64,000 bases of DNA from Carcharhinus longimanus (GCA_030264375.1 JASCQW010000001.1:147568229-147632228), one strand, 5' to 3'. Shown: positions 1 through 64,000, numbered from the stretch's first letter. Made by a program: numbers and translations. Notes: generated from the sequence alone by a model not told the origin.

Positions 1-1130
1 GTGAAGTTGGAGGCAAACTATTGGTTTGGATCAGTAATTGGTTAGGACACAAGTGACAAGAGTGTTGGGAAAATGGACACTTACACAAGTTAACAGAATG
101 TGACTAACGATTTCCTCTTGATTTGTACTGGAGCCTTAGCTTTTCCTCCATATTTATAAATGACTTGGAGGAAGAAATACTGGGCCATCATGTGTCTAAA
201 TTTACTGACTACACTTAAGTTCAGCTGGGCAGTAAATAGTAGAGATAGAAGCAGAATGTTACAAAAGGACATCGATAAATTAAGTAAGTGGATAAAACTG
301 TGGCAGATGGAATTCAATGTAGGAAAGTAAAAGGTTTGGAACCTAAAAGTATTTTCTAAGCAGTGAGAAGCTATTCACTGTAACTGAATAGAAGATTTAG
401 GGGTCCAAGTAGAGAAATAACCAAAAGTTAATGCACAGATTATAAAAACTCATTGACTTTTATCTTAAATAAATTGGGATACAATTATGTTAGAGCTGTA
501 TTGAGCTCCAATCATACTTCATTTGGAGTATTCCATTCAGGAAAAACATATGTAATGGCCTTGGAGTGGGTGAATCACAAAGTCCCCAGAATGATACTGG
601 GGCTAAAAGGGTCAAATGATGTGCTCAGCCTGTATTCCCTTGAACTGTAGGTAAAATTAGAGGTGATGGAATCAATAGGGGAAATCTTTTGCTTGGGGAA
701 TCCAGAACAAGGGGGCCTAAACTTAAAATTAGACCTTTGAGTGATGATGTCAGAAAGCATTTCTTCAAATAAAGGATGGTAGAAATCTAGAATTCTCTTT
801 CGCCACAACACTGTTGATGCTGGGATTCCATCATTTCAAAACTGAGGCTGGTAGACCATCACTGATTAGAAAATATTTTTAGATTCCAAGTGGATAGCCT
901 GTTACTCTCCCACATTGCATTCCATCTGTCACAGTTTTGCCCACTTAATTAACTTACTAACGTCCTTTTGCAATTTTCTGCTCCTATCTCTATTATTTAC
1001 TGCCCATCTAAACTTAAGTGTAGATCTTTAAGCAAGGGTGTTAAAGGTTACAGAGTCAAAGTGAGTTTAGGTAGCGATCAGCTATGATCTAATTGAAGGA
1101 CAGAACAGCTTCAAGGGGCTGAATGCATCA
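1..1130 (+). mobile_element. Decayed CR1-type LINE 3' part (with a small inverted fragment ~880-1020)
   Basis: Remnants of RT C-terminal motifs (FxIFINDL, SKFxDxTKL, LQKDIDKLSKW, WQMEFNVGK) and a CR1 3' tail, with many stops. Confidence 0.7.
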
Positions 1131-1254
1131 TCTTCAATAGCCACATGCCAAAGCAGAAGCAACATCAATTTATTGTGTCTTGGACATGCAGCCCCATTCC
1201 TTAGGTCAAAATCCTCAGCCTTCCATATGCAGCAGTATTTGGGAGCACCTTGTG

Positions 1255-1608
1255 TTTTTGTTCATTCGTGGGTCATGGGCATCACTGGCTGGCCAGCATT
1301 TATTGCCCATCCTTAGTTGCCCGAGTGTGGTTGAGATTCAACCATATTACTATGGTTCTGGAGTCACATGTAGGCCAGACCAGGTATGGACGGCAGATTT
1401 CCTTCCCTAAAGGACACTAGTGAACCAGATAGGTTTTTCCTGGCAAACAGTGGTTTCGTGTTCATCAGTAGATTCTTAATTCCAGTTTTTTTAAATTGAA
1501 TTCAAATTTCCCATCTGCCATGGGGGGATTTGAACCCTGGTCCCCAGAACGTTAGCTGAGTTTCTGGATTAATAGTTTAGCAGTAATACCACTCGGCCGT
1601 CACCTTCC
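1255..1608 (-). mobile_element. tRNA-derived SINE (family C) with the 3' tail of the 32.8-34.5 kb LINE family
   Basis: Reverse complement has A/B-box-like motifs (gtggtatta, ggttcaaatcc), core ggttcactagtgtcctttagggaaggaaatctgcc, and tail ggatgggcaataaatgctggccagccag. Confidence 0.75.
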
Positions 1609-2496
1609 CTTCATATGAACTGCAGTATTTTAGAGAGGCCCTACCCACTGTCTGGAGGGGAACTAGAGATGGCCAATAAATTTTGTCCTTGCCACTGACA
1701 CCTATATGATGCATTTTTAAAATTCTTTGCAGCCTCTCTCATGTGGGTAAATCAAACAATATAGATAATTCACATTGGACAGGCCAAAATCTCAGCGTTC
1801 TAATGCTTCACTGGAAATTCGCATGACTCTTGAAGATGCTGATCTCTATGGAGGGTCGATTAATTGGTTTTGTGCTGTTCAGTCTGGTGAAGCTTTATTG
1901 CAGTGTGTTGACGAGACTGGCAACAGGGCATTATCTCAGCCAGCATCAGCAGACTTTAATAATCACTGCAGCGTGACGCTTTGATCAACAGCTATCCCCA
2001 TAAATCTGGGAGGGAGACTTGTTTTTCTTCAGGTTGTCAGCCACAAATGCTTTCAACATTTTTCAGCGCATTCTTAAACCAGTGAACCAGAAACTCTAAC
2101 AGTCTTTGGCCGCTTGGAAGCCAGCATAACTGCAGAGTCAAAAGGTAACTTTTAAAAGCAGAATTTTCAGTGCTGAACAAGGGCTATCTGAGAATAATTG
2201 AGAACATTCAAGGGATGAAATGTTCTCAAAACAGAAGGTGAGCACAAGATAGTAAATATTGTGCCACGTTTTGCTCTAGTGGAACATTTAACGGCATCTG
2301 ACGTTAGTTAGACTTGCCCTTGCATCTGAGTTTGTGAAATTTTGCAAGGCTAGTTGGTGCAAGTGTGAGCTAGCAATGTCACAGCAAGAGGAAACCAGCC
2401 CTCTGGAACCTAAGTGAACAAAGCAAGTACTATGGATCTCCTTATCTGCAGGGCACACATACAAACGTGCTGCTGACACAAAGATAGGCAGCACTT

Positions 2497-2952
2497 TTTA
2501 AAAAAGTTTATTTATTAATTTCACAAGTAGACTTACATTTAACACCATAGTGAAGTTACCATATCACTGGCCATGCTAAGTTGACCCCAGTGTCAGGGGT
2601 TTAGCAGGGTAAATATGTGGGGTTATGGGAGTAGGGCCTGGGTGGAATTGTGGTCAGTGCAGACTCGATGGGCCGAATTGCCTCCTTCTGCAATGTAGGG
2701 ATTCTGAGTCTACAGTGAAAACCCCCAGTCGCCTCTCCGGTGTCTGTTCAGGTACACAGAGAGAATTTGCCATGGCCAATGCACGTAACCAGCACGTCTT
2801 TCGGACTGTGGGAGGAAACCAGAGCACTTGGAGGAAACCCATGCATCATGGGAAGAACGTGCAGATTCCGCACAGTGACCCAAGCTGGGAATTGAACCCA
2901 GGTCCCTGATGCTGTGAGGCAGCAGTGCTAGCCACTATGCCACCGTGCCGTC
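2497..2952 (-). mobile_element. V-SINE (HE1-like head/core, tail type B) with a nested HE1 3' fragment (+, ~2568-2706)
   Basis: HE1-like head gtggcatagtggctagcactgctgcctcacag and V core. The tail is interrupted by ggccatgctaag...tctgcaatgtagggattct. Confidence 0.8.
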
Positions 2953-2959
2953 CCAAAAC

Positions 2960-3918
2960 ATGGAAGCATAACTTTACAAGGAGATATTGAAAAATTAAGT
3001 GAGTGGGAAAAATTGTTCCAAATAGATTTAAATGTAGGCAAATCTGATAGAATTTACTTTGAATCTAAAGGGAATAGAACAAAGAGTTTCCTAAGATGTA
3101 AAAAGATAGGGAAAAGTATTGAAGGTCCAAGGATTCAGGATCATTGAATTTTCACAAAGGTGTGCAGAAGATGGTGAAAATGGTATTTTCTGGCCTTTAT
3201 ATCTGGAAGACTAGGAGACAAGGGATAGAAGCTACAGCTGTGCAAAATACTAGTTAGCCCACTCCTGGAGAAATGCGAACAGTGTTGGGAACACATCTTA
3301 GGATAGATATAATAGCCTAGGAGGAAACGTGTTTACCAGAAATAAACCTANNNNNNNNNNNNNNNNNNNNNNNNNNNNNNNNNNNNNNNNNNNNNNNNNN
3401 NNNNNNNNNNNNNNNNNNNNNNNNNNNNNNNNNNNNNNNNNNNNNNNNNNAAGATTTACCAGGATGCTACTGGGACTTGATGGATTGAGTTATAAGGAAA
3501 GGCTGGATAGACTGGGACTTTTTTCTCTGGAGAGTAGGAGACTGAGGGGTGATCTTATAGATCTTATAAAATAATGAGGGGCATAGACAAGGTAGATACT
3601 CAATATCTTTTCCCAAAGGTAGGGGAGTCTAAAACTAGAGAGCATAGGTTTAAGGTGAGGGGGGGAGAGATACAAAAGTGTCCAGAGGTTTTTTCAGAGG
3701 GTGGTGAATGTCTGGAACAGGCTGTCAGAGGTAGTAGCAGAGGCGAGTACAATTTTGTCTTCTACAAAGCATTTAGATAGCTACATGGGTACAATGGGTA
3801 TAGAGGGATATCCCAAATGCGGGCAATTGGGATTAGTTTAGGGTTTTAACAAAAAAAGGGCAGCATGGACAAGTTGGGCCAAAGGGCCTGTTTCCATGCT
3901 ATAAACCTCTCTGACTCT
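2960..3918 (+). mobile_element. CR1-type LINE 3' fragments on both sides of a 100-N gap
   Basis: [36 protein letters not shown] is the typical CR1 ORF2 C-terminus. CR1 tail gggccaaagggcctgtttcc. Confidence 0.85.
3351..3450. other. Assembly gap (100 N)
   Basis: N run. Confidence 1.
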
Positions 3919-3919
3919 A

Positions 3920-4078
3920 CCTCCCATTAAGTTGATTTTTCTCTACACTCTATCTATGACTGTAACACTACATTCTGCAATTCTTTCCTTCTCAAGGAAT
4001 GGTATGCTTCGCCTGTACATTGCTCAAGAGACAGTACTTTTCGCTGTATACCAACACGTGACAATAAATCAAATCAAA
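3920..4078 (+). mobile_element. Rex1/Babar-type LINE 3' tail
   Basis: ctatgactgtaacactacattctgca...gtgacaataaatcaaatcaaa. The same tail occurs at 5315-5435 and 44325-44572. Confidence 0.6.
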
Positions 4079-4619
4079 AATATGGTTAGGGGAATTTATC
4101 TGATGGGAGAGATTAAGGAGCTACAGGAGGTTACTAATCTCAGAATATTAAGGTGGATGTTGAAATTCCTGGGGATGAGAGGTCACTTAATGTGAATGCT
4201 GAGGAAAGAAAGCTTTGCAGTTTAACTTGGTGAGAAAATTGGCATGGTTCTTGGGTGGGTGGTAAAAAACAAATATTTTAAAAGAAATGCGAACTGAGTG
4301 AGGTGTTCAAAGGAGAAGCAGATACCAGAAGAATAGGTAGGCTGACTAAGGTGCGATGAGAGCCGCACCAGACTGCTATAGTTTAAATGTATTAAAAATT
4401 GTCTTACTTCGAAGTTGCTTCTTGAGACACTTTTTTTGATCATCCAAGAATTTTTTTAAGTAGCTGCTTGAAAACGTTAGGTTATTATGGGGGGCTTTAA
4501 TTAATTGAATGTGTTGTACTATTTGATTAAAGAATATAGGAATTGTTGATGGGACAAAAATGTTTAATTTCATTTGCCCTCTACTATCCTGTTGTTACTA
4601 TACAGTAGTCCTTGGAACA

Positions 4620-5060
4620 TACCTGGAATGGGGAAAGGTTGGACAAGCTAGGTTATATCCGTTGGAGGTTAGAAGAGTAAGAGGTGACTTGATTGAAACA
4701 TATAAAATCTTCAGGGATCTTGACATGCTGAATGTGGGGAGGACGTTGTTTTTGTGGGAGAATCTGGAACTAGGAAGTTACTGTTTAAAAATAAGAGGTC
4801 ACCTATTTAAAACAGATGAGGTGAAATTCTTTCACTCAAAGATTACGAATCTTTGGAACTTCCTCAAAATGTGATGGAAGCAGTCTTTAAATGTCTTCTA
4901 TGGCAATGGTGGATACATTCTTGGTAAGCAAGAGGTTGATAGGTTATAGGGATAGGCAGGATATTTGAGGTTACTGTCAGATTAGCCTTGTCATATTAAA
5001 TGATGGAGCAGGCTTGGAAGGAATCAGTGGTCTACTCCTGCTCCTTGTTCAAATGTTTGT
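4620..5060 (+). mobile_element. CR1-type LINE 3' fragment
   Basis: LYPLEVRRVRGDLIETYKI motif and CR1 tail. Confidence 0.8.
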
Positions 5061-5314
5061 AGTCCCAGAAATGAAGCAAGGAGTCCTAGTGATGGAGAGC
5101 TTTGCGAGTCTTGGGTCCAACTGTTCCTTCATGCCTCCAATTGCTCATTATTTCCACAAGATGTTATTTGTTTCATAGAATTATAGTGAATGTGTTTTTT
5201 CCCCTAAGTTGGCACTGGAGCAAGGTGACTTCTTGCAAGCTGCCCCAGTATACCTTCTAATTCTATGTTTTACTCTTGTTCTGTGCTTCTAAAACTTCAT
5301 TCTAATTCTTTTAA

Positions 5315-5435
5315 TCTACGCCCTATCTATGACTGTAACACTACATTCTGCACTCTCTCTATGAATGGTATACTTTGTATAATTGCACAAGAAACAGTAC
5401 TTTTCACTTATACATGTGACAATAATAATTCAAAT
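5315..5435 (+). mobile_element. Rex1/Babar-type LINE 3' tail just upstream of the CREBRF acceptor
   Basis: Homologous to 3920-4078 and 44325-44572. Confidence 0.55.
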
Positions 5436-5466
5436 AAACTAATTGTATGTATTCTTGTCAAAATAG

Positions 5467-5656
5467 GAAAATATTTAGTGAAGAAGTCTCGCAGAACAGA
5501 TGTTGAAGACTTGACACCAAATCCAAGAAAACTACTACAAATTGGAAATGAACTTAGAAAACTAAACAAAGTGATTAGTGATCTGACACCTGTAAGTGAA
5601 TTGCCATTAACTGCCAGACCAAGATCCAGAAAAGAAAAGAACAAATTAGCATCCAG
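5467..5656 (+). CDS. CREBRF: CREB3 regulatory factor, internal coding exon (basic region of bZIP), 190 nt, phase 1 to phase 2
   Basis: aaatag|GA...TCCAG|gtaatg. Translates (G)[62 protein letters not shown](R), recognised as near-identical to vertebrate CREBRF. Confidence 0.95.
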
Positions 5657-8600
5657 GTAATGAGGAGAATTCAGTGATTGTCCTGTATAAATGAAACCAA
5701 TTCTTTTTAATATTTGTTATTATCAGAGATGTTTCAATCTTTAAAAATGGATATCTATCTGCATCCCCTCCAAAAATTAATTTCTATCCATCCTCTATAA
5801 GGGTGGGCAGAGCTCTAATAACCTATTCCATATCTACCCAATACTGGTTTTTGTACAAAAAAAATGGTGAAATGCTGCGATTTAAATACAGCACACCATA
5901 TTCTACTCACATGCAAATTTAACCCACCTTTCTCTTTGAAAGTTGGATATTTGAAAAAGGATTTGTTTTGGACATGTTAATAAAAACAGTTTTTCTAACA
6001 CAATTGAAATATGAAATTCACTTTTTTTTGTATTATCTTCATTGATTACTCCACATACGTTACACATAGGTGGCCTATCCAACTGGGAAAATAAGAGGGA
6101 CATTTGTCCCTTTAGCTTTTAATGTAATTGTGATGTTTACAAAATACAGGGGCACCTCCAGGCATCCATCTTCAGTTATTTTCCTCCCACCATTGACACC
6201 CGTTGCATTATGTTTGTTGCATCGCTAAGGAGTCTTCTTAATCAACAGTTTGTTTTTACTGCTGATAACCCAGATTTCTTACCTATACTAAATTTTCTTT
6301 CAAAAGTAAAATATCTTGTTTAGCTGAATTTAAAATTCTACATCAGCTACAGAAAGATCTTCTCCATCACTAAGCAGCACCCAGTACTGTCTTGACCACA
6401 CAATGTGTGAACTCTTACATTTCTATAGTAGGGTAAACCAAAGAGTTTACAGCATCGTCATTCATTCAAAATACACTTGGGTATCAAGGAAGTTCCGTCA
6501 TTCAATTTGACTACATCAGATATCTTCGCATATAACATATCTTTGAGAGGAAACAAATGGCACATAAGAGGATTTCTTTTCAGACATGGAAGTTTCTCTG
6601 AAGAATGCTACTCCTAGATCATTTTCCCATTACTACTCAAACTGAATTTCCTCACTGTGCCAGTTCCAGACCAGGATTGTAGGATGTATTAATATATAAT
6701 ATACTTGTACTATCCATGAGGTTCATCTAGTCACTGAAAGAGGCTGTACAGTTTTAAGTCACAGTGGAGAAAACACAATGTATTGTAAGAGCTGACAGTT
6801 CCCTTAAGGCAGTGCATCTGATATCCCATGTCACCACAGAAAGCTGGATATGGGAGACATTATCTTTACTATTAGTTTGGAATTTATTTTACCTGTGTGT
6901 TGGTCTAATGTAATGCTGAAGGAGTTGTCTTATGCTGATGTGCACTCAAGAATATTCATGGACATTCCAAATTTGGCACTGTTAAGCAACTGAAAATTTT
7001 CTGTAAACAAAACAGGAATAATTCAATACATCTCTGCACAGAAGGTAAGTTATTAAAGCCACTCTCTGGCTTTTGGTCCAAAGGCAAACCTGTATAGGCA
7101 ATTGAACAAAAATAAATATTTTGAAGGCTTCAGTTTTCAGTGAGCTGTAAAATATGTCACTCAAACAGAGAGTCCACAACCTTAACAAGAAGAATGAAGC
7201 CACAGTCTCTTTCATTGCTTCTCGCATCCAATGATGCTAACACTTTGGCTCTGTGTCACATCTCCTGACTTGATCCAGTCTGCCCTGGGGCTGGCTCGCT
7301 AGTAACAGTTTCTGAAAACCAAGGGGTTTGTTGTGCTCTTTCAAAGAGCAATAATGATGATGTTAAATTGGATGCCAAAGTGGAAAGCATATGACGCAAC
7401 TCACGCTCTCAGCAATTGACAAAATGCTTTAAAGCATTTAGGGCTAAAACCAAACCTGCATAGGCTATTAAGTTACAGTAAATTCTTTTACTTTTATCAC
7501 TGATTTTCCACAAGGACCAAAACCTTTTTGTGATGTCTTAAGCCAGCTTCAAAAAATATTTGCGTTATTACACTCGCCATCATGCAAAAAGTATGCTGAC
7601 ATGCAACCTCTGCGATGCATTCTTCCACAAGGCATCATGGATTGCTACAGAAACTACTTTTACTTTCAAATATTCAGCTTCTGTTGGATTTGTAAGGTTC
7701 AAGATAATCTACACCTTCAGTCTTTGCCAGATGTTTATCAGCATTCATCCAAGACAAAATCTGGAATTGAATTGAGACATTCCTTTAGAGGATGAAGACT
7801 TTCCTACTTTGGAATCTTTTTTTGCCAATAACATGGCCCTGTATTGTTTTTCTTTTTCTCAGATAGAGAAATTACGATCAGTGTTCCTTCTGTGCTGCTT
7901 TTTCCTGATTTGTAAAATAACGCTGATGGCATCAGACTGTTCTCGATCTCTAGCACTCTGGCTTGTCTTCTACTTGGACCTTTTTCTTATTCAATAGCAA
8001 AGTAAATTTTGTGTTATGGAGCGGAGAATCATCTGAAATGTATCCCTAATCAGTTGACTATTTATGGATAATCTGATGTCTTTGGGATTAAACTCACACA
8101 TCCTTTGTAGACCATTATGATTGTCCATAACCCTGTTAAAGCTTTATAATTGGAGATTTTTTTTTTAAACCGGTGATTGCTGAGCATCTGAAATAAAACA
8201 GAAGTAATTTTGTAATGGGGGAGAGGGCATCTTTGAAGCCTCACCATCTTCTCTCTTGGAGCACAATCTAACTTTAATTCTTGTTACTGCATTTGGATAG
8301 AATGTTGGACAGACTGAGCAGTTTATCAAGAGTCAAATGGATTAACACCTAGCAGTTATACAACCATTTTACTTTACAATGTACGTAACTAGGCCGACCT
8401 TGAGAGCTCTCCGAAGAAAGCAACTTAACTAAGTGCCTTGTTTTGTACGTGATGAAGATTGAAGTCACAAGCCGCCAACTTATTACAGCTGCATAGCATC
8501 AAACATGATGTTGATAAATGCGCTGTTACTACACGATGCAGCGTAAAAGCATAAATAACTTAACTCAAGCTTGGAGTTTTAAAAGAAATCACTATTACAG

Positions 8601-10084
8601 TTAAATTCAGGTTTGATCTTTCATAATGTCCTATAGATGACAGTCAAACTTGGCCAAGAAAGCCTCCAAGTTTGTTTCTTTCTTCGCCATCTCATCAACG
8701 CCTCCACACCCTCCTGCACCTCACCCCCATCCTGCGCAAAATGTTGCTGAAGAGCCATAAGAATGCCGCTGTACTATGACATTTCAGAGCCATCGTTGGC
8801 TCACCATTTTGTCTTTCAAATAATTGTATATCAGCCTAAGCTGCGATGACCATCATATAAATCCACTTTAGGTTTTCTTTGCCGATAATAAATGGGCTAA
8901 AACTTATTTTTGATGACTTCTTCAAGAAACTTAAATTGTCAACGACACAATTTTGCTGTAATATACTTGCAGTCTGTCTAGGCTATTAATTATTTACCTC
9001 TAATCTTTAGATTTGGACCCTTCTAGTGATAGCCTGGATGTTCATTTATGTCCTAGAATTGCTACATGAAGGACTTCAGCTGGTGGAAATTTCAACTTAA
9101 GCTATCTCTACCTGCCTTTCCATAGTGGAAGGAAACTCTTCAGAAAGTCATTCCTTGAATTTTCTCCCCACATTAAGATCCCAACTAATTGCTTAGTCCA
9201 AGCATGGGATCTTCATGCTGTATAACCTGATGCAACCCCACAACCCCAACTCAGCCCCTTTTTGAGCCTATGGCTGCTGTAGATTTAAAGCTGCTGTCAA
9301 AGGACTTTGTTCCTAACTCTGTTCTCTGCCAGGAGTGTTGGTGAACTTCACGCAGTAGTAGCGGAGGCACAGCCCTGTAATTTTTTTTTTATTTTTTTTT
9401 CCCCCCAGTTGAATAGGCTACCTACCCTTGGGATGTGGAGTGTACCTTTTCAGAAAATGATGACTACATTATTCTAAAGGTGAGTAATGATCTTTATACC
9501 AAGGAGATTCCATTTTAATGATGTAGTATTTCTTAAACTATGTTTCATAATGTAAGTTCGCATGCGATATTTGACTTTCATTGATAAAAGTTCTTACCAC
9601 TAACATGTTTAAATAAGCTGCAGTTGGTTGGCTGAACAGTCAGTCTGAGGCTGATTTTATTGAAACCCGTATGGAGATAAAAGTTCAACCAATATTTCAA
9701 AATTATGACTTTATAATCCAAGAATTTTTTATTTGTAGTCACATTTGGTTCTGTGCTGTCTGCATCTGTAAAGTATGCATCTAAAACTAAAGTGTAGGTC
9801 AAATTTTATTTTCCTTCTAATTTTCTCCTCATTTCCTGTCTCTGAAGACATTGATTTACTCCCTGGAGTACTGGGGTTTGTGGGTGTTTTCTCTGTGATC
9901 CTAAGCAGAGAGTTTGAATAAGCTATCCAATAAGTGAAGGAAGGAATATCTCAGCTGTGACTAATCCTGTTCTCATCCATGATTACATATAGGCGTATTT
10001 TAAAACTATCTATTTGCTAGATAGGAAATAGCAGTAGGAACCATGGTGACTTCCCTCTCCCTATTTAGAAAACAAATGCAAAAT

Positions 10085-10428
10085 GGAAAGATTAATATTT
10101 ATGTAGTGCTTTTCATTACTGGATATCTCAAAGCACTTCATAACATCAAACAGTGATGCGATAAGGATTGAAGGATAAAAATTCAGCACAGGGATTATGC
10201 CCTTGCTCCTCTTTTAAAATAGTGCCATGAGATCTTTTACATCCACCCAAGCAGAAGGATGCGGCTTTGGTTTAATGTCCCATCCAAAAGACAACACCTG
10301 CACAAGTATAACACTCCCTCAGTATTGCACCACAATGTCAATTTTTGAGTTCATGCCTTGTGTCAGATTTGAATCTGGAACCTTGAGGCTCAGAGATAAG
10401 TCTATTACCAACTGAACCATGGTTGACA
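10085..10428 (-). mobile_element. DeuSINE (SacSINE1/AmnSINE1-like)
   Basis: Reverse complement has Deu-domain-like ggtggatgtaaaagatctcatggcactatttta and a tRNA-like head. Confidence 0.65.
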
Positions 10429-10439
10429 ATTTAGGTAAA

Positions 10440-13400
10440 TTACAAGGATCATGAGCACAACAGTAGGCCAATTAGCTGCTCAAACCTGTCCTGCCATTCG
10501 GTGAAAACACGGCTGATTTGTATCATCATCTACTCAGGCTCTGTATCCCTTAATATCCTTGACAAGTAAAGATCTATTGATTTTGAGATTTACAATAGTT
10601 AACCTCTACTGCTATTAACAGCTTTTTCATCGCTTAATTTCCATTTTATACCACTCTTTGCATGAAGTTTTGTTGACTTCTGAATGGCCTGACTCTGATT
10701 TCAAAGTTATGTCTACCAGTGGAAAAGTTTCTACTTATTTCTTTCAAAATCCTAAAGCATCTCAATCAAATCATCCATTAATTTTCCACGTTCCAGGGAA
10801 TCCACGTCTAATTTATAGAACCGTTCCTCATAATTTAAACCCTTGGCACCTTCGTGGCTTTATGGTGAATCTTTGTGTTCTAAAACCAATATATCCTTCC
10901 CAAAGTGTGATGCTGAGAACTGTCCTCGATGATTTCACTAGGACTTTGTACAGCTGCAGCAAAACTTCCTCCATTTTATGTTCTAGTCCTCTAGTTATAA
11001 AGGTTAATATGCCATTAGCCTTTTTTGTTTTTATTTCCTAACTAATAAGATGCACAAGGTATGCAATAAAAGCAGAAATAGGCCATATAGCCTCTTGAAC
11101 TTGTCCTATGATTCAGAAGGGTCTGGGCTGATCTTTGACCTCAACTCATTTACCTCCCAATTCCCATATCCCTTGATTCCCTTTCCAAAAAAAGACTGAA
11201 TATTCAAAGATTCACAACCCTTCCAATATCACTACTAAGTAGTCAATCCCTTTAATCTTAAGGATATTCCTCCTAGTCCTAAACGCCAGCTTAGGAAAAT
11301 ACTCTCAACTTGTGCATTCTATCGAGCCCATTCTTCTAAACTCTGGAGAGTGTAGGATCATTCTGTTCAATCAGTTCTCAAGAAGCAATCTTCTCACCCC
11401 ACAAAACATCATTCTGAACCTTTGTTACACCATGTTCTAAGGCAAATATGTCTTTGCTTGGGTACAGAAATCAAAACCACATGCTACAATTCAGCAGGAT
11501 TTCCTTAATTTTGTACTCCAACCCCCGCTTGTCTTCCTACTGCTCGCTGTACCTACATGCTAAGTTTGTGTTTTGTGCAAAAGAATTCTTAAATCCATCT
11601 GAACAATATATTCTTACCATTTAGAAAGTTTTTTTTCTCGAGAGTAGTAAAGGCGTGGAATGCCCTGCCTGCAACAGTAATGGACTCGCCAACATTAAGG
11701 GCACTTAAATGGTCGTTAGATAAACATATGGATGATATTGGAACAGTGTAGGTTAGATGGACTTTAGATTGGTTTCACAGGTTGGCGTAACATCGAGGGC
11801 CTGTACTGCGCTGTGATGTTCTGTGTTCTGTCATTCTGTTTTGTGCTCATTTTTTGAACATCCTATGCTGGTTCCTAAATCTCTCTCAAACTCATAGCTT
11901 ACCACTATACCTTGCTTTTTAATATTATCTATAACCTGTTTAATTATCCAGAGTTAATCATTTTTTCTTGCGAAATCTGTATTTCTCAAGGCAATGTATA
12001 TTTGTTAAAAGTATGAATTATTTAAATGTTTATCATTACTTTTCAATAGTCATAGCTTTTAATCTATTTTCAAAATCTACCTTCGCAAAATTGTAAAACC
12101 ATAAGAAATTATTCGGTCCCTCAAGCCCGTTTCATCATTCAGTAGGTTTATAGCTGATCCGCATTTCCACTTTTCCTGCCCTTTCCTTGTAACCCTTGAA
12201 TCTCTTACTGATCAAAAATCTGTCTTATCTCAACCTTAAATATGCACAAGGACCATGCCCCCACAACCATCTGTGGCAAGGAGTTCCAAAGATTCACAAG
12301 CCTGTAAGAGAAGAAATTCCTCCTCCTCTTGGTCTTGAATTGGTGCCCTTTTATTCTAAGGATACAGCCTCTGGTCCTGGACACCCCCATGAGAGGAAAC
12401 ATTCTCTCAACATTTACTTGATCAAGCCCATTAAGAATCCTATTTGTTTCAATGGGATCATGGAATCCCTACAGTGCAGAAAGAAGCCATTTAGCCTGTC
12501 AAGTCTGCGCCAACTCACCCAGGCCCGATTCCTCTAACCCCACATATTTACCCTGCTAATCCCCTGATACTAGGGTCAATTTAACATGGCCAATCAGCCT
12601 CACCTGCACATCTTTGGACTGTGGGAAGAAACTGGAGTACCCAGAGGAACACAGACACAGGGAGAATGTGCAAACTCCACACACAGGGTGACCCGAGGCT
12701 GGAATTGAACCCGGGACCCTGGCACTGTAAAGCAATAGTGTTAACCACTGTGCCACCCAAATCTTTTGATCTTCTAAATTCCAGTGAGTCCCAACCTGCT
12801 TAATATTTGTTGTAAGATAATTCTTCTACACCAGGGGTCATCCTAGTGAATCTTCTCAAAATTGTTTCCACAAAAGAATATCTTTCCCTAAACAAGGGGT
12901 CCAAATCTGCTCACAGTACTCCAGATGTGGTCTCCAGATGTAGTACCTTCTACAGTTGCAGCAATACTTTTCTACTTTATACTCAAGTCCCTTTGACGTA
13001 AGAGCCCTGCATTCTGTTAGCCTTCCTGATTACCTAATTCACTTGTGCTAGCTTTGCGTTTCGTTCACAAATACCCCCAAATCCCTTTGTGTTGCAGACT
13101 TCTGCAGTTTTTTTCCACTTAAAAATAATAGCTTGTTCTTTTGTTCTCCCTTCCAAAATGAGCCACTTCACATTTTCCTACACTATACTCCATTTGGCAA
13201 TTTTTTGCCCACTTGTGTAACCAATCAATATTTCTTTATAAACTGTTTGCATCCCTCTCACAATTCACCTTTTGACCTATTTCTATATCGTCTGCAAATT
13301 TGCGACAGTGCATTCACTTTCTCCCTCTGAGTCATTAGTATATATAATAAACAGTTACGGTCCCAGTGCTGATCCCTGAGAAACCCCACTGGTTACAGGT

Positions 13401-13680
13401 TGCCAACCTGAAAAAGAATCTATTATTCCCATTCACTGTTTCCTGCCCATTATCCAATTCTCTGTTCATACCAATATATCACCTCCAATACCATGGGCTC
13501 TTATCTTTTGACTTAACCTTTTGTGAGGTACCTTGTCAAATGTTTTCTGGAAATTGAAATACAAAACATTAGTGTTTCCCTCTGTCCATTCTGATTAAGA
13601 CTTCCCCGAAAAACTCAAATAAATTAGTTAGACGTAATTTCCTTTTCGAGACTCTGCTTCATTAGATTATGATTTTCTAA
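10440..13680 (-). mobile_element. Cluster of decayed CR1 LINE fragments (mostly minus strand; + fragment ~11625-11830)
   Basis: Minus-strand SRTRGxxLRIKGHQFKTKRRRNFFSYRLVNLWNSLP and further RT motifs (DFQKxFDKVPH), plus several CR1 tails. Confidence 0.75.
12457..12758 (-). mobile_element. HE1 V-SINE (tail type A) inserted in CR1
   Basis: Head, V core (tgtgtggagtttgcacattctccctgtgtct) and tail ttctgcactgtagggattcc. Confidence 0.85.
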
Positions 13681-13866
13681 TTATTTGCTTAGCAAGTTCC
13701 TTCCTCAATATTACCATTATATCATTCTTTGCCATCATTACTGCCCCTTTTCCATTTTCTTTTTTTGATGCATCAAGTGCTATGGGAAATTTAGTTCCTA
13801 ACCTTGGTCACCATGCAACTATGATTCAGCAAATCTATTAGATCTTATCCGTTTATCTCTAATAAG

Positions 13867-14192
13867 GCATGGCACGGTCCAATATCACAATGGTTAGCAT
13901 TGCTGCTTCGCAGCTCCAGGGACTTGGGTTCGATTCCTGGCTTGGGCCACTGTCTGTGTGGAGTTCGCACATCCTCTCCTTGTCTGTGTGGGTTTCCTCC
14001 CACAGTCCAAAGATGTGCGAGTTAGGTTGATTGGCCATGCTAAAATTGCTCTTTAGTATCCTGAAATGTGTAGGTTAGAGTGATTAGCGGATAAATATGT
14101 AGGGGTATGGGGATAGGGGTTGGGTGGGATTGTGATCGGCACAGACTCAATGGGCCAAATGACCTCTTTCTGCACTGTAGGGTTTCTGTAAA
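13867..14192 (+). mobile_element. HE1 V-SINE (tail A)
   Basis: ggttagcattgctgc...ggttcgattcc...V core...tgcactgtagggtttct. Confidence 0.85.
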
Positions 14193-14399
14193 TCCTATTG
14201 TGCCATTGATTTGGCTGTCTTGTTGAGAGTGCTATCAATTTTAACTTTTTATATCTTCTGATTTGACTGTATTCAGTGGTGCACTTTTACTGTCAAATAC
14301 TCTGTCCCTGCTTATCATCCTCTGTTTTACTGTATCCAAATCACTAAACAGCTCAAAATACTACATTTTGGTGAACGATATATACGCACCCTGAAATCA

Positions 14400-15080
14400 C
14401 TTTCACAATTTTAAAAACAAGCTGAATCTCTCCTCTTTTTTTGGTCCAAAATTGCTAATCTCACTTCTATTGAAATTCATCTACCATAGTTGCCCTGACT
14501 CATTTAGCCTAGATATGGAAATGCCGACGTTGGACTGGATTAAGCACAGTAAAAAGTCGCAAAACACCAGGTTAAAGTCCAGTAGGTTTATTTGGTAGCA
14601 CAAGTACGAATAAACCTGTTGGACTTTAACCTGATGTTGTGAGACTTCTTACTGTCATTTAGTTTATCCATGTTACTTGTAATGTAATGCTTCCACCTAC
14701 ATAACTTACTTTGGCACCAATCTTAGTGACCTGGGAAGTCCTATCTATTGCATTATCTAAGTCAACACCAAATTTGGGGAATAGTTGATGGCTCAACAAT
14801 TATTCCTTCTAATTCGAATACGTCGCTGTTATTCCTATTGTCTGTCTATTATCACCTAACCAATTTCCTAACCAGGTCAATAATTTGCCTTCATGCCCAT
14901 GTGCTTTCATTTTGGTTTATGGTCTTTTATGTGGAACTTTATTGACTGCCTTCTGTAGGCCTATACATAACCCATCTCCATAGATATTCTTTTGTTTCCT
15001 ACTTTGGTTACTATTAATAAAAATGCTTTTTGTTGGAAATCCACTACCCATCAGATCCATGTTGGCTCTAGAGGCCCACT
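14400..15080 (-). mobile_element. Decayed CR1 LINE fragment
   Basis: Minus-strand LQKAVNKVPHKR (DFQKAFDKVPH-like) motif. Confidence 0.6.
14512..14655. mobile_element. Short palindromic Penelope-derived element (family A) inserted in a CR1 fragment
   Basis: Arms acagtaaaaagtcgcaaaacaccaggttaaagtcc and ggactttaacctgatgttgtgagacttcttactgt. Flanked by repeated catttag. Confidence 0.7.
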
Positions 15081-15730
15081 GTGGATGAGAGCAGTTAACA
15101 TAGCTTAGACTAAGAATCAAACCTGGCAGGTTTCTGATTTCTATGGTATTGCTATTCATAGTCTTAAGCAGTTCAGCAAGCAAATTCTTCATTTTTCTAG
15201 ATCTCTAGATTTGTGTGCATTGAATTGAGATTTAAATATGTTATTCAGTTCTCCCTGAAATTATATTTGTTATTTAGCAGCTTCATGTAATGAATCTTAC
15301 TAATCTGTTTGATTCAGGGTTACCTATGAAAACAGAAATAGTGGACTAATTACCTATTACGTTACAAGGAGAAGAATCAAATAACAGATTAATGTTAGTA
15401 TAGTGTAAGCTTCTCATGTTCGCATTCCAACAAGGCAGGCCTCGTACAGGAGCAAGAAGAAGCATTTGACTGATTTTACTTTTACAACAGTTTATGTGTA
15501 AAATGTTACTGGCTGTATGTGTTTCTGGTAGTTAGAATTCTGTCTTTGATTAGCTGATTACACCTGAATTGGGAGTACTCAAAGCTGATATTGAAAATGC
15601 TCAAAATGGAAATTTGTTTCATTTCTTGTTACTGACAACATTCAGCTGAAGTTCCCAAGTAACAAACTTAAGATTCAACAATAACCATTTGTGATCTAAG
15701 CGTCTCCTAATTACGTATTTTTATCTGCAG

Positions 15731-15804
15731 GGCTTGCCGCTTAAAGAAAAAGGCTCAATATGAAGCTAATAAAGTAAAACTATGGGGTCTCAATACTGAA
15801 TATG
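15731..15804 (+). CDS. CREBRF: CREBRF next coding exon, 74 nt, phase 2 to phase 1
   Basis: tctgcag|G GCT TGC...GAA TAT G|gtaaga. Translates (R)[24 protein letters not shown](D) and continues the previous exon in frame. Too short for the ORF track. Confidence 0.95.
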
Positions 15805-15849
15805 GTAAGATAATAGTTTTGTATGTTTTGTTTAAGTTATTTGTACTTG

Positions 15850-16074
15850 GAATAAAACAGAAAATAAATGCTGAAAATACAAACTAGCAGCATCTGTAGT
15901 GAGAGAGAGAAACACAACTAACGGTTCAGGCCTCTGATGTTTGCCAGAATGAGAGCATTTAGAGATCAGTTCTTAAATCAGGTTTAAGTCAGGGGCTGAA
16001 GGAAGAACAGAATGGGATAGCCTATGATGGGCAAGGATCACCAACCTAAAATGTTAACACTGTTTCTCTCTTCT
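15850..16074. mobile_element. Penelope-derived family B element, right end truncated
   Basis: aaaacagaaaataaatgctgaaaatac...gcagcatctgtagtgagagagagaaacac. The return arm (aaatgttaacactgtttctctc) is cut at 16074. Confidence 0.55.
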
Positions 16075-16515
16075 GATGTGGAGATGCCGGCGTCGGACTG
16101 GGGTAAACACAGTAAGAAGTCTGACGACATCAGGTTTAAGTCCAACCGATTTATTTGATAGTCAACTCGCAAGCTTTCGAGGTTTCCCTCTACATCAGGT
16201 GAATGAAGAGTTCTGGCCTCAGACAGAGCATATAAAGCACAGTTTACAGATTACTGATTAGAATGCAAATCTTTACACCTAACCTGCTGTTCAAGTCTTA
16301 AAGTGGCATTGTTAGCCACTTTAAGACTTGAACAGCAGATTAGGTGTAAAGATTCGCATTCTAATCACTAATCTGTAAACTGTCTGTGCTTTATATGCTC
16401 TGTCTGAAGCCAGAACTCTCCAGTCACCTGACGAAGGGACTAACCCCGAAAGCTAGTGAGTGTACTATCAAATAAATCGGTTGGACTGAAACCTGGTGTT
16501 GTCAGACTTTTTACT
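16075..16515. mobile_element. Palindromic Penelope-derived element (family A), ~200-bp inverted arms
   Basis: Arms ~16111-16307 and ~16315-16515 around a short loop (aagtggc attgtta gccactt). Unpaired 5' extension gatgtggagatgccggcgtcggactgggg. Carries a hammerhead motif. Confidence 0.75.
16421..16462 (+). ncRNA. Minimal type I hammerhead ribozyme motif in a Penelope-derived element
   Basis: cagtcac-CTGACGA-agggactaacccc-GAAA-gc-TA-gtgagtg: catalytic boxes, short stem II, palindromic AGCT stem III, and stem I closing (cagtcac/gtgagtg). Confidence 0.65.
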
Positions 16516-16703
16516 AGTACACAAAAGACAGTATTCTTAAGTGTTAACCTTGTGGTGAAATAAGCTGTTGACATTCACTGTCTCAGATTGGTTAAATTAG
16601 CAGAAGGTTGTTGGCACCTTTTGCAGCATAACTCAGCAGGAACCTTCTGCCTACTGGCTAATTTTTCAAAGTCTCCCCACCCACATTATAGTTGTGTATT
16701 TAA

Positions 16704-16913
<210 letters not shown>

Positions 16914-17047
16914 TAACTTTAATTTCAAATATATTGTTAAATTGTGGATCGTTGATTTTAAGTCATTTTTCTTAGTTCATTTTTACTGTAAGAATTGAAC
17001 ACATCGTTGGAAAAAATTATCTAAACACGTACATTTAAAATTGTATC

Positions 17048-17703
17048 TGCATGCTTTTCTTTTTGCACATGATCCAAACTTTACAGGATCTTGTTTGTTG
17101 TGTGACTGACTTGATTTGATTCTACTTTCTGTTACACAGAGTACTGGCTGGGAGGTAGGTGTTACTTCAGTTGATGTTGGAGCACTAATGTTTAATGTAA
17201 GACTTGTGTGAATGCTTTGCCTGTGTGTGCTGGCTGTGGGTGTTCTGTTGTTGTCTGGCTATGGAGCCATTTCTTTTGACCTCAGAATTGTAGTTTTTTA
17301 TTCCCTGTTGAGGCCATGTGAAATGCTTTCGGATGAACAGATCTCACAGACGGTGCATGTTACGTAGACAATTTCTCACTAATGAAGAGTCCTGTGAATG
17401 AGTCACTTCCATTATCACTAGCTTTTAATCGTGTTTGTTTCACAGACATGTATTTGCCTCTCACTGCTGCTGGCAGGAAGGTTTTCTTTATTTTACTAGT
17501 TTTGATTTATACATTTTTTTTCCTCAGTGCAATTATTTGTGTCCATTGTTCACGAGTCACACATTGCAACATTGCATGGTGAAGTACCTCCCTAGCCTGT
17601 TTACTTGTCCAGTTGTGGTCTGTGTTAGCTTCTTCTCCTTTCTCAATCATCCATCATGTGGGGGGCTGAATATGCTATCCCTTTTATTATCAGATACTGC
17701 ATG
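17048..17703 (+). promoter_or_regulatory. Cluster of TGCATG (RBFOX-type) splicing motifs around the DOCK7 microexon
   Basis: TGCATG at 17048, 17354, 17573 and 17698 in repeat-free intronic sequence. Confidence 0.55.
17140..17154 (+). CDS. DOCK7: DOCK7 15-nt alternative microexon (STGWE)
   Basis: ctgac...gttacacag|AGTACTGGCTGGGAG|gtaggt. STGWE is the peptide between KIVHQ and RMFG in known DOCK7 isoforms. Confidence 0.9.
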
Positions 17704-18566
17704 TTGTGCTGTGCTGTCATGTTCAAGTGGAGTTGATAGCTGCTGTCTTTATAAATTTACTTTTATTGCTGGAATGTGTTGCCTTTTTGTTTCAAAGATC
17801 CCTGCCCTTTTAAAATAATTTATGTTTTCTCCTTCTCTCTCTCTCGCCCTGACGCTGATCCCTTCCTCCTGCTTTTATAACTGTCCTTATTGTGGTAAGT
17901 TTTCTACTTTGTTGATCTATTGCGATACCTGATGCATTCTTTGTTGGGGGAAAGAAATTACATTTTATGTGAATCACATAACTTTTATTTTCTCCTTTGG
18001 GTGCTTGCTTTTATCATGCATCCCATGTACCAATATTCATTGTGTTGGCATCAAGGTGGTTGTCTTGTGTGACTAAATATTTTTAATAATTCTGCAACAT
18101 TCACTCCCATGAGCTATTATTTCAGCTAGCAGACTTTCTATTAGATGCCTGTCTCCCTTTAATTCTCTGATCAGAAAGAAGCTGGTGCCAAGCCTGGTGC
18201 CCACTTTCCGTAAAACACTCCTGAAAATGGGTGGGCCAGTGACGAGAAGGAATTGAAGTGAGAAGAGCGAGAATATCTGTTTGTTTCATGACAGTGTTTT
18301 GCCTGTTGTAGAAACATGTCACAGGAGTGTGGCAAATCCTGCAAATCCCGAGGCAGTATAAAGGGGGCATAGGCCCTTGGTCACTTTACTTTGCTCTGGA
18401 AGACTAAGCATTCCTTGTTGGAAACTCGTATGAAAATTGGAATCCAAAATATGAATTATATGAGGAGGGCTGTTCGACAACAAAGATCCCATGGCGTTCT
18501 TAAAAGAGAAGCAGACCTTTTTGTTTCCCATTACCCTGCTAATATTTGTCTTAGGAGCACAGATAT

Positions 18567-18740
18567 GGGCAGCACAGTGGTTAGCACTGCTGCCTCATAG
18601 CTCCAGGGACCCAGGTTCAATTCTGGCCTTGTGTGACTGTGGAATTTGCATGTTCTCCCTGTGTCTGTGTGGGTTTCCTCAGGGGCTCCTGTTTCCTCTC
18701 TCAGTCCAAAGATGAGCAAGTTAGGTATTCCAGCCCATTT
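18567..18740 (+). mobile_element. HE1 V-SINE, 5' part
   Basis: ggcagcacagtggttagcactgctgcctca...V core. Confidence 0.8.
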
Positions 18741-19470
18741 GAAATAAGCCAACATTTCATTAACCTTTTTAATTGCTTTATACCTTTATTTTAATTTTAA
18801 TGCTTCATGGATGGGACCCCCTGCGCCCCCCCATCCTTCCCCCAAAATCTCTCTGCTCATTTATAGGTCCTTCTTTCTCATCATTTAGAAAGTAATCCAG
18901 TTTATCTGTATGGAGGCCAAAGTGGATGACCTTACACATTTGCCTAAATTAAACTCTCATTGTCTGAATTTTGTCCACTCTCTTAATCTGTCTATGTCCT
19001 TTTGCAAAATCTAAACTAGATACTGTAACTTCTAACTGAGTCACCTGTCTTTATTCCAACATCAGTCATCAATAAATATGGTGGAAAGTTGAGGCATAGA
19101 ACATACGTCAAAGGAAGAGAAGGTTGAGAAGAGATTGATAAAAGAGTTCAAAATTAAAAAGGATCTAGACAAGTGGATAAAGAAAAACTAATTGAACAGT
19201 TGAGAATCCAGAGAACATCGATTTAAGACGATTAGCAAAAGAAGCAATGTTGACATGAAGGAAATTCTTGTAATGAAGTGTGAGGCTAGGATCTGTAAGA
19301 ATGCACTGCCTGGAAGTATGGTAGAGGCAGATTTAATTGTGGCTTTCAAAGGGAATTGGGTAAGAAAAATTACAGGCCCACAAGGTTAAGGAGTAGGACT
19401 AACTGGGTTGCTTTGCAGAGAGAAAGCATGGACGTTGCCTGGATGGCTTCCTATGTTCTAATAATTCTGT
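18740..19470. mobile_element. Decayed CR1 fragments (minus then plus)
   Basis: Similar by eye to other CR1 3' fragments in the window. Confidence 0.5.
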
Positions 19471-19508
19471 GGTTCGTCAGAAATGACGAAACCCGAACAA
19501 AGCTATGT

Positions 19509-19962
19509 GGCATGGTGGTACACGTTCCAAATGTTGCTTTTTCCACTATTATCTGCCATGCCTGTTATTTGCTTGGATATTCTGTGTTGCAAATACGTAG
19601 GCAGTATTTCAATATGATTGAACCACATACAGCAGCAAAACACACCAAAAAATACTTGCCGCAACAATGCATATGTAGCATTGCTGCCTCAATTGAACCA
19701 GGGGCCCGGGTTCAATTCCTGGCGTGGGTGACTGTGTGGAGTTTGCATGTTCTCCCCGTGGCTGTGTGAGTTTCCTCCAGGTGCTCGAGTTTCCTCCCAC
19801 AGTCTAAAGATGTGTGAGTTAGGTTGACTTAGGCTATGCTAAATTGCCTCTTAGTGTCAGGAGATTAGTAGGGTAAATAAGTGGGGTTATGGGAATAAGG
19901 TGGGACTGTGATTGGTGCAGATTCGATAGGCCAAATGGCCTTTTCTGCACTGTAGAGATTCA
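19509..19962 (+). mobile_element. HE1 V-SINE with a ~155-bp foreign insert in its tRNA head
   Basis: ggcatggtggtaca [insert 19523-19675] tagcattgctgcctca...V core...tail. Confidence 0.8.
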
Positions 19963-20191
19963 TTGATTTTAAGCATGAGGACTTATATAAAAGCAGGTCT
20001 TTCAAATACACTTGTGAAAAAGGTAGATATTTGTACTTGATGCCATGCTAATTACGAGTAGAAATCAGGAGTGAATATTGCACAACTAAATTGTTAAATT
20101 GTTTGTCTCTCATTCTGCTTTTTGCAATTTCTATTTTCTTTAATTAATTTGCCGTTAAATTTTGTATATATTCCTACGTTGCTTTGCGGCT

Positions 20192-20333
20192 GTTCCTTGT
20201 GTTGCTTTTTCCTCTATTATCTGCTTGGATATTCTGTGTTGCAAACACATAGGCAGTATTTCAATATGAATGAACTACATACAGCAGCAAAACACACCAA
20301 AAAATACATGCCACAACAATGCATATGTAGCAT
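20192..20333 (+). repeat. Donor copy of a local direct duplication (other copy 19524-19681)
   Basis: gcttggatattctgtgttgcaaa...cacaccaaaaaatac...caacaatgcatatgtagcat occurs twice. Confidence 0.9.
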
Positions 20334-21779
20334 GATAGACTGGGAAGATGCAAGTTTGATTTCCACGCTCCAAATAAACCACGTCAAAAAGGCGCTGATT
20401 CCCTGCAGGCAAAAAATTGAAAAGAATTACATAATTTTGTAAGAGCTGCCAAAGAGGGCAATATCAAAGGAGGGCAACAGGCTACCCATTTCCGTCCTCA
20501 ATGGCAGAAGGGCTGCACTGTTAATTAACAACAGCTCCTCTTGTTTCCTTAGAGCACTACTGCTACGGTTATAACCCTGGTGAGTATCAAAACTGATCGG
20601 TGCTAGTGACAAAAGGACGGAAGGGCCAAGGAGAGTATGTCTCAGGAAAGTGCACCCTTTTGCTTTCCAGGAAAAGAATAGGGTTATGCAGAGAGTACAC
20701 AGTTTTTCCTGGTGCCAGGTAGCTGCAGGGTGGCCCGGAATGGCATCTCCCATTGAAATAAACAGAGTTTGAGATCTAGCTGAGAATTTAATTACATTTT
20801 GAAAGCTGCATTGTTCCAAGAGCTGGGGGAGTACTTCAGATGGAAAATAGTCTTCATAGATTTTTCATCCTCTTTAAGCTTACAGCCATCCAATGTATGC
20901 AGTTAAAAATGGAGTCAACATAAGAATTTGCAAAATAGATTAACAAGATATAAGTCTGTGATTGCAGTATGTGCATTTGTACATGCATTTTAATTTACAT
21001 TCTCGCCCAAAATGCATGACATGCAATCATTTTTAAGTGATGTTCTAATTATCTAACCTTTATTAACATTCTAAAGGTTTTATGTTTGCTGTTGATTAAC
21101 TGTGTTTGTATTTTTCTATCTCAATGCATATATTGGCATGGATTGTTTTGATTTTTTAAAATTGAAACCCACCCAAAGCTCTCTGTGAATTGTATTTTGG
21201 TTTTACAGTGGGTAATTGTTATGCATGATTGTTGATGTGCATTATATACAGAGGATTGACTTGCCTCATCCTGTAGCACTTTTCTGATTGCTGTTGCCTA
21301 CATTGGGAAATCTGAGACTTGCACAGTGGTCTCCGACACAATATAGCCAAGTATTTTAGTAGTCCCAACAACCACCCGGATCAAATTCTTGAGATATTTG
21401 TCCTTATTACAGTTAGATCTGGATACTCCCAGTACTGACACAAAATAAACAAACAAAATAATGATTTTAATCTTATGAAACTTGCATCTTTTAAATACTG
21501 GCATTTAAGCTTTTGTAGAGGGAGATGTTTGTTTCAGTTATTTAATGTATAAAACCAATATGGAAGCTAAATTGTGCCTCAGCTGCTGAATCGATTAGTC
21601 AGTTTGGATCTAATCTATACCAAGGAGGTCATAGATCCAACCTGTAATCTGAATTAAGCAATTTTAGCTCAACCAAGGCAGCAACTGGGCCATCCTCATG
21701 TCAGCATCCCTTGTCCTGAAAGGGAAAACAATCACTCTTCTTTAGGTATGGACAGGATTGGAATCAGCTGTGATGTAGC

Positions 21780-22110
21780 CACAAGAACACAAAAAGTAGA
21801 AGCAGGAGTAGGCTACCAGGCCCTTCAAGCCTGCCCCACCATTCAATACAATCATGGCTGGCCTATGCTGGCCTCAAAATCTTTTCTGTGCCACTTTGCC
21901 TCCACTTTGAATACTCCTAATAATCCAGCCTCCATCACCCTTTGGGGCAGAGAATTCCAGAGATTCACCACACTCTGCAAGAAGAAATTTCTATGCACAT
22001 CAGTTTTAAATGATTGGCCCTTTAACTTGTAGCTAGTAACTCTCTGACTGGTGAAAACATCTCACCATCAACTTCTCAGGATGTTTGAATAAGGTCACCC
22101 CTCATTCTTC
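21780..22110 (-). mobile_element. CR1 LINE 3' fragment
   Basis: ggcagagaattccagagattcaccacactctg and a CR1 tail. Confidence 0.7.
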
Positions 22111-22496
22111 GGTCAAATATTTTATTGACATTTTCTAAATCTACTTGTGAAAATGGCCCCACTTAGAGATAGGATACTGGATAGTATCTAGTACTCATGG
22201 AACTAAGTCCAAGGGTTGGGTCAATGTCTCCACAACAGCAGCGGGAGAATGTTAAAAGTACAATGCAGAATATTATTTCCCTAAATGTTGCATTAGCAAC
22301 AGTGTTAATTTGGTATTGAAAGGATTTTGATTTGTAATGATGTGAAACATAATGTTTCAGCAGTAAGAATTTACACTGTTCTACTAGTTAATCCTTGATA
22401 TGAAGTAGTGTGTGTAGGAAACCATTGAAGTGCAAGATGTGGTTGGCAGAAAGTAAATCTTGTTTATCATTGTCCCATCATGGGTGTCTCAGAGAG

Positions 22497-22812
22497 AATC
22501 ATAGAATTCTACAATGCAGAAGGAGACCATTCGACCCATTGAGTCTACATCGACCACAATCCCACCGAGGCCCTATCCCCAAAGCCTCATACATCTATCC
22601 TAGCTAGTCCCCCAGACACTTAGGGACAATTTAGCATGGCCAATCCACCTAACCCACACATCTTTGAACTGTGAAAGGAAACCAGAGCACCCGGAAGAAA
22701 ACCACACAGACACAGAGAGAATGTGCAAATTCCATACAGACAGTGACCCAAACCGAGAATTGAACCTGGGTCCCTGGTGCTGTGAGGCAGCAGTGCTAAC
22801 CACTATGCCGCC
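22497..22812 (-). mobile_element. HE1 V-SINE (tail A)
   Basis: Full head, core and tail. Confidence 0.85.
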
Positions 22813-23243
22813 CTTGCCAAGTTGAGGCCAAGTAGTTGCCAGCGAGAGGGGGAGCTCATTGTTTGGGAGAGGAGTTGGAAAGGAATTTGCAAAATGCTTT
22901 GAAAGATATAAAATGTATTGTAATTTTTTTTGCAAATGCTGTGGCAGGTGTGTGCAAAATAGATTGGACATTTTGCATTTGATGCTTTCTTTTTTCCTTT
23001 GTCCACATATGGTTTTCAAAAATATCTTGGAAATAACGCTGGCAGAGACAGTTTAGCCTACCACACTACTCTAAACTTTCCCTGAATGGATGAAAGGAAA
23101 CACCTTAAAATAAAGCGACAGTTCTTTTCCCTTTTTAGACCATTGAGGTTAAAAGCTAATACTTGATTAAAATATTTGACATGTTGAATATGAAGGGGAA
23201 CTTACTAAAGAGGTAAAGGTGAACAACAAAGACATGAAGGTGT

Positions 23244-23455
23244 TTGAGCAGATCTTGAAAGATGGCTTACCTGAAGCTTCCTTGCTTCAAAACAACATGA
23301 CATTCCAGTAAAATGCAAAGGGACAGTTAAGAATCTGCTTTATAATAACATCCAGTAGCCATTATCTGTGGCTGCAGGCAGACTTGAAATATTATTTTAA
23401 ACTAAATACACTCACTACAAAATAATTGGACTGTCTTTGTAACATTAGTTCACCA
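23244..23455 (+). repeat. ~210-bp diverged direct repeat, copy 1 (copy 2 at 25138-25349)
   Basis: Shared aatctgcttta...tccagtagccattatctgtg...ctttgtaacattagttcacca. Confidence 0.85.
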
Positions 23456-23456
23456 A

Positions 23457-23740
23457 CAGCATGGTGGCACAGTGGTTAGTACTGCTGTCTCACAGCACAG
23501 GGACCTGGGTTCGATTCCTGGCTTGGGTCATTGTCTGCATGTTCCCCCTGTGTCTGCGTGGGTTTCCTCCAGGTGCTGCGGTTTCCTCCCGCGATCTGAA
23601 AGATATGCTGATTAGATGCATTGGCTATGCTAAATTATCCCTGAATGTACTCGAACAGGCATCAGACTAGAGGATCATAGTAACTTCATTGTAGTGTTAA
23701 TGTAAACCTACTTCTGACACTAATAAATAAATATTTAAAC
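23457..23740 (+). mobile_element. V-SINE, tail type B
   Basis: HE1-like head/core. Tail cgaacaggc...gtaacttcattgtagtgttaatgtaaacctacttctgacactaataaataaa. Confidence 0.8.
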
Positions 23741-23986
23741 ATTAGAGAACTTATTTTGTTGGAAAGTCATTTGATTCGTGGCTTTTGGGATCAAAGAATA
23801 TTTAGACTTAAGTTTAAATGACTCAGGTAACATATATATATATAGCCTGAGGAGAGAGTGGGCATCACAGACTGAATGGGGTTTTCTAACTGCATGTTTG
23901 ACATCTGAAAATTATGAACAGGATCAGTGCTGCAGTTGGTTTGTGTGTGGTTGATCCAAGATAACCATAAAAATTCCCGTTTGTAG

Positions 23987-24720
<734 letters not shown>

Positions 24721-25137
24721 ATAAGATTTTGCAGGCAGCCGTTTTTAGTTCTTGGCAGCTTGAAATAAAATGGTTTAACATTACAGGAGAAGAATCAGTT
24801 GACAAAACAGACCACTGAGCAAAAGCAGAAAAGACTAATAACAACAATGAAAAAAGGAGGGAATTCCTTATTTTTATTGAAGGATGGCTTGAGTGCTTTC
24901 CTGGTGAGGTGTAGGATGGATTGGTGTTTGCAAAGTTATGGAGTTGGTAACAAGTATGATGTATGCAGAAAATAATCACAAGGTATCTGTGGCCAATACC
25001 TGCTGGAGATTTTTAAAGGCAAGAAAATCAACTGCCTGATAGCCAGATATATTCATCCAGCAGGATTTTGCTGAGTTGAGAGGATTAAAAATCTGACAGG
25101 AGCAAGACATTTAAACTCAACAGGCAGAATGGGGTTG

Positions 25138-25349
25138 TTGAAGCAAATCTTGAAAAATGACATCCTGTAGCTTATTTGCCTCGAAACAACATGGCGTTCC
25201 AGTAGAGTACAAAGAGACAGTTCAAAATCTGCTTTAGAATAATATCCAGTAGCCATTATCTGTGACTGTAGGCAGACTCAAAATATATTTTTAAATTAAA
25301 GATACTCACTATAGAATAGTTAGACTGACTTTGTAACATTAGTTCACCA
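25138..25349 (+). repeat. ~210-bp diverged direct repeat, copy 2
   Basis: See 23244-23455. Confidence 0.85.
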
Positions 25350-25534
25350 GTGGAGCATTGAATTACATTGGAAAACCCTGTAACAATGCCACCTACAGTC
25401 ATAATTGGTGCTGCAAATGTCTTTTTAAGATGGATTTTGCCACAGACGTGACTTTTATACATTTCAAAATACTATAGACTACTTTATTACTTATCAGTGT
25501 TTAATATTTAATGAATGCATTTCTTTTGGATTAG

Positions 25535-25642
<108 letters not shown>

Positions 25643-26456
25643 TAACAGCTGTTCATTAAATATTCCCTTTTCTCCCCTCCTCTTCTGAATGTGCCATCCC
25701 TTATTGGGGTTTAATTACACAAGTCCTCTATCTCAATTGATCATTTCTTTGCGAATGAGAGTGGCTGGTGAGTACTGCTAGACTCTATGGCCATGAAAGA
25801 CATTACGGTTGATCCTGATTCTCACAGAGCATCCACTCACACAAACTTTGCAACCAAACTGTTTTATTTTTCATCAGGTGTTGAAGTCAGATGCAGTCCC
25901 CCGGTTGATGTTAGTATTGCGATGACCACAGGCAGATTTATGTTATTGATTCTAGCACTCATAAGTATCATGAAGATTAAACCTTTGGAGGTGAAATACC
26001 TTAGTCCCATAATTTTCCAAAGTACTTGCTTACACTTTACTCAAGTGGTTGCACACACTGTAGAAATGTGGTGCCGCACCCTACAAATTCCAATGAAATT
26101 CGGGAGTCGGACAAATGAGGAAGTAGAAGGAAATAGCAGGTCATCAGTGCACTGTGATATGATTCACTAGAGCAGAAATTCACTGAATCAGGGCATAAGC
26201 ATTATTTTAATCCTTTCACAGGATATGGGAATTGTTGGCAAGGCCAGCATTTTTTACCCTTCCTAAATCTCTTGGTGGTGCACTGCAGCAGTCCATGAAG
26301 TATAGGCTGTACTGTACTGGGAGATGGATAGTGCTGAAATTGGCCCCATGAACTCCCAGAATTCTTCACCATGTTAGCCAAGAAGTGTAAAGATCCAGAT
26401 GAGGAGGAAATCCAAGAAGCCCATTCATGATCTGTATGGTAAAGCAGTTGAAATAA

Positions 26457-26753
<297 letters not shown>

Positions 26754-27407
26754 TAAATTAATGTTTCATCATCAACTGTAAATGTTCATCACAGGAACAC
26801 TACCATGTTCTGTTTCCAATTCATTTTCAGTTGTAGCATTGTATAACTCCTTTTGCAAGGCAATAGACATGTTTGTTGGAAGGACCACTTCCTTAGTACT
26901 TCTGTAGAGTTGGGAAAATCTACTTTGACTCATCAATAGTTAATCCAGTTGAAATTCACTCCTAGTCTTGTGTTCCAATTAGTAGTCCTGTATTTGAATT
27001 TACTGTTTCCTCTTAAAAGCATACATCTACTTGTTATATAGGTTTTGTAGGACATGCAGCTGTTTCTTTTTACCAAGGGATTGCTCTTTTCCTTTGTAGA
27101 TCAGGAACTAATTGCAGCCAAGTGGTGTGATGGTTGTGTAGCTTCCAGGCTGCTGCCAATGTTGCTCTGAAATGGCTGATACATGACAGCAGGTCTCATG
27201 ACAGCCCACCAATCCTTTATTTTCCTCCCTCCTCCCCCTTCCTCCCCCTCTGTGATAAAGGTCTGAGTGGAAGGGATTTAGGAGAAAAATCAAACCAGTG
27301 CTATTGCGAAGGCAAAAACAATAAATACACAGCCTAGCTAGCTATTAAAGTTAACACTAATTCACTATGCTTGCATCCCACCATCATGCACAAATAAGAG
27401 GCAATGA

Positions 27408-27719
<312 letters not shown>

Positions 27720-28030
27720 TAACACAGTAAGAAGTCTCACAACACCAGGTTAAAGTACAACAGGTTTATTTGGTAGCAAAAGCTACTAGCTTTCAGAGCA
27801 CTGCTCCTTCGTTAGGTAAGTGGGAGTTCAGTTCATAAACAGGGCATATAAAGACACAAACTCAATTTACAAAATAATGGTTGGAATGCAAGTCTTTATA
27901 GGTAATCAGGCTGTAAAGGTACAGACAATGTGAGTGGAGAGAGGGTGAAGCACAGGTTAAAGAGATGTGTATTGTCTACACCTAGGACAGTTAGTGAGAT
28001 TTTGCAAGCCCAGGCATGAGGGGATACAAC
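27720..28030 (-). mobile_element. Penelope-derived element family A, single arm
   Basis: Aligns by eye with the left arm of the 61.6-62.3 kb element. Degenerate hammerhead at ~27785-27822 (reverse complement ctaacgaaggagcagtgctctgaaagcta). Confidence 0.7.
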
Positions 28031-28489
28031 AGTTGCACCCACCCTAACAGGAATCCTGAAAATCAGAGCAATGCTACATTGTTCTGAGGAGAGCAGAGAG
28101 GTCCTAGTAGGGCTAAGAAAAAGGTATCTTTTATCTTTCTTTCTTCTGTAGGATTGCAGACATTCCAAGAGTGTCATGAATTACAGATGAATCTCCAGGA
28201 CTGCTGGCAAACAGAAAGTCACTGGGGCTTTTTCATTTTCCTCGAATGACCGTCAAGAGTTACATAAATTTGTAGGATTAGAAAATTGCTGTTTGAGGCA
28301 GAGTGTTTGGAGGAAGGGGGTCTTGTGTTGAAACTTCCAGGAATATCTCCAAGCCTATCTTTAGTTTGTAATGAAGCCAGCACGCTTCCGTTTAAGGTTA
28401 TCAATAACTTCTCACTGTTGATGGTTTGGATGCCTTTCTTCAATTGACAGCATGGATTCGCATCAATTCTTGCCCTCCTTGCAACTTTA

Positions 28490-28866
28490 TTTTATCCATT
28501 CATGGGACATGGGCGTCATTGGCTAGCTAGCATTTATTGCCCATCCCTAGTTCCTTTGAACTGCATGTCTTGCTCAGCCATTTCTGAGGCCAGTTGAGAG
28601 TCAACCACATCGCTGTGGCTCTGGAGTCACATGTAGGCCAAACCAGATAAGGACAGCAGATTTTCTTCACTTAAAATGTGAATCAGATGGGTTTTTCCGA
28701 CAATGGTTTCACAACAATGGTTATCAACAGACTCTTAATTCCAGATTTTTTTAAATTGAATTCAAATTCCACCATCAGCTGTAGCAGGATTCGAACCCAG
28801 GTCCCTATAACGCCAATTGAGTTTCTGAATTAATAGTCTGATGATAATACCACTAGGCCATCGCCT
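28490..28866 (-). mobile_element. tRNA-derived SINE family C (same as 1255-1608)
   Basis: catttattgcccatccctag...ctggagtcacatgtaggcc...ttgaattcaaattc...ggattcgaacccagg...taataccactaggcc. Confidence 0.8.
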
Positions 28867-29309
28867 TGCTACATTAGACAGACCTTGTCCTCACTGTCCA
28901 GTCTACTGACCAGTAACCTGCTACATTTCCACCCAGGGACAGAAAGAATTTCATCTCCTTTGAAGGAAGCTGATATGAACTTGATCTGTCCCTGTCCTTA
29001 AAAATCAACAAGCCCAGTTTCCTTATCCTTAATGCCTTGTAGCAAATGCATGGTTTACAATTTGCTTACTTGATAAGAACGCCAATACAGACACAGGGAT
29101 CTAGTCCATATATTTTAACAGTCAGTCAAAATACCAAAGCTAAATGTTAGAATTTGCTCCAAAACATTGCTTAATCTGGTAAATAGGTTAAAATAGAAAC
29201 CACTTCACCAGGTAAAGTTTTTCCCTTGTCAAGTAAGTGTCAGGGAATAGAAATTGTTCCTCTTAGAATGACATAGCGCCTCCCCCCACCCCCCCACCAC
29301 ACTAAAAGG

Positions 29310-29585
29310 CAATCCCACCCAGACCTATTCCTCGTATCCTAAGTACTTACTCTGCTAATCTCCCTAACCTACACATCTTGGGACACTAAGAGGCAATTTA
29401 GATGGCCAATCCACCTAACTTGCATATCTTTGGAGTGTGGGAGGAAACCGGAGTACCTAGAGGAAACCCATGCAGACACAGGGAGAATGTGCGAACTCCA
29501 CACAAATAGTCGCCTGAGGCTAGAATTGAACTCAGGTTCCTGGCACTGTGAGGCAGCAGTGCTAACCACTGTGCCACCATGCCAC
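29310..29585 (-). mobile_element. HE1 V-SINE
   Basis: Head and V core, partial tail A. Confidence 0.8.
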
Positions 29586-30958
29586 CTGTTGATATGAATC
29601 TCAGCTTATATAGCAAAAGCAACTTTTATTAGGTTTTTGAGGTTCTACACTGATTCCACCCATTGTCCAAAAGCAACTGTATGCCAAGATCCTTCTTGGG
29701 GAAAAGCTCCGGTGATGTGGGATTTCTGCTCACCCTTCTGAATTCTACAATTCTACCATGACTCTTCCTCAACCCCTAATGAGTTAGGACTTGTTCGGCA
29801 TGCTTTATCATTAGGCATTGCAGTATAAATCCTGCCACCAAGAAAAAGCCTGCAATTGTGAAGAGGAGAATCTCAACAGTGTTGGACTGGGACACTACCA
29901 CAGTGCCAGAGAATCGGTGCAGCACTGTAGATCCGAAGGAGTGTGACAAAGCTTGGAATCTTTAGGCCTCAACCAAATATGTTGCCTTTGGCAGAAAAGT
30001 GTTGGGAATCCAGACTAGATGAAAGGGAAGCTGATACAAAGGCCCCTTTCCTCCATCAAATCAGCAGGGAACACTTCAAGAATGTTGTCATTGATCCCTG
30101 GGATGCACTTTCCACATGGTGGCCCCAGGAAACAGTGTTACTGCAGACAGGAAGGAAAACTGTCTGTGAGCTTTGGCCCTTCTGATTTAAATATCAGTCC
30201 CTCCCACACCACCAGATGGCAAATTATACACATTGAATAGGTCAGTAAGTGGGATGCTCATTAGTTTGAGCAGAGGATGGTAGGTAGGGAAAGAAAATCC
30301 AGGACAATTCCAGGAAAGGCATGGGAGGGAAATACAAGTAAGGCTGTAACACGGCCACATTTTCCTTCACTTTTCCACTGCTCGATTTCAGGTTGGATCC
30401 TAGAGGCAAATTCCAATCATTGGAATTTACATTGATGTTCAGGCTGCTGTTTAGCAGGGCCATTGATCCACCATCCATTTCTACAAAGAGGCCCCCATGG
30501 TCCTGAGGCATTGACCTCATTTATGTGCATCAGATGCGGCAAAGGAAAAGAGCCTAAACAGCTTCCAGGGTGATAGGTCTGGAATGGGGGGAGTGGTTGA
30601 GTGCAACGTCAGCCAAGATTATTTCTGTGGGACCCAAGGATGCAATCCAATACCTTTTGAGGCCCACAAAAATATTCTAGACTCGTCTTTGCTTGATCTC
30701 TAGTCTTCCATTACCTTGGAATTTTTCAAAGCCTGCACTGTGTCCCGAGCTGACAATTTGGTCCCAACTTGCATCCTAAAAACCCTGATTTCCATATTAA
30801 ACAGGAAGGCTGAAATAGGGGGATCTCTAGGACAGTTAGAAGTAAATTCCTATTCAAAAGGTACTGGTCCCATCACTGGCATTAACCCAGTGGTCAGGGT
30901 ACAGACCCCCTTTGAGGCTGTTGCCATCATATTAGTGCCTGAAAATTAATCCCAGATG

Positions 30959-31298
30959 ATAGAATAGAACCCCTACAGTGCAGAAGGAGGTCATTCAGCC
31001 CATTAAGTCTGCACCGACTCTCCGACAGAGCTCCCACTCAGGTCCTTTCCCGTAATCCCATACATCTACCATGGCTAATTTTCCCTAACCTACATATCTT
31101 GGGATACTAATGGGTAATTTAGAGTGGCCAATCCACCTAACTTGCATGTCTTCAGATTGTGGGAGGAAACCAAGCACCCAGAGGAAACACACACAGACAC
31201 TGGGAAAACGTGCAAAATCTACGCAGACAGCGACCCGAGGCTGGAATTGAACCTGGGTCCCTGGCACTGTGAGGCAGCAGTGCTAAGCACTGTGCCAC
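30959..31298 (-). mobile_element. HE1 V-SINE (tail A)
   Basis: Full head, core and tail. Confidence 0.85.
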
Positions 31299-31907
31299 TG
31301 GGTTGACTGTAATATAACCACTCAAATTCATTTCCCTTTCCCTAACTATATTCCACTTGGCGATGACCAACTGTAAATTGAACTTGCATATGTAGCTTGG
31401 TACATCTTAAAGTGCTTTACAGCCAACTCTTTTGGCTTCATACAATCACACAAAATCTAAATATATTTCACGGTGTGAAATTGGAGACAGTGATATATTT
31501 AGCCATGAAATTTAAAAGTTTTCATACAGAAAAGACAAGAGCTCCAATTAAATCTCTAAATAGTAGACAGGACCTAATGCCTAACTCGGTTTTAAGGAAC
31601 GGAGTCTATCTCATGGGTTAGACGCTCTCATTTCAGATTATTGCTTCATATTCATGTTGGATTCAATTTCTTCTGTTCCAAACTTAGAAATCAAACCTAC
31701 CTCCTCTTTAAACCTCCCAGAAATAATCTAATTGAAGCCAACGTTCCCTCACCTCCTCCTCTCCAACCAAAATATCAAAGTCAACAAATGAGTGTACAAA
31801 TTCTAACTCATCCTTGTGCAATATTAAGATAGGATTACAAACAGTAAGAGACTATTCAGCCATTCAATCCTATTCTGCCACCGTTCATTGACAGTATAGT
31901 TTAAAAA

Positions 31908-32207
31908 AAGTAAAATTTAAAGCTTACTTATTAGTTACAAGTAAGGCTTACATTAACACTGAAATGAAGTTACTGTGAAATTCCCCTGGTTGCCACACTC
32001 CATTGCATATTTGGGTCAATGCACTAATCAGCATGTCTTTCAGACTGTGTGTGTGTGTGTGTAGGGGGTGGGGGGAACCAGAGCACCCAGAGGAAACCCA
32101 CGCAGACAAGGGGAGAACGTTCAAACTCCACACAGACAGTAACCCAAGCCAGGAATTGAACCCAGGTCCCTGGCACTGTAAGACAGCAGTGCTAACCACT
32201 GTGCCAC
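31908..32207 (-). mobile_element. V-SINE, tail type B
   Basis: taaggcttacattaacactgaaatgaagttactgtgaaattccc tail plus HE1-like head. Confidence 0.8.
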
Positions 32208-32329
32208 TGTTCATTTTGATCTATATTTTAATGCCATCTATCACCTTGGTTCCATAGTCCTAATTACCGTTACCTAACAAAAAAGAATCTATCTCGGGTT
32301 TAAAGTTTCCTATTGTTCTCGCCTCAGTA

Positions 32330-32790
32330 GCAGTGATAGGCAACCTGGGCTAGTGAGTGGGTTATGTGAGTGACCTTCCTTCATCTCAGTGGCTGCAAGA
32401 TTGGGTACATTCACTATGACCCTTAAATAAGATTGAATACATTTAATACATTCCAAATATTTCATAACAAGCTATAAAAATGTTTAATCATTCATATACT
32501 AATACAGCTGTCATCAACTTCAAATGGTAAAAACTAAAGAATTTTTCCGCTTTATTGAATGCAGAGGGGACACATGGTTCTCACATTCTATACTCCATGC
32601 AATCTCATACGTGCATTTCATTTCACTTGCCCTTGCTTTATCTGCATATCCCTTACCGGCAGGGAAAAAGCTGTGTGGATACAAGCCAGCAGAATGTAAC
32701 AACTCTGCATGTGGGCAACAGTCAACAAATCATCTTGTGGGCCACAGTCAGAACCCTGATGGGTTGAATGTGGCCCCCCCGATCAGAGGT
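32330..32790. mobile_element. Possible non-autonomous hAT (Charlie-like) DNA transposon remnant
   Basis: Starts cagtgataggcaacctg, resembling a hAT TIR. Subterminal gtgggccaca/tgtggccccc motifs at the other end. Confidence 0.35.
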
Positions 32791-32831
32791 GGTCCACCTC
32801 TGCTCAACTGTGTTTGGGGTCTGAGGGTTCC

Positions 32832-34548
32832 AGACAACTAACAGGCAGAGGAGGCTCCACAAATATCCCCATCCTCAATAATGAGGGAGCCCAGTACATC
32901 AGTGCAGAAGATAAGACTGAAGTATTTGCAGCTATCTTCAGCCAGAAGTGCCAAGTGGATGATGTATCTCAACCTCCTCCAGCATCACCGATGCCAGTCT
33001 TCAATCAATTCAATTCACTCTATGTGAAATCAAGAAATAGTTGAAGGCAGTGGTTACTGCAAAGGCTATGGGCCCTGACAATATCCTGATAATAGTGTTG
33101 AAGATTTGTGCTCCCGAACTATCCACAGCCCTAGCGAAGCTGTTCCTGTATAGCTACAAAACTATGTGGAAAATTTCCCGTGTAAGTCCTGTCCACAAAA
33201 AGCTGGACAAATCCAACCCTGCCGATTACTGCTCCTCCGTCTACTCTCCATCATCAGTGGAATTATGGAAAGTGTCATCGACAGTGTTATCAAGTGGGAC
33301 TTACTCAGCAATCACCTGCTTCCTGACTGTTTGGGTTCCGCCAGGATCACTCATTGTGACCTCATTACAGCATTGATTCAAACATGGAGAAAAGAGCTGA
33401 ACTCCAAAGGAGATGGCTATCCTTGATGTCAAGGCAGCATTTGACCAAGTGAGGCATCATAGAGCAGAAAACCTGAGGTCAGTGAGAAAACTCCCCACTG
33501 ATTGGAATCATATCTTACACAAAAGAAGATGGTTATGATGGTTGGAGGTCATTCGTCGCTGTATCGGGTCACTGCAGTGGGAGTTCCTCAGGGTAGGGTC
33601 CTAGGCCCAACCATCTTCGGTTGTTTCATCAATAACTTTCCTCCCATCATAAGGTCTGAAGTGGGGATGTTCGTTGATGATTGTGTTCAGCACCAATCGC
33701 AACTCCGCAGATACTGAAGCAGTCTGTGTCCATTTACAACAAGATCTGGATGATCTTCAGATTTGGGCTGATAAATGGCAGGTAATATTTGTGCCACATA
33801 GGTCCAAGGCAATGAATATCTCCAGCAAGAGAGAATCCAACCATGTCCCCTTGATAGTCAATGGCATTACTATCAGTGAATCCCACACTGTCAACATCCT
33901 GGGAGGTTACAACTGGACCAGCCATATAAATACTGTGTCTATAAGAGCAGATCAGAGGCTGGGAATTCTGCAGAGAGTAACTCAATTCCTGACTTCCTAA
34001 GACCTGTCCACCATCTACAAACATATGTAAAGAGCGTGAAGGAATTCTCTCCACTTGCCTGGATAAAGGCAGTGCCAACAACATTCAGGAAACTCGACAT
34101 CACTCAGGTCGAAGCAACCTGTTTGACACTCTATCCACCACAATAAACATTCACTCTCTCCACTACCAATGCATAGTTGCAGCAATGTATAGCATTCACA
34201 ATACGCACGGCAGGAACTCACTAAGGCTCCTTAGGCAGCACCTTCCAAACCCATAACTTTTGCCATTATGAAGGACGAGGACAGCATATGCATGTGAACA
34301 CCAGCACTTGCAAGTTCCCATTCAAACAGCACACCATCCTGACTTGGAAATGCATTGCCGTCCCTTCACTGTCACTGGGTCAAAATCCTGGATCTCCCTC
34401 TCAAACGGCACTGTGGATGTACCTACTTTATATGGACTTCAACAGTTCAAGAAGGCAGCTCACCTTCACCTTCTCAAAGGAAATTAGGGATGGGCAATAA
34501 ATGCTGGTCTAGCCAGCAATGGCCAAATTGAATGAATCAATAAAAAAA
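32832..34548 (+). mobile_element. 5'-truncated CR1/L2-group LINE, decayed ORF2 reverse transcriptase plus 3' UTR
   Basis: Frameshifted RT motifs: KAMGPDNI, WKISRVSPVHKK, LDVKAAFDQV, GVPQGRVLGP, MFVDD, LQQDLDDLQIWADKWQV. Ends gggatgggcaataaatgctgg...aatgaatcaataaaaaaa. Confidence 0.9.
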
Positions 34549-34614
34549 GATATTCACCTCACTGAAGAATTGTTTTCTGACTTCATTCTGGAACAGCCAA
34601 CTTCATTTTTAAGA

Positions 34615-34735
34615 GCAAACAACAGAAAACACTGGGAAAATGCAGCAGGGGTCTAACATGCCAGACCTGCAGAATTTTTCTAGCATTTTCTGTTTTTGTT
34701 TCCAATTCCAGCAACTGCAGTATTTCACTTCTATT
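34615..34735. mobile_element. Penelope-derived family B mini-palindrome
   Basis: aacagaaaacactgggaaaatgcagcagg ... cctgcagaatttttctagcattttctgtttttg. Confidence 0.5.
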
Positions 34736-34967
34736 TTTAAAATAATGCCCACCTCAGCCTGTCATCAGTGGAAGTAGTTTTTTTTTAACTAGGAAATAGT
34801 TTTTTTTTACTTATAAATGTTTCTTAGCAATTTAAACACCTTAAGCAGATCAGCCCTTAATCTTTTATATTGAAGGGAATGCAAACCTAGTGTCAGCAAC
34901 CTGATCTTATAATTAACCCTTTAGATCCAGTATCATTCTGGTGAATCTTCACCACAATGGAAATATA

Positions 34968-35155
34968 TCACCATTCCCTCACTATTGTTGGATCAAAATC
35001 CTTGATTTCCCTCCCTATGACATTGCGGGTCAACCCATAGCATGTGGACTGCAGCGATTCAAGATGACAGCACACCACCACCTTCTCAAGGGCAAATAGG
35101 GATGGGAATAAATGCTGGCCAGCCAGCAACGTCTACGTCCCATGAATGAATAAAA
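34968..35155 (+). mobile_element. 3' UTR fragment of the same LINE family, nested in a minus-strand CR1 remnant (~34550-35330)
   Basis: Homologous to 34355-34548. Confidence 0.75.
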
Positions 35156-36142
35156 CAAATCCCCCTCCCCTTGCCCCCAAGGCCCATTCATCATTCCTGG
35201 GGTGCAAAGACCAGAATTGAATGCAGTCCTCCAGTTGACCAGAGTGTGACCAGAGCCCTCTTATACTATTGGAACATAACCTCCATCCTTTGACTTCCTG
35301 TCATTTTAAGACAAAGGGTAAATGTTGTTACAAATTAACTATAATCCTAGGATTAAGCAGTTAATAAAATTGCTAAATAAGTTCTCATTGGCGGGACCTT
35401 CTGGCCCCACCAACAGCAGACCCCTGCCGCGATTTCCTGGTGGCAGGGGGTGAATAGGACAGAAAACCCCATTGGCAGAAGGGGGACCAGAAGACCCTGC
35501 CTCTGGCCAATGGCATCATTTTACATTTTTAAGAGTTGTCCAATGCAATAAACACGATTACAGAGACACTATTTTAGTAGTAAATGCCCTGCACACAAGA
35601 AAGATTAAAGTACTCCATTTCTTTACATAAACACCTACCACTATTCAGTACAAAACACAGTGATTTTTCTATTTCTCCAAAGCTTAGGATGAATTTAGCT
35701 GATTAACCACATCTATTTCAGCCTCTCATTTTGTCCAGCTGTTGTGAGGAATACTTTAACTTCACCAATGGTTGCTGAGAATGCTGATTCATATCATGAG
35801 ACACACCAGACTCGTCCCCATCCACCAATCTCCATGGTTGGATCCCACCTGATTTTTGCTAAGGAATGTCCTGTTGGAGCTCATTATTCATTCTTTTGCT
35901 GGCCCGGAAAGTTTGCTATGGTCAAACTGGCCACAGCGACAGCTCCCCATTTCAAACAATGATACTCGTGATTCCACAATGCAAAGTTCTGGCATTTTCA
36001 CCGACGTTGCATGTTATTCTAACAAATGATCCATTGGCAGTAAAGAGGAAAGTAAAGCACACACACTCTCAGATTATCATCTTCCCTCAAACCAACAACT
36101 ACTAACAGTTTAAAGTACACATGAATATGCAAATAGCCACAT

Positions 36143-36555
36143 ACAATCCCTAGAATGCAGAAGGAGGCCATTTGACCCATCGAGCCTGCACCGACAACAA
36201 TTCAATCCTATCTATAACCATATGCATTTACCCTGCTAATCCCCCTGACACTAAGGGGCAATTTAGAACAATGAAAATTACAGCACAGGAACAGGCCCTT
36301 CGGCCCTCCGAGCCTGCCCCAACTATGCTACCCAACAGAACTAAAATCCCCTACCCTTCAAAGAACAAAGAAAATTATTTAGCATGGCCAATTAACCTAA
36401 CCTGCTTATTGTTGGAGTGTGGGAAGAAACCAGACCACCCAAAGGAAAACTACGCAGACATGGGGAGAAGGTGCAGTGACCCGAAGCCGGAATTGAACCC
36501 AGGCCCCTGGAGCAGTGAGGTAGCACTGCTAACCACTGTGCCACAATGCTGCCCC
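36143..36555 (-). mobile_element. HE1 V-SINE with a nested CR1 tail fragment (~36266-36370)
   Basis: The SINE is interrupted after gggcaatttag by cagcacaggaacaggcccttcggccc and resumes at atttagcatggcc. Confidence 0.75.
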
Positions 36556-37734
36556 CATGTGGCTAGTGGCAAACGTATTGGACAACACGGATCTTGTGTG
36601 TCTGTTAAATGTGGATAAACACTCATGTCACATTTTTAGATGAAACAATCTATAACTTGTGAAATCAAGATAGCATTGGTTTGAAGTAAAAGCCTGAAGA
36701 GCTGGTTTGATAATCGATCAAGCTTTTTAAATATATTGCCAGTCTGGAGTTCACACTTCTGTTTAAACTATATGTAACATGGGGCTTGCAAACAGAAGTG
36801 AGCAGCACAGCTAACTTTAATTGACACTGAGGCTAAGTTTGAAGTCCCTACTATCACCCTGACTGACATCAGCAGATGGCACAGATCAGAGATTCAACTT
36901 GGGGCCTCTGTGATTCAATTGAATCATTGGGGTATTGTAGTAATTTCTGTCTTTGCAATGCTATCGGGTGTGAACTGGATGTATTGTCAGATTTGCAGCT
37001 TAATTAAGCAGCAAACAAATAATTAAAAACTACACAGTATGGAAATTAAACACAACTTCACCATTCTAAGTCTAGCTGCTTTATCATGTAACATCACACT
37101 ACGAAATAATTATGTGCCACTGGGGATATGTTTTCGAAGTTCATTACTGTATTTTCCATCACTGTGATCTTAATAGGGTCACAGATTTCTGCAGGAATGG
37201 TATGCCTCTTTAGGTGGTCGCTAATTGTTCTTTTAATTTAAATTACGCTATGGCTGCATGGGACCCATCAAGATCCATGTTCTACATTGAGGCTTCGAAA
37301 GGTCGAATGTCAGCTGACCTTTTCCCTCAGTGCCCCCAACTTATGAAAGATAAATAAGATTGGATCTCACCAAGTAAGACCACAGCAAAACTTATTTGGT
37401 GCATTTGCGGCTATCAGGTAACTTCAAAATCTGGCTTGACTTGTGATTTTTCTCAACTGTTGAGAATGGGCACTTGGGTGACATTGCCAGCTGGGGTCCA
37501 GTGGCACCACCTTCGTCGCTGAGGCAGAAGCCTGTGGATTGAGGTCTTGCTCCAGAGACTTGAGAACAGCATCTCGCCCAGTAGTTCCCAACATTTTGTG
37601 TGTCCTGCCATACCTCAAAAAAAAACTGAGGCGCAACTCCAATTTTCTTCAACTGAACTACCCTCTAACAAAAGCCTTCCATCTCGAAAACCTCCTAAAA
37701 GCACGCCATGCCGCCATCTAATATAGTTTCCATT

Positions 37735-38290
37735 AGTTTAAGCAGTTTACAGTGAAAACCCTGTCACCAGTGTCAAATACAGTACATTTTATGAAAAATG
37801 TATACGATTTAAAAGCATTTTCCATCAAAGTTTTCAGTTGTTCACACAAAATAGTAAAGAAGCTCAATGTCAAAGGGTGTGATTTTACATAATTCACCAT
37901 TTTTGCTGTTTGGTTTAATAATACAATAAAATCAGGTGGTAGAGGCAATAATGGTTTCACAGTGCAGGATATATTGGCTGACTTGCATATCAGGCTTCTG
38001 TTCTTTTACCTTACTCATCAATCCTTTAACCTTACCCAGTATGGAAGATGATCCATCCAGTTAAGATTGCTTTCCTCCAGATAAGCAGTTGTGATACAAA
38101 AGATGTCTTCTCCAGTCATGTGACTGGACAGTTCTTTGCAAAAGAAGAAATTTTCTTTGGTGGAATCCCTGTCAACATACCTGCCATTGAAGTACCTGTT
38201 ATCAACTGATGTTTTGTCAATATATTATTTGATTGTATTATCAGAAAGAAGAACGGGGTCAATTTCTCTGCCACATCCAGAATTTAAGAA
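37735..38290 (-). mobile_element. Decayed hAT transposase fragment (Charlie/Buster; ZBED5/SCAND3-like)
   Basis: Minus strand reads RYVDRDSTKENFFFCKELSSHMTGEDIF...LNW, KGLMSKVKE...ILHCE (CxxH region) and KMVNYVKSHPL..FFTILCEQ. Confidence 0.75.
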
Positions 38291-38322
38291 TTCTTGGTCT
38301 TATGATCAGTGTTGATATTGAT

Positions 38323-38628
38323 AGGGCGGCATGGTGGCACAGTGTTGCCTCACAGCGCCAGGATCCGGGTTCAGTTCCAGGTTTGGGTCACTGTCTGTGT
38401 GGAGTTTGTACATTTTCCCCGTGTCTATGTGGGTTTCCTCCAGATGCTCCGGTTTCCTCCCACAGTCCGAGGAGGTGCGGGTTAGGTGGATTGGCCATGC
38501 TAAATTGCCCCTTAGTGTGAGGGGGATTAGCTAGGGCAAATGCATGGGGATAGGACCTGGGTGGGATTGTGGTCGGCGCAGACTTGATGGGCCGAATGGC
38601 CTCCTTCTGCACTGTAGGATTCTATGAT
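38323..38628 (+). mobile_element. HE1 V-SINE (tail A), well preserved
   Basis: gggcggcatggtggcacagt...ggccgaatggcctccttctgcactgtaggattctatg. Confidence 0.9.
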
Positions 38629-38694
38629 ATCTTGGCTGAAATCCCTGAAGAGAGTAGCCATTTAAACAAAGAATAACAAAAAACAAAATAAAGT

Positions 38695-39060
38695 AAGCAT
38701 AGGAATTGACTCTTCAGCCCTCCAAGTGTGCTGATCATGATGCCCTAATTAAACTGAAAAAATACCTTCTGTCCTTATTTAGTTTTTATCCCTCTATTCC
38801 CTCCCTATTCATGTACCCATCCAGATACTTTTTAAATGTTGCTAATGTGCCTGCTTCCACTACCTCCTCTGCAGCGCATTCCAGGCACCCACCACTCTGT
38901 GCATGAAATACTACCCCTGTACATCTCGCTTAAACTTTCCCCCTCTCACCTTGAACCTGTGGCCCCTTGGGAAAAAGCCTCTGACTATCCATCCTGTCTA
39001 TACTTCTCATAATTTTGTAGACCTCTATCAGGTCTCCCCTCAGCCTCTGTCTTTCCAGCA
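38695..39060 (-). mobile_element. CR1 LINE 3' fragment
   Basis: gcattccaggcacccaccactct, aattttgtagacctctatcaggtctcccctcagcct. Confidence 0.8.
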
Positions 39061-40432
39061 AAGACAAGATGATGGTATGGTACGTGACGATGGTGAAAGT
39101 TTGATATTAGAAGGAGTTGAAGGATGACTTACCCTGGTGGAGTGGATGAGATCTCAAACTTTAACTTGGCGTAAGTTTACATAAAAATACAAAAATAGAT
39201 ATAATCTGACCATCATGAACTATTTGATGAATTACTCGTTCTTCAAATACAGCGTAATTCAGGCACTTTGTCTAATAATTGCCTGTTACTGTCGATACAA
39301 TATCAGTGGTTAGTGTACTGAAATAGTAGGTATTCAAATCACAAAAAACTTGTTTTGGATAAGATGTTAGTACAAAATGGCGGCTTGACCTTAATCTTTT
39401 GTAGAATGGACTCTCTAAAAATGATCAAGTTAAGCAGACAAACTAAATCCTATTAAAACAAATACAAAACCCAGGTTTGCTTACAACATAATGGGTATAA
39501 ATCTTTCTAACAAGGCAAGTACATTCTCTTTTGAAAATTATGCTTGCTTGGGCCTCTTCTGGCCCCAGTTCTACTTCCTGCTAGGTTCACCCTGGTGGGA
39601 AAGCGGGCAAAGCATCTCGTGCTCACCCGCTTGCTAAAATAAAGATCAGGTAATTGGGCATCACCAGTGCCAGGTTTGCATGTATAAAGAATGACTACGC
39701 TACTTTCTAGTGGGTGTTTTCACCATTCTGAAGAGCAGATTAAAATAAATGGCTGTAAGAAGAGATTGAATCAGCAGTTACATCCCTTGGGTCATTTTAA
39801 TTGCCTCCCCGGCTGCCAGACCAAATTATTTCACAATTAATATCACATCTTCCTTTTAGGACTCTCCAGCCCATTTGGCGTCAACCTTAAATGTCTTTTG
39901 ACTTCCTGTCATTTACGTTTGGTTGTTTTTTTCCTTCCTGTATCTGCTTCTTTCCTTGTCTTATCCATCCCTTTTTCAAATTCCTTTCATGTTATTGTGT
40001 TTCATAGTGCCAAACGTTTCCTATTTCATATGACTTGGAGTCAGTAGTGCACCCCTATAGTTTCTTTATAATAATCTCACGAAGGCCAGTGTTCCAGTTC
40101 CAACACTCTTTATTTACCACATGCAGAAGGTACTGCTTCTGCAGCCACAGCGTACGTGTCAAGCTCTTCCACAGCTGGCCTGAGTGGGGTCAGCTGGTTT
40201 TAAACCCTCTCCCAGTGCTCCTTCCCTTTTGGGTGACCATCCACATGCTTGATAGGGGAGCTCATATTTACAAGACCCACAGAGAGGTCCACTGACAACC
40301 TTCAAGGCAATTCGCAGTAATTAACAAGACTTTATTTCTACTTTACAGTCTGGGGGGATTTTCATAGTGTATGTATGTGGAAGGGTGAGATTGATAGCAA
40401 GATCCAGAAATGTTAAATGTACATTTCTGAAT

Positions 40433-40847
40433 TGAGTGTCAGCTGTGGCTCAGTTGTACCACTCAAGTCTGAGGCACAAAGTCCTAGGTTCAATCCCAAC
40501 AGAGGATTTGAATACAAAGGTGTATGCTGATGCCTTAGAGCAGTTTTGAGGAAAAGTGGCATTGCTGGAAGTGCTGTCTTTCAGATCAGATGAGGTCCCA
40601 TTTGATTGCTTGGGTGGATATTAAAGATCCCATTATTCTGAAGTGGAGTAAGTGAATTATCCCCAGTGTTCTTGCCAATATTTCTTCCTCAATCAACATC
40701 GCAAAAAGCAGATCATCTGCTCATTATTGTACTGTTATTTATGGGAGTGGTGACAACACAATGCTGACTGTACTTCGAAAAATACTTAATTGATTCCAAA
40801 GTGCTTTGGTGGTTGTGAATATTGTATATAAATTCCACTCTCTCTTT
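40433..40847 (+). mobile_element. Near full-length DeuSINE (SacSINE1-like)
   Basis: tRNA-like head gtggctcagttg...ggttcaatccc, Deu domain ggtggatattaaagatccca...gccaatatttcttcctcaatcaacatc, and tail gtgctttgg...tatataaat. Confidence 0.75.
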
Positions 40848-41271
40848 CTGATCAGTGCTCCTGGTGTGCATAGCTTGCCATGAGTAGTAGTTTTAGCCAG
40901 AGGCAACCTGTAAAAACTTTGATCCAAAACAATTACATTATCACTTTATGTAAACCATACATCATTTATGCCCCAAGTTATCTCAGTAACCCCTCTTGGC
41001 AGCTTGGCTGGGACTCACTACAGACACCCATTTCAGCATTTTAAACTCTGGTCAATACATTTATATTAACTGGAAAGGTGGGTAGCATATTTAAATTCTT
41101 CACCTCCAAAGCATGATAGACCCTGAAATTTTAATGGGAGTTCTCCTGATCTCCTCCTGAGATCATTACGTAAATGGCTATTTTCGATCATTCGTGCTGG
41201 AACTTGGGAAGACCCGAAAAACCCCTGCGAAATTCCAAGGTCACTGAGTTTTGGATTCAGCTGCCTGGGAA

Positions 41272-41519
41272 ATGTTTATTTTACTTATTACTCTTACAAG
41301 TAGGCTTACATTAACACTGCAGTTATGTTACACTCTGGCGCCTGTTCAAGGACACAGAGGAATGCACCTAACCAGCACGTCTTTCAGACTGTGAGAGGAA
41401 ACCCATGCAGACACGGGGAGAATGTGTAGACTCCGCACAGACAGTGACCCAAACTGGGAATCAAACCGCACCCCGGCACTGTAAGCCAGCAGTGCTAGTG
41501 CTAACCACTGTGCCACCCC
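41272..41519 (-). mobile_element. V-SINE, tail type B
   Basis: caagtaggcttacattaacactgca...ctggcgcctgttc plus head. Confidence 0.8.
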
Positions 41520-42346
41520 CTATTGAAGTGTGTAGTATAACTGAGTTCAAGAAACAATTAAGTGTATTTTCGAACAGCAAAAGAATTGAGGAATATGTTT
41601 GGAAGCTGGTAGGTGGAGTTAATCTATAACGGGACAAATATATTGGTTAGCCTAGTTGGTCACCCTGGTTGTTTACTGTTCCGAAAAGGCATTTTTTCTG
41701 TTTTGCACAGTATTATGTAGTGCCTTCTCCAGATTTTTAATGTTAATTCCAATGCAAATTCACAGTCCCAACATTAACCTATGTTTATTAAAATGTATCA
41801 GTATCACTAAGAAGTTCAACAAGCAAGCCTTTTTTTCATTGATATAAGAGTTTCCAAACTCCAGTAAGTTTGATATCCCCCCTGCCCCAGCCTAGTTATT
41901 CTTGCAATAAGGACAGACAAAATCTTGCAATGATTGTTTTGATCATCTGGGCGACACCTTAACTGGAATGAATGCTACAAAACTGAGAATTACTTTCTGC
42001 GCTTGCCTCTGCTTATCTTTCAGGCCTTCCAACAGTAGGTGGTACTGCTGCTGCTCCAAGCTGTGTTTCCCAGTGCTGTTTGCCTGAGTGATGCAGCAGG
42101 TACATTTTTCCTTTAGATTTATTAACCTTCCATTTTCTTTCAAGGTTTAATTTAATTTAATGCATCAATTGTCTTTTCTAATATTTTTGCTTGTTGTTTC
42201 ATTTGGCTCATTCTTTTACTCATGCTTTCAGCCAACTTCATGGACTTACCTATCCTCCCATTTGTAGAGCCTCTGGATTCAGGCTGTCGGACCTTCTCCC
42301 AACCCACAGTGAGACTTAGCGCCAAATTTTGGGCATTTATCTATCC

Positions 42347-42548
42347 TCATAGAATCCCTACAGTGCAGAAGGAGGCCATTTGGCCCATCAAGTCTGTACT
42401 GGTTCTCTGACAGAGTATCTTACCAAGGCCCTCTTTTCCCCCTGTACCCATAACCCCACATATTTACCTCGCTAATCCCCCTAACCTATACATCCATCTA
42501 ACCTAGACATCTTAAGACACTAAAGGGGCAATTTAGCATGGCCAATCC
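42347..42548 (-). mobile_element. HE1 V-SINE 3' part
   Basis: catagaatccctacagtgcagaaggaggcc...gcaatttagcatggccaatcc. Confidence 0.8.
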
Positions 42549-42829
42549 TGCTATCCTGCTCCTAACCGCCCAGGTATATTGATCAATGGACTCATGACTC
42601 ATGCCATTCTTTCCTGATTTGTAATCTACCTAACATCCTTACCTATTCTCCAGGTCCATATCTCCATTCTAATTGTTCCGTTGACAATTTCCTGGCTCTG
42701 GGAAACATTTTTTAGAATGTTTATATCATTATAAAAGGAATGTAACATGGTGTTCTTTCTAAAATGCTTTTTGAATTTTAAAAAGTCAAATTGCTGAATT
42801 CTCACTTCTGGAAAAACAGCAAAGCTTAT

Positions 42830-43330
42830 AATGAGATGGAGGGTAGGACTTTCTAAAATGCACTGTTGAGTGTGATTGGGATGGGTTATAAAGGAATGGG
42901 GGGCTGATGGTGAGGGACAGTTTGGGGGTGCTGTAGACTGAAGGGTTTGCTGGGATGTATGTCGGAACTGATCAGTTAAAAGAATAAAGGTTTGGTTGAG
43001 ATGGTGCCTTAAGAATGGAACTTGCTCATGGGGAGATGATGACAAGAAAGGAATAAAGAGTGGCGGATAAAGTTGGTGAGAGGAAAACAATAAGCACAGG
43101 GTGTGGAGAGGAAGGAGAAGTGCAGAGAATGGGGTTGAGTAAGAGGGAATAGATAATGGGATAGCAGTTGATGCAAAATAAGTGACAGAATGTAATATTA
43201 GGTGACAAAACAGCCAGGAGTTTATGATGATACAGGGTGTGAGAAGCTGGTGCAAAAAAAGCAAGGATGTTGGGGGAAGGGGCTGGAAGAAACAAGAGAG
43301 TGAAAGGGATAGAGGGATTTTGCCATGAAA
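42830..43330 (+). repeat. Purine (GA)-rich low-complexity tract
   Basis: G/A strand bias, which accounts for the spurious 244-aa minus-strand ORF. Confidence 0.55.
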
Positions 43331-44034
43331 AATACTGAAACTAGATCCTGGCTCATCCATTTATCTTTTTTATTATTTGAATAATATTCCGTAGTCCTGT
43401 TTGGTGAAAATCATTTGTAGTGTCCCTGAATCTTTAATTATGCAGTCTTGATCCCTGCCCAAGAGCGTGAAGTTGGAAAGTTACCCCTTTCAAAAACTTC
43501 CTGGAAGGAATCCAGTGGTGGTTCAGTAACTGAAATGGTCGATGAATAACTGAGACAAAGAGACCAGGCTTGGCTTCTGCCCAGCAATTCCTGGTGTGTG
43601 CTGAATTAACTGATCTTAGCTGGACCTGCATTGGAGACACAACCACTGAACCCAGCATCCTCTAGCTGGCGAAGGGCAACAATAAAAGAATGAGGCAGGG
43701 TTCTTGATGGAATGTGCATGGGGGTGGGTGCCAATTCAAAGCTGCTAGTAACTGAATACCGTGTGTGCCACAGTTCTGTTGATTTTCTCTGAATTACAGA
43801 AGGGCTGTTGGCAAAGTTGGGAGTGGAGTGGACTGGGGCATCAGGAGCAATATTAAAACACAGCAAAGGGGAATGTAATGTACATTGGAAGCATCGGGAA
43901 TGAATGGGATGGTGGGGTGGGATTGGGGCACTTAGGCTTGTGGGTGTGTGACCCTCATTCTGACAACACCAAGTGGGCGATTTGAGGTGGGATTAATGAC
44001 TGTTCTTTGTTTCATTACAGAGTGTCATGACATC

Positions 44035-44963
44035 TGAGGGAGGAGAGAGGTTGCCAGCTGCCAATCAAGGGAGCAGTTAGATATGCGTGTCAAGGGAGGG
44101 GGGGAATAAAACGAGAGAGCTGCTGTCAGTCAAAGGAACATTTGGACATAGGTGTGTGTGAAGGGGTGTTGGATATAAGTGTCATGGAACAGTGAAATAA
44201 AAAGGGAGAGTTGTTAGTCAAGGGAACAGCTGGATATGGGGAAGGGGAAATGGCTAACGCTGCCAGTTACAGTAGCAGTTGCAGTGTGTGAAGGGGGGTT
44301 GATATAGGTATTAGGGGAAGGGGGAAGTCTTTCTCCTTCTGAGTACACGTACCAACCAACTTAAGAATAGCTTCTTTCCTGCTGCCATCAGACTTTTGAA
44401 TGGACCTACCTCACATCTCTCTCTGCACCCTAGCTACGAATGTAACACCACATTCTGCACTCTCTTCTTTCCTTCTCTATGTATGGTATGCTTTGTATGT
44501 GTAGTGTGCAAGAAACAATACTTTTCATTGAATACTAATACATGTGACAATAATAAATCCAATCAAAAACAAAATGACAGCAGCAGTTGGATATAGGTGC
44601 GTGTGGCGGGAGATCGGATATGGGTGTCAGGAGAGAGGGGGTGGATAAAAAGGGAGTGCAGCTATCAGTCAAGGGAACAGTTGGATATGAGTGTCAGGGG
44701 AAGTAGCTGAAACTATCAGTTACAGCAGCAGCTGGATATGGGTGTGTGTGTGTGTGGTGGGGGATTGGATATGGATGTTAGGGGAAATAAGAAGGTGGAT
44801 AAAAAGGGAGAGCAGCTGCCAGTGAAGGGAACAGTTGGATATGGGTGTTGGGTAGGAGGGAAGTAGTTGAAGCTGTCAGTCAAAGCAGCATTTGGACATG
44901 GGTCTGTGTGGGGGGGCTGGGTTGGATATGGGTGTGTGTGGGGGGGGGGGGGGGGGCGGTTGG
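44035..44963 (+). repeat. G-rich degenerate tandem repeat (cagttggatatgggtgt / cagtcaagggaa / ggataaaaagggagag modules)
   Basis: More than 10 recurrences of (t/c)ggata(t)(g/a)ggtgt. Ends in a poly-G run at the gap. Confidence 0.75.
44325..44572 (+). mobile_element. Rex1/Babar-type LINE 3' end inserted in the tandem repeat
   Basis: Encodes RTNQLKNSFFPAAIRLLNG (Rex1-like ORF end), followed by the shared tail. Confidence 0.7.
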
Positions 44964-45349
44964 NNNNNNNNNNNNNNNNNNNNNNNNNNNNNNNNNNNNN
45001 NNNNNNNNNNNNNNNNNNNNNNNNNNNNNNNNNNNNNNNNNNNNNNNNNNNNNNNNNNNNNNNNNNNNNNNNNNNNNNNNNNNNNNNNNNNNNNNNNNNN
45101 NNNNNNNNNNNNNNNNNNNNNNNNNNNNNNNNNNNNNNNNNNNNNNNNNNNNNNNNNNNNNNNNNNNNNNNNNNNNNNNNNNNNNNNNNNNNNNNNNNNN
45201 NNNNNNNNNNNNNNNNNNNNNNNNNNNNNNNNNNNNNNNNNNNNNNNNNNNNNNNNNNNNNNNNNNNNNNNNNNNNNNNNNNNNNNNNNNNNNNNNNNNN
45301 NNNNNNNNNNNNNNNNNNNNNNNNNNNNNNNNNNNNNNNNNNNNNNNNN
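44964..45349. other. Assembly gap (386 N), probable location of SETD7 exon 1
   Basis: N run between a poly-G tract and CpG-rich DNA. Confidence 0.95.
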
Positions 45350-45480
45350 ACAGTGCGGTGCAGAGATATCCGGCCCCCAAATCACGCCTTTTAAAAGCGA
45401 CTCTTCTATTTTGTGTACTCGAACAAAGCATCGCAAACGCGCGCTGGCGAGAGAAAACCGTTCGCAACGACCCATAACCA
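45350..45480. promoter_or_regulatory. CpG-rich edge of a probable SETD7 promoter / intron-1 CpG island (exon 1 likely in the adjacent gap)
   Basis: Many CpGs (gcggtg, ccggcc, cgcgcgctggcga, ccgttcgcaacga) in otherwise CpG-poor DNA, ~1 kb upstream of SETD7 exon 2, abutting an N gap. Confidence 0.5.
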
Positions 45481-46394
45481 GCAGGGTTTTACTTTTCTAA
45501 ATAAAATAAATGTTCTGAAAAAAAAAGTTTAACTTGGGGGCAGATCTTCCAGGATTTTAATTTTTTTTTTGCAAATCGACTAAAGGTGCCAACGTTTAAA
45601 TTGGCAAAATCAATGGGTGCCAACAGTGAGAACCAAAAAAAAAATTTTTCGAAAAGAAACGTCCTAATTTCCTGGAATTCAATGGATCTTTAAAGAAAAA
45701 GTAATTGGTTTAAAAATGAATGTGTTGGGCTACTTTAACAGTTATGTAATCTGGATTATTGTGATGCAGGCATTGCGAGTCAGCCGTGCAGAGTGAAAGC
45801 ACCAGTGTTCTGGTGGGGGCGAAACTACAGGGTGGGAATTTTGCTGCACACACAATTCACCTTCAGGGGAAAGAGAGAGAGCCTCTTATTCCCTCTACAA
45901 TGTAACCTTTGCCTCTGTTCCCCAGCGGGATGGGGGTAATTGCCCCTATTGTTTCCAACTGGACCGTACGAATCTTTGCCTCCATCAGTATTTCAGGCCA
46001 CTTGATAAGAACAAAGTTTCCCCATTTAATTTTAAATGTTACCAGCAACCGAGAAAGCAGAGGGGGTTAACAAAAAAAAAACAAATCTCTCTTCCCTTTT
46101 CTCCCTCTTGTCATTGCGTGTTGATTTCAGTCGTGACAAATAACCCAGAGAGAAAAGTCACCACCTCCAAACTGGATCTCACGTGGATTTAAAAAAAAAA
46201 CCATTCTTGAGCCTTCCTCCCGAACAAATGAACAGGATCTTGGTGGTGTTTATAGTCAGTAGCAGATACTTAGTGTTTTAATGTTGCAGTAACGTGCAAT
46301 CTTTTTTGGGTGGGGGGGGAGGGGGTGGTTAAAATTATTTTACTTTTTGTGTGAATGTCCGAGGTTCAGTAAGTTTAAAATGTTCCTGTTGTAG

Positions 46395-46524
46395 GTCCCT
46401 TGGATGAAGATAACCAGCCACATGGGTTCTGTAAAGTTACCTATGCCTCTAGTGACAGATTTGAAGGGCATTTTGTACATGGTGAGAAGAATGGTCGCGG
46501 GAAGTTCTATTTTTTTGATGGCAG
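46395..46524 (+). CDS. SETD7: SETD7 (SET7/9 lysine methyltransferase) exon 2, MORN-repeat region, 130 nt
   Basis: ttgtag|GT CCC TTG GAT...GAT GGC AG|gtaaaa. Translates (G)PLDEDNQPHGFCKVTYASSDRFEGHFVHGEKNGRGKFYFFDG(S). Confidence 0.94.
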
Positions 46525-46899
46525 GTAAAAAAAAATCACAAGTCCATCAATTTGAAACTTATTACTTGTTGTTTTAGATATATTCGGAGAGGTTTTTCTC
46601 CTCACTTACTTTAGCAGGATTTTTCTTTGTTGCCTGTGGTTTGGATTGTGTGCGTTTGCTTGGGGGATGGTCACCTTCTGTTCAGCCACTTGCTGTTGGA
46701 CTTGGTGCCAGCAAAATTTTGCATTTATAGTCTCTGAATGCAGGAGATTCACATTCTGTAATGGATGTTTTATTTAAATTGACTTTTATAGACATTTGAT
46801 AGTTTGTGCTTGCTGTAGTGTAACCTTAATAAATTTCTGCTTTGCAAAATTGAAAATAATGTATTTTGTTTTGACACACATCTGTAATGATAGTTAATA

Positions 46900-47500
46900 A
46901 TACGTCTTCAGGTACCGTGCCCTAAGAGGGTGTTGGCAACCATGGATTTAGCATTGGACTGGTCCATGATTTTGCTTGTGGCAACCATGGACTTAGCATT
47001 GGACTAGTGCATGATTGTGCTTGGCAAAGTACTACAGTGATTTGCCATTGCCTTCTGCAGTGTGAAACTTTTCTCTTCTTCCAACATACTTGCCATCAGG
47101 TGTATTGGAAGGATTTACAGACTGATGATCAACCTGTTTGGCCATGTTATGAATTCACCTTCCTTGGCTCAGTCCTGAAGTGAATCCAGAGCCTCTGGCT
47201 TAGAGGTAGGGACACTACCCACAGTGCCATAAGAGCTCCCAGATCAAAAGAGTTGAGTTCTAAATCTTTTCAGTTGCCGAGGGAGGTCTCTTCTTTCCTA
47301 TTTTCTCTTTTTTCAATGGTGTCAATCTTCATGAAGGGAAGGATGGACATTTCCAAGAATGGTATGAGTGCTGCCTTGCTGAGCAGAAGCTTTGTTTGTA
47401 TCACGAAGAACGCATTGAGGTCTTTGTCTCCTAATGTGTCCAGAGCAGAATCATGTAGTGATCTTGGGTGTATTAAGACAAAATGCATTGCATGCAGAAG
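46900..47500 (-). mobile_element. RTE-like tail / SINE remnant with an internal 45-bp tandem duplication (46934-47023) and a possible RTE ORF end
   Basis: gtgatttgccattgccttct tail motif and a minus-strand GHIRR-like remnant. tggcaaccatgg...gcttg occurs twice. Confidence 0.4.
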
Positions 47501-48637
47501 AAGAGAATGACCTCAGTGATTAATTATTTATGGAGTTGCGAGGTAGGGAGGAAGGCAAGTCTCTGAAGCTGAGTACATGGAAGAAAAATGTTGTATGATC
47601 CAAGTGACCAAAATACTATATTGCATTATTACATTTTAATCTTTTAGTTTGAGGACAAAATAGTGGAATCACATTTAATATTGTTTATATCTGTACTCAT
47701 TTTCTGCAAGCAAAACTTAACTTGCTATGATTTTTATTTTTCATAATATAAATTCCTAAATCACCATTTATTATAGGATATATCTAGGTTGTATTATCTT
47801 GTTACTACATTGTGATAGGTTTGGTCACCACATGCCTACAAATAACTCCAAGGTCAGAACTTTACCGCACTGCCCGCCACGAGCATTGGAACGGGCAAGG
47901 GTGGACAATGGGAAGGTCCATTGACTTCGGGCGGGATTTTATAATTTCAGGACGAGCGAGGCCGTAAAATCCCACCCCAAATATTTTCTGGAGTTTCTCC
48001 ATCTGAAATTTTTACCTTAGTAATCCACATTTTAAATCCCCAAGATGAGGATTTTTATGAAAAATAAGAATTCCAAGAAATGTTAAATATAAAAGCCTCC
48101 GTCTTTCCCAAAAGCTCTGAGTTTTTAACTCTTTCAGTTTAGTTGTGCAGTTTGAGCCTGTGCAGTGTACCTAATTTCCCACCTACATCCATCAACCACA
48201 CTGATGGAATATTTTTCTGCAGCTTCCAAAAATTTTTATTGAGGGAAATGCATGTGTATTGATCAGAGTTATAAATGAGATAGAAAAAAATTATATTGTA
48301 TGAGCTGCATGTCAGTTTGGTGTTACAAAAAAAAACTTGCAGAAGTTGAGCTTGAGTCTCTCTTCATTCAAAAAAGAATTTGAACACTAATGTCAATTAA
48401 TTATCTCATCTATGCGATGGTTACAGTTTTTTGTTTAAAAGTCAGCGCTAGCCACTTGCATCTGTGAGACAGTTTCTAATTTCGACAAGACAAATAGGGA
48501 GAAAAGCCTGCATGAGTTGAGAGTGTGAGACAGGAAGAATAAAATAATTAGAGAAAGGTGAGCAGTTTCCCCCTTCAGCTTTATTTTTAAATAAAATGAG
48601 AGCAAAACAAAACCTTTGGAAACTAGGAGACAAGAAA

Positions 48638-48957
48638 GCATAGAATAGAATCCTACAGTGCAGAAGGAGGCCATTCGGCCCATCCAGTCTGCTCCAACCA
48701 CAATCCCACCCAGGCCCTATCCCCATAACCCCATGCATTTACCCTAGCTAGTCTCCCTGATACTACGGGACAATTTAACATGGCCAATCCACCTAACCTG
48801 CAAAGCTCTGGAGTGTGGGGAGGAAACTGGCGCATCTGGAGAAATCCCAAACAGACAAGGGGAAAACATGCAAACTCCACACAAACAGTGACCCAAGCCA
48901 GGAATCAAACCTGGGTCCCTGGTGCTATGAGGCAGCAGTACTAACCACTGTGCCACC
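48638..48957 (-). mobile_element. HE1 V-SINE (tail A)
   Basis: Full head, core and tail. Confidence 0.88.
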
Positions 48958-49949
48958 TGACAGGGGAAGCAGAAAAAGACAGACAGATTGAGCAAGGGGA
49001 GCCTTTGTGCATCTACTTATGGGGGCAGGGCAGTAGAAGTAATGAATCTAATGCACTGCATTTATGTGAAAGAGGTAGAAAGACAGGCAAGGCCAAGAGG
49101 AAGTAAAATTGAATGGGCTGGAAAATGAGCAGTTGATTCTATTCTATCCATTTCCCACCAGGAGGCTAGGTTAATAACTTGTCCTGGTGTTCCACTTGGA
49201 ACTGTTGAAATTTGAGGCTGGAGATGAGGGTTGGCATGCACTTGAACTGGCAAAGAAACGTGTGGCCATAATGAGTCTGGTAATTGGAGTCAATTGGCGG
49301 TTTTAGTTTCACCACTTCGATGAAATTGGAATTTATTCCAAATGATAAAATGTGGGATGATATTGATGATATCCAGATATTTCCATTATTAATCACTCAA
49401 AACTGGTACATAAATAAATGTGCTAGCTGACTTGCAATACTACTCACTAGGCAGAAAAGCACGTGCTGTTATCTCGTCGGTTCTGTTGATGGAACGGACA
49501 AAGATATTCTTGATACGCTTCTTGGGTCTTTATAATATGTGCAGGAACAAATTTACTAAACTGACAAATCTTCTTGACACTTTGAGCAATGATTATTCAA
49601 CTTGAAGAGCAGCAGAAATAATTTTGAAATTAGGGGCATTACCAACTATGAAGGTCTTTGAACCAAAAGTTAAGTCATGCAGCTGTTAGTTTTAAATAAA
49701 AATATAGAACACTTGACAGCCAGCAAGTCAGCAGCATAAGTTGAGAAAATAGCTCAGTTGACTTTTCGGGTGTAACTCACTCTTTAGAACTGGTTAAATG
49801 AGAACAAAACAATAGTAGGGAGGAAAAATACACGTAAGAAAGGCATAGAGTGATTTACAGAGTCAGAAAATGGTTAAAATGTAGAAGCAATTATGTACAG
49901 GAGTCAAAAAAGAGATGAGATTAATCAAGGAAACAAGGCACATACATTC

Positions 49950-50690
49950 ATCACCTCAGAGTTTCTCAAAATAATTTGAAGTGTGGTTCACTGCTGTAAT
50001 GTAGGAAATACAGTAGTCAATTTTCACAAAACAAGCTCCCACAAACAGCAGTGAGGCAATGACAAAATAATTTTTTTAGTTGATTTTATTTTTATTTCCA
50101 TAAATATACTTTATTCAAAAAATGTAAAAGTTCAGATTTGACGTTACATAAAATGTGGTGCAGATCAGTTTCTTTCACTATATACATGAGCTGCCTAATT
50201 ACAGGTTATATTTATAATGTACATTTGCATTTCATGTCAAACCATGTTCCGGTAGTTATAGTTTGAAGCATCTCAGGAGGTGGGTGAGAGGAGGGGCTGC
50301 TGCTTAGAAAGTGGCCTTTCACCATTGAGAGTTTGTAGCAACTGCACTGAACTTTAGTGTGGCTCTCGGCACATAGTCCTAAGACCTTAAAATGGCCAGT
50401 CTACGACACGCTGTTTGTGGTGAGGTTATGTGTGTGTGTATATTATATATTGGCCTGGAGACTGAGGAGAAAACTCTTGCTGTTGAAATAGTCATGGGAT
50501 CTTTTCTATTCGCCTCACAGTAAAGACGGGGCATTAGTTTAATGTCTCATCTGAAAGGCAGTGCCTTTGACAATGCCATAATCCCTTGGTATTAGATTGG
50601 AATGTCAGCCTGGACTTTGTGCTGACGTCCCTGGAGTGGGATTGGAAGCTGCAGTCTTCCGACTCAGAGAATGCTACTCACTCATGGCTG
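49950..50690 (-). mobile_element. DeuSINE split by a Tx1-like LINE 3' end (~50080-50415)
   Basis: DeuSINE tail acaagctcccacaaacagca and core atagtcatgggatcttt...tttaatgtctcatctgaaag flank a segment whose reverse complement reads CRLAILRS-DYVPRATLK (Tx1 ORF2 end-like). Confidence 0.6.
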
Positions 50691-51885
50691 CTGTACAAGA
50701 CATGAATGCAAGAAGAGCTAGACTGAGACAAATAAATAGAACGGGAGGCATGCAAAACCAACAATTTAAATGCTGCAGTAGCCTGGGAATCAAGCAGAAG
50801 TAAATTAGGTTGGCATTCAAGAGTACAGATCACACCAAACTGTCTCTCCTTCTTTTCTTCTCTCCCCCTCTCCCCCACCCACCACTCCACCTCCCCAGCA
50901 CAAATTCACTCCTTACCATTTCAAGAAATGCTAACACATGAAAATCTTTGTCATTTTATACTAAGGGGCAGATTTCTGGACACAGCTCCATATCAATAAA
51001 GAGTTCAGTTAGTTTCTCAGGAGTGTAAAGCTCTTTGAGCAGCTAGACACATTGCAAGGCCATGAAATGACCCAACATAAGTGGGAGACTTGATGCTTTT
51101 TGCCAACTCGCTGGTAAACTGCTCAATGAGCTAGCCATGTTGTTCTGTGTGAGTGAGGAGGACAGTGAAACAGCAGTTATAGGGCTGGTGACAGTGGGCT
51201 CACATGTTTTGTGATGTGGCAAGGCAGAAACCATTAGTGTGCGTTTTAAGATATGAGAGAGTTAGTTATATGGTTACTGCTGACAGGGTTGGAGGAGGAA
51301 AAGTAGTGAAACAACACTCTTATAATTGTTTTAGTACTGCAGTTGCAGCTACCTTGTGACGTTACAAGTCTGTCCAGTGTGATATTTTGTACCCTGCTGG
51401 CACTATGTAAATAAGATGGTACGGTGCCATTTAGTGTTTGGAACAGTGAAACAAACAGGACTGCAGTGCTTGTTTTGTTTTTCCAGCGAATTACATAAAC
51501 TGATCATGAAGGTCAAATAGTTAAAGTTGAGACTAGCTTTTGTGATTAATACAATTAACTTATTCCTATTGTTACTGTACACTGCTGACCCTTTGAGTAT
51601 TGTGTTTTCCATGCTGTTTTTAAATTTACTTTTATCCATCTAATGTCAGAGTTGAAATTTCCAGTTGCCAGTTAGTGGTGGTTTTAGGGAAAATAAACAG
51701 TGGCATACTCATCCCTACCCCTCCCAAATAGGAACAAAATAATTCTTGTTATCCTCTTGCTTTTTAAGGACAAGTATCTCATCAATAATATTACTGTGCA
51801 ATTAGCCAATTATATTGTGAATATTTTTCCCCAGTTTGTGAAGTAAATGTCATATTAGGGGGACGAGAGCAGGAGGAGAGGAAAA

Positions 51886-52168
51886 AAGGGTGGCACAGGG
51901 GTTAGCACACTGCTGCCTTTTGCCACACACCGCCAGGGACTCAGGTTTGATTCCAGTCTTGGAGTTTGCTGTTCTCCCCATGTTTGCGTGGGTTTCCTCC
52001 GGCTGATCCGGTTTCCTCCTACAGTCCAAAGATGTGCAGGTTGCGTGGATTGGCCATGATCAGTGCGCAATATGGTGATAGGGCGGAGGAGTGGGCCTAG
52101 GTAGAGTGCTCTTTTAGAGGATAGGTGTAGACTTAATGGCCTCCTTTTGCACTGAGAGGATTCTATAC
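51886..52168 (+). mobile_element. V-SINE / HE1 variant
   Basis: Head, V core and tail tggcctccttttgcactg. Confidence 0.75.
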
Positions 52169-52925
52169 GAAATAAAGAGTATCTTAATGCTTGTTGGAAT
52201 CCTCAATATGGCACAAATATTTGTCACAATGCCAAATGGACAATATTATTGGGATACAAAATGCTCTTCCCCTACACCCAATTTATGGAAGTATAAATTG
52301 ACTGTATCATTTTGTTTGTTACTGCCATTTTTTTTTAAGATTACCACTGTGGATTTTGGAAAACTAGGGAGGTGAGTTTTGAGCTCGATCTCCCACTTTA
52401 AAATTTAAAACCAAAAATGTGATCAAATTTTTTTTTTAAAAAACTGCAAACCCCAAAGGTTCAGAAAGCACCGACTGCATGAGTGATGTGATAACACCAT
52501 GTTACTGGTTTTGTGGGGGTGTAAGGAGAGAGAAGTCAAATGGATGTCTTTTGGGTGCCCAGATCCTACGGGTGTCATTGTCAATGACCAAATTGAATCC
52601 CAAAAGTAGCTTGAAACAGAGTTAAAAGGCACTAGGAATGCCTGATTAATCAAAGTTTATCTAATCGCTGCTTGCCTGTATCATCATTGAGTGCAGCTAA
52701 ACTTCTGAAGCTCAGTTCTCTGCTTCATTATTTGTGGTTCCTCATTCTCCTTCAGCTCTGGGACTATATTAGCTTTTTTTTTTCTGGGTGATCTTCAATG
52801 CTTGGCAGTGGCCCCCATTGTATGATCCATGAAAGAAAATGCGGTTGCTCCAGCAAGTCTCATCTCCACTGCTGGAAGATCAAGATGTTAATGTTCAGCT
52901 CTTATTAGCCAAGAAATAACTAGTA

Positions 52926-53335
52926 TCATAGAATAGAACCCTGCAGTGCAGAAGGAGGCCATTTGGTCCAGTGAGTCTGCACCAACCACAATCCCACCCA
53001 GGCCCTATCCTCATAACCCCAAGCATTTACCCGAGCAAGTCCCCTGACACCAGGGGGTAATTTAGCATGGCCAATCCATCTAACCCGCGCACATCTTTGG
53101 ACTGTGGAAGGAAACCAGAGCACCGGAAGAAACCCACGCAGGAACGTGTTTGCTACCAAATAAACTGTTGGACTTTAACCTGGTGTTGTGAGACTTCTTA
53201 CTGTTACCCCAGTCCAACGCCGGCATCTCCACATCAAAACTCCACACAGACAGTGACCCAAGCCGAGATCAAACCTGGGTCCCTGGCGCTGTGATGCAGC
53301 AGTGCTGGAGTAACCATTATGCCACCATGCCACCC
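52926..53335 (-). mobile_element. HE1 V-SINE (tail A) interrupted by a Penelope-derived fragment
   Basis: SINE sequence is continuous either side of 53145-53236. Confidence 0.85.
53145..53236 (+). mobile_element. Penelope-derived family A terminal fragment nested in an HE1 SINE
   Basis: gctaccaaataaactgttggactttaacctggtgttgtgagac...ccggcatctccacatc. The SINE resumes afterwards. Confidence 0.7.
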
Positions 53336-53524
53336 TCATACTTGTATAAAATTATAGCGTCCTTGTACCACCACCCCCAGCCTCATTGCTCTAGGCAAGA
53401 GCCTACAGCCCAAAAGGGTTAAATTATGAGTTAGGTTATGTAGTCTAAGCCTCTATTCCCTTTAATGTGAATTATTTAAGGATAGTATAATTGAGCTATG
53501 GAAAATGATCTAGGAGGTAATAAT

Positions 53525-53808
53525 CTTAGCTTCTCTGCCATTTGGCCATTCACACCCTTTATTCACTCTAGGGACTGCCAATAGCAGTCTTTTACCCTGG
53601 TTTCTGTGGCTATGACTCGTCTTTCATTCCCTCACCCTGCAGTATAAATATCTCCCATTTTCCATGCCTTTTAGCTGTGACAAAGGGTCATCTGGACTCG
53701 AAACATCAGCTCTTTTCTCTCCTTACAGGTGCTGCCAGAGCTGCTGAGATTCTCCACCATTTTCTCTTGGCTTCGGGTTCCAGCATCCGCAGTAATTTGC
53801 TTTTCATT
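53525..53808 (+). mobile_element. Penelope-derived family B fragment
   Basis: cagtataaata...tgacaaagggtcatctggactcgaaacatcagctc...gctgccagagctgctgag...ccagcatccgcagtaatttgc. Confidence 0.5.
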
Positions 53809-54106
53809 AAGGAGAAAATGGGCTTGGCAGAAAGAAAATATTTCTTAGTCCAGAATGAAAGTGTGTAACCGTTTAAAAAAAGTTGTCATTCCAGGTTGAT
53901 GTCCAGAAGAAATTTCCCAAATAGAGGGTGGGTGGTGAAAACCTGGAGCTCTGTGGTCCAAAAAACTGTTGAAGCTAAATTTGGAAAAAAATCAACTGAG
54001 ACTGAATTTTTTTTTGTTCAAAAAAGGCTGCTAAGAGTTAAGAACCAAATGATTTCGATGGAGTTTAGGATTTGGATAACCTATGACCGAATTGAGTGCT
54101 GAATGA

Positions 54107-54430
54107 ATCATAGAATAGAATCCCTACAGTGCAGAAGGAGGCCATTTGGCCCATCAAGTCTGCACCGACCACAATCCCACCCAGGCCCTATCCCTGTCAC
54201 CTCACATATTTACCCTGCTAATCTCCCTAACCTATGCATCCCAGGACACTAAGGGCCAATTTAGCATGGCTAATTAACCTATCCCACACATGTCTGGAGT
54301 GTGGGAGGAAACCCACGCAGACATGGGGAGAATGTGCAAACTCCGCACAGACAGTGACTTAAACTGGGAATTGAACCCAGATCCCTGGAGCTGTGAGGCA
54401 GCAGTGCTAACCACTGCCACCATGCCACCC
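54107..54430 (-). mobile_element. HE1 V-SINE (tail A)
   Basis: Full head, core and tail. Confidence 0.88.
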
Positions 54431-57043
54431 CTTAGCTGAGCTTCCCCTACCCCTATATTCTTACAACCTGTTTCTTATGTTTAACTCTCATATAGGAAGC
54501 CACAATCTCTATTGAACTTGTAAGTGTTGATTGCTACAAGTAGGTGGCAGACTTTGAGTGCAGCTTGTCACATAGTGTGCTATCCTGATGTTGAAGAGGT
54601 TGGTACCAAGCAGCAGGTGTTTTTTTTAGTTCATGTTATACAAGTTTTAGCAAAGAAAATGTGGCCATCATTGTTGGTACTCTTTCCCTATACTCATATC
54701 CTGGCTGAAGACTTCCTGGGTGAGTTAATTTAAAACATTCTGCCCATCTGAGTTCTTTGCTCTCCAGTGCCGCCTTATGGGGTGAAGATCTACTCCATTT
54801 GGGATCCTCATGCTTTGGCAGAGCATATCAATCATCTAAAATTTAAAAACAGCTGGAAATACTGAGCAACCCTGACAGTGCCTGTGGAAAGCAGAGTGGT
54901 TTCTCTTTCCAGAGTTGCTATGTAGTTTGCTGAGTGCTTGCAGCAGTTTCTGTTTTCACTGTTTGCAGACATTTCCTGGCTCTTTATTCCTTCTCTTATC
55001 TCATGAGTAAGTTTGACTAGAAGTCGGGTGTAGCACCACAGAAGCCAGAGATCCTCCGGTCATTTCTATGTGGGACATTGTGTCATCAGTATTATGCTGT
55101 TTAACTGTGGAAGTTGTCACAGTTTAATCCCGTCTTGTCTATGTCCAATATTCCCATGTGCATTTCCAACAGGGGGCACTGGACAGCAGAAAGGGCCTTG
55201 GCCAGTTTACTTCCACACAGTTTAAAACAGGCCATTCTTTGAATATATTAAAATGTGCAATGCATGGGTTCTCCAAATCATTGGCCAGACAGCAAGTTCA
55301 CATGATATAGGAGTAGAATTAGGCCATTTGGCCAATCGACTCCGTTCTGTCATTCGATCATGGCTGATGTGCTCCTCATCCCCATTTTCCTGCCTCCTCC
55401 CCATAACCCTTCATAAGCAAGGATCTATTTGAGTGGTCTGTTTCTCTACTATGAAAATTGAGTAACTTTTACCTTGGGTTAGGAGGGGAAAATCTGAGTT
55501 GCTTATGCTTTCCATCAGGGGGTCAATTAATAAGCGTAACAGATAAGAAGATACACCATGACAGTCTCTTTGCTGGAGTAACCTGATATTCTAAGCTCAA
55601 ACATGAGGCGTTGGCACTTTGACAAGGTACTCGCGTATCATTTGTGAAATTGTTCTTTTATGAGGGAAGGGCAAGAAAATCTTTGGGAGGGAAGGGAAAA
55701 GGATGTGTGAAAATGTGAGAATAGCTACTACAAATGTTTGTCTTGTTTCTAACCAGCTGTAGTACCATGCGTTATGGCACATAAAATTATTCTTAGAATC
55801 TACACTTGGTAGAAAGCAGAAAACATATCCCTCTTTTTCAAAGGCGCACCACATTCTGCAACCTGGCAGTTGCAACCACATTTCCTGCATACTGTCAAAC
55901 TGGATCTAGACTGTTAGTGTGACCATGGTTTGGAGTCAAAAATGTTCCTGGGGTGAAAGGGAAAAGCTAGTAACTTCAACCCCTCTAATTTCCACATTGC
56001 TTTACAGTAACTTTGTTGCGTCTTTTAACACAAATGAAGTGCAAAGGTCCATCTTGAGGGTTTTATTTTGCCCATGGCACCAAATATAAGAACCGTCACT
56101 GGAGGAAGAGATTTTATAATACCAATGGCAGTCAGGCAGCACACTTCTACAGGCCACTGATGTGTCTCATTTGTTTAACCTCATGGACGTTACCCAGCCA
56201 TTGCAATAGGTCAGAGGTCTAGAACTACTTACAAATGACTCTTTTCATCCCATTAGAAAGCACCTCCCTCTCCTTTCCCTGTTGAGGTCCAGTCAAGAGC
56301 AGTCAAGTTCTTGTGTGACGAGTAGCATTTTGTTGCAACGTGTTATATTAGCTGCTTGGAGGAATAAGTTGCCCTGTTTTGGATATGATCTTTGTCATCT
56401 GTAAGACTGACAGAGCAAAACTGAATGAATGGAATGGATGTGCGCGATATTTATTTGCTGGTAAAATTCCCACATCTAGTTCTCAGTGGGGGGGAAATTG
56501 CATTACTCCTGGTTTTGCAGATTTGCTGTATATTGTGAACCATAACATTGAAGAGTCCTGCCTCTGGTGCCCTAATTTATCTGAAAATAAATAGGCCAAA
56601 TTGAGAAAATTAAAAGTGGCAAGGGAGGGTTGGAAGTCAGATAAAGCATTCTTTATCTCAAAAATCAACTTAATTGCCCCAATCATTCCTGTAGACAGCA
56701 AATCTAATCCAGTGTGCAATTTAGAGCGAAACAACTGCGTAATTAGGAATCTACTTATTAGTGAATTTTTGTGTGTGTATGTGTGTGTGTGTGTATACAT
56801 GTGTCTCCCTCCTAATGTCTAAGTTAGAACTGAGATCATGTGTAATTGGTTGCATCTAGCGTTGTAAAAGCAAGCGCAGCCAGCACAGAACATAATTCAA
56901 TCGTTTTGAAAATCTACAGCCTAACAAAATTATTCATAACCCAGATGAATATTTGATGTGAATTTATCAATTGTTCTTGTAGTCAAAACCAGCAAAGGAC
57001 TTAAAAAGAAAGAGTAACATCATAAATCCTTTTTATTATTTAG

Positions 57044-57245
57044 CACACTGGAAGGGAACTGCATTGACGATGCTTTACAAGGACAAGCTGTTTACACCTA
57101 TGAGGATGGGAGTACCCTCCATGGTACCTACATTGATGGAGAATTGAATGGCATAGCTGAGGAATATGATTCAGAGGGACAGTTGACCTTCAGGGGTCAA
57201 TACAGGGATAATGTTCGGTGGGGTGTTTGCTGGATGTACTTTTCG
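57044..57245 (+). CDS. SETD7: SETD7 exon 3, 202 nt
   Basis: atttag|C ACA CTG...TTT TCG|gtaagt. Translates (S)TLEGNCIDDALQGQAVYTYEDGSTLHGTYIDGELNGIAEEYDSEGQLTFRGQYRDNVRWGVCWMYFS, in frame with exon 2. Confidence 0.94.
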
Positions 57246-57552
57246 GTAAGTTTCAATTAAATGATGAAAGGTATTAAAAATTGTGGCTAAATTGCAAAGA
57301 GACCAGAGGGCTGCAGTTTTCTTTCCATCGCCCCTGTTAAATTATTTGACCTTATCCAAATCCGCAGTTTGGTTGACTTTAACTGGGCTCAACAAGTATT
57401 GTTCAAATGTAAAATGCAGTTGGACTTTCATGAACAAAGGGTCAAATTTGCCTGAACACCATGTACAACATGCAGCTAGATTTTTGCAAAGCTATGGTCA
57501 AAGTGAGCGGACTCCAAGCTGCAGGATTTGATTACCACATTAGAATTGAACC

Positions 57553-57855
57553 TCATAGAATCCCTGTTGTGCAGAAGGAGTCCATTCGGCCCATCAAGTC
57601 TGCACCGATGACCATCTCACTCAAGCCTTATCCCTTTAACTCCATGTATTTACCCTGCTAGTCTCCCTGACACTAAGGGGCAATGTAACATGGCCAATCC
57701 ATGTAACCTTCACATTTTTGCACTGTGGGAGGAAACAGGAGCACCTAGAGGAGGACATGGGGAGAATGTTCAAACTCCACACAGAGACAGTGACCCAAGG
57801 CCAGAATCTCGCTGGTGCTATGAGGCAGCAGTGCTAACTACTGTGCCACCATGCC
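57553..57855 (-). mobile_element. HE1 V-SINE (tail A)
   Basis: Full head, core and tail. Confidence 0.82.
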
Positions 57856-58613
57856 TCGTATTCATATTGGCTAACATTACAGGTTTTTTTTTTAAAAAAA
57901 ATGTAAAACACCGTGGCTTACTTAATAGTTTTTTGAGCCAAAACTGTCCTCACCTTTCTATCTTTCACTTTCTCTTGTTTATTTTATTTATCCTCCTGTT
58001 TTAAAATAATTCCTAGCAGAATGCTTCTGTCAAAATGGCCAATCCAGCTGTGTCTAGACTAGAAAGAATTGCCTCTTTAATAAAACTTTATGCTAAATTG
58101 AAATTTGAATATGTAAAGCTGCAGCTGTTACATAAGGGACACATTCACACCCAAGTGCAGTGAGTGGCCAGCCCCCCCCACACATTTATTGACTGATCAA
58201 TTGAAAATAGCGTGCAACACCATAATGTGGAATGCTTCATAAACAGGGTCCCAAAACTGTGGGTTGCAGCCACCGGATGATCAGTTTTGGCCCTGAGCTC
58301 TGAGGCAGCCATGATGACTGTAAAACGCACATTCTGGTAGGGGTGCAAATTTCACACACCACCCCCGCCACCAAACAGTTCGTCCACAGGGCAACTTTTC
58401 AGTGCCCTGATTGGTGATTCTTTCTTGTCCTGACTGGTCATTCGGTTCGACACCGTGGCTAGCTGATCATGACTTCCATTGACCTGCTTGTAGTTCCGGG
58501 GGCACTTTGTGCACTGTGCAAAATGTGTAGCTACTGAGGCATGCCAGAGCCTTCAAATCAGTTGTTGATAAAACTGCATGCAACCGTACCTTTCCTTACT
58601 ACGCTATCCAACA

Positions 58614-58881
58614 CTTAAAAGTTTATTTATTAGTGTCGCAAGTAAGCTTACATTAGCACTGCAATGAAATTACTGTGAAAATCCCCTAGTCACCACACTC
58701 TGGCGCCTGTTCGGGTACACTGAGGGAGAATTTAGCACAGGGAATGCACCTAACCAGCATGTCTGTCGGACTGTGAGAGAAAAACAAAGCATGGGGAGAA
58801 CGTGCAGACTCTGCACAGACGGTGGCCCAAATTGGGAATCANNNNNNNNNNGTGTTAACCACTGTGCTACCATGCTGCCCA
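58614..58881 (-). mobile_element. V-SINE, tail type B (contains a 10-N gap)
   Basis: aagtttatttattagtgtcgcaagtaagcttacattagcactgcaatgaaattactgtgaaaatcccctagtc. Confidence 0.8.
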
Positions 58882-59724
58882 CCCTCCTGCCCGTTCTCTC
58901 ACTGCACCTTCCATCACTCTGGGATCGCATCAACTTTCGAGCATTAAAATGGTGCCACAATGGTAAAATGTTTGGTAAGCACTGTTTATAAGTTTAGAAA
59001 TACTGACAGCAAAACAATCTACACTTATACGTATGTATAATGTACCCTAACTTCTAGTCAGATATTTAGCAGAAAAAAATGTGCATTGCATTCAAAAAAT
59101 GATGGTAAGTCAGGAGGAAGAAAAACTCGTTCTCATGGGATTACCACAACCTTTTGGCTCACACGAGAGTGCTACCAACAGAGCAACAGCGGACTGGAAT
59201 TTTTTGGAGAAAACTGGCAAAGAAGTATATATTGCTTTAGTGTTTTCATGGCCTTAACTTGGCCTTTTGGCTAAGGTCATGCCCAAAATGGGGTGCAATG
59301 CTTCATTTTATCAGCTTGTCTTGTGGAGACCTTGAATTGGATTCAGTTGGATTTTGAATTTGGTTTTTGGAGCAAGCAAGGAATGGATTTGGGTTTGCCC
59401 AGTCCATTCTGAGCACTGACTTTGTAACTTTAAGGATGGAGTAAAACATTTTTTTAAAAAAAGTCTGCTTTCTACCCTGGTCAGACGTGTCTGCGAACTG
59501 TGGCCATAACTTTACCAGAATTGCAGTATAAACTCTCTTTACACATGGTAATAGTTGTTTTTTGTCTGCACATCTCATGAAATTACAGTGGCAATGTGTG
59601 AACAGTTCTGAAGAGGTTCTCAATCTGTTTCCCCAGATTCTTTTTCTAAGAAGAAAATACATATGTCATTACACTGTGAACATTGTGTTTTATGAACCGT
59701 GTGACATGTTATCTTGTGTGACAG

Positions 59725-59914
59725 GATGGAGGCTGCGTTGTAGGAGAGGTGAATGAAGACGGGGAGATGACTGGTGATAAAATAGCTTATGTTTATCCTG
59801 ATGGCAAGATAGCCCTGCTTGGAAAATTTGTTGATGGGGAAATAATCGAAGGACACCTGGCAACGCTTAAAGGTGTAACAGAGGGAAAGCCCCAGTTCGA
59901 GCTGTCTCCAGATG
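59725..59914 (+). CDS. SETD7: SETD7 exon 4, 190 nt
   Basis: tgacag|GAT GGA GGC...CCA GAT G|gtgaga. Translates [63 protein letters not shown]. Confidence 0.94.
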
Positions 59915-60239
59915 GTGAGAAGTATTGATTTATCATTACACTGTTTCATCACAATCTAATAATGCACGTGCATGTTTTCAATATTTTTAAAACATTTTTA
60001 GGAATTTATGACTTTGTTTATGTTACTTTTAAAAAGATGTGTCGATTTGAACATATTTTAAATTATACACGTGAAAATATTGGTGGATGTGACATTGGGA
60101 TTTCACTTTCTGGCTCCCCAGCATCAGTTTTTATGGGGGCTACTCTAAGGAAGCATTGTGGAAACCTTCTTGGAAGTTCCCAGGTAAATGTTTAGCCAGT
60201 AAGTTTCCAGAAGGGCTAACTTCCTAGTCTGAGAAAGGA

Positions 60240-60430
60240 CATTCTTGCTGCTGAGGAAGTCCAATGAAGGTTCACCAGACTGATTCCCAGAATGGCAAGA
60301 CTGATATATGGGGACTGGATCGACTGGGCTCGTACTCACTGGAATTTAGAAGAATGAGAGGGGATCTCAAAGAAATAAAATCCTGATGGGACTGGACAGG
60401 CTGGATGTGGGAAGAATGTTCTCGATCTTG
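60240..60430 (+). mobile_element. CR1 LINE 3' fragment
   Basis: RFTRLIP...LGSYSLEFRRMRGDL motif. Confidence 0.75.
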
Positions 60431-61422
60431 NNNNNNNNNNNNNNNNNNNNNNNNNNNNNNNNNNNNNNNNNNNNNNNNNNNNNNNNNNNNNNNNNNNNNN
60501 NNNNNNNNNNNNNNNNNNNNNNNNNNNNNNNNNNNNNNNNNNNNNNNNNNNNNNNNNNNNNNNNNNNNNNNNNNNNNNNNNNNNNNNNNNNNNNNNNNNN
60601 NNNNNNNNNNNNNNNNNNNNNNNNNNNNNNNNNNNNNNNNNNNNNNNNNNNNNNNNNNNNNNNNNNNNNNNNNNNNNNNNNNNNNNNNNNNNNNNNNNNN
60701 NNNNNNNNNNNNNNNNNNNNNNNNNNNNNNNNNNNNNNNNNNNNNNNNNNNNNNNNNNNNNNNNNNNNNNNNNNNNNNNNNNNNNNNNNNNNNNNNNNNN
60801 NNNNNNNNNNNNNNNNNNNNNNNNNNNNNNNNNNNNNNNNNNNNNNNNNNNNNNNNNNNNNNNNNNNNNNNNNNNNNNNNNNNNNNNNNNNNNNNNNNNN
60901 NNNNNNNNNNNNNNNNNNNNNNNNNNNNNNNNNNNNNNNNNNNNNNNNNNNNNNNNNNNNNNNNNNNNNNNNNNNNNNNNNNNNNNNNNNNNNNNNNNNN
61001 NNNNNNNNNNNNNNNNNNNNNNNNNNNNNNNNNNNNNNNNNNNNNNNNNNNNNNNNNNNNNNNNNNNNNNNNNNNNNNNNNNNNNNNNNNNNNNNNNNNN
61101 NNNNNNNNNNNNNNNNNNNNNNNNNNNNNNNNNNNNNNNNNNNNNNNNNNNNNNNNNNNNNNNNNNNNNNNNNNNNNNNNNNNNNNNNNNNNNNNNNNNN
61201 NNNNNNNNNNNNNNNNNNNNNNNNNNNNNNNNNNNNNNNNNNNNNNNNNNNNNNNNNNNNNNNNNNNNNNNNNNNNNNNNNNNNNNNNNNNNNNNNNNNN
61301 NNNNNNNNNNNNNNNNNNNNNNNNNNNNNNNNNNNNNNNNNNNNNNNNNNNNNNNNNNNNNNNNNNNNNNNNNNNNNNNNNNNNNNNNNNNNNNNNNNNN
61401 NNNNNNNNNNNNNNNNNNNNNN
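60431..61422. other. Assembly gap (992 N)
   Basis: N run. Confidence 1.
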
Positions 61423-61628
61423 ATTTTAAGGCCGAGTGGTGTAAATTCATAGGGGGGAGGGGGGAATTGGGTTAATTCTGGGTTCCCTGTGTTGGTAACC
61501 AAGTGGGGGTGGGGGGGAGGAGCTTGGAGCTGTGTGTGGCATGCTGGAGGTGTGGGGAATGGCAGATGACTTGTCCTTCATTGTCAAAGATAATGATCTG
61601 ATTTTTTGACCTTGTCAATTCAGCCATC

Positions 61629-62325
61629 GTGTGGAGATGCAGGCGTTGGACTGGGGTAAGCACAGTGAGAAGTCCCACAACACAGGTTAAAGTCCAACAG
61701 GTTTACTTGGCAGCACTAGCTTTCGGAGTCTCGGACTCCTTCATCAGGTGAGTGAGGACTTGTGTTCTCAAATGGGTCATATAAAGACACAAACTCAATT
61801 TACAAGATAATGGTTGGAATGCGAGTCTTTATAAGTAATCAAGTCTTAAAGGTACAGACAATGTGAGTGGAGAAAAGGTTAAGCACCGGTTAAAGAGATG
61901 TGTATTGTCTGCAGCCAGGACAGTTAGTGAGATTTTGCAAGCCCAGACAAGTCATGGAGGTTACAGATAGTGTGGGTCAATAGGCGTGATCTTCTTGGAG
62001 ATCCCCTCCAATTGGAGTCACGCTACCTGTAAACCCCATGACTTGCCTGGGCTTGCAAAATCTCACTAACTGCCTTGGCTGGAGACAATACACATCCCTT
62101 TAACCTGTGCTTGGCCGTCTCTCCATTCATACTGTTTGTACCTTTAAGACTTGATTACTTGTAAAGACTCGCATTCCAACCGTTACCTTGTAAATTGAGT
62201 TTGTGTCTGTATGTGATCTGTTTGAGAACAGTCCTCACCTGATGGAGTCTGAGACTCCGAAAGCGAGCGCTGCCAAATAAACCTGTTGGACTATAACCTG
62301 GTGTTGTGAGACTTCTTACCGTGCT
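61629..62325. mobile_element. Large palindromic Penelope-derived element (family A), ~300-bp arms
   Basis: Arms ~61659-61970 and ~62025-62325 are reverse complements. cttgtcaatt occurs on both flanks. Confidence 0.75.
61714..61754 (-). ncRNA. Minimal type I hammerhead ribozyme motif in a Penelope-derived element
   Basis: Reverse complement reads cactcac-CTGATGA-a-GGAGTC-cga-GACTCC-GAAA-gc-TA-gtg, with a perfect 6-bp stem II. Confidence 0.7.
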
Positions 62326-62492
62326 TGTCAATTAACACAAGGAAATTAGGACGGTAAGGAGGAATGATAAAAAGAAATAGTAAAATATTCTACACATACT
62401 TAAACATCAAAAGAAAGGTGAGAATAGCGATAGGGCCACTAAAATGCTTGTGATTAACTAAACTGGTAATAACACTGAATTGCCAGAAAAGT

Positions 62493-62747
62493 TAACAGAA
62501 AATGCTGGAAAAACTCAGCAGGTCTGGCAGCGTCTGTGGCAAGTAAGAGTTAACATTTCGTAGAATCTGTGGACAGATCATTTAGATCCGTCTACAGATG
62601 CTCCAATGGTTCTGCAGAAGGGTCATTTAGATCCAGAACATTAACTCTTGTTCTGTCTCCACAGATGCAACCAGATCTTCTGACTTCATCCAGCATTTTC
62701 TGTTTTTAGTTCAGATTTTTCAGCATCTGCAGTATTTTGCTTTTATT
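62493..62747. mobile_element. Penelope-derived family B palindromic element
   Basis: aacagaaaatgctggaaaaactcagcaggtctggcagc ... cagatgcaaccagatcttctgacttcatccagcattttctgttttt. Confidence 0.6.
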
Positions 62748-63044
62748 GCAGAAATAATAAGACAGTTTCCCTGAATACAGAGATAAAATAACTAACACTG
62801 GACATGACATTAGAAGATAGAAAAGGATGTAAAGGCATTTAAGATAGAAAGAGAGGCGGGGGGAAATAATTGATGAACTGATTAAACCCCCGGGTCGAAT
62901 GGATTGTATCAGCGCATATTTTGAAAAGGGATACTGGAGGTACTATTACAACTGATAGAAAATTCATTAGGAAAGTGAACAGTGTCAGAGGGCCGGTGGA
63001 CAGCTGAAGTGATTGCTATATACGTCAGTCCTGGACAATACAGT

Positions 63045-63273
63045 AAGCACAGTAAAAAGTCTGACAACACCAGGTTTAAGTCCAACTGATTTATTTGATA
63101 GTAAATTCACTAGCTTTCGAGGTTNNNNNNNNNNNNNNNNNNNNNNNNNNNNNNNNNNNNNNNNNNNNNNNNNNNNNNNNNNNNNNNNNNNNNNNNNNNN
63201 NNNNNNNNNNNNNNNNNNNNNNNNAGACATTTACTGTGTTTACCCCAGTCCAACGCCAGCATATCCACATCAT
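63045..63273. mobile_element. Palindromic Penelope-derived element (family A) with gapped centre
   Basis: Same terminal sequences as the 16075 element. caatacagtaag on both flanks. N gap in the middle. Confidence 0.65.
63125..63224. other. Assembly gap (100 N) in the centre of a palindromic element
   Basis: N run. Confidence 1.
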
Positions 63274-64000
63274 CAATACAGTAAGTCCAGAGAAACATAG
63301 ACACATTAGCTGTCTAAGAAAGACAATGGAATCTCATGAAATATGTGATAGATGAACGTCTAGAAACTGAAAATATAAGAATAGTTAGTATGGATTCCAA
63401 AAGGGGAAGATCATGTTTCACCTCTCCGACTTCTAAATTATTTGAAAATATTGAAATAATAGGCTGGGTAAAGGTAATTCAATCAAAGCATTCAAGAGGG
63501 TTTTGTGGGCAGGGGAATGGCACAAAGTCATAATGCTCATTTGAAGAGCCAGTGCTGACATTGTGGGCTAAATGCCCTCCTGTGCCGTAACCATTCTGTG
63601 ATGTAATGTATTTGGATCTTGGAGGAAACAGTCTTTGAAAAAATATAGCACGGTAAACCCTGATGAAAGTCAGATCATGTCGAGTCAGGGGAGAAGTAGC
63701 AGAATGGATAGCAGGCTGTATGTTAAACAGAAAACCAATAGTAGAGGATAAGAGACCTACTTAGTAACAATTGACAAGTTGTACGTTCCACAGGGATTGA
63801 TGCTGAGACCATTGCTGCTCATCACTCATCTAAACAATTAGAGGTTTGGGATCAGAAGCAAAGTTTCAAAATGAACTGCTGATATCAAATTAGTGGGTAT
63901 AATTGATACAGAAGAGAACTGCGACAAAATACTGGAAGATATTAATAAACATGAAAAATGGCCATTTAATTGGCAAATTAACTTCAATATAGATAAATGT

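Follow-up and report, generated by a model that had tools for sequence, protein, structure and literature searches.

An exon mosaic of CREBRF, DOCK7 and SETD7 in a shark genome sequence, probably a chimeric assembly joined through a palindromic Penelope-like repeat

Repeat-mediated rearrangement and mosaic blocks of duplicated sequence are well established in primates. Draft assemblies can imitate such events, and in the sections of PMC8081667 available to us, spurious duplications with the look of real ones figure as a common assembly error. In this line, the accessible part of the work of Craig et al. (PMC8557442) indicates that inverted Penelope structures are often problematic in short-read assemblies, and describes for Penelope-like elements an inverted-repeat arrangement with a tail of 30-40 bp, often at one end only. 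In Adineta vaga, an intron-containing NRPS gene was found framed by Penelope repeats and with an 8-bp duplication, as far as the available text of PMC3846280 goes. For elasmobranch chromosomes, the portion of PMC11406177 at our disposal reports stability, with fusions as the sole events.

Here we analysed a 64-kb stretch of Carcharhinus longimanus DNA (the window), interrupted by five N gaps, which carries exon blocks of CREBRF, DOCK7 and SETD7 in that order and all on the + strand. An initial annotation had described this mosaic as intact exons with canonical splice sites, and indeed every exon of the three genes is flanked by AG and GT, and the exons of each gene join in frame. The CREBRF block comprises a 190-nt coding exon (5467..5656), whose 62 amino acids are all found in eight of nine named chondrichthyan CREBRF proteins and 61 of them in the ninth, followed by a 74-nt coding exon (15731..15804) with 24/24 identical residues in all nine; these complete matches to sharks and rays establish its identity. 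DOCK7 is represented by five exons and, in addition, a microexon of 15 nt. The exon that comes first in the window (16758..16889), in lobe A of the DHR-2 domain (Pfam PF06920), matches the DOCK7 protein of the catshark Scyliorhinus torazame (P0001) in 44/44 residues; the exons at 25535..25624 (29/30), 26508..26744 (79/79, DHR-2 lobe B, PDB 6AJ4) and 27501..27644 (48/48), the last of the block, bring the identity with the catshark to 200 of 201 residues. One more exon (23987..24121), missing from the catshark annotation, agrees in 44/45 residues with four named non-shark DOCK7 proteins. The assignment is supported by the structural match (6AJ4, E 4.5e-48) and by the Pfam DHR-2 lobes, and these exons are nearer to DOCK7 (163 bits) than to DOCK8 (132) or DOCK6 (129). 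The microexon (17140..17154), previously unmentioned, is flanked by AG and GT, has an open frame and reads through with an alternative acceptor at 23996; among 99 named DOCK7 proteins, 3 have these five residues at the corresponding position. A neural microexon of DOCK7 has been described for human, chicken and zebrafish, although its sameness with the one at 17140..17154 is not stated in the available parts of PMC12871342 and PMC12626424. Finally, SETD7 contributes exons 2 to 4, in order and in frame: exon 2 (46395..46524; MORN; 39/42 to the stingray and elephant-shark proteins), exon 3 (57044..57245; 66/67 to Carcharodon carcharias) and exon 4 (59725..59914; Pfam SET7_N, E 6e-30; 58/63 to C. 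carcharias), identified by a PDB match, by SET7_N and by the shark SETD7 matches.

None of these genes is complete within the window. In the nine chondrichthyan CREBRF orthologues, 77-110 residues normally come after the exon at 15731..15804, and in DOCK7 another 105 follow the exon at 27501..27644, which in turn belongs to a block preceded by at least 585 residues, a count taken from a catshark protein that is itself partial. Neither the C-terminal exons of CREBRF nor the upstream and terminal exons of DOCK7 were found on either strand of the window, confirming what had been noticed by eye, when searched by tblastn with proteins of the three genes (five named DOCK7, nine chondrichthyan CREBRF and five SETD7) and by short-query searches with PAM30. 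These searches also recovered no preceding CREBRF exon in bases 1-5466 and no SETD7 exon 1 in the sequenced bases of the window, and the SET domain exons would lie beyond it. The blocks could not be told apart by strand skew in the masked sequence, with a loose mask that hid 56% of it and covered some exons.

The orphan exons show no sign of decay. Over about 795 nonsynonymous sites they carry no private amino-acid change, under the lenient criterion that private means a residue unseen in any named orthologue, DOCK7 being compared with a single shark reference, and therefore any real duplicate would be less than about 0.4% diverged. The neutral decay expected of a segmental-duplication mosaic was thus not observed; what the figure rules out is duplicates older than that divergence. 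Consequently, the intact exons, which had been taken as an argument for an artefact, do not make that case by themselves, since a very young duplicate would look the same.

Elsewhere, the three genes are found whole and apart, as a mis-join would require. Not one of 283 named matches hits exons of two of the three genes, and in the catshark, the DOCK7 model extends beyond the exons seen here in both directions. A search of 50% clusters with the catshark DOCK7 gave unnamed proteins, which contributed no further evidence. Among 11 species with at least two of the genes, all 13 within-species gene pairs sit on longest contigs of different size, such as CREBRF (189.7 Mb) and SETD7 (205.0 Mb) in Mobula hypostoma or DOCK7 (190,805 bp) and CREBRF (273,534 bp) in S. 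torazame, in a set that includes two cartilaginous fishes, neither with DOCK7 plus SETD7, and where contigs may come from different assemblies. No published report of the arrangement was found in the literature searched, which leaves most subscription papers outside, and the supplementary text of PMC11406177 and PMC10620051 does not mention the three genes, which larger tables may name.

CREBRF and DOCK7 are separated by 953 bp, the interval of junction 1, which, as reported before, contains no gap; it sits within a gapless stretch of 41,513 bp (3451-44963). The interval contains the remains of an older two-armed repeat (family A; 15854..16070): its left arm and, of its right arm, the inner beginning, after which the repeat is cut off at position 16071. 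The left portion gives an nhmmer match at 15854-15906 (E 0.013), and the inner right arm is barely above the null (25.5 versus a 95th percentile of 24.0). At 16076..16514 there is a second, palindromic repeat of ~440 bp (family B), which carries at its left end a tail of ~30 bp; its arms are 89% identical and its hairpin z is -29. Behind this element the outer right arm of family A was not found: within 90 nt of the family-B repeat it scores 18, versus 43.5 and 64 in intact copies. The best downstream match for this arm (score 35, equal to the null 95th percentile) was discarded, as it falls on the polypyrimidine tract of DOCK7, at a distance of 200 nt. These scores hint at a host repeat that was cut where family B interrupts it.

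Moreover, the flanks of 16076-16514 carry no target-site duplication and share no 8-mer, even allowing up to one mismatch. Perfect duplications of 8, 10 and 12 bp flank the three other two-armed family-B copies (null for 8 bp or more, 0.9%), the 12-bp match overlapping the end of the element. Taking all six family-B insertions, such duplications occur in these three, a 7-bp one is offset in another and two have none: the junction-1 repeat itself and, of the five others, the copy at 53145, whose host SINE continues on both sides. A tail is present in five of the six insertions, at one end each. Family B therefore shows the inverted-repeat arrangement with tail and the short target-site duplication of Penelope-like elements, a structural resemblance and not a classification, given copies of 90-700 bp that are too short for an ORF with reverse transcriptase and GIY-YIG domains. 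Regarding a hammerhead ribozyme, neither family B nor any other part of the window had an Rfam match at the gathering threshold, which minimal hammerheads can escape. The closest copy to the junction-1 repeat (63043-63272; 89-93% identical over ~75 nt) is broken in the middle by a 100-N gap, indicating that family B defeats this assembly. A test for a chimeric repeat on the junction-1 arms (18/96 differences in the outer and 6/102 in the inner part) was not significant (permutation p = 0.08); by chance alone, a stretch of 953 bp would touch a family-B copy in 7-10% of cases. Junction 1 coincides with a dispersed repeat whose flanks do not match, as expected for a mis-join, and the join itself most likely lies inside the family-B repeat at 16076-16514.

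The passage from DOCK7 to SETD7 (junction 2) can be bracketed to 27645..45349, an interval that includes a 386-N gap (44964..45349), itself a candidate for the junction. This gap probably hides exon 1 of SETD7 and its promoter. The CpG observed/expected ratio reaches 1.34 at 45401-45700, compared with 0.18-0.29 on the left of the gap; at 45 kb, SETD7 has apparently retained a CpG-rich start of its own. A single arm of family B (27721..28025; 74-79% identical to the junction-1 copy) was considered as junction 2 and set aside: despite its lack of a tail, it is flanked by a 7-bp match (null ~7%) that suggests an ordinary insertion. SINE flanks had no usable duplications and cannot mark the junction either. 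A Pfam scan of 272 stop-to-stop ORFs (212 of at least 38 aa in 27645-46390, 48 of at least 35 aa in 1-5466 and 12 of at least 20 aa in 15805-16757), a set without those ORFs of which self-repeats cover more than half, detected no fourth host gene; it yielded two RVT_1 fragments (LINE reverse transcriptase) and sub-threshold hits to Rap_GAP (E 0.006) and DUF5798 (E 0.012). A hydrophobic ORF on the - strand (29779-29961; no Pfam match, Atlas score 0.84) is noted as a lead.

The initial annotation favoured a chimeric assembly, and the anatomy of the 953-bp interval adds new support to this reading: very probably, the window is a draft assembly joined through a repeat and not a mosaic gene of the animal. 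Each of the three blocks would belong to a normal, functional locus, and these loci (CREBRF, DOCK7 and SETD7) would lie in different parts of the genome. The path of the contig at junction 1 would enter the family-B repeat from a copy in a CREBRF intron and exit via a relative of it located in an intron of DOCK7, resulting in a gapless join with unmatched flanks. A second mis-join would have occurred somewhere between 27645 and 45349, where either another repeat or the 386-N gap would be its site. This reading is favoured because the orphan exons look like parts of working genes (canonical splice sites, an intact microexon and no private residues), other genomes keep the orthologues complete and separate, the junction-1 repeat lacks a flanking duplication, the interrupted family A does not resume, and the closest family-B copy is gapped in a region with five N gaps in 64 kb. 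The trouble that inverted Penelope structures give in short-read assemblies (PMC8557442) and the stability reported for elasmobranch chromosomes (PMC11406177) also speak for it. That software and not the cell made the breakpoint is something we infer, as is the position of junction 2. Several points weigh against a mis-join: junction 1 is gapless within a 41.5-kb contig, the longest exact words shared by its arms with other family-B copies (16-26 nt) are short for a large-k graph join, two independent mis-joins are required in 64 kb, junction 2 was not found among the candidate sites examined, and the three blocks share a strand, for which the chance is 1 in 4. The non-significant test for a chimeric repeat, the copy at 53145 that lacks a duplication, the 7-10% chance overlap and the small share of cartilaginous fishes among the 11 species count on this side too. 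Ectopic recombination between two repeat copies, moreover, would leave the same trace of a missing duplication and a cut host. Such recombination, or cruciform breakage, at family B is the basis of an alternative that we regard as unlikely, in which a very young duplication or rearrangement joined copied pieces of CREBRF (at least 12 kb) and DOCK7 (at least 11 kb) upstream of SETD7 as non-functional passengers. The gapless junction and the strong hairpin at the join speak for it, and the missing duplication and cut repeat fit it equally well as mis-assembly. However, it demands a divergence below ~0.4%, at which a gapped draft would be prone to collapse the copies instead of assembling them separately, and no fewer than two exchanges between chromosomes within ~30 kb, in a lineage reported as chromosomally stable (PMC11406177, in the portion available), with no fused or mixed model among the 283 named matches. 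The missing exons starting other scaffolds, once proposed as a refutation of a real locus, would not refute it, because a near-identical duplicate should collapse in the assembly and leave the source loci broken as well.

Two other readings are highly improbable. The family-B arms at 16076-16514 and 27721-28025 do bracket the DOCK7 exons, so that Penelope-mediated mobilisation in trans could be imagined to have placed a copy of the DOCK7 block, introns included, in an intron of CREBRF. Nevertheless, the bracketing repeats are just 74-79% identical around an unchanged cargo, and the arms beside it face each other; the search for matching direct pLTRs, a duplication around the unit (the longest word common to the outer flanks is 5 nt) and resumption of the CREBRF intron after 28025 (where the family-A remainder stays at null and the last CREBRF exons are absent) failed on every count, and we rejected it. 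It is equally hard to believe in a functional fusion, spliced over the DOCK7 block, that would bring the SETD7 lysine methyltransferase to bZIP-bound DNA. As claimed earlier, splicing CREBRF to SETD7 exon 2 keeps the frame, although this has a 1-in-3 chance anyway, and we see no stop over the 261 available codons; five strong DOCK7 acceptors lie between, each leading to a stop within 5-22 codons (the splice to the first DOCK7 exon stops after four codons, also as claimed), SETD7 seems to retain its own start, and no such protein exists among the 283 named matches.

If the mosaic is an artefact, palindromic repeats can give rise in this assembly to joins between chromosomes that show no gap, and gene-order or fusion findings derived from it need read support; a missing target-site duplication would offer a cheap flag, obtained from sequence only, for such joins. 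In the rather doubtful case of a real join, family-B palindromes would be fragile or recombinogenic sites that created a very recent hub of CREBRF and DOCK7 duplications, drawn from other chromosomes, just upstream of SETD7, that is, repeat-driven mosaic duplication in sharks, within a lineage described as chromosomally stable, and a testable new transcript, an in-frame CREBRF-SETD7 one, could be permitted.

Compared with vertebrate orthologues, the exons described here match those of sharks and rays, the DOCK7 microexon included, whereas CREBRF lacks its end, DOCK7 both ends, and the two are adjacent. As in the mosaic segmental-duplication blocks of primates, intron-containing fragments from different chromosomes abut with a repeat at the join; unlike them, neither divergence from the source nor an extra copy is seen, and the block sits directly upstream of an apparently normal SETD7 start. 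The A. vaga case, in the text available (PMC3846280), shares an intron-containing gene segment between Penelope-like repeats, whereas here the repeats are 74-79% identical and not direct, with no target-site duplication and no resumed host sequence. From repeat-induced chimeric contigs our case differs in its gapless junction 1; as in them, unrelated single-copy loci abut at a repeat or a gap, with cuts in introns, intact exons and a gapped draft.

The three exon blocks of the window, an AT-rich and CpG-depleted sequence with five N gaps (3351-3450, 44964-45349, 58842-58851, 60431-61422 and 63125-63224), are ordinary orthologues as judged from their sequence, with sharks and rays as the source of their closest named proteins; the window is accordingly treated as part of a shark draft assembly. 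All the exons described in the initial annotation for CREBRF (5467-5656 and 15731-15804), DOCK7 (16758-16889, 23987-24121, 25535-25624, 26508-26744 and 27501-27644) and SETD7 (exons 2-4; 46395-46524, 57044-57245 and 59725-59914) are present on the + strand with AG/GT borders and open splicing within each gene. The identity of DOCK7 is supported by a PDB search (163 bits, versus 132 for DOCK8 and 129 for DOCK6) and by its DHR-2 Pfam lobes, and that of SETD7 by PDB, Pfam and shark orthologues. The CREBRF exons gave no Pfam match and no significant PDB match, and are 100% identical to CREBRF of sharks and rays. The 272 ORFs searched revealed no fourth host gene, and an Rfam scan of the window gave no match.

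The neighbouring exons, already not seen by eye in the initial annotation, are missing: tblastn of nine chondrichthyan CREBRF proteins and five named DOCK7 proteins against the window found nothing beyond the two and five known exons, respectively, and when the flanking segments and SETD7 exon 1 were used as short queries, no match was better than E 0.05. Named orthologues continue for 77-110 residues past the last CREBRF exon of the window, and the catshark (Scyliorhinus torazame) DOCK7 model has 585 residues before the block and 105 after it. Such a DOCK7 front is, as already pointed out, too big for 953 bp, and thus a breakpoint certainly lies within 15805-16757. A second one is located within 27645-45349, N gap included. 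No CREBRF exon upstream of 5467 was found in bases 1-5466; it may lie before the window start. Because of this absence, the 100-N gap at 3351-3450, flanked by two apparent LINE relics detected by eye, could be a further join. The catshark CREBRF model also lacks the exon preceding the one at 5467, and the catshark DOCK7 model the one matching 23987-24121, which are probably annotation or assembly gaps there.

The human CREBRF, DOCK7 and SETD7 genes map to three different chromosomes. In 11 species with at least two of the genes, all 13 within-species pairs showed longest contigs of differing size, a location label whose figures may stem from different assemblies; the only two cartilaginous fishes included, neither with DOCK7 and SETD7 together, were Mobula hypostoma (CREBRF 189,679,916 versus SETD7 205,008,019) and S. 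torazame (DOCK7 190,805 versus CREBRF 273,534). Moreover, no protein matched exons of two of the genes among 283 named matches (of 331 rows, with 48 unnamed ones excluded). No published account of this arrangement was found in the literature searched, and the three gene names are absent from the supplements searched of two shark synteny papers (PMC11406177, PMC10620051), whose other tables may list them.

The CREBRF and DOCK7 exons are intact. Residues of the CREBRF exons were identical in eight of nine chondrichthyan proteins (62/62) and in all nine (24/24), DOCK7 matched the catshark model at 200 of 201 residues in the four exons compared, and no DOCK7 exon showed a residue unseen in the named DOCK7 set. 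With zero changes at about 795 nonsynonymous sites in these eight exons, neutral divergence is bounded at about 0.4% (rule of three), under a lenient test where a residue passes if present in any orthologue. This leaves two options for the blocks, working loci or copies of extremely recent origin, so that intact exons do not by themselves favour the chimera deduced from them in the initial annotation. The eighth exon is a 15-nt DOCK7 microexon (17140-17154) that had not been mentioned, going with an alternative acceptor at 23996; of 99 named DOCK7 proteins, 3 carry its five residues at the equivalent position and 73 show the skipped form. The + strand of the window has 31 TGCATG motifs (RBFOX-type), four of which lie at 17048-17698 (region 16890-17700). 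A neural microexon of DOCK7 has already been described (PMC12871342, PMC12626424). The DOCK7 introns also hold two local direct duplications (19562-19681/20214-20333, 93%; 23270-23455/25164-25349, 84%).

The 953-bp interval between CREBRF and DOCK7 (junction 1) contains two repeats. An older two-armed repeat (family A), whose left arm spans 15854-15906 (E 0.013 against a profile built from other copies) and whose right arm appears to be represented by its inner start, up to 16070, at a score only slightly over the null, is interrupted just after this position by a 440-bp palindrome (family B; 16076-16514) with a hairpin z of -29, arms 89% identical and a tail of ~30 bp on one end. Among the six family-B insertions in the window, the other three two-armed copies are each bordered by a perfect duplication, of 8, 10 or 12 bp (null chance of at least 8 bp, 0.9%). 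At junction 1, the flanks have no common word longer than 4 nt, nor any shared 8-mer if one mismatch is allowed, and the remainder of the family A right arm was not found after the palindrome, which suggests flanks from different insertion sites and a breakpoint in or at the family-B repeat. Other palindromic insertions of family B occur at 14512-14655, 53145-53235 and 61630-62326, two of them with perfect 8-10-bp flanking duplications and one nested in a SINE, with SINE sequence on either side. In the closest copy (63043-63272), the flanks match and the centre is interrupted by a 100-N gap, indicating that the assembler was unable to cross family B there. Against a breakpoint at this repeat, a change-point test for a chimeric junction-1 copy gave p = 0.08, the single-armed copy at 53145 likewise lacks a flanking duplication, a random 953-bp stretch would overlap a family-B copy in 7-10% of cases, and the junction-1 arms share exact words of no more than 16-26 nt with other copies.

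The DOCK7/SETD7 join (junction 2) is harder to place. A tail-less family-B arm at 27721-28025 was discarded, because the 7 bp that match between its flanks point to an ordinary insertion. A copy of a 360-390-bp repeat (family C; 28481-28870) is a weak candidate, since the sister copy (1251-1609), the single control, has a 9-bp flanking duplication that is missing here. Neither SINE flanks nor strand skews gave useful information. The 386-N gap (44964-45349), followed by CpG-rich DNA (o/e 1.34), probably hides SETD7 exon 1 and could be the junction itself. G-rich imperfect repeats (44055-44963) end in a G run at the gap edge, which would fit the expected short-read dropout. The region also contains a decayed LINE (about 32850-34550, +; RVT_1 fragments 33401-33714) and a hydrophobic 61-codon ORF (29779-29961, -; Pfam none, Atlas 0.84) resembling a membrane-protein tail, probably by chance.

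With the unmatched repeat flanks at junction 1, the chimeric assembly already favoured in the initial annotation stays as the most likely explanation, and we hold it with good confidence. An assembler or gap-closer would enter the family-B palindrome from the CREBRF intron and exit via a related copy into the DOCK7 intron, and a separate second error would join DOCK7 to the SETD7 region. The gene arrangement is probably not biological. Among assembly errors, false duplications are common (PMC8081667). Since true ectopic recombination at the family-B repeat of junction 1 would produce a sequence identical to that of mis-assembly, a very young real duplication mosaic keeps some plausibility, but we consider it unlikely: it would take two interchromosomal events less than 30 kb apart, in a group whose chromosomes are described as stable (PMC11406177), and a draft would tend to merge copies of such similarity.

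Far less credible is a putative functional CREBRF-SETD7 fusion; the splice is indeed in frame, as had been noted, but all five larger DOCK7 exons, when joined to CREBRF, lead to a stop within 5-22 codons. Penelope elements can also mobilise other genes in trans, introns included (PMC3846280), and the DOCK7 block is bracketed by family-B arms; such an origin of the block is nonetheless very improbable, as these arms are only 74-79% identical, not direct and without a common duplication in their outer flanks, and the CREBRF gene does not continue beyond the block. On structural grounds, the layout of family B, on which the assembly chimera would hinge at junction 1, resembles that of Penelope-like elements, for which inverted pseudo-LTRs with tails of 30-40 bp have been described; according to the authors of that description, these structures often trouble short-read assemblies (PMC8557442).
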